Part shown: positions 1-64,000 of the stretch, piece by piece
Layout: the number at the start of each line of letters is the position of its first letter
Numbering within the stretch: position 1 is the stretch's first letter
NCBI GenBank assembly: GCA_013815775.1
Contig: JACDFN010000001.1
Location: 45,883 to 109,882 of the forward strand
DNA from: Candidatus Saccharimonadota bacterium
Lineage (GTDB): Bacteria; Patescibacteriota; Saccharimonadia; Saccharimonadales; UBA10212
Length of the DNA: 64,000 nt
Reading direction: 5' to 3'
Notes under the pieces: generated by a model
Told to the model about the DNA's origin: nothing
The model's input: only the letters and a program-made list of their open reading frames with translations
The model's database searches: none
Made by a program: the position numbers and the translations under genes

Positions 1-519
1 GTCTCTTGGTCCGTAAAGATTAACTGGAAGCAGAAAGATCGAATTATATTTGTATTCCTGACGGTAGGCTTGGCTTTGTACGAGCATCATTTTTTTTGCT
101 AGTCCGTATGGTGCGTTTGTTTCTTCGGGGTAACCGTTCCATAGATCTTCCTCCTTGAAAGGAATTGGTGTGTGCTTGGGATAAGAACATACTGTGCCAA
201 GGGCTACAAACTTGGGAATTTTAAACCGCCTGGCATATTCTATAAGTTGGACGCCCATCATCAAATTGTCGTAGAAGAATTTTCCGGGATGTTCGCGATT
301 TATACCTATCCCGCCGACAGTTGCTGCTAAATGTATCACTAACTCGCACGGATTTTCATCATACATCTGTACCACCTGATCTTTGTCTACCAGATCATAT
401 TGCTGATGACTGGGTGCGGTCACTTCAGCCCTGTGTTTTCGCAAACTGTCTATAAGATGGCTTCCTAAAAAACCACTTCCTCCGGTGACTAGTACTCTTT
501 TACCGTGCCAAAACCCCAT
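1..519 (-). CDS. fcl: GDP-L-fucose synthase-like NAD-dependent epimerase/reductase. The C-terminal part is cut off by the window edge; the N-terminal 173 aa are present.
   Basis: My translation of the minus strand from the ATG at 519 gives [22 protein letters not shown] (Rossmann GxxGxxG), later APYGLAKK (YxxxK) and [10 protein letters not shown]. It is absent from the ORF track because no stop codon lies in the window. Confidence 0.7.
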
Positions 520-594
520 TTCCACTATTCTATACATTATCTCTGTTTTTTAATATCAAATTGCCCACAAAGCAGCATGCTATATTAGAGTTCT

Positions 595-1638
595 ATGGGA
601 GCCAATGACACAAAACATAAGTACCCACTTCCATCAGAAGCTAGCTTAAGCATAATAATTCCAGCTTATAATTCCGAGAAATGGATTGGTGATACCCTCG
701 AACACTTGGGTCGATCATTAAAAAACAGCACCTGGCGAAAGATAGAAATCATTGTCGTAGATGACGGCTCAACAGATAAAACTGCGGAAAATGCACAGCA
801 AACAAATATTGGCATTCCTATTAGGATTATTCGACAAAAAAATAGTGGAAGGCTTCTTGCCCGGGAGAATGGCCTAAAAAGCGCTGGCGGAGATTACGTT
901 CTTCTTCTTGATAGTAGGATTTATACAGCTCCTGGAAGTTTTAAATACCTCCAAAGTCAAATTAACAAAAACCGCGAGGCAATAGTGTGGAATGGTCATA
1001 TAAATATGGACCGCCGAGGCAATCCATTTGCCAGGTTCTGGTACACGATAACTTTTCTTGCATGGAGGCGGTATATGAAAACACCCCGCTTAACCAGTTA
1101 TGGCGAAAAAGACTATGACTATTATCCCAAAGGCACAACCGGGTTTTTTGCACCAAAAGATTTCTTGCTGGAAGCGTATAAAAACTTTACTACCAATTAC
1201 TCAGATTCTAAGAATGCAAACGATGACACTTCGCTAATACGTTATATTACTAAGCTATCAGACATCCATATTTCGCCCGACTATGCTTTTACCTATGTAT
1301 CAAGGAGCAGCTTAAGGGCATTTATTCCCCATACTCTGCACCGGGGTATAGTGTTTATAGACGGTCATTTCCACAGAGGCAGCCGGTATTTTTATGCCTG
1401 TCTTCTGTATCTAATCCTTGTCCCGGTCGTGTTGTTTTTAGTAATTCTCAACCCTGTTCTGCTGTTGCTTTTAATACCTCTACTTATTTTTATATTTGCG
1501 TTTGCCAAAATACTAGGGACAGAAACAGCTGATGCAGCTGCGTTGGCTTACGTTATGCCATTGTTCGCCGTTTTTTACACGGCTGGCTTTTATAAAGGTT
1601 TATATTTACGAGTGATAAATCACTCAAATAAACCCTAA
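595..1638 (+). CDS. Family 2 glycosyltransferase with a C-terminal membrane domain
   Basis: LSIIIPAYNSEKWIGDTLEHL and IEIIVVDDGSTDKT (the GT2 DxD region); hydrophobic C-terminal third. Confidence 0.8.
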   Translation: MGANDTKHKYPLPSEASLSIIIPAYNSEKWIGDTLEHLGRSLKNSTWRKIEIIVVDDGSTDKTAENAQQTNIGIPIRIIRQKNSGRLLARENGLKSAGGDYVLLLDSRIYTAPGSFKYLQSQINKNREAIVWNGHINMDRRGNPFARFWYTITFLAWRRYMKTPRLTSYGEKDYDYYPKGTTGFFAPKDFLLEAYKNFTTNYSDSKNANDDTSLIRYITKLSDIHISPDYAFTYVSRSSLRAFIPHTLHRGIVFIDGHFHRGSRYFYACLLYLILVPVVLFLVILNPVLLLLLIPLLIFIFAFAKILGTETADAAALAYVMPLFAVFYTAGFYKGLYLRVINHSNKP

Positions 1639-1758
1639 GTAGCGCTGTGGTTCGCCAACCACATCTGAGGCTGCTAAGAAACTAAAACAGGCAGCTTCTA
1701 CAGCCATACACCCGTTGTCATAGCAATTAAGTATTTTTTTTCTGGTATCATCTCTAGG

Positions 1759-2829
1759 ATGATAATTGTGATTATTGCTGGAGGTTCGGGCACTCGTCTT
1801 TGGCCGCTTTCTACTCATAATTTCCCCAAACATTTACTGAAACTTACCAACGAGAAAAGTCTGCTTCAAAATACCTTCGACCGAGTACAAGGGCTATCTG
1901 ATCATATTTTCGTTATCCCGGAAAAATCCCATGCCCGCCATGTTTATAAGCAGCTTCCCCGGCTGCCAAGAAAGAATATTTTGGTAGAGCCGGCCCGCCG
2001 CGGCACCGCTTCTTGTTTTATATTGGCTTTAAGCGAAATAAAGCGAAGAAATCTTGGAGATGAAGCAATTTTATTTTTATGGGCCGACCACCTCATCCAG
2101 GACAGGAGAGGCTTTGCAACAACAGCCAAGCAAGCAGCCAAGCTCGCCAAAACTAAAAAGCATCTGGTCTTCATTGGGGTAGAGCCCACATACCCATCCA
2201 CTGGTTTCGGCTACATGCAAAAAGGGAAGCCCACGAGTGCTGACAAAAAGGACACTTTTGAGCTTAAGCAGTTCGTCGAGAAGCCAGACCGCAAGACCGC
2301 TCAATACTATCTTAAAACAAAGCAGTACTTATGGAACACCGGCTATCTTACCGGTACTCTTGAAACATTTGAGAATGAAATTAAAGAGCGTTCACCCCGC
2401 CTATGGAACGATTATCTGGCTTTGGTTGATACGCTGTTGCCTATCTTACGCAGAAGAATCTATATGAATTTTGTCTCTGAGCCGATAGATACCGCCCTGT
2501 CCGAACATGTGCCGGATGCTTTGGTCGTGACTGGCAAATTTGATTGGGTAGATGTCGGCTCATTCCAGGATCTGCACAAGGTAAGCTTGCAGGACGAAAA
2601 AGGTAATTATGTAAGCGGTGAAAACGTCGAACTAGATAATGTATCCGACAGTTATGTCCGCAACGAGGAGAACCTGCCGATTGCCATAATTGGCCTTGAT
2701 AACATTGCCGTGGTCGTCAACGAGCACGGAGTGCTAATAACCAATAAAGACCATGCTCAAAAGGTTGGAGAGCTTTCAAAGCGCCTGCAAAAGAGCTCGA
2801 AAGGATTAAAATGGTTCGAAAGGTTATAG
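1759..2829 (+). CDS. manC: Mannose-1-phosphate guanylyltransferase (NDP-sugar pyrophosphorylase)
   Basis: N-terminal IIAGGSGTRLWPLS signature; length and context match, next to a PMM-like gene and fcl. Confidence 0.8.
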   Translation: MIIVIIAGGSGTRLWPLSTHNFPKHLLKLTNEKSLLQNTFDRVQGLSDHIFVIPEKSHARHVYKQLPRLPRKNILVEPARRGTASCFILALSEIKRRNLGDEAILFLWADHLIQDRRGFATTAKQAAKLAKTKKHLVFIGVEPTYPSTGFGYMQKGKPTSADKKDTFELKQFVEKPDRKTAQYYLKTKQYLWNTGYLTGTLETFENEIKERSPRLWNDYLALVDTLLPILRRRIYMNFVSEPIDTALSEHVPDALVVTGKFDWVDVGSFQDLHKVSLQDEKGNYVSGENVELDNVSDSYVRNEENLPIAIIGLDNIAVVVNEHGVLITNKDHAQKVGELSKRLQKSSKGLKWFERL

Positions 2830-3587
2830 CCTTCGATCTTGATGGCACCTTGGCTGCCAGCAAGTCACCAATTACCGACCAGATGGCCGGGTTAATGGAA
2901 AAACTCCTAGAAAAGTATCAGGTCTGCGTAATGTCTGGCGGGAGGTTCGAACAATTTGAAACCCAGTTACTTGCTAACCTAAAAATTAATCCGGCACACC
3001 TAAAAAACCTTCATCTTATGCCTACCTGTGGCACAAGATATTACCGCCACAACGATAGGAAAGATCGCTGGCAGAAGGTTTATGCAGAAGACTTTACCGA
3101 ACTACAAAAGAAAAAAATTATCAAAGCCCTAAATGAGGGAATTGACCGCTTAGGCTTCCGGGAGAAAAAGACCTGGGGCGAAACGATAGAGGATAGAGGG
3201 AGTCAGATTACGTTTTCTGCTCTTGGGCAGGACGTGGTGGCGGTCTTAGGAGAGGAAGGCGTGAGGCTAAAGGAACAATGGGACCCAGAGGGTAAAAAGA
3301 AACACAAGCTTCGGGATTTGGTTGCTGGGCTTATACCTGAATTCGAAGTGCGGGTCGGGGGCGGAACGTCTATAGATATAACTAAACCGGGTGTAGACAA
3401 AGCTTACGGAATGCAAAAATTACTCGATATGCTGGGTATTTCTAAAGAAGACATTTTATTTATCGGCGACCGGCTTGAAGAAGGCGGAAACGACTTTCCT
3501 GTTAAAGCTATGGGCGTTGACTGTATGCAGGTTTCGCGCTGGGAGGAAACAGCTCTAGCCGTAGAAGTCGTCTTATGCGTTACATAA
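2811..3587 (+). CDS. HAD-IIB hydrolase, phosphomannomutase-like
   Basis: FDLDGTL (HAD motif I) and GDRLEEGGND (motif IV-like). It overlaps the manC stop by 19 nt. Confidence 0.6.
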   Translation: MVRKVIAFDLDGTLAASKSPITDQMAGLMEKLLEKYQVCVMSGGRFEQFETQLLANLKINPAHLKNLHLMPTCGTRYYRHNDRKDRWQKVYAEDFTELQKKKIIKALNEGIDRLGFREKKTWGETIEDRGSQITFSALGQDVVAVLGEEGVRLKEQWDPEGKKKHKLRDLVAGLIPEFEVRVGGGTSIDITKPGVDKAYGMQKLLDMLGISKEDILFIGDRLEEGGNDFPVKAMGVDCMQVSRWEETALAVEVVLCVT

Positions 3588-3668
3588 GTTCTTCAGTCTA
3601 TCTTATCCACATTATTTCCACAATTTAAAGTAGTTATGCTTGCAGTTTGATTTCCTGTCAAATACTAT

Positions 3669-4946
3669 TTGGCGGTGAGCTTTGGAGGGTACAATGTACA
3701 GAGCATTCGTGGGTTCTCTTCCAGACGAGCAAAAACCCTAGGACTTTTTACGGGAATGGTTATTGCCGTTTTTATTTTATTACCTGGCAAAACTTATGCC
3801 TCTGATGACTACCCCACCAAGTGGCGAGACATACCGATGGACTCGGTGCTTGATGATTGGAACATGTACAACCGGGAGTGTACATCGTTTGTGGCCTGGC
3901 GTTTGGCGGTGCGAAACGGTTTTAATATTCCGTTTAATGCTGACGCTTCTAAGTGGGCGACAATTGCCGAGGAGAAGGGTTATCCTATTAACACGACACC
4001 GGGCATAGGCTCAGTTGGCTATAAAGGGAACCACGTGGCCTGGGTGGAGGCAGTTACGGGCGATAAGGTAACCGTAGAAGAGTATAACAACGTTGATTCT
4101 AACCAAAACGGTATTTATGGCGATGACGGAACCTATAGCAGTCGGACGGTTCCAAGTAGCTCGTTTTCCGGGTTTATACATTTTAAGGATATTAAAGCAG
4201 TCGAGGCTGGAGGCGGGGTTAGTGGACTTTCATACCTAGGCTCAGAGCGTTTAGCTCCGAACCAATCCCTGCGGACCGGGCAATATTTACTTTCACCGAA
4301 CTCCCAATACGTACTTGTTATGCAGGGCGATGGTAACCTGGTCCTGTACGGTGATGGTTTTAGAGCCTTGTGGGCCAGCAATACGGCCGGCAGTGGAGCC
4401 ACTGCGGCTGTAATGCAGGGTGACGGCAACCTAGTGCTTTATAGAGCCAACTCGACTGCGGTTTGGGCCAGCAATACGGCCGGGAGAGGGATTTCTAACC
4501 TGTACATACAAGATGACGGCAACCTTGTGCTTTATACATCTTCGTGGGCTGCTACATGGAATACAAGAACAGGAGGGCTGCCGACTTTTAGTTACGTTGG
4601 ATCTGACCGCATGGCGAATAACCAAACCCTCAGCCTTAACCAATACATGCGTTCAGCTGACAAAAGATACGTAGTGCTGCTGCGGCCGGACGGCAACCTA
4701 GTGGTCTATAGCCCAGGCTACCGAGTACTTTGGGCTACCGGAACGGCTGGTAAATCTGTGACCCGCGCCGTCATGCAGGCCGACGGCAACCTTGTCCTGT
4801 ATACGGCATTAAACCGACCAGTTTGGGATAGTAAGACGGCGGGGTTTGGGCTTTCGTTCTCGGTAATCCAAACTGACGGTAATTTCGTAGTCTATACCTA
4901 CGGAGGTAACCCTACATGGAATACTGAAACCAACGGCAGGCTTTAG
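3669..4946 (+). CDS. Secreted CHAP-domain peptidoglycan amidase/peptidase fused to two bulb-type (GNA-like) mannose-binding lectin domains
   Basis: N-terminal hydrophobic segment. CHAP Cys/His motifs: ECTSFVAWRL and GNHVAWVEAV. Six repeats fit QxDxNxVxY (MQGDGNLVLY x2, IQDDGNLVLY, RPDGNLVVY, MQADGNLVLY, IQTDGNFVVY). The start is uncertain (TTG at 3669). Confidence 0.8.
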   Translation: MAVSFGGYNVQSIRGFSSRRAKTLGLFTGMVIAVFILLPGKTYASDDYPTKWRDIPMDSVLDDWNMYNRECTSFVAWRLAVRNGFNIPFNADASKWATIAEEKGYPINTTPGIGSVGYKGNHVAWVEAVTGDKVTVEEYNNVDSNQNGIYGDDGTYSSRTVPSSSFSGFIHFKDIKAVEAGGGVSGLSYLGSERLAPNQSLRTGQYLLSPNSQYVLVMQGDGNLVLYGDGFRALWASNTAGSGATAAVMQGDGNLVLYRANSTAVWASNTAGRGISNLYIQDDGNLVLYTSSWAATWNTRTGGLPTFSYVGSDRMANNQTLSLNQYMRSADKRYVVLLRPDGNLVVYSPGYRVLWATGTAGKSVTRAVMQADGNLVLYTALNRPVWDSKTAGFGLSFSVIQTDGNFVVYTYGGNPTWNTETNGRL

Positions 4947-4947
4947 T

Positions 4948-6099
4948 TCAGGTTTTGCTGGCAATAAACTTTCTAATATTTTCGGCGAAAACGTTTGGTG
5001 AAAACTGAGAGGCCGCTTGGGTCGAGTCGCTTTTTTTGATTCGATCTGGCCTAAACTTATCAAGTGTGTCGGATAAGCAATCCACAGACTGCTCCTCAAA
5101 GAACATACCGGTTTTGCCTTCTTTGACGTAGTCCAAAGCACCTCCTGCTTTATAGGCAATAACTGGTGTGCCGGCCGCTAGTGCTTCAACGGCCACAATG
5201 CCAAAGTCATCAACCGCTGGGAATATAAAGGCTTGGGCTTGTTGAAAATGCCACGGTAATTCTTTATCTGAAATACCAGTTAGGAAGTTCACTCTAGGAC
5301 CGGCCATCTTAACTAGTTTTTGATGGTCGGGGCCGTCCCCTATAACTTTTAGCGGTAAGTCTAGCTTGCTGCAAGCCGCAACTGCCAGGTCTATACGTTT
5401 GTACGGTGTCTGCCGACCGACCACTAAAAAGCCGTGCCTATTGGTCTTTTGCTTTGGTGCGAGAGCGAAACGCTCAACATCAACCGGTGGGTGCACAACA
5501 GTCGAATCCCGCCTGTAGTATCTTTTTATTTGGCTCATAGTATGAATGGAGTTGGCGATTAGATAGTCGGGTCCTTGAGCCGCACGGTAGTCGGCGCGCC
5601 TCATAGGGCCAACCAGTAACTTTAGACAAAGACGGGCCAAGGGATTAAAAATTCCAAAGCCAGGCCGTTGCATATACTCTTCGTAGCGGCTCCAGTAGTA
5701 GTGGGTTGGAGCATGACAGTAGCAAACATGAACTGTATTGGGTCCAGTTTTGACAGCTTTTGCCTCGGCCCCGCTAGAACTAATTACTAAGTCGTACTGA
5801 CTTAAGTCTAGCCGCGAGAAAGCCCTTGCCCTAAGGACCGGTAAAAACTTTTTAAATGATTTAGGCAGTTTCTGGAGCCATAGTGTTCGAACATCCGCAT
5901 TCTTGAACCAATCATCACCTTGCCATAATTTGCCCCTTGAATCATATTGAGAGGTGTAGATTGGCGCCTCAGGAAACATGCGATGAAGTTCAAGCACGAC
6001 ACGCTCTGCCCCGCCGGTGCCTGTTAGCCAATCGCAGACGATAGCGACACGCAGCTGCGTAGTTGGTAGTTCGGAGTTATTAGTTCGGGGTTTGGGCAT
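4948..6099 (-). CDS. Family 4 (GT-B, group 1) glycosyltransferase
   Basis: C-terminal FIFPAVDDFGIVAVEALAAGTPVIAYKAGGALDYVKEGKTGMFF, the EX7E-type GT4 signature. Confidence 0.8.
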   Translation of the reverse strand: MPKPRTNNSELPTTQLRVAIVCDWLTGTGGAERVVLELHRMFPEAPIYTSQYDSRGKLWQGDDWFKNADVRTLWLQKLPKSFKKFLPVLRARAFSRLDLSQYDLVISSSGAEAKAVKTGPNTVHVCYCHAPTHYYWSRYEEYMQRPGFGIFNPLARLCLKLLVGPMRRADYRAAQGPDYLIANSIHTMSQIKRYYRRDSTVVHPPVDVERFALAPKQKTNRHGFLVVGRQTPYKRIDLAVAACSKLDLPLKVIGDGPDHQKLVKMAGPRVNFLTGISDKELPWHFQQAQAFIFPAVDDFGIVAVEALAAGTPVIAYKAGGALDYVKEGKTGMFFEEQSVDCLSDTLDKFRPDRIKKSDSTQAASQFSPNVFAENIRKFIASKT

Positions 6100-6460
6100 G
6101 TTGCTTTATGGACCTCATCAGTGCGTTAATCAATTTCTGAGTGTCGGTTACCAGGTTCAGGCTTTCAATCATATCCTTTTTTGTAAGGTAGCCAAGCTTC
6201 TCTGCTAAGTATAGATAATTTTTGACCTCCAGTAGTGAACCATAGGCAATCGTATAAAACTGAACCTTATCTTTACTGGTTCTTCTACCAAAACCCTCTG
6301 CAATATTAGCAGATACAGAATTAGAGGCTCGTCTTAGTTGGCTTATCAACGAAAATCTTTCGTCACCCGGGAATTTTTTAGTCAAGTTATGGGACAATAC
6401 TGCAAGGTCTTGGGCTTTCTGCCAGGCGATTAATTGCTCAAATGTTTGAATTTTCTCCAC
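6080..6460 (-). CDS. Four-helix-bundle protein (23S rRNA intervening-sequence protein family)
   Basis: LIAWQKAQDLAVL, RRASNSVSANIAEGFGR and YGSLLEVKNYLYLA match the family pattern. It overlaps the GT4 start by 20 nt. Confidence 0.75.
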   Translation of the reverse strand: MEKIQTFEQLIAWQKAQDLAVLSHNLTKKFPGDERFSLISQLRRASNSVSANIAEGFGRRTSKDKVQFYTIAYGSLLEVKNYLYLAEKLGYLTKKDMIESLNLVTDTQKLINALMRSIKQHAQTPN

Positions 6461-6545
6461 TCTACCTACTACCTACCATCTATTAACTACTAAAAATTAT
6501 TGTGAATTGTAAATTGCTAATTGTAAAATGCTAACCTTTGGCTAG

Positions 6546-7988
6546 CTAGGCTCCGCTGCGCCTTAAAACAACCCGGATAGTTTTAACAAGAATAGTTAAA
6601 TCCAGCCACATACTCCAGTTCTGCACGTAGTAAAGATCTAGCTTACGTCGTTCTTCAAAACTTATGTCGCGCCGGCCGGATATTTGGGCCAGTCCAGTGA
6701 GACCTGATTTTACGGCCAATATTAAGTCTTTTTTGTCAGACTTTTCAAGCTCGTGGGGGTGCAGGGCACGGGGCCCGACCAAGCTGATGTCTCCTTTTAC
6801 GATATTAATGAGCTGAGGTAGTTCATCCAAACTTGTTCGCCTCAGAAACCTTCCTATCTGGGTTACCCGAGGGTCATCAGTTAGCTGGTCGCCGTTGTCT
6901 CGATACTGCTTTATTAGCTCCGGCCTGCCCATTTTAGTAAAACCGTCCTCTGGGGTCATGCCGCTGTAGGCTTTCTTAATAGTCCGAAACTTGTATATTT
7001 TAGTCATGTGGCCAAAGCGAGTAAGTCTGGAGTCTTTGTGTACAATGGAGCCGCGCGGGTCGAATAATTTAACCAGGACTCCGATAATCAACATAAAGGG
7101 TAGAGCCAGCAGCAAGGCAACTGCTCCCATCATCAGGTCGCCAGCCCTCTTTACAATGCGTCCCCAGCCAATTAGAGCGGTTTGGTGGACCGCTATCACA
7201 GGAATAGCAGAGCGGAACAACTCCACTTCGATATTGCCCACAAAAAGCTCTGTATTGCCTGGTATGAACCTATAAGCTACGTGGTTAGCCTGAGCAAATT
7301 CTAAGATTTCGTTATTTTTGCTGCTGCTGGCAAACAGCTCGGTCTGAACGATACTGTGTATTCTGTTTGCCCGTATTTTTTTAACTGCTTCATCCAAGGT
7401 GGCGAAGGTATTTATGCCCAGGAAAGTTTTAGATTGGGCAGCATTTTCTCCCACGATGCCCACGATTCTATAGCCTGAGACCTTGCTTTCTGCCAGGGAT
7501 TCCACTAGTTCACGGGCAATAGGCGTATCGCCGATGATGAGCAGATTAGTTATACCTATGTTGTAGGCATATAGCGTGCTGCGCAGCCTTCTAATGAGAT
7601 TCCGGAAAAAGAGTAGAAACAAAAAAGCCAGACCGAAGCCATAAGCCGCTACAAGTCGGGCTGGGAAAACCGGAGTATTTAAGATGTAGGCGTAACCTAT
7701 CAAGAACAAAAGTCCAATAAACGAACCCACTAGAAGTCTGCCCATCTCAGCGAACCGCTTCTCCTGGATAGAACTGTTATATAACCCTAAAAGAGCGAAG
7801 ATCATTATCCAGAAGGGAAGTAATACAAGAAAAATGCCCAGGTATGTTTCGGATTCAATAGGAGCAGAAAGGGGCCTGGCATCTATAGTGACGCGGAGGA
7901 CATAAGCGCCAACAAAGGCAGCCACGAGAGCCAAAAAATCCCCCACGACTAGTAGCACGCTATAAAGCAGGGAAGAATTATTTTTCAC
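6546..7988 (-). CDS. Polyprenyl-phosphate sugar phosphotransferase (WbaP-like initiating transferase)
   Basis: N-terminal TM helices; C-terminal LDELPQLINIVKGDISLVGPRA, the bacterial sugar transferase signature. Confidence 0.85.
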   Translation of the reverse strand: MKNNSSLLYSVLLVVGDFLALVAAFVGAYVLRVTIDARPLSAPIESETYLGIFLVLLPFWIMIFALLGLYNSSIQEKRFAEMGRLLVGSFIGLLFLIGYAYILNTPVFPARLVAAYGFGLAFLFLLFFRNLIRRLRSTLYAYNIGITNLLIIGDTPIARELVESLAESKVSGYRIVGIVGENAAQSKTFLGINTFATLDEAVKKIRANRIHSIVQTELFASSSKNNEILEFAQANHVAYRFIPGNTELFVGNIEVELFRSAIPVIAVHQTALIGWGRIVKRAGDLMMGAVALLLALPFMLIIGVLVKLFDPRGSIVHKDSRLTRFGHMTKIYKFRTIKKAYSGMTPEDGFTKMGRPELIKQYRDNGDQLTDDPRVTQIGRFLRRTSLDELPQLINIVKGDISLVGPRALHPHELEKSDKKDLILAVKSGLTGLAQISGRRDISFEERRKLDLYYVQNWSMWLDLTILVKTIRVVLRRSGA

Positions 7989-8185
7989 CTTATCCTCCTC
8001 GACACATCAGCCAGTATTTTAGCAGAGCTAAAAACACTGCTGATGCTTTTTGCGCAGGCTGTCGTTGCAAGCTCCAGTGCTACATCACCGTACTTGAAGT
8101 ACGGCTCAGTCTGCGTTTCGCTTGCGCCTCGCCCTGCATCAAAACGAGATAGATAAGGCTTATTACTGTTCATTGTAGTTATACT

Positions 8186-9538
8186 ATGATTGTAACATCT
8201 ATGAAACCGTCTATATTTGACATAAAACTTGCCCAAGCGTTGTCGTGGGTTGTGGGAGGAATATTGGTTTTACTACCATTTCATGCTCTTGCAACCACCT
8301 GGATGGCAAGCAATGTGGGCCATTACGATTTAATCCGAGCTTGGAAAGAAGTTTTATTGATTTTAGCTTTACCCGCCGTACTGTGGTTGACTTGGCGGTC
8401 AAGTAAATTAAGGAGATATTTATTCAACTCTTGGACTGTGCGTCTTCTTGCTATTTATATCGCCCTGCACTTGGTACTTGGACTTTATGCTCTCCAAACT
8501 GGCGTCGTAAATATTGAGTCCCTTATTTATTCCTACACGGTGAATCTAAGGTTTCTGGGTTTTTTCGTAATGGTATTGGTATCGGCTAGCTACAGCAGCA
8601 TCTTAAGTCGCAATTGGACTAAAATACTGCTTTTCCCAGCCACCATCGTTGTAATCTTTGGTATAGCTCAAAAGTTTTTACTACCATATGATTTCTTGCG
8701 CCACTTTGGCTACGGTTTAAATACCATCCCGGCTTACCAAACAGTTGATTCACAGTTTGAGCTACGGCGAGTCCAATCCACTCTCCGCGGGGCTAATCCG
8801 CTCGGAGCCTACCTTTTATTAGTGACTTCGGCCTACGTTGTTATAGTGCGAAAAAATCGCACTAAACTCCTATTTGGTCTAGCTGCTCTTCTTACTATCC
8901 TGTTTTATAGCTACTCCCGTAGCGCTTGGTTAGGCTTAGTTTTATCTTTAAGTTTTTTTGCAGGATTTTCTGCTTCGCGCCGATTTAACCTTGGTCGGAT
9001 GGTTTTTGTGTATATAGCTACCGCGCTGCTGGTTGGTGTCGGTTTATATGCTCTAAGATACAACAACACCGTCCAGGATACCGTTTTTCATACCAGCTCA
9101 GAGTCTACTTCCGAGCAAAGTTCTAACGAAGTTAGGGCGCAGGCCTTGAAGCAAGGGGCAAGCGATATAGTAAGCGAACCGCTCGGCCGAGGTCCCGGCA
9201 CCGCAGGGCCGGCGTCGTTCCGCAATGACTCTTTGCCGCGTATCTCTGAAAATTATTATTTTCAAATAGGTCAGGAGCTCGGTGTTGCTGGGATGCTCGT
9301 ATTTATTGCGATTAACCTACTTGTTGCGCGGCAGTTATGGGAAAAGCGAAGTCAGCAGCTAGCTAAGATTCTACTGATAAGCCTTGCCGGCATAACCGTA
9401 GTAAATTTGGTATCACATGCCTGGGCGGATGATACTCTTAGCTATATTTGGTGGGGACTTGCGGGTATAGCCTTGACCCCTGCTATACTTACAGACAGAC
9501 ATAAGCAAAATGGCAAAGCTAACAAAAGCCAAACGTAG
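8186..9538 (+). CDS. O-antigen polymerase/ligase-like (Wzy_C) polytopic membrane protein
   Basis: About 10 hydrophobic helices; FYSYSRSAWLGLVLSL resembles the Wzy_C core; glycan-cluster context. Confidence 0.7.
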   Translation: MIVTSMKPSIFDIKLAQALSWVVGGILVLLPFHALATTWMASNVGHYDLIRAWKEVLLILALPAVLWLTWRSSKLRRYLFNSWTVRLLAIYIALHLVLGLYALQTGVVNIESLIYSYTVNLRFLGFFVMVLVSASYSSILSRNWTKILLFPATIVVIFGIAQKFLLPYDFLRHFGYGLNTIPAYQTVDSQFELRRVQSTLRGANPLGAYLLLVTSAYVVIVRKNRTKLLFGLAALLTILFYSYSRSAWLGLVLSLSFFAGFSASRRFNLGRMVFVYIATALLVGVGLYALRYNNTVQDTVFHTSSESTSEQSSNEVRAQALKQGASDIVSEPLGRGPGTAGPASFRNDSLPRISENYYFQIGQELGVAGMLVFIAINLLVARQLWEKRSQQLAKILLISLAGITVVNLVSHAWADDTLSYIWWGLAGIALTPAILTDRHKQNGKANKSQT

Positions 9539-9956
9539 ACGCGTAGTCCAGTTCGTTGAGTACCTGATAAGTGGGGGTGCCTATTTCTGGACAGGTTATG
9601 CCGTATTCGCTTTTACTTGGTCGTACTTAGGCTGGAGTTTATGGTGGGCTAAGCTGGCGGCAAACGTAGTTGGTTGGATTGTTAACTTTATTCTGCAGCG
9701 TTATTGGGTATTCCGTAATCCTTACCTTAAAGATCACATGGGACAGGTAGGATTGCGGTATGGGATAATTACGATTGTTAATTTTGTTTTGGATTACTTT
9801 ATAATTTACGGCCTGCGCCTGGTAGGAATTTCACCTTACATCGGTAATTTCATATCCTCTGGCTTCTTCACGGTCTGGAATTACCTGTGGTATAGGTTCT
9901 GGGTTTTCCCAGAAAGGTATACTAGGAAGGTAAAACATAAGAGGCCGCACAGATGA
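9510..9956 (+). CDS. GtrA-family membrane protein
   Basis: 148 aa with 4 TM helices; FILQRYWVF and WNYLWYRFWVF motifs typical of GtrA. Confidence 0.75.
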   Translation: MAKLTKAKRRRVVQFVEYLISGGAYFWTGYAVFAFTWSYLGWSLWWAKLAANVVGWIVNFILQRYWVFRNPYLKDHMGQVGLRYGIITIVNFVLDYFIIYGLRLVGISPYIGNFISSGFFTVWNYLWYRFWVFPERYTRKVKHKRPHR

Positions 9957-10441
9957 GTGAACCCAGTGAAACGGCTACAAGGGTTAGACCGACTAAGAAG
10001 CAGAAGGAACTTTTATCCTTCATAGATGAGTTTATTAGTGCCAATGGTTATAGTCCAAGTTTCAGGGAAATAATGAAGGGGCTAGAGTATAGCTCTGTTG
10101 CCACAGTTGCCTTGCATGTGAATAACCTCATAAAAAGAGGGCACTTGCAGAAGAGAGAACATTCTGCCCGCTCCTTAGAGGTAGTTAAACAATCGGTTTC
10201 GGAAACAAAAGTTATTCCAAAACAATTAAAAACCAGCGAAGAAAAATGGATAGTAGAAAAGGTCGAATTGTTTTTCAAGGAAGTCGAGAATGCCCCTAGA
10301 CTGATCGAAAAAGAACTTGACCAACTTTATGTACTAATTGGCGCGCTCAAAGTCCTGGGCCTAGACGGAGCGGCTGTAGGCTTTATAGCGCGGCTGACAG
10401 AAATAAAGAAAAGACATAACGATAACGAGTACGCCACTTAA
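9953..10441 (+). CDS. LexA-type winged-helix DNA-binding-domain protein that lacks the S24 peptidase domain
   Basis: KKQKELLSFIDEFISANGYSPSFREIMKGLEYSSVATVALHVNNLIKRGHLQK parallels the LexA N-terminal domain. The C-terminal 80 aa show no Ala-Gly/Ser-Lys autocleavage features. ATGA overlap with the GtrA stop. Confidence 0.7.
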   Translation: MSEPSETATRVRPTKKQKELLSFIDEFISANGYSPSFREIMKGLEYSSVATVALHVNNLIKRGHLQKREHSARSLEVVKQSVSETKVIPKQLKTSEEKWIVEKVELFFKEVENAPRLIEKELDQLYVLIGALKVLGLDGAAVGFIARLTEIKKRHNDNEYAT

Positions 10442-10467
10442 TAATTACTTAACATGTTAAGTAATTA
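10442..10467. repeat. Perfect 26-bp palindrome TAATTACTTAACATGTTAAGTAATTA (copy 1 of the recurrent motif)
   Basis: Read directly. It starts 1 nt after the stop of the LexA-like gene and lies between convergent genes. Confidence 0.9.
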
Positions 10468-10494
10468 GCTTTAGGATAACTTCATTAAAGGCTC

Positions 10495-10707
10495 TTACAC
10501 CATGTAGACGATGATGGCTAAGATAACCACCAAGGCTACAATACCTATGATCATTTTCTGGGTAGGCTTTTTACCTGGTGCCGCAGAGGGGGTTACTGGG
10601 TCGACCGGAGTAGTTGGTGAAGCTGGAGGTGTTGTTGGGGTTGGGTCGACCGCAGGTGGGGGCGTGGTAGGTGTTTGTGTTGGGGTGGGTGTTTCTTGTG
10701 GGTTCAT
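10495..10707 (-). CDS. Small Pro/Thr-rich protein with a C-terminal TM anchor
   Basis: PT-rich N-terminus and IIGIVALVVILAIIVYMV tail; AAGGGA lies about 9 nt upstream of the ATG. The antisense ORF 10511..10813 is judged spurious. Confidence 0.45.
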   Translation of the reverse strand: MNPQETPTPTQTPTTPPPAVDPTPTTPPASPTTPVDPVTPSAAPGKKPTQKMIIGIVALVVILAIIVYMV

Positions 10708-10847
10708 AAAGTTTATCCCTTTAAATTTATATTTTTATTGTAGCACAGCAACCCCCGTTAGCATTTATAATTTAAGCAGTAATAGGAATTCGACTGAGGC
10801 AGTAGTCATATAAGTCAATTATTCTCGCCGGATGTGTACTTAGCGGC

Positions 10848-13148
10848 TTAAAGAGGGGTAGAGCCAGCTTCGCTATTATCTTCGGGGTTTGAACAGTCGG
10901 GGTCGCTCATATCTATTAACCCATCACCATCATTGTCTTTAGCGTCAGAGCATTGGGCAATTATGGGGTCATCGGACTCTTTGTCATCGTCCGGACCTGA
11001 ACATCCCGGATCCAGGGCATCAATTTTCCCGTCTCCGTCGTTATCTTTGGCGTCAGAGCATTGCTTCAGTACAGGTGTGTTATTGTCGTCCTCTTCCCCC
11101 TCCTCTCTTTTGTCCTCTTTTTTTTTATCCTCGTCCTCGCCGTGGTTTTGCTCGGCAGAGTTACAGGTTTGAGTAGGGGCGGTTCCTCTAATGAAGTACT
11201 CGGCGTAAGTATCTCCACCGTCTCTTTCGGCCCGGAGTCCGTTGCTTCGGCAAACAGAGACTTTTTCAACTCTGGATGGCTGCTTAAAGTCCTCGGCCTT
11301 AATATCCGGCAAGATGCGCTGAATAGTACCCCTCCATATGGGCCCGGCACCCGATGCCCCGGCCACCCCTGACATGGCTACATTCTCATTGTTTCCCAGC
11401 CAGACGCCAACAGCAATTCCTCTGTGATAGCCAATAGTCCAAGCGTCTTTGTTGTTGTCGGTAGTTCCGGTTTTTACCGCGACCTGCTTGCCCGGGATGG
11501 TTAAACTGTTAAAGGTTGGGGCTCTGGCTTGGGGGTCCGATAGAATAGAGGATACTAAATAGGAAGCTTCTGCGCTCTGAACTCTCTTGCTGCGCTCTTT
11601 ATTTTTATAAACCTCTTTACCAAATTTGTCCTTTATGGAAACAACGGTTATTGGTTTAAATTGTTTACCTTCGTTGGCGAAGGCGGCATAAGCATTTGTC
11701 ATATCTAATAATTTAGCTTCAGCGGTACCAAGTGCTAAGGGCAAGCCGTATTTATCGGGTTCGTCTACGTCAGAAATGCCCATTCTCCGGGCAACTTCAG
11801 CAGCTTCCTCTACCCCCAGCTTCTCCATAACCTCTATGGCGGTTAAGTTGCGGGACTGGGCAAGGGCTCGTCTGGTTGTAATATCGCCCATGTACTTAAA
11901 GTCATAGTTCTGAGGTTTATAACTGCCAAAAGTTTTTGGGCTGTCATGCAAGATTGTGGACGGTGTTATAAGTTTTTTATCCATGGCTTCCGTGTAGTAA
12001 ATCGGCTTAAAGCTAGAGCCCGGTTGCCTTGGAGAGATAGCCATATTAACTTTGCCAAACTCTGAATTTTCCCAATCCACACTTCCCACCAGGGCTTTAA
12101 TCTCACCGGATCTGGGGTCAATTGCAACCACCGCGCTGTTTTTGCCGCCCTGTTTTTCTAGTTGCTTGACCCTGCTTTTAACCTGCTCCTCAGCTATTTT
12201 TTGCCATTTCAGGTTAAGGCTTGTCGTAACCTTAAAGCCCGACCGGGTAACGCGCTCTTCACCATATCGGTCATTGAGTTCATCTAGCACCATTAGGGCA
12301 AAATGCTGGGCGCGACTGTTGAAAACTACGGTTGAGCTATCAAAAGTAAGCTCCGTAGCAAGTGCTGCATCTTTCTGCTCTGCGGTTATAAAGTCAACTT
12401 GGACCATGTGTTCCAAAACTCTCCGCTGCTGGGCTTTGGCCTTATCGGGGTCTCCTGAAATAGGTGAGTATGCGCTTGGGGCTGGCAAAATCCCTATGAG
12501 CAGGCTGCTTTCTGCTAGGTCTAGGTCTTGTGGGGTTTTGTTGAAATAAGTTTTAGCGGCGGAGCCTATGCCGAAAGCTCCCTCACCAAAGTAAACTGAG
12601 TTTAAATACATCTCTAATATTTCATCTTTACTATATTTCTGGTCAACGGCAATGGCGATACTAACCTCCTGGTATTTACGTAAAAAGCTTTTATCGCTAG
12701 AGAGCAGGTTGTTCTTAACGAGCTGCTGGGTGATGGTAGAGCCGCCGTAGCGGCTTAGGTCTTTATTGAGTAGGTTGGCGTACATGGCTCCGGCTATACT
12801 CCTGATCGAGTACCCTTTATGAGAGTAGAACTCCTTATCTTCGCTGGCTACAGCGGCTTTTTCCAGGTGATCGGAAATTTGGCTAAGTTTAATGTCGTTT
12901 TGCTGATTTACGCGCCCAAAACTATAAAAGGGCTCTCCGGCCTTATCTTCGAGCACGATACCTGTGTTATTTCGGTTCATCAGCCGCTCTCTACTACCTA
13001 TGTCCCTGACGAAGTATGCGTATGTTAAGGGTGGAATAGCTAGCAGAACTAAAGCCGTAGCACCGCCAGCAATAGCGACTTTCTTGCGCCTGCTGAAACT
13101 CTTAAATTTTTTGTATGCCTTAAAGGCTCGGGTATGTTTCATAACCAA
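10848..13148 (-). CDS. Class A penicillin-binding protein (PBP1A; glycosyltransferase + transpeptidase) with a C-terminal Cys-bracketed Asp-rich repeat tail
   Basis: GT51 motifs EDKEFYSHKGYS and GGSTITQQL. Transpeptidase motifs SSFKP (SxxK) and KTGTT. Tail: 2x CSDAKDNDGDG(K/L)ID..DP.CS. Confidence 0.9.
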   Translation of the reverse strand: MVMKHTRAFKAYKKFKSFSRRKKVAIAGGATALVLLAIPPLTYAYFVRDIGSRERLMNRNNTGIVLEDKAGEPFYSFGRVNQQNDIKLSQISDHLEKAAVASEDKEFYSHKGYSIRSIAGAMYANLLNKDLSRYGGSTITQQLVKNNLLSSDKSFLRKYQEVSIAIAVDQKYSKDEILEMYLNSVYFGEGAFGIGSAAKTYFNKTPQDLDLAESSLLIGILPAPSAYSPISGDPDKAKAQQRRVLEHMVQVDFITAEQKDAALATELTFDSSTVVFNSRAQHFALMVLDELNDRYGEERVTRSGFKVTTSLNLKWQKIAEEQVKSRVKQLEKQGGKNSAVVAIDPRSGEIKALVGSVDWENSEFGKVNMAISPRQPGSSFKPIYYTEAMDKKLITPSTILHDSPKTFGSYKPQNYDFKYMGDITTRRALAQSRNLTAIEVMEKLGVEEAAEVARRMGISDVDEPDKYGLPLALGTAEAKLLDMTNAYAAFANEGKQFKPITVVSIKDKFGKEVYKNKERSKRVQSAEASYLVSSILSDPQARAPTFNSLTIPGKQVAVKTGTTDNNKDAWTIGYHRGIAVGVWLGNNENVAMSGVAGASGAGPIWRGTIQRILPDIKAEDFKQPSRVEKVSVCRSNGLRAERDGGDTYAEYFIRGTAPTQTCNSAEQNHGEDEDKKKEDKREEGEEDDNNTPVLKQCSDAKDNDGDGKIDALDPGCSGPDDDKESDDPIIAQCSDAKDNDGDGLIDMSDPDCSNPEDNSEAGSTPL

Positions 13149-13240
13149 CTTCTATAATAAAGTAGAATTAAAAGCTACTGTATAGCTAACTATATATCTT
13201 AAGATGTGAAATTTCTAACTTCTTATTTCGAAAGAGTGGG

Positions 13241-13921
13241 TTACGCGCCATATCCAGGGAAATAGTCTGTTAAAATCTGTTCTTCAGCTACTTTTAATGA
13301 TTCTAGCAAACGCTGATAAGTTTCCACCATGGCCTTTGGCCCAGAGATATAGAACAGAGAGTTTGTTTTACCTAGATATGGGACGAAGTCACTTTTTTCT
13401 ATACGATTATCCCCAACAAATCGTTTAAGCGTAAAATTACTAAGATCGCTTTCAAGCTCGGAAAACACTTTACTGAAAACTAGCTCTTCGTTACGGTTGG
13501 CGTAAAAAAGGTCTATAGGCAAGTTTTTGCCATCACGATTTAGCTGTAGCATCATTGACCGATACGGCGTCACTCCGATTCCTCCGGCAATTAATATATG
13601 ATTATAATCTCCTTCTTTGATGATAAATTGCCCTTTCGGGCCGTTAGAGTCAATCTCATCGCCAATCTGCAGGTTGAGAAGGGCATCCTTGAAAGAGCTT
13701 CCGCCCTTGGCAGCCATACGAGTGGTAATCATAATGTTCTTCTCGTAGGGAGCTGTGGAAATTGTGAACCATCTTTCGTTACCGCGAGTATCTGTTTGGG
13801 GATGCTCTAAGGTGTAGTGCATATATTGTCCAGGCGTCCATATGATCTTTTCATCAGGTTGGAAGACAAAAGAGTAAACTCCCTCAAGTTCTTGCACTTT
13901 CGAAATTAGACGCATTCTCAA
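13241..13921 (-). CDS. Ferredoxin-NADP reductase-like FAD/NAD(P)-binding oxidoreductase
   Basis: RWFTIS (RxYS-type FAD motif) and GGIGVTP (NAD-binding motif). Confidence 0.7.
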   Translation of the reverse strand: MRMRLISKVQELEGVYSFVFQPDEKIIWTPGQYMHYTLEHPQTDTRGNERWFTISTAPYEKNIMITTRMAAKGGSSFKDALLNLQIGDEIDSNGPKGQFIIKEGDYNHILIAGGIGVTPYRSMMLQLNRDGKNLPIDLFYANRNEELVFSKVFSELESDLSNFTLKRFVGDNRIEKSDFVPYLGKTNSLFYISGPKAMVETYQRLLESLKVAEEQILTDYFPGYGA

Positions 13922-14077
13922 CTGGATAATCCCCTATAAGTTAGCTAATTGTAGTATTTTACTTAAATCTTTACTAATTAACACCAATGGCTTAGGCCTA
14001 TTGTAGTTAAAAATCTTACAGAAATAATATCCCTACCAAATGATACTGGGATTATTAATTAAATAAAGGAGTTGTAA

Positions 14078-14344
14078 ATGACAGAAATTATTCTTTGGAT
14101 CCTTTTTGGCGCATTAGCCGGATGGATTGCCTCAATGGTAATGAATACAGACCATGAACAAGGAGCACTTGGCAACATAGTTGTCGGAATTGTGGGTGCA
14201 TTCTTGGGCGGATTCCTATACCGCACCCTGACTGGGGATGAAGTTAGCGGCTTCAATATAGGCAGCTTGCTCATAGCAATTGGAGGTGCGATTGTCCTCT
14301 TGGCTATAGTGAAAACTTTCCGTCGTGGCCCTAGAGGGGTGTAG
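14078..14344 (+). CDS. GlsB/YeaQ/YmgE-family (transglycosylase-associated) stress membrane protein
   Basis: 88 aa with GALAGWIAS and GNIVVGIVGAFLGGFL; AAAGGAG Shine-Dalgarno upstream. Confidence 0.8.
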   Translation: MTEIILWILFGALAGWIASMVMNTDHEQGALGNIVVGIVGAFLGGFLYRTLTGDEVSGFNIGSLLIAIGGAIVLLAIVKTFRRGPRGV

Positions 14345-14374
14345 CGCGAAGCTTTAACAGAGCACTAACGAATT

Positions 14375-14400
14375 AAGAGGCCCTCCTTGGGCCTCTTTTA
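14375..14400 (+). terminator. Intrinsic terminator
   Basis: AAGAGGCCC-tcctt-GGGCCTCTT followed by TTTAGTT. Confidence 0.65.
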
Positions 14401-14462
14401 GTTACCGTTTACCAGGGTAAGCTATAATGCGTAAGTGTTTTATCGAAAAAACTTAACACTCC

Positions 14463-15473
14463 ATGCATACCAGTAAGCGCTTAATAAAGGATATTAACTT
14501 TGACGCCAACCAACTCCAAAGGGTGTCTGCCTATACCCCCACCTCTAGGTTAACTAGCTATCCTCGCGGCGGTTTATCGTCACCACCGCCACGACCCCCA
14601 CGTAAAAAGAAAAGACCAATTAAGAGCATAACTTTATTACTGATTTCATTAATTGTCGCCGGGGTTTTGCTTAAATTTAGTATATTTGAGTCTAGTGGAA
14701 CAAATCTAACCAGTACGATAAAATCTGTTTCGAAGCAGAAGGCAGCTCCGAAGGAGATTGAAAAAATTAATACTGCAGCTCTTAAAACTGATATCGATAC
14801 CATCATAAGCAAGTATCCAAAAATGCAAATTGGCGTTTCGTTTTCTGATATAAAAACCTCGGCTAAGTTAAACTTGGGTGCCGAGGATACTTTCAGAGCC
14901 GCTAGCACTACCAAACTTATTACCGCAGCCTTATTTTTACAGCAAACACAATCCGGCCAACGAAGTCTTGACCAACTCGTTGGTGGCAGTTCAGCCAGAA
15001 TCCAACTTAAACTTCTTATAGAAAATAGCGATAACGCCGCTTGGGAAGCCTTTGATGCAATACTTGGCGGACAAGCTTTGGATGAATATGCCCGCCAAAT
15101 TGGCATGTTAACTTATACATCAAGTCGAAATCGCACAACCCCATCTGACATCGCAGTTCTACTTAAAAAACTTTATAGGGGGGAGCTCCTTAATCAAGAA
15201 AATACCAATTTGCTACTGTCGCATATGCGTATTGCATCGGAAAAACAGTATATTCTGGCCGTTATCCCCGAGAGCACAAAAGCTTATCACAAGGCTGGTT
15301 ATTTAGCGGATCGCGCCCATGACGCCGCCATTATTGATGACGGAAAGCGACCATTTGTACTGGTCATATTCAGCATGAGTGAAAATGGCCAGTATAGCTA
15401 TATTGAAGGTGCGAAGATGATGCACGAGATAACCACTGCCGTTCTGTCTGCTTACCTAAATATTGGTATATAA
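14463..15473 (+). CDS. Class A beta-lactamase-like serine hydrolase, membrane-anchored
   Basis: ASTTK (SxxK), SDN and KAG (a KTG variant) occur in the expected order; N-terminal TM helix. Confidence 0.7.
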   Translation: MHTSKRLIKDINFDANQLQRVSAYTPTSRLTSYPRGGLSSPPPRPPRKKKRPIKSITLLLISLIVAGVLLKFSIFESSGTNLTSTIKSVSKQKAAPKEIEKINTAALKTDIDTIISKYPKMQIGVSFSDIKTSAKLNLGAEDTFRAASTTKLITAALFLQQTQSGQRSLDQLVGGSSARIQLKLLIENSDNAAWEAFDAILGGQALDEYARQIGMLTYTSSRNRTTPSDIAVLLKKLYRGELLNQENTNLLLSHMRIASEKQYILAVIPESTKAYHKAGYLADRAHDAAIIDDGKRPFVLVIFSMSENGQYSYIEGAKMMHEITTAVLSAYLNIGI

Positions 15474-15504
15474 AAAGAAGCTCCTAAGACGGAGCTTCTT
15501 TTTA
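15472..15504. terminator. Bidirectional intrinsic terminator between convergent genes
   Basis: AAAAAGAAGCTCC-taagac-GGAGCTTCTTTTT: a 13-bp stem flanked by an A-run and a T-run. Confidence 0.75.
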
Positions 15505-15515
15505 GCAAACAGACT

Positions 15516-15854
15516 TTAGTATCTGTTGTTTGAACGGTTGTCTCGGTTGTAGCCACCGCCACCACCGCCACCGCCAAATCCACCACCGCCACCGCGTGGT
15601 CGGTCTTCTTGGGGACGAGCTTCGCTAACTGTAACGGCTCGGCCTTCAAGTTCCTTGCCGTTAAGCTCAGAAACAGCTTTTTGAGCTTCTTCCTCTGTGC
15701 TCATTTCGACAAAGCCGAAACCCTTGGAACGGCTTGAATCCCGGTCCACAATTACTTTTGCTGATTGTACTGTGCCAACAGAAGCGAAAAACTCTTGGAG
15801 TTGATCGTCTGTGACGGAGTAGGCCAATGAACCTACAAAAAGTTTAGTTGCCAT
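15516..15854 (-). CDS. RRM-type RNA-binding protein with a Gly-rich tail
   Basis: RNP-2 LFVGSL, RNP-1 KGFGFVEM, and a C-terminal GGGGGFGGGGGGGG tract. Confidence 0.9.
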   Translation of the reverse strand: MATKLFVGSLAYSVTDDQLQEFFASVGTVQSAKVIVDRDSSRSKGFGFVEMSTEEEAQKAVSELNGKELEGRAVTVSEARPQEDRPRGGGGGFGGGGGGGGYNRDNRSNNRY

Positions 15855-15997
15855 AACTTCTCCTATTTACTTGCTCGGAGGTAATCTGGCAACCAGATAG
15901 CTGCACCTCAAACGAAACACTGATTTACTATTTTCTAGAACGAACCGAAGAAACTTCAGGTTATTTAGCAGCCTATTTCTAGCTGGCTCAGTATAAC

Positions 15998-16016
15998 ATA
16001 CTTGTCTGTTAAGTAA
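15998..16016. repeat. Degenerate copy of the recurrent palindrome (ATACTTGTCTGTTAAGTAA), one base short
   Basis: It fills the 16-nt spacer of a minus-strand promoter-like pair upstream of the RRM gene: TTGACT (rc of 16017-16022) and TATGTT (rc of 15995-16000). Confidence 0.5.
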
Positions 16017-16136
16017 AGTCAAAAGTACAACCACTTGTCTTACGCTGGGGCCGTAAAGGACACATTAATCGCGTACAGCATAAAATTCGAGGTAAGCTCC
16101 TGTTATCGGGGTATTTTTAATAAATTAAATAATACT

Positions 16137-17861
16137 CTATTCAAGACGTCGTATTGGTGATATAAAAAGTTTGAAAGTTCTTGATCTAGGAGGAGCTTTA
16201 GAGACAACCGTAGGAGGTGGGCGCGGGCTTAAAAACCTGTACTTTCTGCCATGAGTTTCAACCGACCCGAAAGGGGTTCGCATGAGTTCAAGGCATACGG
16301 GTTCGGCGCTTGAGCGCCGGTTCCGTTTCCGTGAGCACGGAACGACGGCTATGCGAGATGGATGGGCGGGTGTCACGACCTTCCTGGTCATGTCGTACAT
16401 CATCTTCGTCAACCCGTCGATTCTCGGCTTCTCCGGCATCGAAGGCTTGGAGGACAAGGGACTGCCCTTCGGGGCGGTGCTGACATCCACCTGTCTTGTC
16501 GCCGGCGTTATGACCATCGTGATGGGCCTCTACACCAACAAGGCCTACGCGATTGCACCAGGCTTAGGCCTGAATGCGTTCGTGGCCTTCACTCTCGTGG
16601 CTGGCGAAGGTTTCGGCTTTCCGGAGGCCATGGGCCTCATTGTCATCGAGGGTTTGGCCATCACACTGCTGGTGTTGATGGGTCTGCGGGAGGCGATCAT
16701 GAACGCCGTCCCCAACGACCTGAAGAACGCGATTGCAATCGGTATCGGCCTCTTCATCCTGCTCATCGGCCTTACGAACGCTGGAGTGGTGGTGCGGGGC
16801 GAGGGAACTCCCCTCGATCTCGCCGAGTTCACTACCTGGCCTCTACTGGTCGCGCTGGTCGGTATCGCCCTGACACTCGGTCTGCGGGCGGCCGGCCTTC
16901 GGTCGGCTCTGTTGCTTGGGATTCTCGCCACAACCGCGCTGGCTACCCTGATCAACTGGGTTACCGGGTATGACGCCGGCTTCACCAGTGGAGCCAGGTG
17001 GCCCGGCTTCGACAACATGTTCGACTGGCCGGACTTCTCGATCGTCGGCGACATTAGCTTCGACGCCTATGCCGACGACTTCATCAAGGCGCTGGTCTTC
17101 ACGTTCGTTCTGTGGATCAGCGACTTCTTCGACACGATCGGCACGCTCATCGGTGTCGGACGGCGAGCCGGCTACGTGGACCAGCACGGCCGGATGGACG
17201 ACGTTCGAAGGCCGCTGCTGGTCGACTCGCTTGCTGCGGTGGCTGGCGGGGTAGCTTCGAGTTCGTCGGCGACGACGTACATCGAGTCGGCTGCCGGTGT
17301 CGAGCAGGGTGGCCGAACGGGCTGGGTGTCGGTAGTGACCGGCGCGCTGTTCTTCCCGTTCATGTTCATTGCCCCGCTCATCGGAATGGTGCCCAAAGAG
17401 GCAACTGCGGCGGCGTTGGTGATGGTCGGTGTCTTGATGATGCAGTCGCTGGCGGGCGAACGCCAGATCACCGACGAGTTGGGGAAGCTGCATACGGTGC
17501 TGAGCATCGACCTACGCGACATTGCTGTCGCTTCGGCGGCCGTCTTGATGTTCGCGATGATGCCGTTCAGCTTCAGTATCGCCGACGGCATCGCCTTCGG
17601 GTTTATTGCCTACGTGCTGGCCCGGATGTTCCAGGGCCGTGGGCGTGAGATTCACCCGCTGATGTGGGGCTCGACCGCACTGTTCGTGCTCTATCTCGCG
17701 GTGCCGGTTCTCCGGCAGCACGGCTGGCTCTAGAGCCAGGATGTTCAATCCAAGAGGCGCAAGAGAGGGCGCCAAGAGTTCCGAGTGTGGTGGGTTCCTT
17801 CGGGAACCCGCCCCCCGGGACTTCCTCTCAAAATCGTTCACGAATCATAAAGTCGTGCTGA
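16137..17861. other. GC-rich foreign islet carrying one permease gene (approximate boundaries)
   Basis: Hand count of 36/60 G+C at 16681-16740. There is a dense pile of overlapping ORFs on both strands, typical of high-GC DNA, and an abrupt return to AT-rich sequence on both sides. Confidence 0.7.
16282..17733 (+). CDS. NCS2-family purine (adenine/guanine/hypoxanthine) permease, AzgA/PbuG-like
   Basis: N-terminal LERRFRFREHGTTAMRDGWAGVTTFLVMSYIIFVNPSIL matches the family signature; about 12 TM helices. Confidence 0.85.
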   Translation: MSSRHTGSALERRFRFREHGTTAMRDGWAGVTTFLVMSYIIFVNPSILGFSGIEGLEDKGLPFGAVLTSTCLVAGVMTIVMGLYTNKAYAIAPGLGLNAFVAFTLVAGEGFGFPEAMGLIVIEGLAITLLVLMGLREAIMNAVPNDLKNAIAIGIGLFILLIGLTNAGVVVRGEGTPLDLAEFTTWPLLVALVGIALTLGLRAAGLRSALLLGILATTALATLINWVTGYDAGFTSGARWPGFDNMFDWPDFSIVGDISFDAYADDFIKALVFTFVLWISDFFDTIGTLIGVGRRAGYVDQHGRMDDVRRPLLVDSLAAVAGGVASSSSATTYIESAAGVEQGGRTGWVSVVTGALFFPFMFIAPLIGMVPKEATAAALVMVGVLMMQSLAGERQITDELGKLHTVLSIDLRDIAVASAAVLMFAMMPFSFSIADGIAFGFIAYVLARMFQGRGREIHPLMWGSTALFVLYLAVPVLRQHGWL

Positions 17862-17924
17862 TGAGCTGTAATAACAGCGAAACGATAATGGCTTTAAGCT
17901 TTAAGTAAAAGTATAATTGGCTGG

Positions 17925-18983
17925 ATGCTTTCCTCTTTATGGCACCGAAACTCAGCCTTTAGAATTTTTTCTTTTTCAGGTTTTATTACCGCCGCCGTTT
18001 TGGTAGCTGTATTCATACTTGCAGGCCCGGCGGCATTTCTAATCGCAGTAGCGCTTATTATTATTGAAGTAACTTTCAGTTTCGATAATGCTGTCATCAA
18101 CGCCAGAGTCCTCCGAGAACTATCCCCATTTTGGCAGAAGATATTTCTAACTGTAGGAATTGCTATCGCCGTTTTCGGTATGAGGATTATTTTTCCGATA
18201 GCTATAGTTGCAATAACTACGACTCTTAATTGGAGAGAAGTACTTAACCTGTCTCTAAATGACCCCAACAAATATGCCATCGCCCTAAAAGAAGCTGAAC
18301 CTGCTATAGCCGCTTTTGGTAGCGCGTTCCTACTTATGCTAGTTTTACATTTCTTTACAAGTCGCGAAAAGAAAGTTCATTGGTTCAAATTATTAGAAAA
18401 AGGCTTGATAGCTATACCCGGAAAGTGGTCATACGCGGCCATGGTTGCATTTATTGTAGTTGTTGTTGCAGCCATGCCCAGCAACCAGCACCCTGAGCAG
18501 ACTCTTAAGGCAGGATTCGCAGGGATTGTTATATATGCAGTTATCCATTGGCTATCAACCCATTTTATGCCTCGTCTGCACCACCGGCGTATTGCTCGGA
18601 CCGGAGTGGCCGGGTTCGTAGGGTTTTTATATCTAGAAATCCTGGACGCTAGCTTCTCACTGGATAGCGTAATAGGCGCTTTTGCCCTAACCAACAAGGT
18701 TTTACTTATTGCTGCTGGTTTGGGGGTGGGAGCAATCTGGGTACGCTCAATGACTGTTTATATAACCCGTCGGGAGACCCTTAACGTATACAGATACCTA
18801 GAGCACGGTGCCCACTACGCGGTCGGCATATTGGCGCTTAGCTTGCTAATTAGTTTGTTCCTAGACATACCCGAGGTAGTTACCGGTATATTTGGAGTTA
18901 GCGTGATCGTCTTGGCCGTGCTTGAGTCTCGAAAAGCGAATAAAGAAAAAGTCTCTGAGCTGGCAGAGGAAGTCCAACTTTAG
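17925..18983 (+). CDS. DUF475/TerC-related integral membrane protein
   Basis: EVTFSFDNAVINA and ILDASFSLDSVIGAF duplicated motifs; polytopic. Confidence 0.65.
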   Translation: MLSSLWHRNSAFRIFSFSGFITAAVLVAVFILAGPAAFLIAVALIIIEVTFSFDNAVINARVLRELSPFWQKIFLTVGIAIAVFGMRIIFPIAIVAITTTLNWREVLNLSLNDPNKYAIALKEAEPAIAAFGSAFLLMLVLHFFTSREKKVHWFKLLEKGLIAIPGKWSYAAMVAFIVVVVAAMPSNQHPEQTLKAGFAGIVIYAVIHWLSTHFMPRLHHRRIARTGVAGFVGFLYLEILDASFSLDSVIGAFALTNKVLLIAAGLGVGAIWVRSMTVYITRRETLNVYRYLEHGAHYAVGILALSLLISLFLDIPEVVTGIFGVSVIVLAVLESRKANKEKVSELAEEVQL

Positions 18984-19038
18984 CGCTAAGAGCATTACGT
19001 TCATCCTTATTCATGATGACCACAGGAGTGTATAATTT

Positions 19039-20868
19039 ATGAAAACAGTAACATTTTATATGCATAGCCCCTCAAAGAAAAAAACATTTAGAAATCTAAC
19101 ATTTTCTAAAAGAATGTTAGTATTTTTTATTATCCCTTTCGGAGTTGCCGGGAGCGTTGTATTGTGGTCTAGCTTTGCTCAAACGCCGAGCATAGCGCTC
19201 TATCTAAATCCAGCTTCGCAAACAGTTAGCGTGGGTAACAACTTCGATGTCCAGGTAAGATTAAATATAAGTAACGACGCTCTGGTGGACCATGTTTATG
19301 TAAATTTAAGTTTCCCTACGTCGAAGTTGCAGGTCAATTCTCTTTCGTCAAGTGGTAGCGCTTTTGAGACGACCTATCAGCAATCATATAGTAACTCAAC
19401 GGGTTCAATCACATTTGAGAGGATCGAACAGCGCAGAGGGCTGACTAATGGTAGCCACTTGGTAGCAACAATAAATTTTAAGGCAATAGATGCTGGCAGC
19501 GCAGCGGTTAATATTGTTAACTCATATACTTCTCCATACAACATTACATCTACATCTGGGGGCACCTACAGCCTGTTCAACCCACCTCCCCCTCCACCGC
19601 CACCTCCCCCTCCACCGCCACCTCCACCTGCGGGTTCGCCCAAACCACCTCCGGCCCCCGCGCCAACCCCACCAACCGTTACTCAACCTCCTTTGACTTC
19701 AGCCTCCAGCCCTACTGGCGGAACAGAAATTAGAAATGTTTTGTTATCTGAAGCAAGTTACAATTCTGTAAGAATTTCTTGGCAAACAAGTGCCTCCGTT
19801 GCTACTCAGATAAAGTACGGTACAAATTTCGCTAACCTCGACAAAAGCATCATTACCAATAACTTGACCGCCACACACAGTGCCATTTTGGATAATCTTC
19901 AGCCTAATACTACCTACTTCTTTACTATCTTAGCCATTAATCGTTCCGATCAGGCTCAGCTAGACAGTAACTTTCGTATTCCGGGTATCCCCGTAAAAAT
20001 ATTAATAAAATCTTGGCTCAGTAAAGGAGTTTCAGGCAAAATAACGGTCAACAACGTTGAAACCTTATCAAACGATAAAGGAGAGGCAACGGTTGAGCTC
20101 TCCCCAGGTAACAACACTATTACCGTAAAGACCAAGAACCAAACTAAAAAGACAACCATTAACGTTAAGCAACCGGGTTCCCTTGCAAGCGCGAAACTAC
20201 AAGAAGCAACTGTAAAAATGCCTCCCTATATTCCACTTGTTCTTCTACTGCTCATCATTGGAATTTCCGGGGTATCAGTTGCCCTTTCTTATTTTGTGCT
20301 ATCTGGACGATCAAAGAAAGGTAACAGCAACAAAAGACATAAATCACCGGCTCCCCCGATAGTCAAGGATCCTGATATATCCCCCCCCAATCCCGCGCCT
20401 AAAGTTCCGTTACAAAACCCCATTTCTGGCCCGGAAAATCTGGAAGATTCTAAGAGTTCTGGACCAAGGGCAGTTCATAGCAGGAAGTCTCCATTCTCTA
20501 AGAGCTACCAATCTCCAAACCCCATTTCAGTGCCACCGGCAGCAGTGAAAAAAATTTCCTCGGGGCCTGCTCAACCATCAACACCATTGCCAGCACAGCA
20601 GCCGCCACCTCAAGCTGTAGCTGCTCAATACTATAATTCCACAAGCGAAGTAGGACCGCCGGTCGACACTCTAGCGGAAGATTCACCGGGTGAGACTGGA
20701 GGCGAAATAAAAATTTCTCACGATGACTCCCACCGTTCCACTAGCAATAATTCTAAGACCACAGCACAACCCTTGCCAAAAGGAATCGAAGAAATAACTA
20801 TCACAGAAGACGGTTCTATAGTTTCGGCAGAAGAGCCAACTTCTCCTAAATCGGTTATACAATCATGA
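19039..20868 (+). CDS. Surface protein: cohesin-like domain, poly-Pro linker, FN3-like domain, TM helix, disordered Pro-rich tail
   Basis: NPASQTVSVGNNFDVQVRLN (cohesin-like), a P16 run, SWQTS..IKYGT..LQPNTTYFFTI (FN3-like), and TM helix IPLVLLLLIIGISGVSVAL. Confidence 0.6.
   Translation: MKTVTFYMHSPSKKKTFRNLTFSKRMLVFFIIPFGVAGSVVLWSSFAQTPSIALYLNPASQTVSVGNNFDVQVRLNISNDALVDHVYVNLSFPTSKLQVNSLSSSGSAFETTYQQSYSNSTGSITFERIEQRRGLTNGSHLVATINFKAIDAGSAAVNIVNSYTSPYNITSTSGGTYSLFNPPPPPPPPPPPPPPPPAGSPKPPPAPAPTPPTVTQPPLTSASSPTGGTEIRNVLLSEASYNSVRISWQTSASVATQIKYGTNFANLDKSIITNNLTATHSAILDNLQPNTTYFFTILAINRSDQAQLDSNFRIPGIPVKILIKSWLSKGVSGKITVNNVETLSNDKGEATVELSPGNNTITVKTKNQTKKTTINVKQPGSLASAKLQEATVKMPPYIPLVLLLLIIGISGVSVALSYFVLSGRSKKGNSNKRHKSPAPPIVKDPDISPPNPAPKVPLQNPISGPENLEDSKSSGPRAVHSRKSPFSKSYQSPNPISVPPAAVKKISSGPAQPSTPLPAQQPPPQAVAAQYYNSTSEVGPPVDTLAEDSPGETGGEIKISHDDSHRSTSNNSKTTAQPLPKGIEEITITEDGSIVSAEEPTSPKSVIQS
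19582..19630 (+). repeat. 18-bp tandem repeat (CCACCTCCCCCTCCACCG, about 2.6 copies) encoding the poly-Pro linker
   Basis: Read directly: unit 1 at 19582-19599, unit 2 at 19600-19617, then a partial third copy. Confidence 0.8.
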
Positions 20869-20910
20869 AATAAGGGAGAGCTAGGGCTTAACAGCTTCGG
20901 GTAGCTAGAC

Positions 20911-21705
20911 TTAACTGCAACGAGACTTCTGCATGCTTTTGGCTGCGTCCAAAGCTGCTGTAAGTACAGGGATCCAAACTTGATAGCCCGCATCATTAGG
21001 GTGAAACTTGTCTATGGCAAACAGGAATCGGTCTTTCCTAAATGCCGGCCCGGTTTTCTCGGCAATCGGGGCACGGATAATTTCGTATTTTTTAACTAGC
21101 TTATCCACCACCTTGTTGAGACTTTCTGAGCGTGTCCCGGCGAGCGCTCGCAGCGGCTGCACTAGTCTGGGTATGGAACCCATGTCTGGCGAGCCGGTGA
21201 GAACTATTTTAGAGTCACAGTTGGCTTCAATAATTTTGTTGATTAGCTTATCAAAGTCGATCGAGACTTTCTTCAGAGAAGTTCGGCCAGTAACGTCATT
21301 TGCTCCAGCCGACACTAAAACCACATTGGGCTTAAGGGATTCGGCTTTCGGCCACTGCTTATTCAATACGTCGTTTATTCGTGCGCCTGACACCGAGAAA
21401 TTATAAAATGTGACAGTGTTTGACTTGGCCAAGTATTCTGCCGAAGACTGAGCTATGCCAGTGGTGTAGTTTCCACCTTGCCCGGCAGAGGTGCTATCTC
21501 CCAGCACTACGAAAGTCAACGGCTGGCCGCTGCCCAGCGTTTGGGCGGAGGAGTTAACCACCGGAACTTCTGTGCGTGGACCGCGAGTGGATAAATAAAT
21601 TAATAACCCCGTTGATATTGCCAGCAGTAGCAATATTGAAACAACAGCGATTGAAACTTTAGCGTAAATGTTCATTGATAGTATGAACATCATAACAAAA
21701 GTCAC
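20911..21705 (-). CDS. SGNH/GDSL-family hydrolase, membrane-anchored
   Basis: VVLGDSTSAG (block I GDS) and DKFHPND (block V DxxH). Confidence 0.75.
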   Translation of the reverse strand: MTFVMMFILSMNIYAKVSIAVVSILLLLAISTGLLIYLSTRGPRTEVPVVNSSAQTLGSGQPLTFVVLGDSTSAGQGGNYTTGIAQSSAEYLAKSNTVTFYNFSVSGARINDVLNKQWPKAESLKPNVVLVSAGANDVTGRTSLKKVSIDFDKLINKIIEANCDSKIVLTGSPDMGSIPRLVQPLRALAGTRSESLNKVVDKLVKKYEIIRAPIAEKTGPAFRKDRFLFAIDKFHPNDAGYQVWIPVLTAALDAAKSMQKSRCS

Positions 21706-21732
21706 AATTTTCCCGGCTGCTATAAATAGCTT

Positions 21733-22785
21733 CTAAGTATTGCACTGCCCAGTACCAGAATCTAGGATTTCTCCACCAGTGGCAACAAACTGCCATTTGT
21801 AGGCCTCCCCGGACAAATCTAGAGATAAAACCCCAAAGCGGTCGTCAATCATTCTCTCGCTTCCTGGATTCTTGGCGGTTTGCTTATAGAGCGATTTACC
21901 TCCAGTGCCCACAGTAAACTGGCGTATGCCGGCAGCACTGGGGGTTCCATCAGTGTTTAAAGTTGAGAATCTCTCATACAAATGGTCGTGCCCGTTTAAA
22001 ACGACATCGGCTTTATGCTGGGAAAGTAGTTCCCAGAACGGGGCAGACAGCTGGGCACTGGCCTTATCGTTGGCATACCTGCCTGAACTAAAGTGCGGGT
22101 GATGCCAAAATGCCAGAGTACAACTACTTTGGTTTTCGGTTAAATTTTGCTTTAACCATTTGTATTGATCGCTATTTTCTCCGCAGCCGCCAACTTCTTG
22201 ACAGTTTGAGTTAAGAGCAATTATGCGCCATTCACCAATGTCTAAGCTGTAATAGCCTTTGCGGTTTTCACCGGCTCTTCCGGAGGTTTGACCTTCATTA
22301 AAGTAACTAAAATAGCCGCTAGCCCAAGGGGTGTTGTATTCATGGTTGCCTGCTGCTGGGTAAGTTTTAGACTTATAGATTCCCCAGTCCTTATCGTAGG
22401 ATGCTTTAAATTTATCAAAATCCCCATCTTCGTACTGAAGGTCGCCTAATGCCAGAATTGCGTCTGGTTTTAGCGAAGCAAAGAGTGCGGCGGTTGCTTT
22501 AGATTGGCAGTGACTGGGGTCGTTAACATTTAAGTAAATACTTCCCGGGTCGCAGGCAACATCACCGGCCGCAACAATTCTTGTTAAAGAATAATCTTCT
22601 CGTGGTTCACTAATCACCACATTGTCATATATTGTGTTAGTTTTTTCCTGGGACTGATAAACCTGCCGCCCAGCAAAACCCAGAATTCCTACTAACATTA
22701 AAAACAGTAAACCTTCAAAAACCGCTAAGCCTTTTTGGTTTTTGTTCATACGTTTATTATCCATAAAAAGTATCACTATGCACAT
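21733..22785 (-). CDS. Calcineurin-like metallophosphoesterase, secreted or anchored
   Basis: GDVACD, LGDLQYEDG, GNHEY and GHDHLYER motifs in canonical order. Confidence 0.8.
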   Translation of the reverse strand: MCIVILFMDNKRMNKNQKGLAVFEGLLFLMLVGILGFAGRQVYQSQEKTNTIYDNVVISEPREDYSLTRIVAAGDVACDPGSIYLNVNDPSHCQSKATAALFASLKPDAILALGDLQYEDGDFDKFKASYDKDWGIYKSKTYPAAGNHEYNTPWASGYFSYFNEGQTSGRAGENRKGYYSLDIGEWRIIALNSNCQEVGGCGENSDQYKWLKQNLTENQSSCTLAFWHHPHFSSGRYANDKASAQLSAPFWELLSQHKADVVLNGHDHLYERFSTLNTDGTPSAAGIRQFTVGTGGKSLYKQTAKNPGSERMIDDRFGVLSLDLSGEAYKWQFVATGGEILDSGTGQCNT

Positions 22786-22850
22786 GATGCTTGAGCTTAT
22801 GAATTAATTCTAAGAAATTACGTAAGAGTAAATATTTGGAATTTATCTGC

Positions 22851-22881
22851 AAAGAAAAAGGGCCCCCCTTGCGAGGAGCCC
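22851..22881 (-). terminator. Intrinsic terminator downstream of the 139-aa gene
   Basis: Minus strand reads GGGCTCC-tcgcaagg-GGGGCCC followed by TTTTTCTTT. Confidence 0.65.
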
Positions 22882-22904
22882 TGTACTGCTTGCCGAGCGG
22901 TGGC

Positions 22905-23324
22905 TCAGCCAGAAAGGTAGAACGACACAATCCACCTGCCGCCCACGTCCTTTCGAACGAGCGGGCAGGGCGTGTCGCCCTGGACCTTGTAACCGCCTCG
23001 AAGAGTGATGCACAGCCTTCTTGGGCGGTCGTTACGCCTGAACACGATTGCGGTGTAGCAACCGCTATAGGCGTACCCGGCTACCGAGTAAAGGCTCCCT
23101 CGGTAGCGCCTTACCGGAAGCACTACGTACTTCTGGCCAATGCCTCCCTTCTTGGCCTCCATCCAGACCCACACGACTGCTTGACCGCGCTTGATCGTCT
23201 TCTTGACGGCCAAGCAGTGTGGTTCGGCGGTTGTGGAAGTGCTGGCGGCTGGTGTTGCAGCTGTGGCAACCAGTGCCAGGCAGGCACTCACCAAACCGGT
23301 CATTACGATTTTTCTCAATACCAT
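22905..23324 (-). CDS. Small secreted protein, possible lipoprotein
   Basis: Signal-like MVLRKIVMTGLVSAC with a lipobox-like LVSAC, and a terminator downstream. Preferred over the overlapping ORFs 22836..23342(+) and 23065..23361(-). Confidence 0.5.
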   Translation of the reverse strand: MVLRKIVMTGLVSACLALVATAATPAASTSTTAEPHCLAVKKTIKRGQAVVWVWMEAKKGGIGQKYVVLPVRRYRGSLYSVAGYAYSGCYTAIVFRRNDRPRRLCITLRGGYKVQGDTPCPLVRKDVGGRWIVSFYLSG

Positions 23325-23391
23325 GATTCACCCCCAAGGTGAAGTTTTTTTCGCTGGCCATCGTTAGGCAGGCGAAAGGTTTGCTGGTGAG

Positions 23392-23997
23392 CTAACCGCT
23401 AGTTGGCGGCTGTGGAGGTGGAGGCAAGGGGGGTGGCGAAATTGGTACATCCGGCACAACCCTTGGTTTCTTCGTGAGCTTCGGAGGTGGATCAGGTTTG
23501 GGCTCCAACTGAGGCGCAGGGCTCGGCGTTGTAACCACAGGTGACCTGACTACCGGCTGTGGATTGACCACAACCGGGTTGGCAGGATGTATGTGCGGTC
23601 TCGCCGCGACCGATGGGTTTTCGGTTGTCGTTACCGTGGTAGTGGGCCTTGGCTCGCCTGCCTTCTTCTCCGTAACGGCAGGCACTGGTGCTTTCCTCGG
23701 GTTCCTCGACTTTGTCTTTCCCTTCGACTTTGACCCTTTGACCCGTGGCTGAGTTACGGCCGGCTTCAAAACGGCCTTAGTGGTCGCTGTCTTGACGGGT
23801 ATGGTCGAGGTCTTGGTCGTTGTTGTGCTCTTGGCTGTTTCGGCATCTTTCGAACCGAAGTTCAGCCAGCCCAGTGAAAGGCTTAGGCCGAGCAGCAGGC
23901 ACACTAACAGTGCGCCTGCTGCTAACCATCGTGGCCAATGACTTCCAGTAGAACCAAGGCCAGCTAGCTTGCCTCGGTTTGGTGGCATTACTCTCAC
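23392..23997 (-). CDS. Membrane-anchored Pro/Thr/Lys-rich protein
   Basis: One TM helix (WLAAGALLVCLLLGLSLSLGW) followed by a low-complexity PT/K-rich ectodomain ending PPPLPPPPQPP. Confidence 0.5.
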   Translation of the reverse strand: MRVMPPNRGKLAGLGSTGSHWPRWLAAGALLVCLLLGLSLSLGWLNFGSKDAETAKSTTTTKTSTIPVKTATTKAVLKPAVTQPRVKGSKSKGKTKSRNPRKAPVPAVTEKKAGEPRPTTTVTTTENPSVAARPHIHPANPVVVNPQPVVRSPVVTTPSPAPQLEPKPDPPPKLTKKPRVVPDVPISPPPLPPPPQPPTSG

Positions 23998-24230
23998 CTC
24001 CAGTGGTGGTTAGAGCACTGCCGCAGTAGTGCCAGATTTAGGGATTCACAAAAAACTCTAATCGGTTTTGGGCATCTCTCCCTTCGGGTTGGTAAATATA
24101 CGCTGTTTAGTCCTTCTGGACAAGCAGATAAAATATATACTACTACAGAAAGTAGCAATTTTTCAAGTAAGCAAATATCGTTTTAATATTTGGAGGCAGT
24201 CTTGTGCCACGAATTCTATTAAAACGGTAC

Positions 24231-24259
24231 TTGACACCTGGAACTACAGGTTAGATAAT
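24231..24259 (+). promoter_or_regulatory. Sigma70-like promoter that would give a leaderless or near-leaderless mRNA for the Gre-like gene
   Basis: TTGACA (24231-24236), a 17-nt spacer, GATAAT (24254-24259). The ATG at 24268 lies 8 nt after the -10 element, and no Shine-Dalgarno sequence is present. Confidence 0.55.
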
Positions 24260-24267
24260 AGAGCGCT

Positions 24268-24870
24268 ATGGAACGCGGACCACAATCAATTCAGGAAACC
24301 ATTAGTGCCCGAAATGAGACTATAAGATCTAGTTTAGATGCCGGATATATTCCGATGCTAGCTTTTGAACATGAGGCTCTCCAAACAGAACTAGAGGGGT
24401 TACTCGTACATCAGGAAGAACAAGGTTCCTTGCTTAGAGTTGCAATGGAGCAATCGTCTGAAACTTGGCACGACAACGCAAACCAGGACATTATAATGAG
24501 AGAGTCGCAAACTACAGCGGCTAGGGGAATTAGGACAAACGACACTTTCCGCAGAGCCAAGGTTGTTGATTATCCGCCAGAAGGGGACGAGGTCACCATA
24601 GGTTCGATTATAGAGGTGCGTTTTGGGGAATCGTTAGAAATCGAAAATGCAATTATAACCGGCACTGCTAAAGGGTTAGATATAGCTAAAGCATTCGAAG
24701 ATGATAACGGTCCGCTCCTACCCGAGGGATGCACATCCTTTACGGTTCAAAGTCCCGCTGGATTAGCACTTCTGGGTGCTAGAACTGGGGAGGTAGTATC
24801 TTACCAAGGCCCTAAAATGCAAGTCCAGATGGAATTAGTCTCAGTAAAACAGTTAATACCTAACGATTAG
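24268..24870 (+). CDS. GreA/GreB-family (Gre-factor-like) protein
   Basis: The C-terminal FTVQSPAGLALLGARTGEVVSY matches the Gre C-terminal S-P-x-G-x-A-L-x-G motif. The N-terminal helical region contains the acidic SETWHDNA segment. Confidence 0.7.
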   Translation: MERGPQSIQETISARNETIRSSLDAGYIPMLAFEHEALQTELEGLLVHQEEQGSLLRVAMEQSSETWHDNANQDIIMRESQTTAARGIRTNDTFRRAKVVDYPPEGDEVTIGSIIEVRFGESLEIENAIITGTAKGLDIAKAFEDDNGPLLPEGCTSFTVQSPAGLALLGARTGEVVSYQGPKMQVQMELVSVKQLIPND

Positions 24871-25419
24871 TTCCTCTTCGTCTTTATTAAAAACTAATCT
24901 CTCAGACTTATCTAAATCAATTCCTATGTCTAGGTACAAATGTTTAGTGTTTTCAGAAGTGGTTTTGTGCTGATTTAAATGGAGGCTTTTAATAACAGAT
25001 TCTATCTTGGCTTTGTCGGTTGCCTCTATTTCTAGGTATGGCTTAAGTTTTGGCCAATAATCTATCGACACTGATGCACCATTAAGAATATACGACTCTC
25101 GGTAATTCTCTTGGTAAGACTTAGGCTGGAAGCCCATTTGCTCAAGGATGCTTAAGGTATTATCTGGGTCAGCTACCTCGGTCTCATATTCATGGGTTCC
25201 GTCTATTTCGGCACTGTTGATGACCTTAACAGCTAAGGTAGTTGTTGTTCCGATGGTTCTTAATCTGATCCATTTTGATTTGTCCCTGGGGTCAATATCA
25301 AAAACATAACGCATTTGCTTAGTTAGTTTCTGATCTTGTTTAGCACCAGCATCAAGCAGCAATTTTCTTAGCTGATTAGGAATGATATCGAGTACTTTTA
25401 TTTCGATTTCTTTTGCCAT
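24853..25419 (-). CDS. CYTH-domain protein (triphosphate tunnel metalloenzyme / class IV adenylate-cyclase-like)
   Basis: N-terminal EIEIK (the ExExK signature), about 180 aa, alternating beta-strand pattern with conserved charged residues. Its start lies 2 nt after the radical-SAM stop. Confidence 0.75.
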   Translation of the reverse strand: MAKEIEIKVLDIIPNQLRKLLLDAGAKQDQKLTKQMRYVFDIDPRDKSKWIRLRTIGTTTTLAVKVINSAEIDGTHEYETEVADPDNTLSILEQMGFQPKSYQENYRESYILNGASVSIDYWPKLKPYLEIEATDKAKIESVIKSLHLNQHKTTSENTKHLYLDIGIDLDKSERLVFNKDEEELIVRY

Positions 25420-25421
25420 AA

Positions 25422-26648
25422 TTACTCTTCCCGATTAATTCCTATATCTTGGGTAGCGAGATTGCCAAACTGGGAGATCATTGATTTCTTCTCAGCCTGC
25501 CTAAAGCCGGTTATTTTTGCAGGTAGCCCACTGTTTAAAAATTCATCAAGATGCATAGCTAAATCCATGCGTTGGATACACATGCCCACAAGGTACTCTC
25601 CTTCTTGATTTATATATAGCCGTAGTCCGTAAAAGCCTTCTTCACATTTACCAGCCTTGTCAATTTCGCATCCTTCACAGATGTGGTTAAATCGGGCCGG
25701 TCTTATCTGTTTGAATGATATTTCGGTGTTATTTGGTAAGCTGTAGTCGATTCGTGTATTTGAACTGCCGGCTGTTAGTTTAACTTTTGATGGTGTAGCT
25801 TCAAGTCGAGCCAGCAACTCGTAAATAGATGCAAATGAAGCATCGCCTTCATCTAAAGAATTCAATAGCTTTAGTGAAAGATGTTCAAATTCATTTACTA
25901 TACTAATAACTCTTTCTTCGTGCCCAGGCCCAGGAACCACAATGTTGGCTGAAGTATCTATGCCTAGCTCCCCTGACAGTTTTATGGAGTTCCGAAGGGA
26001 ATCAATCTTTCTTTGTGCAAACTTTTGATTCTGGAAACGGGGGTGTTGTACTTGGCTAAGTTCAAGAGCGGTAGTGCCAAAGATACTGAAGCTAACTCTT
26101 TCCAGCCCAGCTTCTGCACACTTCTCTAGCACCTTGGGGTTTTCACCGTTAGAAGTCATTCTCACTCTTAGTCCCATACTCCTGGCTAAGCCTATAATCT
26201 CTGGGATTTCTGAATGTAGGGTTGGCTCCCCGCCTGTTAAATGGACCTCTTCTATTCCCACCGCTTTGGATAAGCTGCTCAAAGCTTCATATAAGTTCTC
26301 ATCCGGTCGCATCCTGCCTGGTAAGAAATTGACACCATTATTTTCTGAAAAAATTGATACTCTACCAAGAGACCGGTAACCAGGTCGACCCTGGTTTATT
26401 GCTTCAGAGGTAACCGGGGTACCTTCGTTATGACAGAACGTGCATGTCATGCCACAAGCATCCAAAATTTTTGGCCGTAGGGATACGTCTTCGGAGATAA
26501 TTATCGGAGCCCTATTTTCTTGCAACCAGAGTTCGTGCGCTTGTTCGCTTAATATATTTGGGTTAATTTTCCAACTACCCGGGGAATAATCGGGGAAAAC
26601 TGCGAAATTGTCGCGTATATTAGATTCCTTATATAGAGGCGATTTCAT
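25422..26648 (-). CDS. MoaA-family radical-SAM enzyme (GTP 3',8-cyclase-like fold); substrate unknown
   Basis: CGMTCTFC (Cx3Cx2C) preceded by LRPKILDA, compare MoaA LRLSITDVCNFRCTYC. VHLTGGEPTLH, TSNGE and AGLERVSFSI are also present. The C-terminal Cys cluster CEGCEIDKAGKCEEG..GLRLYINQEGEYLVGMC sits where MoaA has its auxiliary cluster CxxC..RLRV..G.L..C. Confidence 0.8.
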   Translation of the reverse strand: MKSPLYKESNIRDNFAVFPDYSPGSWKINPNILSEQAHELWLQENRAPIIISEDVSLRPKILDACGMTCTFCHNEGTPVTSEAINQGRPGYRSLGRVSIFSENNGVNFLPGRMRPDENLYEALSSLSKAVGIEEVHLTGGEPTLHSEIPEIIGLARSMGLRVRMTSNGENPKVLEKCAEAGLERVSFSIFGTTALELSQVQHPRFQNQKFAQRKIDSLRNSIKLSGELGIDTSANIVVPGPGHEERVISIVNEFEHLSLKLLNSLDEGDASFASIYELLARLEATPSKVKLTAGSSNTRIDYSLPNNTEISFKQIRPARFNHICEGCEIDKAGKCEEGFYGLRLYINQEGEYLVGMCIQRMDLAMHLDEFLNSGLPAKITGFRQAEKKSMISQFGNLATQDIGINREE

Positions 26649-27243
26649 TCACTCTCTCCCTAAGGGTACCTTTACTAAATTCTTGATTAACTACGTGCAA
26701 ACTACTCACTAGATCGTCTACACTACCCTCGTTTATTACTGTAATGTCGGCTACCTTCATTAAAGCTGCAACGTCTTGTTGAGACTCATCTCCACTATTC
26801 TCTTGTCTTTCCACTTCTAGGAAATGCTCAAAACTCATGGCATCCCGGGGCTCCGCCCTAAGCAGTCTTCTTTCGTACCTAGTTCTAGCATTTCTGCAAA
26901 CCACCACCAGAACACTTCCTCCAAGGCTTTGAAGGCGGGCTGCTTCCGAGGGACTATAAATACCGCTTAATGCCAGGCGCTCTACGCTATTATTCCTCTT
27001 TAGACACTCGTCTACAAGGTAAGCGACTCCTTTAGTAGCCCTCAGAATTCTTCCGGCTTTTGTCATGTTCTCTCTGTTAAGCGGTCCCAGATCTTGCTCG
27101 GTCATCAGTTGTCTTAAAAAATCACTGCATGAAACATGCGTAAACTCAAAGTAGTCTCGAAGGATATTGCCAACGCTATCCTTGCCGCTACCACCGTTTC
27201 CACCAATGCCTACTAATTGTTGATGATGCTCTTGCATATCCAA
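26629..27243 (-). CDS. P-loop nucleotide/nucleoside-monophosphate kinase-like protein
   Basis: The Walker A IGGNGGSGKDSV has the GKD(S/T) form seen in dNMP-kinase-like families. It is about 200 aa and overlaps the radical-SAM start by 20 nt. Confidence 0.6.
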   Translation of the reverse strand: MDMQEHHQQLVGIGGNGGSGKDSVGNILRDYFEFTHVSCSDFLRQLMTEQDLGPLNRENMTKAGRILRATKGVAYLVDECLKRNNSVERLALSGIYSPSEAARLQSLGGSVLVVVCRNARTRYERRLLRAEPRDAMSFEHFLEVERQENSGDESQQDVAALMKVADITVINEGSVDDLVSSLHVVNQEFSKGTLRERVNEIASI

Positions 27244-27410
27244 GATCCCTGTCGGCTTAATTTAACAAATATTCAGATAAATCTGAGATTAATATAATAA
27301 AACGAAAAATTTACAAGTTGATTTTATAAGAAACTACTGCACTGTATTTGGTATAAGATTTCAACATACCCCTACAATGAATATTTGTAAAGACATTATT
27401 TAATGAAAGA

Positions 27411-27447
27411 AGCTCGGTGGTGGTTGATGAATAACCACCACCGAGCT
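27411..27447. terminator. Strong stem-loop between the kinase-operon promoter region and the PH-domain gene
   Basis: AGCTCGGTGGTGGTT-gatgaat-AACCACCACCGAGCT, a 15-bp perfect stem. It lies 37 nt downstream of the 27484 stop (minus strand). Confidence 0.6.
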
Positions 27448-27483
27448 TGCACGTCTTACCTCAATCTTTACTCGTGCCTGCCG

Positions 27484-28341
27484 TCAGCCGTGACCCCTAG
27501 TCGATGAACTTCTGTCACTGCAGAGGAGATGCACCCGTCTTGGCTTTTTGTCTGCCGTTTCACTAGGGGAGTTTGGCACTACCTTCTTCACCATGTCTCG
27601 ACAATCTCGAAGAACCTGACCAAAATCGGTATGACCGGGGATTAGACGGATGTCGTTGACCTTCTCGTCCTCCTGTCCCTGCATGTTGGTTCCAACACGG
27701 ACATTACCGAACCCCAGAATTCTGCCAACGAGAGAGCTTTTGTCCTCGACGGACTTTGCTTCTTCGTGAGGCAGCGGAAAGAAGTCCTCGTCTTTCCAGA
27801 TAACAAGGGCCGGCGGGAGAGTGAGGAGTATGAGGCTTTTGTTGGTGATGATTCGGTAGTGACACCACCAACCGAGCCATGCATACCAGGCCGCGAACAG
27901 TAGAAAAAGCCCTACCACCAATGGTGCTACCCATATGTAATTTAGGGTAACTGGCCTGGCGGGCACTGTGTTGTAGGCGGGAATGGTGAAGTGGACCGAT
28001 TGGTAGATACCGGCAACCACAAAGCAAGCCACAACCGGCAGTAGCAGTAAGACAACCGGAATGAGGACCACCCAGTGCTGACGCCTAATCCGTAGAACCT
28101 TGTCTTCACCGCGTGCGAACTTATGGCGCACAAGGCCAAAGCGTCTAGTTGAAATTCCCGGATTGGGATCGAGCAGTTGGATACTCATCTGGTGCGGTTG
28201 GATGGTACGGCCTTGGTTTACCCTCCTGACAGCTAGCCAATACGGACCAGCAGTCAGACAAAAGAGTACGACGGCAGCTAGAATAACCCAGCCCATGATT
28301 GACATTTCTGCTCCTTCTGTTGGTCGGCACTTGTTTAACAA
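27484..28341 (-). CDS. Membrane protein with a bacterial PH (YdbS/YdbT-like) domain
   Basis: TM pairs flank RRQHWVVLIPVVLLLL and a C-terminal soluble segment. GC-rich codon usage. The family call comes from the overall pattern only. Confidence 0.45.
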   Translation of the reverse strand: MLNKCRPTEGAEMSIMGWVILAAVVLFCLTAGPYWLAVRRVNQGRTIQPHQMSIQLLDPNPGISTRRFGLVRHKFARGEDKVLRIRRQHWVVLIPVVLLLLPVVACFVVAGIYQSVHFTIPAYNTVPARPVTLNYIWVAPLVVGLFLLFAAWYAWLGWWCHYRIITNKSLILLTLPPALVIWKDEDFFPLPHEEAKSVEDKSSLVGRILGFGNVRVGTNMQGQEDEKVNDIRLIPGHTDFGQVLRDCRDMVKKVVPNSPSETADKKPRRVHLLCSDRSSSTRGHG

Positions 28342-28922
28342 GCTACCTAAGAATTTTTTTGTCTAGCAGTTTAAACAAACCAGGCGCGAACATTAAAAGA
28401 CGTACGGTCTCGATGGGTGTAGCCCAGAGACATAAGGCTATTTATACCCTTTCTAGAAAAAATAGCAACAATATCCTCTTCATTAACTTAAGCTCTATAA
28501 TAATTAAATAACAGAGGAAGTGCTATTATGATTAACCTTGACTTTTATCTTAAAAAATACTAGAGTTACCTTTAAAGACGTGGAAGTTGTGTATCTGTTT
28601 AATATTAAGAGGGTTTCTTTTCAGTTCATTGTTCGATTTTTGTACTGACCACCCCAGCTGAAGTAGCAGTATAGAAACCGGATAAAGAATATCCGGGCCT
28701 GCGGCTCGCTCAAATTATCTATCAAGAAAGGAGAGCTAGTAGCCTGCAGGGCTTAATGCACCTTTACAAATAGTTGTACTCTATTCAAATTTATACAAAA
28801 ACCACTCGAGGAGAAGCCTAGATAGCTAGGGGCGCAGAGGTGATTAATCTTAATCGCCTGCCCGTCTCTAGTTATCGAACCTGTCTAAAGAGGCAGGGCC
28901 ACAACAGCACGAAAAGAGAGAG

Positions 28923-30059
28923 GTGGTGTACGTGGAGAGTGGCGACGATCTACCGATCGGACCCCCGACCAGAGGGGGACGTGCAATCGCTGAAGCTGAA
29001 CCCGATGGTCGACAAGACCACACGGGGACTGAGGCGGCTCTGAATTCGCATGCCCCAACGCCAGTTCAAGAAGTGGCGCATCCGCAGCCCGAGAAAAGTG
29101 GTCCTAAAAAACCACGACGCAGCCGGCTGCAAGACGCCCCAACTGCTCGTCAGCAGACAACGGGTCCGCGACCGCAGTACGGCGTCCACGGCGTCATCTG
29201 GAAGCTGGGTGGAGCCTGGCTCTATTCTCGCTTCGGCTGGAAATGGCTGATCAGGCTGTCGCTACGCGACCGCTTCGAGAACGCCATGGAGTCACTCTGG
29301 GATCTGAGGAAGACTCAGATGGTCATCGCGACTGTGAACAGCAAGGGTGGCTCGGGTAAAACCACGGCCACCGTCTGGCTCAGCGCGTTCTTGGCTTTCG
29401 TACTCAAGCGCCAGATCGTGGCGTTTGACGTCAACGAAAGTCCGGGGCACACAGCCAAGCGGTTGGGTGTTGACCGCGAAGAAACGATTCAGCTACGTGA
29501 GTTTCTGAGTCGTCGCAACAGCCTGAGGCATTACGACAGCTTTGCGAAAGTCGTTGCCTCTCACCGTCAAACCGGTGTTTCCGTTATCGCGTCGGAAGAA
29601 GCGTCCATCGAAAGTCTCCATCAGGAGGACTTCGAGGAAGCTCTCTATATCGCTAAGCGGAACGCTCACTCAGTGTTCTGTGATTGCGGAAACGTCATCG
29701 ACGGACCAACCAACTACGGAGCGGTCAAGAAGGCCGACGTCGTTGTCTTTACTGGCATTGCCGGGTTCGATGATTCACTCGACGACATCAGCAACACGAT
29801 GAAACGCTACACCGACCTCGGCTATGCCGAAAAGGTGAAGAGCGGTATTGTCGTGATCTTTGGTGCATACAATCGAAATCGAGGTGAGTTCGCAGCACGC
29901 TACGGTCTACCAATCGGCCGCGTCTTCGTCGTGCCGTTCAACAAGTACATGGCGAGGAACAACCCTGTTCTCCTCGACATGATTCCTCGGCAGGTGCAAG
30001 TAGTCCTGCTCGAGATCTTGGTGGCCATCGCCAAGGCCGCCCAAGCCCCTGAGACGTAG
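28923..30059 (+). CDS. MinD/ParA-family P-loop ATPase with a long disordered N-terminus
   Basis: Deviant Walker A in MVIATVNSKGGSGKTTATVW. GTG start with GAGAGAGG upstream. Confidence 0.75.
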   Translation: MVYVESGDDLPIGPPTRGGRAIAEAEPDGRQDHTGTEAALNSHAPTPVQEVAHPQPEKSGPKKPRRSRLQDAPTARQQTTGPRPQYGVHGVIWKLGGAWLYSRFGWKWLIRLSLRDRFENAMESLWDLRKTQMVIATVNSKGGSGKTTATVWLSAFLAFVLKRQIVAFDVNESPGHTAKRLGVDREETIQLREFLSRRNSLRHYDSFAKVVASHRQTGVSVIASEEASIESLHQEDFEEALYIAKRNAHSVFCDCGNVIDGPTNYGAVKKADVVVFTGIAGFDDSLDDISNTMKRYTDLGYAEKVKSGIVVIFGAYNRNRGEFAARYGLPIGRVFVVPFNKYMARNNPVLLDMIPRQVQVVLLEILVAIAKAAQAPET

Positions 30060-30111
30060 GGATGCAAAGGGAGCAAAGCAAGTCCACCGCCAACACAATC
30101 CGTCAGGAGAG

Positions 30112-30408
30112 ATGATGTTTGCAGTTCTCACACTGGTCGCCCAGCAGGCGCCAGATGTAGGGCCCGTGCTGAACTTCCCAGGATCGGAGTGGGTGATCAA
30201 CATCCTCAACGTCCTTCTGGGAATCATCGCGTTCGCCCTGATCGCGATCTTCTTCGTCGGCCTCTTCAAGCTGATCGGCAGCCTGGGGGGGAAGCGCGAG
30301 GGTGCTACCAGCGCCGCTGGCATTCAGATGATCGCATCTGTTGTCGGCCTGCTTGCCGTCTTCGCCGGTGGAGCGTTTCTCAACCGCTGGGTCGACTTCA
30401 TCGGCTAA
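30112..30408 (+). CDS. Small two-TM protein, VirB2/TrbC pilin-like (context-based call)
   Basis: 98 aa: signal-like N-terminus, two hydrophobic helices (VINILNVLLGIIAFALIAIFFVGLF and IASVVGLLAVFAGGAF). It is the first gene after parA-like and is followed by a stem-loop. Confidence 0.4.
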   Translation: MMFAVLTLVAQQAPDVGPVLNFPGSEWVINILNVLLGIIAFALIAIFFVGLFKLIGSLGGKREGATSAAGIQMIASVVGLLAVFAGGAFLNRWVDFIG

Positions 30409-30428
30409 CGCGCAGAACCAATGGAAAC

Positions 30429-30460
30429 AGAGGTAGGTCACAATTCCGTGGCCTACCTCT
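30429..30460 (+). promoter_or_regulatory. Intercistronic stem-loop after the pilin-like gene
   Basis: AGAGGTAGGTCAC-aattcc-GTGGCCTACCTCT (13-bp stem, one mismatch), with no T-run. Confidence 0.5.
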
Positions 30461-30481
30461 TGTCGTCAGAGGAGAGTTCAC

Positions 30482-31204
30482 ATGCCCAGGAAGATCTTCA
30501 CGTTCTTGGTGCTGGTCGGCCTGGTGGTAGTTGCTGTCCTGATTATCGGGAGCTACACACAACCACAGCCGAATAGCGCAACTGCGCCAAATACCGCAAC
30601 CCCAAGCATCGCCCAGGCACCGCAAAGAACTGTTCCAGCTCCACAGACACCAAAGCCGCCTACAGCGTCCAAGGCCAGCAAGAAACTGAAGAAACCACTG
30701 GTCAAAGATGCGATTACGGCGGCCGCAACGGCAACCAGCAACCTGTCCGTTGCCCAGTTCCTGCCACGTGAGCAGATGCTGCAAATCGTGAAAGGCTGGG
30801 TCATCCCGAAGGAGCGTTTGTTCGTAGCGCAGAACTATGTCCAATCGGGGCCGAAGGTTGCACAACTCTTGGGCTACCAGAGCCCAGAGGAAGCCAGAGT
30901 CCGAGCCGGCTACTACGTCAGCCCGCAGAAGTACCGCGTGGTTGACTTTGGAGGTGGAAAAGCGACGGTAATGCTCTACACCATTTCGCACTGGGTCACT
31001 TCCCTGAACGACGAATATCGGGCTCCCGGTATCACCGTTATTCAGGTGAAATGGCTACGTGGCAAGTGGCTGTACGTTCGTTCGTACAATCCGCCCATCT
31101 CTCAGGTACCGACACCTCAAGTCAACCTGACCTTCGATGAGACTGTGCGGCAGTTTCAGCCCTACCTAAAGGAGTTCAAGGACTATGCGAACCCCACTAA
31201 ATAG
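30482..31204 (+). CDS. Bitopic membrane protein, possible VirB8/TcpC-like component (context-based call)
   Basis: N-terminal TM helix (IFTFLVLVGLVVVAVLIIG), a Pro/Ala-rich linker, and a globular C-terminal domain of about 140 aa. Confidence 0.35.
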   Translation: MPRKIFTFLVLVGLVVVAVLIIGSYTQPQPNSATAPNTATPSIAQAPQRTVPAPQTPKPPTASKASKKLKKPLVKDAITAAATATSNLSVAQFLPREQMLQIVKGWVIPKERLFVAQNYVQSGPKVAQLLGYQSPEEARVRAGYYVSPQKYRVVDFGGGKATVMLYTISHWVTSLNDEYRAPGITVIQVKWLRGKWLYVRSYNPPISQVPTPQVNLTFDETVRQFQPYLKEFKDYANPTK

Positions 31205-32276
31205 GCTGGCGTGGCTGCCGCTCGTTTTCCTCTGTGTGACGACCATCACGGCCTCCCGGTCGATGGTCGCACCCGAGGAAGCAAAAGCGGCCTCCAACGT
31301 TCCGCCCGAATCGTGCGCTTCAATCCCAGACCCGATGATGCGCAAGTTCTGCGAGGCACCGCCTGCGCAGTTCATTCCCGGGATTCCTAATCCGGTCGAC
31401 CTGGTAACCGGCGCAGTCTCAGCAGCAGCCGGCGCCATTGTCGAGCCAATCTTCAACCAGATCGTTCAGGCTGAAGCCAAGGCTGTCCTTTCAGTTCTGA
31501 ACGAAGAGGTCGAGTTCGTGAATTCCAATTCCACTCCAGTCCTGACGTCTATCTGGTTCACAGGGCTGTACAAAATTGTCTTCGGCTTAGCCGTGTTCCT
31601 GGCTATCGGCCTGTTCTGGGTCCGCTTTACCGAGGGGGCCAAGAACCAGGATGTCGAAGACATGGGAAACACCGGGCTGGCGATTCTGCTCTTCTTCCTA
31701 CTGGGAGCAACAATGCCCGGGATCGTTGGGGGGCTAGTGGAAGGCTTCGACAATAAAATCGCCCCGGCGTGGATGAACGTCGCCGGCGAGAATGCCACCG
31801 CCACCCTAAAAGGGTTGGAGACCGATTTCAACGAAGAACTCTCGGCCAGCAACAATCCCATCGTGCCGATTGTCTTGCCGCTGATCTACCTGTTTTTCGG
31901 GGTAATCGGCGGTATCGTCCTCCAGATCATGCTGTTGTTCCGCGAAGGCATGCTCTACGTCGTAACAGCGGCGGAGGTCATCGCAATCGCGGGTTGGGTC
32001 GGTGGACGGTGGGGCATCAACATGCTGGAGAGGACCTCTATGGCGCTAATTGCCTTGATTCTCTTCAAGTGCATCGTGTCCTTCATCTTGGTCGTCGGCC
32101 TTGCGCTGATGAACGCCAAGGAAGGTGCCTCTCCCATCTTGCTAGGGACGGTGACTCTACTGAGCGTCCCGATTCTGAGCTTGATGGCGTACAAGCGGAT
32201 CTCCGGCCACGACATCGAGGTTAGCCGTGGGGTCAAGTCGTCGCTTGGCTACTTGAACATGCTGCGACGAAGCTAG
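31185..32276 (+). CDS. Polytopic membrane protein, VirB6/TrbL-like (context-based call)
   Basis: Signal peptide plus at least 6 TM helices, 363 aa. It overlaps the upstream gene by 20 nt. Confidence 0.45.
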   Translation: MRTPLNRLAWLPLVFLCVTTITASRSMVAPEEAKAASNVPPESCASIPDPMMRKFCEAPPAQFIPGIPNPVDLVTGAVSAAAGAIVEPIFNQIVQAEAKAVLSVLNEEVEFVNSNSTPVLTSIWFTGLYKIVFGLAVFLAIGLFWVRFTEGAKNQDVEDMGNTGLAILLFFLLGATMPGIVGGLVEGFDNKIAPAWMNVAGENATATLKGLETDFNEELSASNNPIVPIVLPLIYLFFGVIGGIVLQIMLLFREGMLYVVTAAEVIAIAGWVGGRWGINMLERTSMALIALILFKCIVSFILVVGLALMNAKEGASPILLGTVTLLSVPILSLMAYKRISGHDIEVSRGVKSSLGYLNMLRRS

Positions 32277-32357
32277 GACAGTCCATGTGCGGGAGCAGCG
32301 GAACTCTATGCTGCTCCCGCTACCGCAGGGTCGTGCAATTCGACGAAAGGAGACAAT

Positions 32358-33935
32358 GTGGCGCCTGGGGATAACCAGCTGCTACTAGTCCCAAAGGAGA
32401 AGCCGATCCAGGCGGGCCCCTTCAAGATCAACTACAAGGGGTTCTGGATCGTCCTACTCTGCTTCATTTCCTTCTGTGCCGTCTTCGTTTCGGCTGCAGC
32501 TGGTGTGGTCCTCTACGGGCTTGCATTCACCGGCCTGGCTGTAGTTTTCTTCTTTCTTCTCATCGGCATCCAGCCGTTCGAGAGATTGCAGACGACGGCG
32601 CTTGCCAAGTCGTTCAGGGTCGGTAATCACCGAACCAGAAATCAGCTAGGGCATCACCGCCACTCCTCTATTCAGCCAGAGGTTGGCGAAGTGTTCGGTC
32701 TGGAGATGGGCAAGGGCAAGAGGCCCAAGCCCATCAAGCGGATCGGTCGGGTGGACTTCATCCCGTACGACACAGCCAACGCCAAAGGCGTACTGGGGGT
32801 GGCGTTCGACCACCGCTTCAACACCTACTCGGCGACTCTCCAAGCGAATTTTTCGTCGATGATTGGTGCTAGCAAAGCAACCAGGAGAGAACGGCTAGGG
32901 GGCTATGCCAACCTCTTGGACACCATGGCTGAAGTTGGGAGTATGGTCGACCGCTTCAGTTGGAGCGACCAGACTCTCATCGGTGAGAAGCAGTCTCCGG
33001 AGCAAATTGTGGAGGCCATCCGCAGTGGCGCCGGCTTGACTCGCGAGCATCCTCCCAATCAAGAAGTTCTACTTCAGCGGACTGAGCAGATGGGAGAGAA
33101 CTCAGTCATCCACCGAACGTCAATGACCCTGACGATCCGAGCCCCCGCCGTCAAGCGTGAGGCCAGGATCCTGGGCGGGGTAGAAGAGGTCTTGGTGCAA
33201 CAAGCTAAGGCCTTCTATGCCTCGGCGACGGGAAGAGGAGTAGGGCATAGCCCTATCGGACTGAAGTCGGCCAGCTTCCTTGACTACAACCAACTGGTCT
33301 TGGAAAACCGACTGAGACTCGATCCGGTCTTTGCTCAGTCGGTTTGGCAGGAATGGGTTGGCCTAGAAGACACGCAAACTCTGCTGAGCGAGCAAATCGC
33401 TTGGCCCGGTTACGCTGACTTCGAACCGACCGATCACTGCAAGCTAGGGCAAACCGTCCATATGGGCTTCTACATCGCGGAGTTCACGCGGACGGGAATG
33501 CAACCCGATTTGTTCTGGGAAATCCTCAAAGTCCCAGTTCCGAAGACAGTTACGACCGTCTTCGACATGCTGCCTCCGGCCTTGGCCAGGCGGCACGCAG
33601 AATGGAGTACAACTGGAGCTACCAACGTCGTTGTGGAACGTGCGGCAAAATCCCGGCGTGTTACTGCCACTCAGCACAGAGCTGCTGAAGTTGCAGACGC
33701 ACACGAGTGGGAACTAGCCGCCCATCAGGGTCAAGTAGGCAGGATTCGGTGTTACATCGACCTGACCGGCGAGACACTGGACGAGGTACGCTCCAACGCT
33801 GCACAGATGCGCAATGCCTGGGCGGATGCCAGATTTCTGGTTGAACCGCTCGAGGGCAGACAGCATTTAGGAATTCACGCAGTTTTGCCGACTGGGAGGG
33901 GTCTCGTGACCCTGCCCTTCGACAACTGGCTGTGA
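32358..33935 (+). CDS. Membrane-anchored protein, candidate VirB3-like/VirB4 N-terminal-domain protein
   Basis: Two N-terminal TM helices followed by a soluble region of about 430 aa with no P-loop. It sits immediately upstream of the ATPase-domain gene. GTG start with an AAGGAG Shine-Dalgarno sequence. Confidence 0.4.
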   Translation: MAPGDNQLLLVPKEKPIQAGPFKINYKGFWIVLLCFISFCAVFVSAAAGVVLYGLAFTGLAVVFFFLLIGIQPFERLQTTALAKSFRVGNHRTRNQLGHHRHSSIQPEVGEVFGLEMGKGKRPKPIKRIGRVDFIPYDTANAKGVLGVAFDHRFNTYSATLQANFSSMIGASKATRRERLGGYANLLDTMAEVGSMVDRFSWSDQTLIGEKQSPEQIVEAIRSGAGLTREHPPNQEVLLQRTEQMGENSVIHRTSMTLTIRAPAVKREARILGGVEEVLVQQAKAFYASATGRGVGHSPIGLKSASFLDYNQLVLENRLRLDPVFAQSVWQEWVGLEDTQTLLSEQIAWPGYADFEPTDHCKLGQTVHMGFYIAEFTRTGMQPDLFWEILKVPVPKTVTTVFDMLPPALARRHAEWSTTGATNVVVERAAKSRRVTATQHRAAEVADAHEWELAAHQGQVGRIRCYIDLTGETLDEVRSNAAQMRNAWADARFLVEPLEGRQHLGIHAVLPTGRGLVTLPFDNWL

Positions 33936-33946
33936 GAAAAGGTGTG

Positions 33947-33979
33947 CTCGTCGGCGGAGGATTTTTCTCCGCCGACGAG
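33947..33979 (+). promoter_or_regulatory. Perfect 13-bp stem-loop between the two VirB4-like halves
   Basis: CTCGTCGGCGGAG-gattttt-CTCCGCCGACGAG. A second hairpin, CAACAAGC-taaa-GCTTGTTG, lies close downstream. Confidence 0.6.
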
Positions 33980-34076
33980 TCTCCGTCAACAGCAACAAGC
34001 TAAAGCTTGTTGCCTTAAACGGGGATAGGACAACTAAGTTCACCCTGGAACCTAAACAATTCGAAAAAAGGACAAG

Positions 34077-35405
34077 GTGATTACCGTGCCTGTTGAGGAT
34101 GTTCTAGAAATACTTGCAGGCGACCGCCTGCCTTTTCACCGTGCAACCTCTCATCACTTGAGCGGAATCCATCCGTTTTTCGCCGAAAGCGGCCTTATCG
34201 ACAGCCGTACACACAAGAAGGCGCTTGGGATTCCGTATGGCTATTGCGGGCGAGAGCGTTCTGGCGGACTTTTCGACTTCGACGAGTACTCGCTTTACCA
34301 AGCGGGTTTACTCCACAATCCCAACGTTAAGGTTTTCGGCGAGATTGACCACCGCAAGTCGACCGGAGTCAAGTGCATGATCTTTCGCGGGGCAGCCATG
34401 GGGTACAATCACCTCGTTACCGACCGCAAAGGCGAGTACACGCCGCTTGCTGAAGCTATTCCAGGCAGCAAGGTCTTGAAGTTCGGTGAAGACACAAATC
34501 TCTTCATCAGTCCGGTGGACAAGAGCATGGACACGATCACCCAACGCGATTTGATCGCATCGATGGTTATCACGGCCATGGGGGGTGATCGCAAGAACCT
34601 CAACATCCGTGAGACCTCACTGCTGTGGGAAGCAATCAAAGCCGCCCATGAGCACTTCGGTATGGGAAGCGGAGGAGTAGCGACTCTACCCGTAGTGGTA
34701 GAGAAGTTGTTCAACCCAACCCAAGACATGGCTGACGCCATGAGCCGGCCTCCCAAGTATCTAAAGGAGCTGGGCTACGACATGGCTCTTGGTCTGCGCC
34801 GGTTGACAGAGACTGACCTGAAGGGCATGTTCCACAAGGAGACCACGACAGGTCTCTTCGAGGATACGCCCCTGCTTGTCATGAACTGCGAAGGTGTTAC
34901 CGGAGAAGCTGCAGTGATCATGATCACCCTCATCAACTTCTTCACTCAAAGCCAGTGGGGGAGGGCAGACGCCCGCTACCGCTTCCATAAGGTTATCCAC
35001 GACGAGTCGTGGGACCTGGCGGCCTACCCTGGCTTTGTTGAGTCGGTGCGGAGGGCTTTCAAGCTCGGACGAACCTGGGGTGTGGCTAACTGGATTGTTG
35101 CCCACCACATGAGTAATCTCTATCGGTCGGGTAAAGATGAAGCCATCAAAGATCTGGTGGCTGACTCTGACACCACCATCAGCTACAAGCAACACGCGCC
35201 AGAGCTGGTGCATAGCGCCGAGGAGCTGGAATTCAACGAGACTGAGGTGGCCCGGATCACTGAGCTGGAACCCGGACGAGCCATCTACAAGATCGGTAAT
35301 CAGCCGGGTATCGAAGTCGAACAGCAGGTTTGGCCAGAAGAACGCCCGCTGGTGGAGACAAGTCACCTGATGCATGGGAAGACTGAGTTGGCCAAGGCAA
35401 GCTGA
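34077..35405 (+). CDS. VirB4/TraE-type secretion ATPase domain protein with a degenerate Walker A
   Basis: VFGEIDHRKSTG sits where GxxGxGKS/T is expected. LVTDRKGEY matches the DxKGEY block. FHKVIHDESWDL is the hhhhDE Walker B (DEAW-like). Confidence 0.6.
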   Translation: MITVPVEDVLEILAGDRLPFHRATSHHLSGIHPFFAESGLIDSRTHKKALGIPYGYCGRERSGGLFDFDEYSLYQAGLLHNPNVKVFGEIDHRKSTGVKCMIFRGAAMGYNHLVTDRKGEYTPLAEAIPGSKVLKFGEDTNLFISPVDKSMDTITQRDLIASMVITAMGGDRKNLNIRETSLLWEAIKAAHEHFGMGSGGVATLPVVVEKLFNPTQDMADAMSRPPKYLKELGYDMALGLRRLTETDLKGMFHKETTTGLFEDTPLLVMNCEGVTGEAAVIMITLINFFTQSQWGRADARYRFHKVIHDESWDLAAYPGFVESVRRAFKLGRTWGVANWIVAHHMSNLYRSGKDEAIKDLVADSDTTISYKQHAPELVHSAEELEFNETEVARITELEPGRAIYKIGNQPGIEVEQQVWPEERPLVETSHLMHGKTELAKAS

Positions 35406-35434
35406 TACAGAAGCCAAGAGAGAGGGGGGTAGCA

Positions 35435-36589
35435 GTGGCTACCACCAACAAAGATAAGGAGCCAACTGCCAAGGACTTCGCCGTTAAGGTGGTAAAAAGC
35501 AAAGTTCTGACTTGGGCGTTGGGGCTGATAGGGGCGTCCGCTATCCCCTTGCTCCTCGCCCTACTGCTTGTGGTGGCGGTATTCGCCGCTTTAGCGGCTT
35601 CGTCGTCTACCAACACCGGTGGAACGCCCAGTTCACTGGCTCAGGAGCTAATCCCTCCGGAAATGCTGGCTCTGTACCAATCCGACTCGGTAAAGAGCCA
35701 GTGTCCTGGTCTGTCATGGACCATCGTGGCGGCCATCATCCACCTAGAGTCGAACGATGGTCGCAACAAGGCTGTTTCCTCTGCTGGAGCGAGAGGGCCA
35801 AGCCAGTTCCTCCCAACCACCTGGGATTCACAGGGACGGTTGGTTGTAGACGTTGGGATGCCGTACGGCAAGATCCCCGACGGTGCCGGCTACGGTCTGG
35901 ACGGCGACGGGGACGGCTTGGCCGACATCGAAAATCCGTACGATTCAGTGCCAGCAACTGCCCGGTTGTTGTGTGCGAATGGAGGCGGAGAAGAGAGTAC
36001 CCTCCCCAACGCCATCTACTCGTATAACCGTGCTTGGTGGTACGTTTACGGCGGGACTTCAGACAGCGGTACTCCGTTTGAAGGGGTCATACCGCTGGCC
36101 GCTCGTTTAGGGTCCACTTTCCTAACCGATGGTGGTCTGGCTGGTTCAGGCAAGAGAGTCACATACGATGGCCGGCCCAACTGGCTCGAAGCTGTACCAA
36201 GCACGAACTATGTCTGCGACTATCGCATAGTCGCAGATGTGCAAAGGCTGATACAGATGGGCCTGACGGTCACTGCGTGTTACGCTCTTTCCGGGCACGC
36301 TACCGATGGAGAACATCCACTGGGACTGGCGATTGATGCCGTTCCTGTAGACGGTAACTGGGACAGAACCTTGGCGGTTGCAGAAGCCGTTGGCTGGAGG
36401 CCGTCGTGCGCTTCTAGCGGCTGTGCCAGCCAAATGCCTTCACCGTTCCGGTTCGTTGGGTACAACGGTTACCCAGGACACGGTGATCCGTGGAACTGTC
36501 TTTGTGGCAATGATGCTCACATTCACCTCTCGTGGATGCATGCACCCTCGTTTCCAGGTATTCCAGCAGCCTGGGTCGAAGTGATGTAG
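35435..36589 (+). CDS. Bifunctional cell-wall hydrolase: lytic transglycosylase (SLT) domain plus LAS-type metallopeptidase domain
   Basis: N-terminal TM helix. SLT motifs: IIHLESNDG (catalytic Glu-Ser) and GPSQFLPTTW. C-terminal SGHATDGEHPLGLAIDA (Hx..D) and DAHIHLSW (HxH). Confidence 0.75.
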   Translation: MATTNKDKEPTAKDFAVKVVKSKVLTWALGLIGASAIPLLLALLLVVAVFAALAASSSTNTGGTPSSLAQELIPPEMLALYQSDSVKSQCPGLSWTIVAAIIHLESNDGRNKAVSSAGARGPSQFLPTTWDSQGRLVVDVGMPYGKIPDGAGYGLDGDGDGLADIENPYDSVPATARLLCANGGGEESTLPNAIYSYNRAWWYVYGGTSDSGTPFEGVIPLAARLGSTFLTDGGLAGSGKRVTYDGRPNWLEAVPSTNYVCDYRIVADVQRLIQMGLTVTACYALSGHATDGEHPLGLAIDAVPVDGNWDRTLAVAEAVGWRPSCASSGCASQMPSPFRFVGYNGYPGHGDPWNCLCGNDAHIHLSWMHAPSFPGIPAAWVEVM

Positions 36590-36640
36590 AGCATGAAGTG
36601 CAAGGCCTGCTTTAACCCAGCTCGCCTTGCTAACTACAAT

Positions 36641-36675
36641 CCGCCACCAGGCACTAACGAAGTGCCTGGTGGCGG
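36641..36675 (+). terminator. Strong stem-loop at the end of the GC-rich block
   Basis: CCGCCACCAGGCACT-aacga-AGTGCCTGGTGGCGG, a 15-bp perfect stem. A T-rich stretch follows after a few nt. Confidence 0.6.
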
Positions 36676-36933
36676 CAAGAAAGGATAGATTTTTGGTCAA
36701 AAAACTACACCTTAAGCGTTGCTGACCAGGAGTCGGGCTAAAAAGTTTTTGTGCCAAAGTGCATAAGGACTAGCAGGCAACGACGCCTCGCCCTAGACTC
36801 GAAAAAGGTTTGCCGGATTTCCTAAAAAAATCCGGATAGTAACCCAAGCTCTTAAGTATCTTAAGATTTTAGGTAACTGATTAGTGCGTAAAAGTACGGT
36901 TCCCGCCAATGCTGTGCTCGGCCAGTATAGCTT

Positions 36934-37743
36934 CTAAATAAGTCCCAATCGCTTTAGCATGGCATCGCGCCGGTCTGGGGTTGAGGCGTACAATGCAGTA
37001 AATTCTTGAACTCTTTCAACATCGCTTTCACTAAACTCATCTCCTAAGATTGCACGCTCAGCTTCTCTATATACATATTTATCCATTGCCGATCTCATTC
37101 TTTGGGCAACTTCTGGCGAGGAACTGCATAAATCGATGGTTTTAGAGGCTTTGTTGAAGTTTGGTCTAGTATCACCTCTACCTAGTGCATGTCTTTCGGC
37201 TTCTATAAATACGTACCAGTCAATTGCTTGGTACATTTCAGCAGCCATACCTCCACCAACATAAGTTCGTATGTGCTCTAGGGACATAGGAAGATTAGGA
37301 TCTACCTCATCCTTGCCCTTGGCATGCTCTTCGGCAGCTTGAAATACCGGCAATTGTCGAAGCTTCAGAATTCTTTCCTTCTCTAAATTAACAAAGAAAG
37401 TTTCGTGCTCCCAGTTTTCAGCATCTGGCTGGTATTCAGCAGTATCGTTTGAATCCGCTACCACATCTGCTTTTGAAATAATCTCGCCTGGTTCTAGTTT
37501 ATGAATGAGTTCTTCAATTTCCTCGAACTCATTATTTGGTAATTCAATACCTTGCAAGTCTTTAAGATATTGTCCCAGAGCGTCCCTCCACTGTCGTCTT
37601 TGAATAGGATCCTCGGCATACCGTCCCTTAACCTCCATGTATTCAGCAATTTCGATTGGTCTTAAATAAGTTTGGTTGATTGCTATTTCGGAGGCGTACT
37701 CATAATCGCTGCAAGTTATGCCATTGGCCAAGGCGTGCAGCAT
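36934..37743 (-). CDS. Hypothetical protein with an internal duplicated motif
   Basis: AIDWYVFIEAERHALGRGD and AMDKYVYREAERAILGDE are clear internal repeats. No family was recognised. Confidence 0.5.
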   Translation of the reverse strand: MLHALANGITCSDYEYASEIAINQTYLRPIEIAEYMEVKGRYAEDPIQRRQWRDALGQYLKDLQGIELPNNEFEEIEELIHKLEPGEIISKADVVADSNDTAEYQPDAENWEHETFFVNLEKERILKLRQLPVFQAAEEHAKGKDEVDPNLPMSLEHIRTYVGGGMAAEMYQAIDWYVFIEAERHALGRGDTRPNFNKASKTIDLCSSSPEVAQRMRSAMDKYVYREAERAILGDEFSESDVERVQEFTALYASTPDRRDAMLKRLGLI

Positions 37744-37918
37744 TTGCTGTCGCCCAACATTCTCTTCATCTTGAGTCCGGGGAAGGGATTCTATAGAATT
37801 AACACCTGTAAAATTTAACTTTTAACTTACCACCAAATAGTATAACAAGTTTGTCCAGCAAAACTATACAGAATCAATAACACGCTTTTGGATGCTAATT
37901 TTTATCAACCCTAAAGTA

Positions 37919-38686
37919 CTAACTTTCTGGTGTAGGTTTTTTTAAAATTTCTTCGATGCTAGAGCCCCAAAATACTCCCTTTGCTTCGTCTAATAACCGC
38001 TCTTTAGCTTCAAGATCAATACTCTCGTCCATATAGCCCCTATTAAAAAGCCACCGATTCATAGCATAAAACTGCTCTTTAATTTTTTTATAATTTGCTT
38101 TAACTGGTTGGCTTTCGGCTTTATATACTACATACTCATCAAGTAATTGCTCTGGAAGATTATTTTGGAGCATGGCGTTACCAATTGAACTGCCAGCCGG
38201 TCTAATACTTAAGTCAATTTCGACTGGTCCATCAATTCCGGGTGCTTCCAAGTCAAGATGATGCAATACAGCAAACTGTTGGTGTTCACCTCTTCCCGCA
38301 GGTTGGTCTTTTTCGTAGGGTACTAGAGGGGAAATTTTATCTGATAAATCTCGAATGTCTTTTTCTGTTGCCTGGGAATCTGGGAGCAACAATCTTAGGT
38401 CGATATCGTTGTTTCCCCTAAGCGCTGTTCCTGAGACTAAAGACCCGCCAAGTCTTACTATTGCTCCGTCGGGCAATAAAGCTTTAAGCTTTTGGGAATA
38501 TTCGGTTGCTATTCCTATAAGCTTGTCCTGATTGGGATTTCGTTGGGCGTCCGCTCTTTCTTTTATGCCAGCTGGATCTAACGACTCAGAATGACCATTT
38601 CCAAACATGTCTTCTTCAGCGAAACGATTAAAATCGTATTCACTACGTAGTTCAGCGCCAGCATCCAGATTAGGTATCTTTCTCAT
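37919..38686 (-). CDS. Pol-beta-superfamily nucleotidyltransferase
   Basis: LGGSLVSGTALRGNNDIDLRLLL is the hG[GS]x9-13DxD signature and resembles OAS/CD-NTase-type GS..GT..DxD. A third acidic residue is a candidate in VEIDLSI. Confidence 0.6.
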   Translation of the reverse strand: MRKIPNLDAGAELRSEYDFNRFAEEDMFGNGHSESLDPAGIKERADAQRNPNQDKLIGIATEYSQKLKALLPDGAIVRLGGSLVSGTALRGNNDIDLRLLLPDSQATEKDIRDLSDKISPLVPYEKDQPAGRGEHQQFAVLHHLDLEAPGIDGPVEIDLSIRPAGSSIGNAMLQNNLPEQLLDEYVVYKAESQPVKANYKKIKEQFYAMNRWLFNRGYMDESIDLEAKERLLDEAKGVFWGSSIEEILKKPTPES

Positions 38687-38775
38687 GCACTCTTTATAGT
38701 AACAAAATTATGTTTTTGCCTCTTGTTCCTCGACCTTTGAGAGGAAATGACGAAGATGGTCTGCGACTGTTTTAA

Positions 38776-38801
38776 ATAATACTTAACATGTTAAGTATTA
38801 T
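38776..38801. repeat. Perfect 26-bp palindrome ATAATACTTAACATGTTAAGTATTAT (copy 2)
   Basis: Read directly. It lies in a divergent intergenic region, 58 nt upstream of the ATG at 38859. Confidence 0.9.
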
Positions 38802-38858
38802 CACTAAGTGATGCTTTTGAAGTGTTATAATAAGTTAAGTTCTAAACAACTTCTTTCT

Positions 38859-40280
38859 ATGAAAACTTTTCGGGAAACGGTCAAACCTTCTGACCTATCT
38901 CTGCTACGACAGAGAATTGTCGGTATTAATACAAAAGTGCCGCTGTTTAACGGTACATTGAGCCCTTACATTTTTTTGGACAATGCTGCCAGCACTCCAG
39001 TTCTAACGGATGTTCTTGATACAGTCAATGATTTCATGCCATGGTACAGCTCGGTGCACCGGGGCAGTGGTCTTAAAAGCAGGATAGCTACTGAGGCATA
39101 TGAACAAGCCAGAAGCACTGTAGCCGAGTTTTTTGGAGCTAACAATTCAGACCATCTGGTTATTTTTGGTAAAAATACAACCGAGGCCATAAACAAGCTT
39201 TCCTATAGGCTGCAACTATCCAAGAAGGACGTAGTACTTATCAGCCTTCTGGAGCATCACAGCAATGACTTGCCATGGCGCCAAGTAGCCCAAGTACGTC
39301 GTATCAAAGTTGACCATGAGGGCAACTTGATTGAAGAAGACTTGGAGCGTCTTCTTGAGAAATTCAAGGGCCGGGTAAAGCTGGTTGCCATAAGCGGGGG
39401 CAGCAATGTTACTGGATACATTCCCGATATCTACGGGATTGCCAAAAAGGTCCATGCCGCCGGTGCGCGAATTTTGGTTGACTGCGCCCAGCTAGCGCCT
39501 CACCGCCGCGTCCAGATGAAGGAACTTGATGATCCCGAACATTTGGATTACATCGCTGTTTCGGCGCACAAAATGTACGCACCTTTTGGCACCGGGGCAC
39601 TGATTGGGCGCAGAGATACTTTTGAGTCCGGTATTCCGGAACTTTGTGGAGGGGGTACGATTGATGTTGTCACTACCAAACAGGTAGAGTGGACGGCTCC
39701 ACCGGATCGCGAAGAAGCCGGGACTCCAAATATCGTAGGGGCTGTCGCGTTCGCTAAAGCTCTTAAATTATTATCAAGCGCCGGCATGGATAAAATCGCC
39801 GCTCATGAAGCTGAACTAACAGGTTACGCATTGGAGAAACTCAATAAAATAACCGGCTTAACTGTATTTGGGGACACGGATCCTAGCCTTGCCTCTAGCC
39901 GGCTTGGCGTCATACCTTTTAAGGTTAATAAAATGCCCCATGGGCTAGTCGGTGAAATCTTAAGTACCGAGTGGGGGATAGGTGTGCGCAGTGGCTGCTT
40001 TTGCGCCCATCCGTACGTTACACATTTACTCGACGTTTCAAGACAAGGACTCGAAAGATTTCGAACCGAGGTATTAGACGGAGATCGCAGTAATATGCCC
40101 GGTGTAGCTAGAGTCAGTTTTGGAATGTATAACACTAAAGCAGAAATAGATGTACTAGCAGAAGCATTGAATAAAATCACCACCGGAGAATATGAGGGAA
40201 CATACCGGCAGGAAAAGTCTACCGGAAATTTCTACGCCCTTGGTTGGGAGCCGGACTTGAGTCGTTTCTTTAAACTGTAG
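38859..40280 (+). CDS. Class V aminotransferase-fold PLP enzyme (cysteine desulfurase-like)
   Basis: AVSAHKMYAPFGTGALIG (PLP-lysine SxHK) and a C-terminal RSGCFCAHPY. The ORF is open from 38808; the ATG at 38859 is preferred. Confidence 0.8.
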   Translation: MKTFRETVKPSDLSLLRQRIVGINTKVPLFNGTLSPYIFLDNAASTPVLTDVLDTVNDFMPWYSSVHRGSGLKSRIATEAYEQARSTVAEFFGANNSDHLVIFGKNTTEAINKLSYRLQLSKKDVVLISLLEHHSNDLPWRQVAQVRRIKVDHEGNLIEEDLERLLEKFKGRVKLVAISGGSNVTGYIPDIYGIAKKVHAAGARILVDCAQLAPHRRVQMKELDDPEHLDYIAVSAHKMYAPFGTGALIGRRDTFESGIPELCGGGTIDVVTTKQVEWTAPPDREEAGTPNIVGAVAFAKALKLLSSAGMDKIAAHEAELTGYALEKLNKITGLTVFGDTDPSLASSRLGVIPFKVNKMPHGLVGEILSTEWGIGVRSGCFCAHPYVTHLLDVSRQGLERFRTEVLDGDRSNMPGVARVSFGMYNTKAEIDVLAEALNKITTGEYEGTYRQEKSTGNFYALGWEPDLSRFFKL

Positions 40281-40412
40281 AGGTTATTTGACTATAAGTA
40301 CTAGAATGTTGGTACACAAATAACTAGCGCTTAAGGTCTTGTTTTTTTTAGCTGACCTAGCCAGAACGATGGAGCCCGGGATTTCTTCCCTGACCAATTC
40401 ACTCACCTAAGA

Positions 40413-40865
40413 TTAAAACTTGGCTATCTCGATTTTCTTCATTTGCATCAAATTGGCAAATGAGTTTGGCTTTTTCATTAGTTCTTCTATGTTTGCTGGG
40501 ACGACTTGCCAGCTTAGGCCAAACTGATCTTTGCACCAACCGCATTGTTCGGACTCCGGCACAGTCGAGAGTTTCCCCCAGTAGAAGTCGATTTCGTCTT
40601 GGTCTTTGCAAGCAATAGAAAATGACACAGCTTCGTTAAATTTAAATTCTGGGCCGGCATTGATGGCAGTAAAACGCAGGCCAGCTAATTCGAATTCGAT
40701 AGTTAGCACCTTGCCAGCTAGGCTCTTCTGGAAATCGGCTAAGCCTTCAGTAGGGTAATGCGAGGTGGAAATAACTTTACTGTCCGGGAACACTGATGTA
40801 TAGAACTCGACGGCCTCTTCGGCGTTACCATTGAACCAAAGGTTTGGCGTAATTTTTTGTTGCAC
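40413..40865 (-). CDS. VOC/glyoxalase-fold protein (PhnB / 3-demethylubiquinone-methyltransferase-domain family)
   Basis: MQQKITPNLWFNGNAEEAVEFYTSVFPDSKV and CGWCKDQFGLSWQV are typical of this family. Confidence 0.7.
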   Translation of the reverse strand: MQQKITPNLWFNGNAEEAVEFYTSVFPDSKVISTSHYPTEGLADFQKSLAGKVLTIEFELAGLRFTAINAGPEFKFNEAVSFSIACKDQDEIDFYWGKLSTVPESEQCGWCKDQFGLSWQVVPANIEELMKKPNSFANLMQMKKIEIAKF

Positions 40866-40986
40866 GGCGTCTCCCCATTATCTTTTACGTGCACTTAATT
40901 ATTTCACAAAACAAAAAACTTCTTGTATGAATAATTACCCGTTTCCTCTAAGGAACGCATTTCGAAAGAAAGATATAAAGGAGGAG

Positions 40987-41250
40987 CTACGCTTGTTTAA
41001 AACGATGAAGGCATCCGGCCCAACAACAAGGGCGACGCTTTCCGGCTAAAAGCTCCTCAACCGTTCGCTTAACGTGTTCGCTCCTGGTCTCTGATTTCTT
41101 GACTGAAACAACCCAGCAAATCCACTCATTGCGTGCAAGCGGCGTAATATCCTCCCACGCAACTCGTACAGCGGGTGCTGAAGTAAGGGCTTTTCGTAAA
41201 TCTGATGGTACTTTATGCACCACACCATTGGAGATTTCTTTTTTGGTCAC
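40987..41250 (-). CDS. YdeI/OmdA-family small protein
   Basis: VPSDLRKAL..AWEDITPLARNEWICWV..KKSETR fits the family pattern. Confidence 0.6.
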   Translation of the reverse strand: MTKKEISNGVVHKVPSDLRKALTSAPAVRVAWEDITPLARNEWICWVVSVKKSETRSEHVKRTVEELLAGKRRPCCWAGCLHRFKQA

Positions 41251-41326
41251 AATTATATTTTACACCGCTATATTTTCAACTCAACAACCGCTAGTGTGAA
41301 AATACCCACGTAAGAACTCATCTTTT

Positions 41327-41346
41327 CATGGCTCCGGGGACTGGAT
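41327..41346. repeat. Direct repeat identical to the 3' end of tRNA-Asn (att-like site, distal copy)
   Basis: CATGGCTCCGGGGACTGGAT is identical over 20 nt to 43259-43278. Confidence 0.85.
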
Positions 41347-41720
41347 GGTTGCTAATGCAACACGCACTCGCCATGCTCGAAGCTAGCTTCTGCGCGTGGC
41401 TCATTGGCGTCCGTCCCAGCGACTATCGCCAGCAAAGCTGTCGAGTCACTGAACCGACTCAGCCCAAAAACAATGGGCGAGGCAATGATCATAAAAATCA
41501 TTTTCTCGCCCATGGCTCACACTAGCAGACGAGTTGCGAACTGCTTGTGTTGACTTTGATGTACGTAAATTACAAATAATTAAGGAAGTTTTGGTATAAA
41601 CTATTGGTGCTGTAGAAGGACTTACTCATATTGCTGTATTTTGTATGCGTCTTGACTCTCCGTAGTGTAGGACGCTCGAACAATTACGGCAAAATAATAG
41701 TTTTTATTGCAATGAAATAA

Positions 41721-42428
41721 CTATTCTCGAACAGGCTTAAATAGTAGGTATCCTATAATCCAAAATTCTCCAATTGTAGCTGGGATAACAAGAAGGTCGG
41801 CAAAGTTTGTTTGTTCGGGGAGAATTATTAAAATAAAAGTTGTTAGCATGTAACCAATACCACCTGCAATCAAAAACCAACCAAGCGCTTTCGGCATTTC
41901 AGCTTTTATAACCATCGCGCCCATCGGTATAAGCCATAGCCCAAAGAAAAGATTGCCCATTTTCCAAATATTCTCGTGGACATCAAACAAAGTTTGAGTT
42001 ATCTCTGGTTGCCCAGCAAGTGCTGCATTCAGGGCCCCGAACCACATTGCAGACGAAATAAGGATAATAACTGCGTTAACCATTCCGAATACAGCAATCA
42101 AGCCCGCTACAAATGAATCTCGTTTTCTAAAGAGCTTGAAAAACCAAACTGCAGCAAGTGCCTGAAACCCAACAAGTGCAACTTCAGAAGCAATACCCCA
42201 GCGTGCGAGTGTCTCTTTTTCTACCAAGTTGCTTGCTGTTTTTAGAGAATCACCATCAATGTATAGGTTTTCGCGTGCGAATAAGAACGAGAAGAAACCC
42301 ATAAGAGCTAGTCCCAAGTAGAACAGTGCTGTAGTTTGCGCTGTGCTAAATTTTAGTTTCATAATTTGCAATTTACCCCCTGTGTATATGACCCACTCGA
42401 TTAGCTTATTCTGACTAAACGATAACAT
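41721..42428 (-). CDS. DUF4386-like polytopic membrane protein
   Basis: Six hydrophobic helices; the pattern WGIASEVALVGFQALAAVWFFKLF. The likely start is the internal MKLKFS. Confidence 0.5.
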   Translation of the reverse strand: MLSFSQNKLIEWVIYTGGKLQIMKLKFSTAQTTALFYLGLALMGFFSFLFARENLYIDGDSLKTASNLVEKETLARWGIASEVALVGFQALAAVWFFKLFRKRDSFVAGLIAVFGMVNAVIILISSAMWFGALNAALAGQPEITQTLFDVHENIWKMGNLFFGLWLIPMGAMVIKAEMPKALGWFLIAGGIGYMLTTFILIILPEQTNFADLLVIPATIGEFWIIGYLLFKPVRE

Positions 42429-42458
42429 TTACAAATCAAAAACGCTACGTTTCCATAC

Positions 42459-42474
42459 TGGCTCCGGGAACTGG
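42459..42474. repeat. Degenerate direct repeat of the tRNA-Asn 3' end (middle att-like copy)
   Basis: TGGCTCCGGGAACTGG versus TGGCTCCGGGGACTGG: 15 of 16 identical. Confidence 0.7.
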
Positions 42475-42577
42475 TTGAGAGGACCTAAATAATCTATCAG
42501 CCCTGAGCGGGTGATAAGACTATTTAGCTAACTGACCCCTTTGGGGTAATCCAGTTCGAATCTGACTCACAAGTCAT

Positions 42578-42603
42578 AAAAAAAAGACCATCTAGGATGA
42601 TCT
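42578..42603 (-). terminator. Intrinsic terminator of the 182-aa gene
   Basis: Minus strand reads AGATCATC-cta-GATGGTCT followed by TTTTTTTT. Confidence 0.7.
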
Positions 42604-42645
42604 ATTTTATATGGCTCAGCATACAGGTCTTGGACTTTAACCCAC

Positions 42646-43194
42646 TTACAAGGTTGCAAGTTGATTGGCGACGTTTTTCCAGTAGACTTTCCAATTGTCG
42701 GCTTCTGTCTTGCTTGGCACTGCTGTATGCGAAAGAACTAGTTTTGATTTTTTATTATCGCCTTCAACCGTCGCAGCAAACTTGCTTTTGTCACTAAAGT
42801 CACAGCGCCAGTTGCTCCGTTTTGGGGTAGTACTACTGCGTGCCTTCAGCTGCGCGCACCCGTTAAATTCTACTTGCTGTTCTAGCCACTCAGTAACTTG
42901 TAAAAAAACAACATCTCGAGGTTTTGCGATAGTTTTCGATATAGCCAGTTCAAATAATCCGTCAGCCAGCTGACCCGGTACACGTTTACCGATATGCTGT
43001 TCGTACGCTACTGTGATACCCTGTGCCCACCAGCCGTGGTTCTCTACCTTGCCGCCTAGTTCAGCGTACAATTTACGCGCTATCTCAGTATGAGACAGCT
43101 CACTCGAGCCACTATCGTCGAGTTCTTTAACCCACTGTTCCCAAGGTTTTTGCGTGGCTTTTTCGATTGAGGCAATATTCATAGGTTTTGTCAT
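42646..43194 (-). CDS. DUF4287-like N-terminal domain fused to an SRPBCC-like domain; hypothetical
   Basis: SIEKATQKPWEQWVKEL..HTEIARKLY..WWAQGITVAYEQHIG resembles the DUF4287 pattern. The C-terminal half looks like a mixed alpha/beta fold. Confidence 0.45.
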   Translation of the reverse strand: MTKPMNIASIEKATQKPWEQWVKELDDSGSSELSHTEIARKLYAELGGKVENHGWWAQGITVAYEQHIGKRVPGQLADGLFELAISKTIAKPRDVVFLQVTEWLEQQVEFNGCAQLKARSSTTPKRSNWRCDFSDKSKFAATVEGDNKKSKLVLSHTAVPSKTEADNWKVYWKNVANQLATL

Positions 43195-43260
43195 ACTGTT
43201 AATTATATCAAAAATCCAGTAGCGTAATGCCTACTGGATTCTTTGTAAAATATATGCTCA

Positions 43261-43335
43261 TGGCTCCGGGGACTGGATTCGAACCAGCGACCTGGGGATT
43301 AACAGTCCCTCGCTCTACCGCTGAGCTACCCCGGA
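43261..43335 (-). tRNA. tRNA-Asn (anticodon GTT) with encoded CCA
   Basis: The reverse complement folds as TCCGGGG TA GCTC AGCGGTA GAGC G AGGGA CTGTTAA TCCCC AGGTC GCTGG TTCGAAT CCAGT CCCCGGA G CCA. Confidence 0.9.
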
Positions 43336-43542
43336 ATAATACTTGGAGGACACCACTGGTTTCCTCCAACGCTCGGCGAGCAAAGCTCGGCCTCACTACG
43401 CTTGACTAAACCTCGCTGCCACCTTCCTCTTTTTAAGGATGACTGCTCTTTTCCTTATAAATTAAGGAGAACAACAGATTGATTATAGGTGAACGCAGAG
43501 AGGTTAGTCAACGTAGGTAGCGGCACTGTTATACTTAAAATC

Positions 43543-44340
43543 ATGGAACTGTTGCAGGCGTTGCTGCTTGGAATAATTGAAGGCTTGACTGAATTTTTGC
43601 CTATCTCTAGCACCGGCCACCTGATAATAGCCGAAGAATACATAGCTTTTAAGGATACTGCGAAAGTATTTACCGTGGTAATACAGCTGGGTGCAATTGC
43701 CGCGGTAGCGTGGTATTACCGCAATGACTTAGCTCAGCGTATTGCCGGGCTTTTTGGTGGACAGCGTAGACATATCAATTTTTGGCTAAACTTATTCTTT
43801 GCCACATTGCCTGCTGGACTACTGGGGTTAGCGCTGGCTAATCAATTCGAAAATTATGCTACACCAACCGTTGTAGCGGTGGCCCTTATTTTAGGCGGCA
43901 TCGTACTTTGGTTGGTTGACCGCGCACCGACCACCGAGAAGCCTGAAGCTATAAAGTTAGACGATATTAGTAGGACACAGGCACTCAGCGTTGGCCTTGT
44001 ACAGTGCATGGCCTTGATACCCGGAGTGTCTCGCTCCGGTGCCAGTATAGTAGGAGGTCTACTTACCGGCCTTAACCGCACAACGGCTACGGCTTTTTCT
44101 TTCTATTTGGGTATTCCGGTGCTTGGGTTAGCCAGTATATATAAACTGACTACTGACTGGGACAAAGTAGGGCAAATTAGCGGTGGTCTACCAGGTATAG
44201 CAGTTGGCGCGATTGCTGCCTTCGTCACCGCCTTGTTTGCCGTATCTTGGCTTCTGCGTTACATTACTACGCACAATTTTCGGCCTTTTGCTTACTATAG
44301 GATACTACTAGGCATTGTTGTTCTTTTGTTACTAGCTTAA
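43543..44340 (+). CDS. uppP: Undecaprenyl-diphosphate phosphatase
   Basis: GIIEGLTEFLPISSTGHL and PGVSRSGASI signatures. The ORF is open from 43489; the ATG at 43543 is preferred. Confidence 0.85.
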   Translation: MELLQALLLGIIEGLTEFLPISSTGHLIIAEEYIAFKDTAKVFTVVIQLGAIAAVAWYYRNDLAQRIAGLFGGQRRHINFWLNLFFATLPAGLLGLALANQFENYATPTVVAVALILGGIVLWLVDRAPTTEKPEAIKLDDISRTQALSVGLVQCMALIPGVSRSGASIVGGLLTGLNRTTATAFSFYLGIPVLGLASIYKLTTDWDKVGQISGGLPGIAVGAIAAFVTALFAVSWLLRYITTHNFRPFAYYRILLGIVVLLLLA

Positions 44341-44379
44341 GAGGAATATACTAAATATAAATCAACGGAGTGCATAATT

Positions 44380-45120
44380 ATGGAACCTCAACAAAGCTCA
44401 AATAAAATGAAAATGAATTTGGACTTTAGATTGCTGAGTATTATTTTGCTGATAATCATTGTAGGCATGTTGGCTCTATGGCAACCCTGGAATGATTCTT
44501 CCTCAAGTTCTCGACGCAAGATTACAATTAGCGGCGAGGCGACCGTAAAAGCCGAACCCGATGAGTTTGTATTTAACCCCAGTTATAATCGCAAAACTCT
44601 GACTGAAATTACTACGCTTACTCAAGAGATAATTAGTAAGTTAAAAAGCCTAGGGGTAACCGACAAACAAATAAAAACCAATGCCAATAGTTACGACAAA
44701 CCAGAGTTGATATCTCCCACACCGGTTCCGGATGGCAGTAGTACCATAACTTTTACTATAACGCTCAGCAGCAAGGAACTTTCCCAAAAAGTACAAGACT
44801 ATCTTGTTACCACTGACCCGAGCGGGAGTATCACACCGTACCCCAGTTTTAGCACTCAGAAGCGAAAACAACTTGAAGATGATGCTCGCAGCAAGGCTAT
44901 CGCTGACGCTAAAAGCCGAGCAAATAAAACGGCGGCTGGCCTGGATGCTAAAATTGGCAAAGTGATTGAAGTCAAAGAGGGTAATCTAGGAGGTGGAGTA
45001 TACCCGTTATATGACATAGCAGAGGGTCGTGACGGAGCTAGTTCTTCAAAGTCGTTACCAATTCAACCAGGCGAGAATGAACTTAGTTATAGCGTAGAAG
45101 TTGTTTTTGAACTTCGCTAG
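44380..45120 (+). CDS. SIMPL/DUF541 (YggE-like) periplasmic or surface protein
   Basis: ITISGEATVKAEPDEFVF, AKSRANKTAAGLDAKIGKVIEV and IQPGENELSYSVEVVFEL. Confidence 0.7.
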   Translation: MEPQQSSNKMKMNLDFRLLSIILLIIIVGMLALWQPWNDSSSSSRRKITISGEATVKAEPDEFVFNPSYNRKTLTEITTLTQEIISKLKSLGVTDKQIKTNANSYDKPELISPTPVPDGSSTITFTITLSSKELSQKVQDYLVTTDPSGSITPYPSFSTQKRKQLEDDARSKAIADAKSRANKTAAGLDAKIGKVIEVKEGNLGGGVYPLYDIAEGRDGASSSKSLPIQPGENELSYSVEVVFELR

Positions 45121-46130
45121 TAATCTTCTCTCAGTACTCTAGAGGCATCAGACGACTCGATACTGATGCTTTGAGCAGTCATATGGTTGTACTCAACTTC
45201 TTTGCCTGTAGCACAACAGGCGTAGGCTCCCAATAATCGTGTAATATTATCTGCAAATTTTGAGCGCGTGGTTTCTCGGGTTGTTATAGATGCTCCTACC
45301 AAGTTTTTTGTTTCAATTAATGAACCAATTGCGAAATTGCCAGTCCCGGCATCTATCGAAACGGGTAAAACGGCATCAAATTTACTCAGCAAGTTAAAGC
45401 TAGCTTTGGATATGGGTGGAAGTTGGAGGCCATTGCTTTCAGTCTCGATGGCACGTGTACCGGTAGGTGCAACTGCAATTAGTTTTCCTCCTGTTTTCCG
45501 GTCCTCGCGCAGTGCCCTCATCGCGGGCTTGCCAACTGCGTCAACAATCTCTTCGTTAATGCCCCATTTTGCAGTACTTTCTGTATCAGGTATAACCCAA
45601 TAGATGCTACTAAAGGCCCGAATACGATCGCTCACCGGCAAGCTCTCAACGGCCTGCCTGCTTATAAGCTTATTTACGATTGCTCCGTAATGTTTAAAGC
45701 AATTTTTGTCGCCTATCGCCAGCGCGACACCCGCTAAAGACAGGGGGACATCATTAAGGTCGGTATGAGGCGTCATTAGAGCTATGTTTTGACCTTCACT
45801 AAGTCGTTTGATAATTGCAGTATGGAGTTGCCCCTGGGAAGTATCTCGTTTAAAGCCCTCAACAAAAGCTGTGGCTAGGGCAGCACTGCCAAGAGCGTGT
45901 GTAAGGCCGCCGTTTAGCCAACGCATGATAAAAATGTTCTCAGCCTCAATTGGAAATTCTTGATTTTCTTCTTTAGCAACCGTAATTTTTTGAGATGGGT
46001 ATATCTCAGGAGCATAACCTAGATCAGCAATCCGTGGATCCATATCATGATGACTAGCTACCCAAGGCGTAAAGCACTCGTGCATTTGCCGCTCTAAGGT
46101 AATCAAATCGTTTGTTTGATTATTTTTCAT
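45117..46130 (-). CDS. Conserved hypothetical protein; an HX4D motif suggests a possible acyltransferase-like fold
   Basis: The long ORF overlaps the neighbouring stop by 4 nt. PHTDLND fits HxxxxD. No other family motif was recognised. Confidence 0.45.
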   Translation of the reverse strand: MKNNQTNDLITLERQMHECFTPWVASHHDMDPRIADLGYAPEIYPSQKITVAKEENQEFPIEAENIFIMRWLNGGLTHALGSAALATAFVEGFKRDTSQGQLHTAIIKRLSEGQNIALMTPHTDLNDVPLSLAGVALAIGDKNCFKHYGAIVNKLISRQAVESLPVSDRIRAFSSIYWVIPDTESTAKWGINEEIVDAVGKPAMRALREDRKTGGKLIAVAPTGTRAIETESNGLQLPPISKASFNLLSKFDAVLPVSIDAGTGNFAIGSLIETKNLVGASITTRETTRSKFADNITRLLGAYACCATGKEVEYNHMTAQSISIESSDASRVLREDY

Positions 46131-46235
46131 AATTGTTGACTATTATAGCAAAGATGCATGTTCATACGAGCGCAGATAAAATTACCACATTCGGAGTGCA
46201 TAAGGCGTGATAGCATAAAGAAGTTAACAATTTAA

Positions 46236-46322
46236 ATCGCTGGAAGTTGGTGAAAGTCCAACACTGTGCCGCAACGGTAATGTAATGAGACAAGCTACGG
46301 TTTTCTCATCGGACCTGGCGAA
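46236..46322 (+). promoter_or_regulatory. Cobalamin-riboswitch-like aptamer (compact form, lacking the peripheral extension)
   Basis: CGCTGGAAGTTGGTGAAAGTCCAACACTGTGCCGCAACGGTAA parallels the conserved core GGGAA..GGTGnnAAnnCC..GC.G.CCC.C.ACTGTAA (compare btuB GGGAAUCCAGUGCGAAUCUGGAGCUGACGCGCAGCGGUAAGG). GGACCTGGCG at 46311-46320 resembles the B12 box GACCTGCC and can pair with CGCTGG at 46238-46243. Confidence 0.5.
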
Positions 46323-46426
46323 ATAAGTTCGCCTTCGCGCTTAGCGCGAACTGGTCCTGCTCTTCCTTTAGAGAAGAGTACGAAGTCCGACACAGCATTT
46401 TAAGTAAATAGACTCCCGAGCAGGAG

Positions 46427-46450
46427 AAATACTTGACTTGTTAAGTATAT
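46427..46450. repeat. Imperfect copy of the recurrent palindrome (AAATACTTGACTTGTTAAGTATAT)
   Basis: The 16-mer core at 46431-46446 differs from ACTTAACATGTTAAGT at 2 positions. It lies between the riboswitch-like element and the terminator hairpin. Confidence 0.7.
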
Positions 46451-46455
46451 TATCA

Positions 46456-46485
46456 CCTCTGCCGGGATAGCAGGGGTATTTTTTT
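46456..46485 (+). terminator. Terminator / SD-sequestering hairpin; candidate riboswitch expression platform
   Basis: CCTCTGC-cgggata-GCAGGGG followed by TATTTTTTT. The GGGG in the 3' arm is the only Shine-Dalgarno-like element before the TTG start at 46484. Confidence 0.6.
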
Positions 46486-47980
46486 GGAACAGTTAGCTAC
46501 TAGAGAAGAGTTAAAGCACGAAGGTATTTACGCCGATACTTATTTTATTGATAGGGGCAATACTGAAAAGGAAGCTAGGCAACTGCTGGAACAGAGAAGC
46601 CAACTGCCAACTGTTGAGGTAGCTAGGCAGGAGAGGATAGATAACGCCCGCACAGCTTTAATGGAAGCCCTTACTGCTTCGGGGCATTTATCACGTGTTG
46701 AAATCAGCGGAACTCTAGAAGATATAAATAATCAGATATTAACCCGTCTTCTAAATGGCTGGGATGAAAACTTGCCTTTTCACGAAAAGGAGCGAAGGTT
46801 TGCTGAACTTTGTAACGAACTGGTTATTCAGAAAGTTCATGTTCTTATAGTGCAAGGAGAGCTACCCGAAGACTTGGCTGTGACTGAGATTTCGGACTAT
46901 CCAATGTGTCTCGATGAAGACACAGCTGCAGCGCTTGGATACCGGAGCAGTAACCAAAAGGGTATGGTTCGCTCAACACACCTAATAGATGAGGGCGATG
47001 GCATATATACTCGCCTGATTGAACAGCCTAGTCGCAGCAACGGAACAAACAGTACCATTAAATTCTTCCAGTCAGCGGGAATTAAAATTGAGGAAAATGC
47101 GCCCGACCTCTCAGCCCTTAGGGCACCCTTCTTATACAGGGTGTCTGACTACAAACATGGTGTCGTTGATATCATGTGTTTGCTGGATAGACACACCGGA
47201 CCTGACGTAATTTACGGAGACACTGGCGAGTTGGCTAACATACATGCACCTTACGAAAGTCTCAGAGAAGAATCTAGCCGCAGAGAGAGGGAAATTGAGT
47301 GCTATATAGAGGACCTTGCAAGTTTGGAAACCCAACTAGACTACTTAACTACAAGCGGAGATATAAGCTACTCAGAACGCACAGAATTATTCAAATCTGA
47401 GGTACGGCGTATTCTGGCTGCTGTTTGCACCTTAGACCCAAGTTATGCCCAAGACACCTTCGGCAAAGAAACAGCCCCTTATTTTTATGAGGCCGCCCTT
47501 ATGACGTCTTCGGGAAATTCTCGAGGGGCACAAGAGCTACTATCAGCAACCGAACACCTTCAGGAAACCATAACATTCTGTGGTGTATCGATTTCGGTCA
47601 GTGAGGCTCAGGAGAAAGGTGTAGCGCTAAATAGTTATCTCCAATTGGTAGAAAAAGGTCGAAATGCCTGGAAGTGGAAAAAAGGCGAATGTATTGTAGC
47701 TCAGTGTCCTAGTAAACCAAAAAGGGTAGAGATAGGCCCATGTAAGGTTTGCCGGAGTTGTCAGGATATATTTGACAGCGGCAATGACCCTAAAAATGTT
47801 TATGGTTCCAGTGACATGAAAAAAGGTCAAGACAAACACAAGGAGAGTGATTGGCAGCGTATTAAAAGGGAGGATCAAGAAAACCGAGTACTTCAAAGAA
47901 AGCAACGGGAGCTAGCGGTTGCTATGAAGTATCAAAATATGAGGCTGGCCAGACGGGGGCAACTGGCTAAGTCAGCCTAA
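46484..47980 (+). CDS. Hypothetical 498-aa protein with a C-terminal zinc-ribbon-like CxxxC..CxxC motif
   Basis: Long ORF containing AQCPSKPKRVEIGPCKVCRSC, then a basic Lys/Arg-rich tail. TTG start and no recognisable family. Confidence 0.5.
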   Translation: MEQLATREELKHEGIYADTYFIDRGNTEKEARQLLEQRSQLPTVEVARQERIDNARTALMEALTASGHLSRVEISGTLEDINNQILTRLLNGWDENLPFHEKERRFAELCNELVIQKVHVLIVQGELPEDLAVTEISDYPMCLDEDTAAALGYRSSNQKGMVRSTHLIDEGDGIYTRLIEQPSRSNGTNSTIKFFQSAGIKIEENAPDLSALRAPFLYRVSDYKHGVVDIMCLLDRHTGPDVIYGDTGELANIHAPYESLREESSRREREIECYIEDLASLETQLDYLTTSGDISYSERTELFKSEVRRILAAVCTLDPSYAQDTFGKETAPYFYEAALMTSSGNSRGAQELLSATEHLQETITFCGVSISVSEAQEKGVALNSYLQLVEKGRNAWKWKKGECIVAQCPSKPKRVEIGPCKVCRSCQDIFDSGNDPKNVYGSSDMKKGQDKHKESDWQRIKREDQENRVLQRKQRELAVAMKYQNMRLARRGQLAKSA

Positions 47981-49740
47981 GCGCGGGGCTGAGTAAGGGT
48001 GACCATGGCTTTTATTATTCCCCGACCAACCTTTTTGTTATGCAGCTCGGAAAGTTTCTCAAGCGCCCCATAATGTTTTTCTAAATAATCCAGGTGCTTT
48101 AACCTCTGCTTATGAAAAGCGGTTTTATTAAGGCCGGACTTGTAGATAAATGAACTAATTTTTTCACTGCCTATATAGTGGGGTAGAACCACGTAGCTGG
48201 CACCTTCTTCATAGAGCTTGGCGGCTTCTAGTGGGTCATCACCATGAGCAATAACTACAGCTTTTGGGTTATTGCGTGCCAGGTAATGGAGCAAATAGCT
48301 GTTGATTTGAAAATCCGGGATAGTCGAGACGACCAAAGTGGCGTGGTTAATCCCGGCCTCTTCCAAAAGCTCTGGATCCATAGCATCGCCGTAAAGATAA
48401 TTAATTTTTCTTCGTTCTAAAATATCAATAACTTCCGGATCGTAGTCAATGACTACATATTTCTTCTTCAGCTTTTTGAATAGGCCAACAAACTCATGCC
48501 CACCTCGTTGATAGCCAAATAGTACTAATTCATAATTTTTAACTGCTACCAGCTCGTCGTGTGTTTTTCGCCGCTCGAACATACCTAAGTACTTTTCGAA
48601 GTAGCCATATACCTGATCAGAATAGGTAATCAAGTAAGTCGAGAAAGCGATTGACACCAAAGCTACGAATGTAAGTATAGTAACCACGCGCTGCTCAATA
48701 AGTCCTTGGCTAACTCCCAAGATTACTAGTATGAGTGAGAATTCACTCACGTGTGTAAGAGTTATGGCTGCCTTAAAACTAGTCCGTTTGGTGTAACCTA
48801 GTAGTCCAAGAACAGACAGGATAACCAGAGGTTTAAAAAACATAACTACTGCCAGCCCGCCGATAATGGGTAATATCAAATCATTAAAATTATCAAAGGT
48901 CAGACCGGCCCCAAGAGTAATGAAGAAAACTATGACAAAGAAATCACGCAGTGGCCGAAGTCTAGACGCAACTTCCTGTGCGTAGGGCCTGGGTGCCAGA
49001 AAGACTCCGGCAGCAAGAGCTCCAAGAGCAAGTGAAAATCCGGCTTGAGCCAACAGAGCCGAGGTGCCCAGACCCCAAGCAATTGCAAATAAAAATAATA
49101 GTTCCTGATCTGAAGCTAAGAATTTTTCCATTTTGGGCAATATTCTAGCGGTTACCACATACATAGATAAGCCAATTGCAAGACCTTTTATAGTTAAGCT
49201 AAGAAGGGGATCAAGACTTAGCCACTCTCCGTTTTGAGCTGAGGCAACCAGCAGCAGTAGTACAGCGGCCACAATGTCCTCAACCAGGGTTGCACCTATT
49301 GTAAGTTTTCCGTACAGCCGACCTTGTTCCTTTTTATCGCTAAGAAGTTTTAAAGCCACAATGGTGCTGGATATGGCAAAGCCTAAGCCAAGGAAAAGGG
49401 CTTCAATTCGTTCCAACCCAAGAGCAACGCCCACGAGAAATCCTGCTAGAGTGGTTAAAGTAATTTGAGAAAAGGTCACCGCGAAAGAAGCTCTGCCAAC
49501 TTCTTTGATTACGTTTGGGTTTAGGCCTAAGCCGATGATGAAAAGCAGAAGAGCAATGCCAAGTTCGCCGAAGACTCTCAGCTCTTCATCGGAGCTGACT
49601 ATTTGCAGGAAGGCTGGCCCAACAATGATACCGGTTATGATATGACCTATTAAGAGCGGTTGGCCTATGTAGCGCATAAACATAGCCACGGCCGCGCCAA
49701 TGACGATAAGTATACTTAGGCCAGAAAAAAGTTCATTCAT
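47977..49740 (-). CDS. CPA2-family cation:proton antiporter with a C-terminal TrkA-N (RCK) domain (Kef-type)
   Basis: About 12 TM helices, then ELVLFGYQRGGHEFV (a Rossmann-like RCK domain). Confidence 0.85.
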   Translation of the reverse strand: MNELFSGLSILIVIGAAVAMFMRYIGQPLLIGHIITGIIVGPAFLQIVSSDEELRVFGELGIALLLFIIGLGLNPNVIKEVGRASFAVTFSQITLTTLAGFLVGVALGLERIEALFLGLGFAISSTIVALKLLSDKKEQGRLYGKLTIGATLVEDIVAAVLLLLVASAQNGEWLSLDPLLSLTIKGLAIGLSMYVVTARILPKMEKFLASDQELLFLFAIAWGLGTSALLAQAGFSLALGALAAGVFLAPRPYAQEVASRLRPLRDFFVIVFFITLGAGLTFDNFNDLILPIIGGLAVVMFFKPLVILSVLGLLGYTKRTSFKAAITLTHVSEFSLILVILGVSQGLIEQRVVTILTFVALVSIAFSTYLITYSDQVYGYFEKYLGMFERRKTHDELVAVKNYELVLFGYQRGGHEFVGLFKKLKKKYVVIDYDPEVIDILERRKINYLYGDAMDPELLEEAGINHATLVVSTIPDFQINSYLLHYLARNNPKAVVIAHGDDPLEAAKLYEEGASYVVLPHYIGSEKISSFIYKSGLNKTAFHKQRLKHLDYLEKHYGALEKLSELHNKKVGRGIIKAMVTLTQPRA

Positions 49741-49788
49741 AGTTTGGCTTCTTAACCTATTGTAATTGAGGTTACGCTAAAGCTAAAG

Positions 49789-51057
49789 CTAATCTAGTAT
49801 CAACGTGGCCAGGCCTAAAAACGCTAGAAAACCTAGAACGTCAGTTGCGGTAGTAATAAAAATTGTCGCTGAAGTTGCTGGGTCTTTTCTAAGTTTTTGC
49901 ATTATAAGAGGTACGATCGTCCCAAACAGCGCTGCAACAATAAGGTTAATGACCATGGCCAGCGCTAGTATAAGGGCAATAGCTGGCTCTTTGTCTTTTA
50001 CCAAAACAATGAAAGCCACCAAAAAACCGTTGATAAGGCCATTCACAAAGCCAGCGCCAAGCTCGTTTTTCAGCGTACGAAAAGCGTTCTTTAATTCAAT
50101 TTGCTTAAGGGCAATACCACGAACAACAACGGCTAGGGTTTGAGTGGCTGCATTTCCTCCCATTCCAGCCACAATCGGCATATAGACGGCCAATAGAACG
50201 TATTTGGTGATGGTTTCCTCGAAAGCACCAACCGTAAAGGCCGCTAAAAACGCCGTACCTAAGTTAATTATTAGCCACTTATAACGGTATTTAACTTTAC
50301 GTTTAGCGTTATCGGTAACATTTTCTTCGGCTGAAACACCGGCAAAGTCGTATAGAGATGCTGATTCTTGTTCTTGCAGAAGACGAAGCACATCATCGGA
50401 ATAAATTATTCCAACAACACTATCATTATCATCTAGTACGGCGACTTTATTGTGAGGGTGAGAGCGGAAGAATTCTACGACCTCGTCATGTGTTGCGGAA
50501 GACCGGATAGTCAGGATGCGTTTAACATACTTTCCAATTTTTTCTCGAATGCCGACGAAGCCTAGTTCGTGTCCCGGTAAAAAGCCTGCCAGCTTGTCGT
50601 TATCCACTACCAAAATAACCGGTAACCGACCGGTGCGCCGTTCATGTAGTTTGAATTTCTTAGCTACAGCGGCAACATCATCATCAAAACTTACCTGAAT
50701 ATAGTCGACATTCATCAACCCGGCTGCCGTTTGAGAGTCAAACTGTAGTAACTGGGAAACCGTATCTTTAAGAGCAAGGCTAAGACGTTCAATTATTTTT
50801 TCGCGTTTTTTTGGGCCGAGAAGTTGAAGAAGGTCAGTCGCATCATCTGGATCCACTTTTTCTAGAATTGATATTAATTCATTTTCCGGAATATGCGTCA
50901 TCAAATCCTTTTTGATATGAGGAGTGAGCATTAGCAGTAAATCCGGCTGCTCCTGCTCTGGCAAACTAAGAAAAACTTCGGTTCTCCTCTCTGGATGAAA
51001 GGAGATCTCGTTAATCAGGGCGCTCAGTTTTGGCTTATGTTTTTTACTGTTTGCCAT
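49789..51057 (-). CDS. mgtE: Magnesium transporter MgtE
   Basis: N-terminal MgtE-N helical domain, a CBS pair, and a C-terminal 5-TM domain with GMGGNAATQT and ATDVLGF motifs. Confidence 0.9.
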   Translation of the reverse strand: MANSKKHKPKLSALINEISFHPERRTEVFLSLPEQEQPDLLLMLTPHIKKDLMTHIPENELISILEKVDPDDATDLLQLLGPKKREKIIERLSLALKDTVSQLLQFDSQTAAGLMNVDYIQVSFDDDVAAVAKKFKLHERRTGRLPVILVVDNDKLAGFLPGHELGFVGIREKIGKYVKRILTIRSSATHDEVVEFFRSHPHNKVAVLDDNDSVVGIIYSDDVLRLLQEQESASLYDFAGVSAEENVTDNAKRKVKYRYKWLIINLGTAFLAAFTVGAFEETITKYVLLAVYMPIVAGMGGNAATQTLAVVVRGIALKQIELKNAFRTLKNELGAGFVNGLINGFLVAFIVLVKDKEPAIALILALAMVINLIVAALFGTIVPLIMQKLRKDPATSATIFITTATDVLGFLAFLGLATLILD

Positions 51058-51184
51058 AGCTAAATGTAATTATAAGGCAATAATTAAGGCTAAAGCCATT
51101 TTTAAGTGGCCGCCTTATCTCCTATTTAGGCGACCACCTTCTTTCAACTAGTTGTGCATAAGCTATTTGGGGTAAGATAAAAAC

Positions 51185-52231
51185 GTGGAATTAATTACTT
51201 CTATAATATTAGCGACCATTCTCGGAGTTTGTTTTTTACTTCTAGGTGCTAGCAAAGTACTTCCTGTCGTTGAACTAAAGCGTCGGGCGCGAGGAAAGAA
51301 TGATCGCGAGGCTGCTGCTATCTATAAGTTGAAGTCATACGGCTTATCGCTAGATTTAATGCTTTGGTTGATAGCCTCATTAGTTGCCGCGGAACTGTTT
51401 TTAACAGCCTCCCGAATTAGCGCCTTGGTGGTAGTGGCCTTAGCGCTTATTATTGGGTTGGTGTTATTTCAGGCTAGTTATGGCGGTTTCGCCGGATGGC
51501 AATGGAAAGCTGCAGCTGCTGCAGCACCTCTCGCTGGAAGCTTGCTTTCTGCACTACAGCCTTTACTTGGGAGACTATCTGACTGGATAGAGTCACGGCG
51601 TCTTGTAGGTCATCGTAGCTACGTTTATGAAAAGCAGGATTTGCTGGAGCTAATTAATTCACAAAATCACCGTATGGATAATCGCATTCCAGAAGCTGAG
51701 TTAAAGATTGCTTTTAATGCTTTAACTTTTGGAGACAAAGGAGTTGGCAGCGTGATGACCCCTAGACGGATGATTAAATTGGTAGCGGCCGGTGAAACTA
51801 TTGGTCCATTATTAATGGACGAACTTCACGCTAGCGGCTTTAGCCGTTTCCCCGTAGTAGCTGAACCTACAAAATCCGCAAACCCTAAAATTGTAGGTAT
51901 GCTTTATCTTCATGACCTTATCGGACACACCGAAAAAGGACGTGTACGTGACGTGATGAAAAAGAAAGTAAGTTTTATTAATGAAGCCCAAAATCTTCGT
52001 GATGCTCTAGGTGCTTTTTTAAAGACCGATCATCACTTACTTGTTGTAGTGAATAATTTTGAAGAATTGGTTGGCGTTATAGCCATCGAAGACGTAGTAG
52101 AACAAATCTTGGGCGAGAAGATAGTCGATGAGTTTGATCGTTACGACGACATGAGGGCAGTCGCTGGTTTGGAGGCCAAGCAGGAGCATGGTCGGCACAG
52201 TTCCGACCCCTCCACCGCCAAAAAAGACTAA
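51185..52231 (+). CDS. CNNM/DUF21 transmembrane domain plus CBS-pair protein (CorC/TlyC-like, lacking the CorC_HlyC domain)
   Basis: N-terminal 4 TM helices, then VMTPRRMI, HASGFSRFPVV and VGVIAIEDVVEQILGE (CBS pair). Confidence 0.75.
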   Translation: MELITSIILATILGVCFLLLGASKVLPVVELKRRARGKNDREAAAIYKLKSYGLSLDLMLWLIASLVAAELFLTASRISALVVVALALIIGLVLFQASYGGFAGWQWKAAAAAAPLAGSLLSALQPLLGRLSDWIESRRLVGHRSYVYEKQDLLELINSQNHRMDNRIPEAELKIAFNALTFGDKGVGSVMTPRRMIKLVAAGETIGPLLMDELHASGFSRFPVVAEPTKSANPKIVGMLYLHDLIGHTEKGRVRDVMKKKVSFINEAQNLRDALGAFLKTDHHLLVVVNNFEELVGVIAIEDVVEQILGEKIVDEFDRYDDMRAVAGLEAKQEHGRHSSDPSTAKKD

Positions 52232-52269
52232 CACATTTAGGGCGTTTAACCAGCAGTAATAATTAAAGG

Positions 52270-53616
52270 ATGTTAGTGCTTCAATCTGTTACAATGGCTA
52301 GTATGGAAAGAGTTTTGACCGGCGACGTGAAAAGTCACGGGGGTTCTCAAGTATTAGTACGCGGATGGTTGCATAAAAAACGCCTGCTTGGTGGTCTTAA
52401 CTTTATTGTTGTGCGCGACCGAGCCGGCTTGGTACAAATTGTCCTTCAAAATGAGGAGGAAGTTGAGAAGCTTCGAGGCATGCAGATAGGTACAATCCTG
52501 TCGGTTACCGGTAAGGTCGTAGAAGAGCCTCGGGCGCCCGGCGGAGCTGAGCTTCATGAGCCGCAGGTTACTGTCGAAGTTCCGGTTGCAGACGAGTCGC
52601 CCATCGAAATTGATAAGCCTCTTAGCCATAAGCCCGAGAATCTGGAAACCCTTTTTGACAACAGAGTAGTAGGGCTTAGAAACTTGAAAGAACAGGCTAT
52701 TTTTAAAGTTCAGGCCGAAGTTAAGGAAGGAATGCGCAGATACTTCCGGGCTAATGATTTTATGGAGTTCAACTCCCCCAAACTTCTACCAGGTGCCACA
52801 GAGGGCGGGGCAGAGGTATTTAAGCTGGATTATTTTGGCAAAGACGCCACTCTTGCTCAGTCGGCTCAGTTTTATAAGCAGATTATGGTCGGGGTTTACG
52901 AGCGGGTATTTGAGATCAACCCAACTTACCGCGCCGAGCCTTCAGCTACCACCCGGCACATGACGGAGTTTATTCATCTGGACGTAGAAATGGGTTTTGT
53001 AGAGCTGGAGGAGCTGATGGACGTAGCTGGCAATATGCTAAGAAGCGTGGCGGACGACGTTTGGAAAAACCAAGAACCACAATTAAATATGTGGGATGCT
53101 ACTAAGCCTGTTGTGCCAGGGACGATTCCACGCCTAACCATGGCCGAGATTCACGAACTTTACACTAAAGCCACTGGCACCAGCACGATCGGGGAAAATG
53201 ACCTTCGGCCCGACGAAGAACGCTGGATATGCGAGCACTCTGGAAAAAACTTAGGTTCCGACGCCGTTTTTGTTACTGACTGGCCAGCAAAAGATGCCAA
53301 GTTCTACCATCGCGTGAACGAACAAAAGCCAGAGTTCGCCGAACGCTTCGACCTAATTTTTAGAGGAGTGGAGATATCTACTGGCAGCATGCGTGAACAC
53401 CGTTACGACGTACTTATGAAGCAATTGAAAGAAAAAGCAGGTGGTGACCCAGAGCACCCCGGGTTTAAATATTATCTTCAGGCATTCAAATACGGCATGC
53501 CTCCGCACGGTGGCTTTGCAATGGGTCTTGAGCGGGTAACTGAGAAGATGCTGGGTCTGGCTAACGTCAAAGAGGCCACTTTGTTCCCCCGCGACATCAA
53601 CCGCCTTGCTCCATAG
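52270..53616 (+). CDS. aspS: Aspartate-tRNA ligase, archaeal/eukaryal-type (class IIb)
   Basis: OB-fold N-terminus (VRGWLHKKRLLGGLNFIVVRD), motif 2 FRAEPSATTRHMTEF, motif 3 GGFAMGLERV. The start is uncertain (ATG at 52270, 52294 or 52303). Confidence 0.85.
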   Translation: MLVLQSVTMASMERVLTGDVKSHGGSQVLVRGWLHKKRLLGGLNFIVVRDRAGLVQIVLQNEEEVEKLRGMQIGTILSVTGKVVEEPRAPGGAELHEPQVTVEVPVADESPIEIDKPLSHKPENLETLFDNRVVGLRNLKEQAIFKVQAEVKEGMRRYFRANDFMEFNSPKLLPGATEGGAEVFKLDYFGKDATLAQSAQFYKQIMVGVYERVFEINPTYRAEPSATTRHMTEFIHLDVEMGFVELEELMDVAGNMLRSVADDVWKNQEPQLNMWDATKPVVPGTIPRLTMAEIHELYTKATGTSTIGENDLRPDEERWICEHSGKNLGSDAVFVTDWPAKDAKFYHRVNEQKPEFAERFDLIFRGVEISTGSMREHRYDVLMKQLKEKAGGDPEHPGFKYYLQAFKYGMPPHGGFAMGLERVTEKMLGLANVKEATLFPRDINRLAP

Positions 53617-53634
53617 CGGAGTATACTAAAAGCC

Positions 53635-54444
53635 ATGGACAACCAAGAGCCTGAGCAAAAGCCAGAGATGGAGCAGCATTCAACTGCTGATTATGCTAGC
53701 TACAAATCGCCAGGAAAAAATAAACGCAAAAGGACAACCTTTAGCTTTAATTGGCGCAAGCCGCTTAAGTATCTGCTCATCCTTCTGTCGGTCGCGGCAA
53801 TAGCAGCAGCGGTCTATTGGTTTACTACAAAACCAAAACTACCCTTGGACAGTAATAACAAGAAAGCACAGTCAGCTCAGAATACTTCAAGCGAATCAAG
53901 TAAAATTGAGACCACGACCAGTCATTATTCTTCCACTGAACTTAAACTTGAATTCGATTACCCAGCCGACTGGAAAGTTACCGATACTCCCGGTAGTGGT
54001 CGGCTGAGTGTGGCCTCACCCGAAATACAGCTTACTGACCAGGATGGTAAAAAAGTAACCGGCCAAATTACCATGGCGATCCGCAGCAAGGGCCAGCCCT
54101 TACCGGAGTTTGATAAAGGTAACGCCGTAGCTGCCCGTAGCTCGGAGAAAATTAGCTATACAAAACCCTCACAAAATCAGCGCGCCACGACATACATCAG
54201 CTTTTTACGATATGCCAGCTCCCCCCAAGCCCAAGGAGATTTTGACGGTATCTATATTACCGGCGACACCGGCTACCAAAAAGACCAGGCTATACCAAAG
54301 GCTGACTTTACACCCATAGATCCGGGGGTAAGCGTTACATTTACTAGTGAAGGTGCTCAACTGACGGTGTCGGATAACATCTGGGACGACCCCAGCTTCT
54401 CCAAGCCCATAAAGGATATGCTGCAATCCCTTGTCATAAACTAA
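53635..54444 (+). CDS. Hypothetical membrane-anchored protein
   Basis: One TM helix (YLLILLSVAAIAAAVYWF) and a soluble C-terminal domain. No family was recognised. Confidence 0.5.
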   Translation: MDNQEPEQKPEMEQHSTADYASYKSPGKNKRKRTTFSFNWRKPLKYLLILLSVAAIAAAVYWFTTKPKLPLDSNNKKAQSAQNTSSESSKIETTTSHYSSTELKLEFDYPADWKVTDTPGSGRLSVASPEIQLTDQDGKKVTGQITMAIRSKGQPLPEFDKGNAVAARSSEKISYTKPSQNQRATTYISFLRYASSPQAQGDFDGIYITGDTGYQKDQAIPKADFTPIDPGVSVTFTSEGAQLTVSDNIWDDPSFSKPIKDMLQSLVIN

Positions 54445-54504
54445 TTATTGAGTGGCAATAAAACAGGGGAGACCGTATAGTTTAAGCATAAGTTTTACTA
54501 AAAT

Positions 54505-56331
54505 ATGAAAGACGAAGAAAAAAAGCAAGTCGGACAGATTACGGACTCAGCTGATAATCCGCTAGAAGCGCTGGTTAACAAGGAGTACGCCGAGGAGAAG
54601 GTCATGGAGCCTGACGACTTGGTAAAAAAAACAAAAAAAGACTCTCAATCTAGGGTGGATCGACTAAAAAAATGGTACGGCTCACACAAAAGAATCTCAA
54701 TCCCAGTCACTGTTTTACTGGTACTGCTTTTAGTTGCCGCTGTACCGTGGACACGCTATAAAGCCGCTGGGATGGTTTATGAAAAAGACTTTAACCTGCA
54801 GCTAAAGGACTCTACTGCCGGTACTCCAGTTAGCGAAGCCAGAGTATCCATTGGTTCAGTATCCGGACTAACCGACGGCGATGGTAAAGTGGTCTTACGC
54901 AGGGTTAGCGTTGGTGAACACAAGGCGACTATTACTAAAAAGTATTACCGCAATACTCAGGTGAACGTGCTGGTGCCTATTCTTGGCCAAAAATCGATAC
55001 CAAATATTTCATTGGTAGCCACTGGCCGACAAGCTAAGGTGCTAGTCTCTAACATTATTAGCAAGAATAATTTAAGCGACGTAGAAATTAAAGTTGCCGA
55101 TACGGTGGCCAAAACCGATAAAGATGGCAGTGCTACCATCGTCCTGCCGGTTGGGACTTCGTCTAAAGAAGCTACCTTAAACCTTAAGGGCTATAACGAG
55201 GTTAAAGTGACTATTGAGGCTGCCAACAGTGGCGTAAAAGAAAATAAATTTAATATGAGCCCGGCGGGAACAATTTATTTCCTAAGTAAAAAAAGCGGCA
55301 AAATTGACGTAATAAAAACTAACCTAGACGGCACGGATAGAAAAACCGTTCTCCCTGGTACCGGAAAAGAGGAAGACCGAAACACTATTTTGCTGGCCAG
55401 CCGGGACTGGAAGTATCTGGCTTTACTGTCACGCCGTGACTCATCCAAGCCGAAACTTTATTTAATAGAGACTGAAAACGATAAATTGACTTCAGTAGAC
55501 GAGGGCACCGCTTCGTTTACTTTAGTGGGCTGGAACGAGGAAAACTTCGTATATTTAGTAGACCGTGAGTCAACTGCCTACTGGCAGCCTAAAAAACACG
55601 CCCTTAAAAGCTATGATGCATCTAAAAAGCAGCTGATAACACTTGATGAAAGCCGCGGGGAAGGCCAAAGCAACGGCGATGCTACCTACGAAAGCATGAC
55701 TGATATCTACTCGATAGGCAGCAGCATTGTTTACTTCAAGGGCTGGTTTTCTTACGACTACTCTAATCCTACACGCTACCAAGGCAAGCAAGACGGGGTG
55801 TACCAAATTAACGCTGATGGTACTGGCCGCAAAACTATTAGGACTTTCAACCATGACATAAATAGCGCCTTATATGTTGATTCGTATCTTTATAAACCGT
55901 CGGAGATTTATTATTCGATTATTGATGGAAGTAACGTAACTAAATACTACGAGTACGAGTCCGGCAAATTGGTGGATAAGGCAGATTTGGCAGATGACTT
56001 CAGAAAGTATACAGAGGAGGAACCCAGAACCTACCTTTTATCACCAAACGGCAATGAAACATTTTGGGGCGAACCACGTGATGGTAAAAGCGCTCTGTTC
56101 GTCAGTAGCAAAGATGGTGATGATAGCAAGGAAATTGCTGCCCTGAGCGATGAGCATAAGGTCTACGGTTGGTTTGGAGATGACTATCTGCTGATCTCAA
56201 AAAAATCGAGCGAAATTTATATATTGTCCAGAGCAGGCATTAAAAACGACGCTGACAGTTTAAAAATCACGGATTATCATAAACCAGCTTTGAACTTCTT
56301 TAGTTATGGCGGTGGCTACGGCGGCCTCTAG
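54505..56331 (+). CDS. Membrane-anchored protein with carboxypeptidase-regulatory-like Ig folds and TolB/PD40-like beta-propeller repeats
   Basis: TM helix; GDGKVVLRRVSVGEHKATITKKYY (CarboxypepD_reg-like); recurrent DG(T/S)xxKxx motifs (NLDGTDRKTV, NADGTGRKTI, SPNGNETFW, SKDGDDSKEI). Confidence 0.5.
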   Translation: MKDEEKKQVGQITDSADNPLEALVNKEYAEEKVMEPDDLVKKTKKDSQSRVDRLKKWYGSHKRISIPVTVLLVLLLVAAVPWTRYKAAGMVYEKDFNLQLKDSTAGTPVSEARVSIGSVSGLTDGDGKVVLRRVSVGEHKATITKKYYRNTQVNVLVPILGQKSIPNISLVATGRQAKVLVSNIISKNNLSDVEIKVADTVAKTDKDGSATIVLPVGTSSKEATLNLKGYNEVKVTIEAANSGVKENKFNMSPAGTIYFLSKKSGKIDVIKTNLDGTDRKTVLPGTGKEEDRNTILLASRDWKYLALLSRRDSSKPKLYLIETENDKLTSVDEGTASFTLVGWNEENFVYLVDRESTAYWQPKKHALKSYDASKKQLITLDESRGEGQSNGDATYESMTDIYSIGSSIVYFKGWFSYDYSNPTRYQGKQDGVYQINADGTGRKTIRTFNHDINSALYVDSYLYKPSEIYYSIIDGSNVTKYYEYESGKLVDKADLADDFRKYTEEEPRTYLLSPNGNETFWGEPRDGKSALFVSSKDGDDSKEIAALSDEHKVYGWFGDDYLLISKKSSEIYILSRAGIKNDADSLKITDYHKPALNFFSYGGGYGGL

Positions 56332-56372
56332 TTCTTTGCAAACCTCTAAATATTAAGGCAAAATAACTTCCC

Positions 56373-56945
56373 GTGAGTTATATAACATCTAGATTTGACG
56401 GTATGGTAGCCGGGCTTCTTGAAAAAGGAGCAGTCGGTTTCATACCCACAGACACTATCTACGGGCTCTCTGCAAAAGCATTGGACGAGCAAGCAGTAGT
56501 AAAGGTTCGATCGATAAAAGATCGCCATAAGAATAAGCCTTTGATTGTATTAATAGCTGACCCAAGCCAGTTATCAGAACTTGGAGGTGCGGAAAGTCAG
56601 GCTCGTTCTGCAACTAAGTATTGGCCAGGCCCTCTAACTGTCATTTTTACATCGAATGAATTTCCTGTCTGGCTAACCGGCGGAACGGATACTCTTGCTG
56701 TACGGATGCCTGGAAATGAAAAGCTCCGCCAATTAATTAAAAAAACCGGACCCCTTGTTAGTACAAGTGCTAATCCACAAGGAAAAAAACCTGCCGAATC
56801 AGTTAAACAGGCGAAAAAATATTTTGACAGTAAGCTTGACTTTTATGTTGATGTGGGCGAGTTATCAAATCGCCAACCTTCGACTATAGTGAAGTTAGTC
56901 GACGGAAGGTTACAAATAATCAGGCAAGGAGACGTAAAGATATGA
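56373..56945 (+). CDS. tsaC: L-threonylcarbamoyladenylate synthase (YrdC/TsaC family)
   Basis: [28 protein letters not shown] and VSTSANPQG. Confidence 0.8.
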
Positions 56946-57265
56946 CCCTTAATGAATATCAAGAAAAAGCACTAGCAACTGCAATCGATGAAGGCTCGGA
57001 ACTAATGCAAAGAGTTTTGGGCTTAGTTGGAGAAAGTGGGGAAATAGCCGATAAAATAAAAAAGTGGTATCGGGACGATAAAGCTGACCCGCAAAAATTA
57101 GATAAAGCCGCCATCGCTGCTGAGCTAGGGGATACTTTGTGGTATGTAGCGGCTCTGGCAGACTACTTAGGGCATAGCTTAGATGATGTAGCCGCCTACA
57201 ATCTTAATAAATTATCGGATCGCCAAAAACGGAGTAAATTAGGAGGTAGTGGGGACTCCCGCTAG
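56942..57265 (+). CDS. MazG-like nucleotide pyrophosphohydrolase (small all-alpha NTP-PPase)
   Basis: [23 protein letters not shown] and [17 protein letters not shown] overlap with tsaC. Confidence 0.8.
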
Positions 57266-57340
57266 CCCCTGCCCCACAATACATAAAAAGAACGTATGTG
57301 TGATTTATGTATAAATGAATTATTTAATTACGAGCTTATG

Positions 57341-57368
57341 AAAAATACTTCACATGTTAAGTATTTTT
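57341..57368. repeat. Palindrome copy 3: AAAAATACTTCACATGTTAAGTATTTTT (28 bp, one mismatched pair)
   Basis: Read directly. It overlaps the stop codon of the glycosylase gene, between convergent genes, and is flanked by A5 and T5 runs. Confidence 0.85.
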
Positions 57369-58004
57369 GATTGTACGAACCCCGGCATTGTTTAGACTTT
57401 TCCATAAGTACCAGGCGGCTATTGACTCATATGGCTGCCAGCCGTTTTTCTTTGACAATTCTTGTAGAGTTTGCGGATTGGGCAACTCGCCTAGGTCATA
57501 CAAATTCATGGCGGCCTTGCGTACACCTAAGTCGCCGACAGGCAGCACATTTAGCCGGCCTAGGGAAAAAATCATAAACATTTGAGCGCTCCATTCGCCT
57601 ATTCCTTTTACAGCCGTAAGCTGATTAATAATCTCGTCGTTTGGGAGCTTAGATATTAGATTCATATCCAACCGACCGTCTATGACGTGATGTGCCAAGT
57701 CTTTGACATAGCTAACCTTTGGACGGCTTAAGCCTGCGGATCTCAGAGTCTGCTCATCAACGTTTATAAGCTTTTGGGGAGTAGGCGGCTTACCTTTGCT
57801 AAGATCTAGCACCCTTCTCCAAATGGCAGCAGCCGCCCGGGTGCTTAACTGCTGACCAATAATACTGGTTACTAACTCGGAGTAATGGTCTTGGTGCGGC
57901 TTCAGGTGGCATGGGCCGTATTTTTTGATACAAATCGCCAATACTTTGTCACTATCTACAAGATGTTTCTGGGCTGCTTTTAAATCATTACTAAAACTCA
58001 TCAC
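57357..58004 (-). CDS. HhH-GPD DNA glycosylase (3-methyladenine DNA glycosylase II, AlkA-like)
   Basis: LTAVKGIGEWSAQMFMIF (helix-hairpin-helix with Gly-rich loop) and a downstream VGDLGVRK with the catalytic Asp. Confidence 0.8.
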   Translation of the reverse strand: MMSFSNDLKAAQKHLVDSDKVLAICIKKYGPCHLKPHQDHYSELVTSIIGQQLSTRAAAAIWRRVLDLSKGKPPTPQKLINVDEQTLRSAGLSRPKVSYVKDLAHHVIDGRLDMNLISKLPNDEIINQLTAVKGIGEWSAQMFMIFSLGRLNVLPVGDLGVRKAAMNLYDLGELPNPQTLQELSKKNGWQPYESIAAWYLWKSLNNAGVRTIKNT

Positions 58005-58092
58005 ATAAGTTTATATCAGACCTTCAATCTTCCAGCCTTAACACCTCTAATTGAGTTGCTTATGCTACAATATGAAGTAAGACTGGATATAC

Positions 58093-58734
58093 ATGAAAGC
58101 CTCAACCTCTCGTACTCCGCGCTACTTAATAGTCGCAGTTTTGGCTGTGCCCATCTTAGGTTTTGGCATGAAAGTGGGAGCGCAGTCCACCGTCTCTGAT
58201 GAATTACTGGAGTCACCACAGACCACTATGGCCGAACGCTTAACCCAGCGACAAACTAGCTTCAATCCCCAGATTAGTTTTGCGGCCAGAAGTAAAATAG
58301 TTGATAACTGTGTGGCGGCCCAGGCCACTTTAAACAACTGGAAAGTTAAAGATGAGTTGTCTATTGAGAAAAGATCAAAAATTTATTCAAGCTTAGAAGC
58401 AAATCTGAAAGACATTACTGAAAAACTAAACAAGCAAGCTCTAAACAGCGACGAACTAAAAGAAGTCGGGCAGAAGTTTACCAAGTCTATAAAAGACTAT
58501 CGATCCAAAGCTCAAATATATAAGCTAGCATTGGAAGACCTATTAACAATAAGCTGTAAAAGCGACACTACTGGCTTTCAAGCAACTTTACTTGATGCCA
58601 GGCAGCTTCGAGCTCAATTGGCTAGTAAAGCTACCGAAATTAAAGTTCTCTTGCCGGAATTAGCGGAAGCCTTGAGCGCTATCAAGTTGAAGCTTGTTAG
58701 TGCCACTGCTCCTACTGGTCAGGGAGCTCACTAA
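58093..58734 (+). CDS. Secreted coiled-coil hypothetical protein
   Basis: Signal peptide (LIVAVLAVPILGFGMKVGA) and a heptad-like helical sequence. Confidence 0.45.
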   Translation: MKASTSRTPRYLIVAVLAVPILGFGMKVGAQSTVSDELLESPQTTMAERLTQRQTSFNPQISFAARSKIVDNCVAAQATLNNWKVKDELSIEKRSKIYSSLEANLKDITEKLNKQALNSDELKEVGQKFTKSIKDYRSKAQIYKLALEDLLTISCKSDTTGFQATLLDARQLRAQLASKATEIKVLLPELAEALSAIKLKLVSATAPTGQGAH

Positions 58735-59291
58735 TGGACCGCCCATATATAGGTGCTAGACAAACTTCGACCACGGACGGTCAATTACCACCTATTTCTA
58801 CCCCCTTGCAGCCACCAAAACCGGAAATGATGCAGCCTATTCCCGTAAAAATCCAAGACGTAAGTAGCGGGGTGAATCCAAACAACCCTCCCCGTAGGGC
58901 TATAGACGGTATAAGTGCTGGTTCCGACAAGGAGCTTGAACAAGTCTTAAAAGACACCAGCCATAATATTAAAAACCCTGCGAGAGTCCCGGACAAGCAA
59001 TTTAACCCAATGTTAAAAGCTAAACCGAAGAAAGACTGGCAGATAGCCCACTTCCTGCCAGCAATCATCGCTGTTTTAGTGGCCGGAACACTGGCCTACG
59101 CCGCGGTATACTCCTATAAACAGTCTGATTTACCGAAAGTACAAGACTTTACCAACCAAACGGGCAGCGCCTCGTTAACTCCACAGACTTTGGAAGATTT
59201 TTATCAGTCTGCAAGTTCTCAGCTCAATAGCTTGAATGACAACCAGGACTTTAACCCAACTGATTTAAGTGATGAAAAACTCGGCCTATGA
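58734..59291 (+). CDS. Hypothetical single-pass membrane protein
   Basis: Pro-rich N-terminus and TM helix HFLPAIIAVLVAGTLAYAAVY. ATG overlaps the upstream stop. Confidence 0.45.
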   Translation: MDRPYIGARQTSTTDGQLPPISTPLQPPKPEMMQPIPVKIQDVSSGVNPNNPPRRAIDGISAGSDKELEQVLKDTSHNIKNPARVPDKQFNPMLKAKPKKDWQIAHFLPAIIAVLVAGTLAYAAVYSYKQSDLPKVQDFTNQTGSASLTPQTLEDFYQSASSQLNSLNDNQDFNPTDLSDEKLGL

Positions 59292-59923
59292 GAATTACTA
59301 AGTTTGTGCACTCCTGCCTATTGATTGAAACAGCCACTAAAACAGTTTTGATTGATCCGGGAAAGTATAGCTGGGATAGTCATCTGCTAACCATTGGTAA
59401 AATTGAGCGCTTAGACTACATTGTAATTACTCACGAACATTCCGATCATTACCATCTGCCGTTTCTACAAGCTTTAATAAATCATTTCCCCCACTCAACC
59501 ATCGTGACTAATAGTGACTTAGCTAAGAAAATTAGCAGTGAAGAAGTAAGGAATAAAATTATAAGTGGCAGTGAAGCCGGCATGCAAGTTTTTGAAGCTG
59601 ACCATGAACCCTTACCAATGGGTATCCGGGTGCCTCTAAACATGGGCGTCCATATTGATGAGCAGTTTACGCATCCGGGAGACGCTGTCCACCTTTCGCA
59701 CACACGTAATATACTCGCACTGCCGGTTTCTGCTCCGTGGATTAGCCTTAAGCAATCGCTTGAAGCAGTTCTTGTGCTAAAGCCGTCAAAGGTTATCCCG
59801 ATTCATGATTGGCACTGGCATAAGCAGGCCCGCGAAGAGCAGTACGCTCTGGCTGAGCAATGGCTGCTGCCACACGGGATTAAATTTGTTGCACTCCAAA
59901 ATGCTGTACCCGTAGAGCTCTAA
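59288..59923 (+). CDS. MBL-fold metallo-hydrolase
   Basis: ITHEHSDHY (HxHxDH) with downstream His/Asp residues. Confidence 0.7.
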   Translation: MRITKFVHSCLLIETATKTVLIDPGKYSWDSHLLTIGKIERLDYIVITHEHSDHYHLPFLQALINHFPHSTIVTNSDLAKKISSEEVRNKIISGSEAGMQVFEADHEPLPMGIRVPLNMGVHIDEQFTHPGDAVHLSHTRNILALPVSAPWISLKQSLEAVLVLKPSKVIPIHDWHWHKQAREEQYALAEQWLLPHGIKFVALQNAVPVEL

Positions 59924-61263
59924 ACCCTTACAAATTCGTTTCTTAGCCATTCATCCAAACTTCCACCACCGCCCCCGCTCATTGCCACCACTAAATCTCC
60001 ACCATCAAGATGCCCTTTAATTGTCTGGACCAGATCTTCGTCCAACTCCATGGGCTTGGCAACCTCCTGGAGCTCGGGACTCAGGTTCTTTATAAGTTCA
60101 GCAGGCTTTAGCACCGGTTGGTGCGGGTCCTCGCGTGACAAGTAGCTGGGGACCCAATATATAGCCGAAGCCCCTTCAAAAACATCCTTATGATCGTTTG
60201 CTGTGTAGTGCATGCGGCGGTTGGTTAGCGGTTCATAAATAATTACTATCTTTTGTGCGGTTTTAGCGGATATCTCCCCGGCTACACTCATACAACCCAG
60301 AATTTTTTCCGGTGTGTGGGCATAGTCGCTGTATAGATTATCGGCTATCTTCTCAAAACGCCTTGACAACCCCGGGAAGCGATTCAAAATTTTAATAAGT
60401 TTTTCTTCCGGTTCATTAGTCAGGTAGCCCAGGGCCTTAACTACCAAAAACGCATCACGGCGATTGAACAACCCTATTAACTTGAGCATTTCGATTCCTG
60501 GATCACTATAGGACTCTACGGCTAGCCTCTTGTCGTTAAACGAAAGACCAAGCTTCTCAGCATCTTGATCCCACAGCACAGTTCGCTCGCTTTGCTCTAT
60601 AAAATCCCCAAACGCTTCGTTGTAATCACCCTGGGTGGGGTAAATTTCATGGTGGTCATAGGCAATACCAACTATTATCGACAGATAGGGGTGGAAAGAT
60701 AAGAAATTACGGTCAAATTCATCGGCTTCATAAACAAAGTATTGACTGTCTGGTTCAAAATGTCCCATTTCACCGAAATTTATTTTAGCTCCCACTGAGT
60801 AGCTAAGCTTAATTCCTAGTTCCTTAAAGGCCCAGATAGTCATGGCGGTAGTAGTAGTTTTACCGTGAGTGCCAGAGATTGCTATAAGCTTAAGCTTTTT
60901 CTGCGATAAAATCTCATTCAACAAATCGTCCCTCTTGGAGGAACGTATATTACATTGCTTTGCGAATAAAAGTTCTGGATGGTTTGGGTTTGTTCTTGGG
61001 AGCGCAGAACTATAGACAAACCAATCTACAGGCTTAGCTTTATGCACCCTAGATATTGCTTCTTTAGTCTGCCCGATGTGAATATCATTGATTCCGTGAG
61101 CTTTCAAATAATCAATATACTGGCTGTTATGAATATCTGAACCACTAACTACATAGCCCGCTTGTTTAGCGATAAGAGCCAGCGGACCGATGCCCGTACC
61201 GCCGATACCGGAAAAATAAATATGCATACTGATAAGTTTAGGATTAAACGGTAGATGTGGCAA
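59920..61263 (-). CDS. murC: Mur ligase, UDP-N-acetylmuramate-L-alanine ligase-like
   Basis: IYFSGIGGTGIGPLALIAKQAGYVVSGSD (the MurC-type N-terminus) and ISGTHGKTTTTAM (P-loop). Confidence 0.75.
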   Translation of the reverse strand: MPHLPFNPKLISMHIYFSGIGGTGIGPLALIAKQAGYVVSGSDIHNSQYIDYLKAHGINDIHIGQTKEAISRVHKAKPVDWFVYSSALPRTNPNHPELLFAKQCNIRSSKRDDLLNEILSQKKLKLIAISGTHGKTTTTAMTIWAFKELGIKLSYSVGAKINFGEMGHFEPDSQYFVYEADEFDRNFLSFHPYLSIIVGIAYDHHEIYPTQGDYNEAFGDFIEQSERTVLWDQDAEKLGLSFNDKRLAVESYSDPGIEMLKLIGLFNRRDAFLVVKALGYLTNEPEEKLIKILNRFPGLSRRFEKIADNLYSDYAHTPEKILGCMSVAGEISAKTAQKIVIIYEPLTNRRMHYTANDHKDVFEGASAIYWVPSYLSREDPHQPVLKPAELIKNLSPELQEVAKPMELDEDLVQTIKGHLDGGDLVVAMSGGGGGSLDEWLRNEFVRV

Positions 61264-61940
61264 TTCAAGAAATCGTAAGTGTTTTGACGCAGGGGCTAAA
61301 CCGTGTAAACATAAGGGTAGTTATGAGTAGTTCTAGAGCTAAAACACTTAACAAGTTAAGTAATTTCAGCAATATCCCTCTCTGGGTACTAACAATAATT
61401 TTTATTGTTAGCGGTGTGTTCTCTGTTTACCAATTGCGACAGAATAATCAGGAGATGATAAAGTTACGCAACGCTGTATATGTGGCCGATGAAAAAGGCG
61501 GAAATATTGAACTTGCGCTAAGGAATCTACGGAGTTATGTATATTCACACATGAATACTAACCTATCTAGCGGGGGTAATGCCATTAAGCCGCCAATTCA
61601 GCTTAAGTACAGCTATGAGCGCTTGCAGGCTGGGGAAGCTGCGCGAGTGCAAACCGTTAATGAGCAGGTTTATACCGATGCCCAATCCTATTGCGAACGC
61701 CAAAATGCAGCTGACTTCTCCGGTCGCAATCGAATACCGTGCATTGAGAGCTATGTTACTACTCACGGGGCTAGACCTAACCCTGTTTCGACCTCGCTTT
61801 ATCAATATGACTTTATAAGTCCAAGCTGGTCTCCGGATCTGGCTGGATGGAGCCTAGTATTTACGGGGGCAATCGGGCTAATGCTTGTAGCCAGCCTAGT
61901 ATCAAATAGGCTTATTCGGGCTAAACTTAGCCCCTTGTGA
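61257..61940 (+). CDS. Hypothetical two-TM membrane protein (the true start is probably the ATG at 61323)
   Basis: TM helices IPLWVLTIIFIVSGVFSVY and WSLVFTGAIGLMLVASLV. No family was recognised. Confidence 0.5.
   Translation: MAIQEIVSVLTQGLNRVNIRVVMSSSRAKTLNKLSNFSNIPLWVLTIIFIVSGVFSVYQLRQNNQEMIKLRNAVYVADEKGGNIELALRNLRSYVYSHMNTNLSSGGNAIKPPIQLKYSYERLQAGEAARVQTVNEQVYTDAQSYCERQNAADFSGRNRIPCIESYVTTHGARPNPVSTSLYQYDFISPSWSPDLAGWSLVFTGAIGLMLVASLVSNRLIRAKLSPL
61346..61361. repeat. Palindrome copy 5 core: ACTTAACAAGTTAAGT (one mismatch to the consensus)
   Basis: Read directly. It lies 83-98 nt from the murC start codon on the opposite strand, inside the first codons of the 61323 ORF. Confidence 0.75.
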
Positions 61941-61957
61941 GGTAGTTCAGCTTTTGA

Positions 61958-62620
61958 TTAACGCCTAGTATTTGGTGTGGCGGGAGGAGTAGTTGGCTGG
62001 GTGGTGGTAGGCTGGGGGGTAGTCTCTTGGGTACTAGGTGTTTGTTGGTCACAGTTTGGACCCTTAGGATTTTGTTTCTCGAATGCCTTAATTGCTTCTA
62101 CAACTTTTCCATCGCCACGGAGATTCTCCCAGAACGCGACTTGAGAACGGTTAATAACCATTTCGTCTAGTGGGGAGTGTAGTTGCTGACAACCTAGCTT
62201 AGTAAGTTGCGGGGTGCTTTGATTATTTTCGCCCTTTTGGTCAGTAAGAAAGTAGACTTGGTTTAAAACGATGTATTTATCATTTATGGCATTAATCTTA
62301 CCGAAATATGTAGAGTAAGATACAGAGCCACTAGTTGCACCTCCGTTAAGAAAAACAGCCTGAAATTTAGAAGAGTCAATTCTTTTAGCTTCAGTGTTAA
62401 GTCCACCATTTAAACCTAAATAAAGAGAAGTAGCGGCCAGTAGTAGCGCACTTCCGACTATAACTATGAACAATTCGAGGCGAATTGTTCGGCCTGCCCA
62501 GTCTATGTGTTTTCGTCTGCGCGGCGGTTGATGCGCGGACTGGTGTGCCGAAGGGGCAGTTGTTTGATGTGAATTAGGCGGCATATTTACTCCTCTATTG
62601 TTACGGGGTATGAAATCCAT
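61958..62620 (-). CDS. Hypothetical membrane-anchored protein with a Pro/Thr-rich C-terminus
   Basis: TM helix (LELFIVIVGSALLLAATSLYLGL), a globular region, then TPQPTTTQPTTPPATP. Confidence 0.5.
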   Translation of the reverse strand: MDFIPRNNRGVNMPPNSHQTTAPSAHQSAHQPPRRRKHIDWAGRTIRLELFIVIVGSALLLAATSLYLGLNGGLNTEAKRIDSSKFQAVFLNGGATSGSVSYSTYFGKINAINDKYIVLNQVYFLTDQKGENNQSTPQLTKLGCQQLHSPLDEMVINRSQVAFWENLRGDGKVVEAIKAFEKQNPKGPNCDQQTPSTQETTPQPTTTQPTTPPATPNTRR

Positions 62621-62725
62621 TTTTTTTGTCTTCCACTTTAAATTACCATCTTATATTAACGCATATGCTTTTAGTGACGCAACCCCATAACGGGTCGTGA
62701 CAGTAGCACCTCAGTAAAAAAGTTG

Positions 62726-62755
62726 TTGACAAGAGAAAACTGTCCAAGGTATTTT
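62726..62755 (+). promoter_or_regulatory. Sigma70-like promoter candidate
   Basis: TTGACA (62726-62731), an 18-nt spacer, TATTTT (62750-62755). It lies upstream of a GGAGGAGAGGG Shine-Dalgarno sequence and the ATG at 62791. Confidence 0.35.
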
Positions 62756-62790
62756 AGGGGTACATCACTAATCTAGAGGAGAGGGAATAA

Positions 62791-62994
62791 ATGGCTTACA
62801 AGCATACTAATAGTAAGGGTGTTACATATCACTTAAACTCAAAGGCAGTTACGCTCCGTGGCGGAAAGTCACAGACAATTTACTACTTCAGCAAAGATCT
62901 AAGAGACGACACGGCAACAGACTTGCCAGACGACCGTAAGGTAGAAGAGAATCCACGAAATGGTTTCTTGACTCTAAAACGCAAAGACAAATAA
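62791..62994 (+). CDS. Small basic hypothetical protein (67 aa)
   Basis: Strong Shine-Dalgarno sequence, a promoter candidate upstream and a terminator hairpin downstream. Confidence 0.5.
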   Translation: MAYKHTNSKGVTYHLNSKAVTLRGGKSQTIYYFSKDLRDDTATDLPDDRKVEENPRNGFLTLKRKDK

Positions 62995-63017
62995 AGCTCC
63001 AAGACACAACGCGCTAG

Positions 63018-63053
63018 AAATACCCGGTAAGGTTAATACCTCGCCGGGTATTT
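63018..63053 (+). terminator. Stem-loop terminator candidate
   Basis: AAATACCCGG-(16-nt loop)-CCGGGTATTT followed by GTT. Confidence 0.5.
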
Positions 63054-63103
63054 GTTAATTTACGCTTTCGAAAGGTCGCACTCACATCTATACTTTATAG
63101 GTA

Positions 63104-64000
63104 ATGAATAGATGGCTTAATCGCGCTAATCAGCGTATCTCTTTGACCGGTGCAGCTGTTCTTCTTGTGGTAGCGACACTTTTCGGACAACTACTTGGTT
63201 TTATGCGTGTCCAGGTCATCAATGGTAACTTCAACAGCGTGGGCAACATAAACACTGATGCCTATTTTGCTGCTTTTAAAATCCCGGACTTCTTTTTTTA
63301 CTCAATTGCCGCCGGAGCGCTAGGTGTTGCCTTTATGCCATTTTTGGCTGACAAATTAGCTAGAGGAGATCGTAAGTCGGTCTGGAGCTTAACATCAAGC
63401 TTACTCAACTTACTCGGCATCATGATGGCAGTCGTCGGGGTCATTTTATTTGTTTTTGCCGAACCGCTCTTGAAATTAGTCGTAAGTGGCAATCTAGGAC
63501 CCGAACAGATGGATGAGGCGGTGACAATTATGCGTATAGTGGCTTTTAACCCCCTACTATTTACCATTTCGGGCATACTAACTAGCCTTCAGCAAACTTT
63601 CGGGCGGTTCTTTTTCTATGCATTGGCTCCGATTATTTATAACTGCAGCATAATTGCTAGCGTCTACATCTTTAAAGATAACATCGGTCTTGTCGGGCTT
63701 GGGTATGGTGCACTGGCAGGAGCTATTTTACAACTTTTGGTAGTACTTTTTGGCCTTACCGGAATGCGGTTCCGTTATACCCCTTCTATAACCTGGCAAA
63801 GTTTGGATTTCCGCAGAATGCTAAAACAGCTGCCTCCTCGTTCTGTCGACCAAGGCATCGACTCAATTAACAGTATTGTTGAGACTAATAGGGCTAGCAC
63901 TTTAGGAAGGGGTGCTATTACCTTTTATGAAAATGCCTACACCCTGCACTTAGTGCCTATTTTACTGCTTGGTAATACTATTGCTACGGCAGCATTCCCA
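63104..64000 (+). CDS. murJ: Lipid II flippase MurJ (MviN); C-terminal part cut off by the window edge
   Basis: My translation from the ATG at 63104 gives MNRWLNRANQRISLTGAAVLLVVATLFGQLLGFMRVQVI..YFAAFKIPDFFFYSIAAGALGVAFMPF, the MurJ N-terminal pattern. The frame stays open to the window end. Confidence 0.8.
   Translation, partial: MNRWLNRANQRISLTGAAVLLVVATLFGQLLGFMRVQVINGNFNSVGNINTDAYFAAFKIPDFFFYSIAAGALGVAFMPFLADKLARGDRKSVWSLTSSLLNLLGIMMAVVGVILFVFAEPLLKLVVSGNLGPEQMDEAVTIMRIVAFNPLLFTISGILTSLQQTFGRFFFYALAPIIYNCSIIASVYIFKDNIGLVGLGYGALAGAILQLLVVLFGLTGMRFRYTPSITWQSLDFRRMLKQLPPRSVDQGIDSINSIVETNRASTLGRGAITFYENAYTLHLVPILLLGNTIATAAFP

Follow-up and report, generated by a model that had tools for sequence, protein, structure and literature searches.

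A palindrome conserved across Saccharibacteria as a candidate operator of a MarR-type regulator

A palindrome recurs along a 64,000-nucleotide stretch of DNA (the window) from a Candidatus Saccharibacteria MAG, raising the question of what reads or maintains it. A sequence-only reading of the window counted six copies and proposed that they are the operator of a dimeric regulator, possibly the LexA-DBD protein encoded beside one copy, an uptake signal of a naturally competent lineage, or a repeat family that doubles as bidirectional terminators. We find that the palindrome is conserved clade-wide in Saccharibacteria (TM7), even inside ruvA and comEC, and we read it, at about even odds, as the operator for a MarR-type regulator shared by the whole class.

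Scanning the window for ACTTAACATGTTAAGT recovered five copies at ≤2 mismatches where the sequence-only reading had placed them, two exact (10447-10462 and 38781-38796), two with one mismatch (57347-57362 and 61346-61361) and one with two (46431-46446), and relaxing the scan to 3 mismatches added no copy in the window. Dinucleotide shuffles yielded 0.01 matches at ≤2 mismatches and 0.39 at ≤3, and five copies were reached in 0 of 100 shuffles, confirming that the palindrome is recurrent. The two perfect 26-bp palindromes at 10442-10467 and 38776-38801 and the 28-bp palindrome with a single mismatched pair at 57341-57368 are as earlier described, and among the longest 25 of 34 inverted-repeat pairs no perfect palindrome other than the first two has arms >11 nt. 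The pattern ACTTRAC-NN-GTYAAGT is matched perfectly by four window copies and with a single mismatch by one (0.72 expected), an 18-mer with T/A flanks finds the same five, and the refined consensus is TACTTRAC-NN-GTYAAGTA. Isolated half-sites are not enriched, as 8 of 10 occurrences of TGTTAAGT/ACTTAACA in the window fall in the six listed copies, and no additional copy occurs in the 9.4 kb of this genome that precede the window. The confirmed sites are numbered 1 to 5 in order along the window:

10446..10463, no strand: site 1, TACTTAACATGTTAAGTA, core of the perfect 26-bp palindrome 10442-10467
38780..38797, no strand: site 2, TACTTAACATGTTAAGTA, core of the perfect 26-bp palindrome 38776-38801
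46430..46447, no strand: site 3, TACTTGACTTGTTAAGTA, a TTGAC variant
57346..57363, no strand: site 4, TACTTCACATGTTAAGTA, within the 28-bp near-palindrome 57341-57368, with A5/T5 flanks
61345..61362, no strand: site 5, CACTTAACAAGTTAAGTA
15998..16016, no strand: doubtful sixth copy, ATACTTGTCTGTTAAGTAA, right half intact, spacing one base short
9953..10441, plus strand: LexA-DBD-only protein of 162 aa, Pfam LexA_DNA_bind only
10495-10707, minus strand: Pro/Thr-rich membrane ORF of 70 aa, convergent to the LexA-DBD gene

Five of the six claimed copies thus stand. The sixth, in the spacer of promoter-like matches for an RRM-protein gene, is doubtful because it keeps only the right half, TGTTAAGTA, with a spacing one base short, and because the orthologous RRM promoters of five other Saccharibacteria loci carry no motif at that place.

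The confirmed sites occupy varied settings. Site 1 separates the converging stops of the LexA-DBD gene (10441) and the 70-aa ORF (10495), and its left half is part of a plus-strand promoter-like match, TTAACA-17-TAGGAT, that is no better than chance. Site 2 lies between two divergent genes, one encoding a 255-aa NTP_transf_2 protein (minus, start 38686) and the other a SufS-like cysteine desulfurase (plus, likely ATG 38859), and takes up the spacer of GTGATA-17-TATTAT, a promoter-like match on the minus strand. Site 3 is flanked by two outward-facing terminator-like hairpins and stands 37 nt before the start of a 498-aa gene (46484-47980), a position that is conserved, with ACTTGACTAGTCAAGT 38 nt upstream of the start of the orthologue in locus L212. 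Site 4 falls between a convergent MazG-like gene (plus, ends 57265) and an HhH-GPD glycosylase gene (minus), whose stop at 57357 it overlaps. Site 5 is upstream of the start of a MurC-like ligase gene (61263, minus) and also within the first codons (TLNKLS) of a divergent 205/227-aa membrane-protein gene; in L087, L090, L110 and L115 the exact motif is instead found within the coding sequence of the orthologous ligase genes. These positions are broadly those first described, with gaps of ~62 nt rather than 58 to the SufS-like gene and 82 nt rather than ~90 to the MurC-like gene.

Beyond the window, of the 120 genome matches listed for the exact 16-mer, 63 come from Saccharimonadales/Patescibacteria MAGs, whose GC content is 35-58%. 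The exact motif is found in many Saccharimonadales, and ~47 of the 64 Saccharimonadales copies among the matches listed are inside ORFs by our own greedy ORF calls, always in one open frame with the peptide LNMLS; the compared sequences are phylogenetically related, so these counts are not fully independent. Most exact clade copies are intragenic, in unrelated housekeeping genes (RuvA, ComEC, RecX, LigA, Dus, KsgA, HisS, GlyA, FolD, TilS, MurA and MurJ) and distant from downstream starts. By our own tally, spacers between tandem, convergent and divergent genes hold ~24, 6 and 4 of the intergenic clade copies, roughly the background proportion, without a bias toward promoter-bearing spacers.

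The intragenic copies are conserved as DNA. Among 80 ruvA loci gathered by peptide patterns, independently of the motif, the exact 16-mer is present in 27, with one base off in 27 more and two bases off in 12. Across 74 distinct ruvA genes the codons are near-fixed as CTT AAC RTG TTA AGT amid randomised synonymous sites nearby, and each exceeds its background in the same genes: CTT in 61/73 (14.5% background), TTA in 60/74 (12.9%), AGT in 59/74 (16.8%) and AAC in 65/71 (50%). Third codon positions within the ruvA motif hold 1.15-1.55 bits, compared with 0.02-0.6 bits at four-fold and Leu positions and ~1.0 at two-fold codons, and no second conserved synonymous block that might serve as a -10 appears near the ruvA site. 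A second constrained site, in comEC, reads ATA GTT AGC RYG TTA AGT ATT in ~19 of 25 lineages. The motif is under DNA-level selection within genes.

The clearest candidate for a reader of the motif comes from a MarR-family gene downstream of ksgA, which carries it 6-45 nt upstream of its start in nine of nine loci (L045, L063, L097, L201, L203, L205, L208, L217 and L218); an unrelated tenth MarR gene (L004) has it 47 nt upstream, and a chance match per 100-nt region is expected at ~1e-3 per locus. In L097, L205, L208, L217 and L218 the left half of the motif supplies TTGACN as the -35, and a -10-like hexamer follows after 17-18 nt, as in TTGACG-17-TATAAT and TTGACG-18-TATACT. Such a hexamer follows in the gene direction at 6 of 34 oriented sites, namely these five and L053, and at none of the same 34 in the reverse direction. 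The ksgA-linked MarR gene, which is not in this window, usually stands upstream of MFS transporter genes. Its subfamily comprises 2086 clusters at E ≤ 1e-30, and across 30 diverse members the recognition helix QTEASISRQIK and the wing NRREH are invariant or nearly so; the parts predicted to read DNA are as invariant as the motif. With the motif in nine of nine MarR promoters, the operator of a dimeric regulator is the best supported of the three classes of explanation first put forward.

We infer from these patterns that a MarR protein binds the palindrome and what its effect would be at each site. TACTTRAC-NN-GTYAAGTA would be a duplex-DNA site for a homodimeric winged-helix protein, most probably of the MarR family, with each monomer reading one TACTTRAC half-site and the central two to four bases probably unread. 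At the marR promoter the site overlaps both the -35 hexamer and the spacer; the protein would therefore keep its own gene and the adjacent transporter repressed until a ligand or a redox/metal signal releases it. The same protein would also bind the five window copies: one at the divergent promoter of the SufS-like and NTP-transferase genes, one ahead of the 498-aa gene, one in the divergent region of the MurC-like and membrane-protein genes, and two where convergent genes end. The ruvA and comEC sites would serve as roadblocks, as partners in looping or as anchors without a transcriptional role. Several observations count against the operator reading, among them the mostly intragenic location of the exact clade copies and the lack of a spacer bias. 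At two of the five window sites the neighbouring genes converge, and a promoter is not expected there. Complementarity between the intergenic flanks is seen in 88% of sites at ±2 (67% expected) and in 81% at ±4 (36% expected), with a longest extended palindrome of 38 bp in L038, and the covariation at ±4 is not predicted by a homodimer on duplex DNA. The marR promoter could also be the target of a different protein.

Two rival readings also rest on a DNA-binding protein. The 162-aa LexA-DBD protein is identical to NCBI H0X09_00280 (Candidatus Saccharibacteria), and we rejected it as a canonical LexA, given an NCBIfam lexA score of 54.9 against a cut-off of 110.95, covering the N-terminal half of the model only, and no S24 peptidase domain. 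As a near-universal DBD-only regulator it could still govern a damage- or repair-flavoured regulon of ruvA, recX, ligA, comEC, the AlkA-like glycosylase and MazG, together with the marR promoter: it has a LexA-type winged helix, it is extremely conserved in the clade (>6500 homologs sharing 70-90% identity), in keeping with the invariant motif, several of the genes with a copy encode proteins that act on DNA (RuvA, RecX, LigA, ComEC and the window glycosylase/MazG pair), one window copy abuts its stop codon, and the TACT...AGTA ends of the palindrome may resemble the E. coli SOS box. That copy follows the gene and is not in its promoter, however, and in four other genomes (L210-L213), where the gene belongs to a tightly spaced wzy-gtrA operon, no motif lies upstream or adjacent. 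The missing peptidase domain and sub-threshold lexA score, the mostly housekeeping gene set, and a site inside recX with none upstream of recA in L128 also weigh against the LexA-DBD protein, which the sequence-only reading had named as a possible regulator and which we now consider quite improbable. Alternatively, the palindrome may not be a promoter operator and may instead be a chromosome-level mark, bound by a site-specific protein (possibly a co-opted MarR-type protein) and serving nucleoid organisation, division timing or complex loading; SlmA/SBS, Noc/NBS, MatP/matS, RefZ/RBM and ParB/parS are such scattered-site systems in other bacteria. Copies occur in coding, tandem, convergent and divergent DNA without clear preference, the intragenic ruvA and comEC copies combine strong synonymous constraint with no promoter signal nearby, and the ~20-80 copies per genome extrapolated from the window and other loci fall within the range of SBS, NBS and matS sets. 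Around the MurC-like ligase the site shifts between an upstream and two intragenic positions across genomes, as if the neighbourhood required a site but no particular promoter did. We nonetheless judge such a mark unlikely: the only consistent gene association found is the MarR promoter with its classic autoregulatory geometry, no ParB-, Noc- or SlmA-type gene is linked to the motif, and the palindrome is unlike canonical parS, whose absence from the window and from 1.27 Mb of Saccharibacteria loci says little.

The two least probable readings are a hairpin and an uptake signal. The self-complementary yet variable flanks of intergenic copies, the many copies 0-20 nt past a stop codon and the two window copies between convergent genes, one with A5/T5 flanks, would suit an RNA or single-stranded DNA hairpin, either a weak bidirectional terminator or insulator or a REP-like repeat spread or perfected by template switching. 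The window copies, however, form AT-rich weak stems (-5.4 to -9.6 kcal/mol, z-scores -1.3 to -2.5), no terminator-scan call overlaps any of them, and T-runs accompany only one copy. Both arms are kept in sequence, beyond mere pairing, single-sided variants (A5/C12) on the transcribed strand would break an RNA pair, and most clade copies are inside genes, where they arose by point substitution within homologous codons and not by insertion. Flanks that extend the palindrome beyond chance agree with this earlier proposal, weak stems of about -5 to -10 kcal/mol speak against a terminator role, and we consider the hairpin reading very unlikely. An uptake signal, accumulated through biased uptake and recombination, draws on a motif that is common to the whole clade, is under DNA-level selection inside conserved genes and is present in comEC, ruvA, recX and ligA. 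Known uptake sequences occur roughly once per kb, one to two orders of magnitude above the density of this motif, with 5 copies in 73 kb of this genome (~1 per 13 kb in the window) and ~21 copies in 1 Mb of other Saccharibacteria DNA outside ascertained sites (~1 per 48 kb). The sites are moreover fixed at particular codons and one promoter rather than scattered. Saccharibacteria are naturally transformable via ComEC (PMC10633639), but S. epibionticum was transformed by synthetic linear DNA with no stated requirement for a signal (PMC10633639), and our literature search found no paper for Saccharibacteria and 'uptake sequence'. Competence and DNA-level selection thus agree with the uptake proposal, density and gene-anchored sites oppose it, and we regard it as extremely improbable.

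The preferred reading, a MarR operator, has close parallels in known systems, and two characterised MarR-family regulators, AdcR and HpaR, share its core sequence. AdcR and ZitR are zinc-responsive MarR-family repressors of streptococci and lactococci; AdcR binds TTAACNRGTTAA, and the adcRCB promoter carries ATTAACTGGTTAAT (PMC7012047; PMC4288194). As proposed for Saccharibacteria, a MarR-family dimer there binds a palindromic core, TTAAC-NN-GTTAA, at the regulator's own promoter. The Saccharibacterial MarR is nevertheless no orthologue of AdcR (it scores 25.8 with NCBIfam AdcR_fam, whose cut-off is 175; AdcR is absent among its PDB sequence matches), its palindrome is longer and also conserves TAC/GTA on either side of the core, the central pair is not fixed, with AT commonest, breaking the NR rule, and no zinc-uptake genes lie near any site, the MarR neighbours being MFS transporters. 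HpaR, a MarR-family regulator of the homoprotocatechuate (hpa) pathway in Proteobacteria, footprints TTAA-N4-TTAA (PMC7180172). The identical 16-mer ACTTAACATGTTAAGT stands beside hpaR in 35 of 57 loci outside Patescibacteria among the matches listed, all 35 Proteobacterial, where hpa meta-cleavage genes also adjoin it. With the HpaR model the Saccharibacterial MarR reaches 30.8, below the cut-off of 121.2, there are no hpa genes in the window or the Saccharibacteria loci, and the HpaR operator is a single-locus pathway site whereas the Saccharibacterial motif is multi-copy and genome-wide. For intragenic copies, CcpA cre roadblocks, SlmA SBS, RefZ RBM and ParB parS offer precedents of 12-20 bp palindromes functional within coding sequence, although the palindrome has no sequence likeness to cre or parS. 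Individual parS and RBM sites keep the same gene position across related species, and the ruvA and comEC sites are likewise position-conserved. Neisseria DUS and Pasteurellaceae USS share with the motif clade specificity, DNA-level selection within genes, hairpin-capable inverted repeats at gene ends and naturally competent hosts, but they are asymmetric 9-12 nt sequences in about a thousand copies per genome, whereas the Saccharibacterial motif is a 16-18 bp palindrome in tens of copies, anchored at specific positions that include a regulator promoter.

Scanning the window with the 16-mer core of the palindrome, ACTTAACATGTTAAGT, located five copies, and a 3-mismatch scan of the window added no further ones. 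At up to two mismatches, dinucleotide-preserving shuffles of the window give 0.01 expected matches against the five observed. The recurrent palindrome claimed by the sequence-only reading thus stands, and the three long palindromes that it described, of 26, 26 and 28 bp, are confirmed. The copies lie as follows (L-numbers here and below denote DNA loci fetched from other genomes or metagenomes):

10447: exact; between convergent stop codons
38781: exact; in the spacer of a promoter-like match on the minus strand that points at an NTP_transf_2 gene, with a SufS-like ATG beginning about 62 nt further on
46431: two mismatches; 37 nt 5′ of a 498-aa gene, a position kept in L212, and flanked by terminator-like hairpins
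57347: one mismatch; between convergent stop codons
61346: one mismatch; 82 nt 5′ of a MurC-like start and within the first codons of a divergent membrane-protein gene

A proposed sixth copy at 15998-16016 is doubtful, because it keeps one half-site, its spacing is short by one base and the counterpart RRM-gene promoters of five other genomes lack the motif. Half-sites on their own are not enriched in the window and are restricted to the listed copies, and the 9.4 kb that precede the window in its genome contain no copy; a shorter core or lone half-sites in many copies were ruled out, k-mer enrichment being unremarkable. Promoter-like matches at the window copies all fall within the shuffle level and are therefore used as geometry only. 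The positions of copies 10447 and 57347 between convergent stops are unexpected for an operator, and in four other genomes the MurC-like ligase gene itself holds the site. The sole Rfam match in the window is a tRNA-Asn, with no riboswitch near 46431. The two terminator-like hairpins around the copy at 46431 (46413-46487) point outward, and the plus-strand hairpin at 46455-46477 with its T-run stops just short of the TTG that opens the 498-aa gene; the hairpin may be a leader or attenuator, or the 498-aa start may be miscalled.

Across the clade the motif is an 18-bp palindrome, TACTTRAC-NN-GTYAAGTA, extended from the 16-mer by T/A at ±1, which is almost invariable in intergenic copies. Positions 5 and 12 tolerate G and C, and the centre is seen as AT, GC, GT, AC, AA, TT, TA or AG. 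MarR-family operators are palindromes or pseudo-palindromes of about 16-20 bp with half-sites roughly one helical turn apart, a form that the 18-mer with its variable centre fits. An exact 16-mer scan with one genome per species returned at least 120 loci, 63 of them in MAGs of Candidatus Saccharimonadales, Saccharibacteria or other Patescibacteria, with a GC content of 0.35 to 0.58 and several MAGs matched on multiple contigs; the remaining 57 among the matches listed lie outside Patescibacteria, including 35 Proteobacterial loci with HpaR. This genome carries 5 copies per 73.4 kb, other Saccharibacteria DNA about 21 copies (≤2 mismatches) per approximately 1 Mb once the sites by which the loci were found are set aside, and the relative L213 three copies in 20 kb; by extrapolation, the window and clade densities amount to tens of copies per 1-Mb genome. 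The motif is real, clade-specific and functional at the DNA level. A literature search returned no paper containing the 16-mer, and on that basis the motif would count as a previously undescribed class-wide cis-element, one whose candidate regulator can be named. A phage link was rejected, the 18-mer matching the viral collection just 3 times and in sequences whose flanks are unrelated, and a cyanobacterial origin with a HIP1-like palindrome was dropped since the genome scan and the NCBI protein name put the window in Saccharibacteria.

Among genes beside intergenic copies, a marR gene directly 3′ of ksgA recurs. Six additional loci fetched by MarR homology, with the motif playing no part in their selection, all carry it in the ksgA-marR spacer, and in 9/9 ksgA-linked loci, all from related genomes, the motif lies 6-45 nt before the marR start codon; in L004 it sits at -47 of a MarR gene unrelated to these. 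An autoregulatory MarR operator overlaps the -35/-10 region in the promoter of a marR gene, an arrangement seen at these loci. In L097, L205, L208, L217 and L218 the left half-site reads TTGACN and a -10-like hexamer follows 17-18 nt downstream, as in the L208 promoter TTGACG-17-TATAAT. Among 34 oriented sites, six have a -10-like hexamer at 16-18 nt in the direction of the gene, five of these being marR promoters, and none has one in the reverse direction; a general bidirectional -35 element was rejected on this count and on the lack of a second block at ruvA. MFS transporter genes usually come after the ksgA-linked marR. The subfamily numbers 2086 clusters at E ≤ 1e-30, with essentially no variation in the recognition helix QTEASISRQIK and the wing NRREH across the subfamily alignment. 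It falls short of the named NCBIfam equivalogs (BilQ, 48.9 against a cut-off of 125), and a PDB sequence search gives generic MarR proteins as its closest solved relatives. Neither the 64-kb window nor the 9.4 kb upstream, on a contig of 329 kb, contains a MarR gene. The best-supported mechanism, judged from sequence comparison, has about even chances: a dimeric MarR-family regulator would bind the motif, autoregulate at the ksgA-marR spacer and occupy tens of further sites. Many members of the subfamily alignment end in a C-terminal H-x3-C-x7-8-C segment, absent from shorter 141-aa members, which may form a metal- or redox-sensing module. Specific binding that a ligand or oxidation relieves is predicted for such a regulator; the invariant helix and wing and this C-terminal segment would fit it, the His/Cys residues suggesting zinc, oxidants or another ligand as candidate signals.

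The operator of a dimeric regulator, one of three readings offered from the sequence, is accordingly the best supported class through the MarR promoters, and the regulator then suggested as a possibility, the LexA-DBD protein encoded at 9953-10441, is not supported. NCBI lists the identical protein as H0X09_00280 of a Candidatus Saccharibacteria MAG, an origin with which the gene content of the window agrees. The LexA-DBD gene always comes after a wzy-gtrA polysaccharide cluster with almost no gap. LexA combines an N-terminal winged helix with a C-terminal S24 self-cleaving peptidase domain; Pfam detects LexA_DNA_bind alone at residues 14-73 of 162, with no peptidase domain, and the TIGR00498 lexA model, whose cut-off is 110.95, gives it 54.9 over model positions 5-102 of 203. 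SOS boxes precede recA/uvrA-type genes as well as lexA. The motif adjoins the LexA-DBD gene in 0/4 other genomes, the window copy comes after the stop codon, and L128 holds the motif inside recX, not upstream of recA. A paper on the SOS response in Patescibacteria (Sanchez-Osuna 2017) is cited in PMC8565304. Nearly all Saccharibacteria encode the LexA-DBD protein, whose homologs at 70-90% identity exceed 6500. Beyond its gene, 10495-10707 on the minus strand encodes a Pro/Thr-rich protein of 70 aa whose C-terminal part forms a membrane helix, likely the real gene here rather than a 100-aa plus-strand ORF; L210 and L213 have minus-strand ORFs of 53 and 65 aa in the same place.

Counted on our own ORF calls and in sequences that share descent, about 47 of 64 exact clade copies among the matches listed lie inside ORFs. 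The hosts are unrelated, conserved families: RuvA (13 times), Dus, RecX, LigA, KsgA, HisS, GlyA, FolD, TilS, MurA, MurJ and the MurC-like ligase. All intragenic copies are read in the single stop-free frame, giving the peptide LNMLS, and they lie far from downstream start codons. We recovered 80 ruvA loci from metagenomes with degenerate peptide patterns rather than the motif, to avoid ascertainment bias; 27 of them have an exact site, another 27 a version with one base changed and 12 a version with two. Codon choice at the site departs from that in the remainder of the same genes, third-position information of 1.15-1.55 bits is found solely within the motif, and no other constrained synonymous block occurs near it.

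Codon use at the ruvA site and in the remainder of the same genes (74 distinct ruvA genes)
Leu CTT: ruvA site 61/73, background 14.5%
Leu TTA: ruvA site 60/74, background 12.9%
Ser AGT: ruvA site 59/74, background 16.8%
Asn AAC: ruvA site 65/71, background 50%

A second constrained site, ATA GTT AGC RYG TTA AGT ATT, lies 2-3.4 kb upstream in comEC (Pfam Competence), within the comEC-yebC-ruvC-ruvA cluster, and its left half is the nearest to the motif that the peptide IVS permits. Lineages without the ruvA site, such as L190, also lack the comEC site, a correlation that is partial. Elsewhere, at the tsaE-tsaB junction (L016 3461, L093 794, L128 19524), the motif covers the tsaB translation-initiation region, overlapping the tsaE stop or ending 2 nt before the tsaB start; in L056 it lies within tsaB instead.

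Intrinsic terminators are stable GC-containing stems followed by a U-tract, in intergenic DNA; terminator scans found none overlapping any window copy, the copies fold weakly (-5.4 to -9.6 kcal/mol), and the predominance of intragenic copies likewise tells against the proposal of a terminator-like repeat family. Intergenic flanks are nonetheless self-complementary above base composition, at ±2 (88% vs 67%) and ±4 (81% vs 36%; n=26 each), which a homodimer on duplex DNA need not produce. A neutral explanation, which we infer, would be the perfecting of palindromes by template switching; the alternative is a hairpin function, against which stand the weak stems and the lack of RNA-element support from terminator scans and Rfam. 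An RNA hairpin with wobble-tolerant orientation was rejected, single-sided variants occurring in both orientations relative to transcription. The suggested uptake sequence divides the evidence. DUS/USS elements number hundreds to thousands per genome, about one per kb, a density that 5 per 73.4 kb here and about 21 per roughly 1 Mb elsewhere do not reach; DNA-level selection within ruvA and comEC, in a clade known to be naturally competent and transformable (PMC10633639), is what such a sequence would show. Our literature search returned no paper pairing Saccharibacteria with 'uptake sequence'. The LexA-like, uptake-signal and terminator readings are each weaker than a MarR operator.

Chromosome-level roles find some footing in the same data. 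Intergenic copies are distributed over tandem, convergent and divergent spacers about as often as the background would predict, and this spread, the flank covariation and the distant intragenic sites keep a non-transcriptional reading alive. The 18-bp palindrome could then be a class-wide chromosomal mark read by a co-opted MarR-type or LexA-DBD protein, which we regard as unlikely; as candidate roles it could serve nucleoid occlusion, organise domains, insulate transcription units where the genome is compact, or label DNA as self, the lineage being competent. Such a mark would explain selection on the motif in codons of essential genes such as ruvA and comEC, copies between convergent genes, and local shifts of position such as that seen at the MurC-like ligase. 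The motif does not resemble canonical parS, TGTTNCACGTGNAACA, a site that clusters near oriC in genomes with a ParB gene. The window has no canonical parS at ≤3 mismatches and 1.27 Mb of Saccharibacteria loci give just chance-level 2-mismatch matches, and on these sequence grounds canonical parS was set aside. A Xer/dif-like site, prompted by a partial resemblance to XerD arms, was dropped because neither the spacing of the arms nor the number of copies fits.

Other features of the window are recorded here as observations. The RRM gene (15516-15854, minus strand) has a long 5′ leader (15855-15990) with blocks conserved in L005, L040, L074, L203 and L217 (ctagaaa..gctgcta, ttctag, gag.agcta.ctgg...gccagattacctccg); it has no Rfam match and may be an autoregulatory leader structure. 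Positions 28900-36600, at GC 0.54-0.56 against about 0.44 elsewhere, carry five large ORFs of 240-525 aa that match no Pfam family, as well as a ParA/MinD-like ATPase, and may be an acquired island. A 23S_rRNA_IVP-family four-helix-bundle gene (6080-6460, minus strand) sits within a glycosyltransferase/polysaccharide cluster.

Gene regulation in Saccharibacteria and other Patescibacteria is, to our knowledge, almost unexplored; the genomes are small and our impression is that they encode few regulators. What stands out are the ruvA and comEC sites with their strong synonymous constraint: as roadblocks or looping anchors they would control the recombination and competence cluster, and as non-transcriptional sites they would belong to a new chromosome-level system. 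The motif should be preserved when ruvA or comEC is recoded in Saccharibacteria. It also flags Saccharibacteria DNA in metagenomes, and it is readily testable, since natural transformation makes these bacteria genetically tractable (PMC10633639).

Two known MarR-family systems come close to the motif. In the AdcR/ZitR zinc regulon, whose targets include zinc-uptake genes, the AdcR operator, TTAACNRGTTAA, has the core TTAAC-NN-GTTAA in common with it, and copies with AA or AG centres fit AdcR's NR, whereas the commonest centre, AT, breaks it. The ksgA-linked MarR is not an AdcR orthologue (NCBIfam AdcR_fam_Zn_TF, 25.8 against a cut-off of 175), AdcR is not among its PDB matches, and no zinc transporter gene adjoins any site examined. 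HpaR footprints read TTAA-N4-TTAA (PMC7180172). The identical 16-mer adjoins hpaR and homoprotocatechuate meta-cleavage genes in the 35 Proteobacterial loci listed (L001, L008, L019 and 32 others), whose hosts include Bradyrhizobium, Woeseiaceae and Amphritea. We found no hpa genes in the window or in the Saccharibacteria loci, and the Saccharibacteria MarR scores 30.8 on the HpaR model against a cut-off of 121.2. The Proteobacterial 16-mer is evidently a conserved HpaR operator belonging to a separate, known system, and its identity to the Saccharibacteria core means that a dimeric MarR-family protein is able to read this very sequence.
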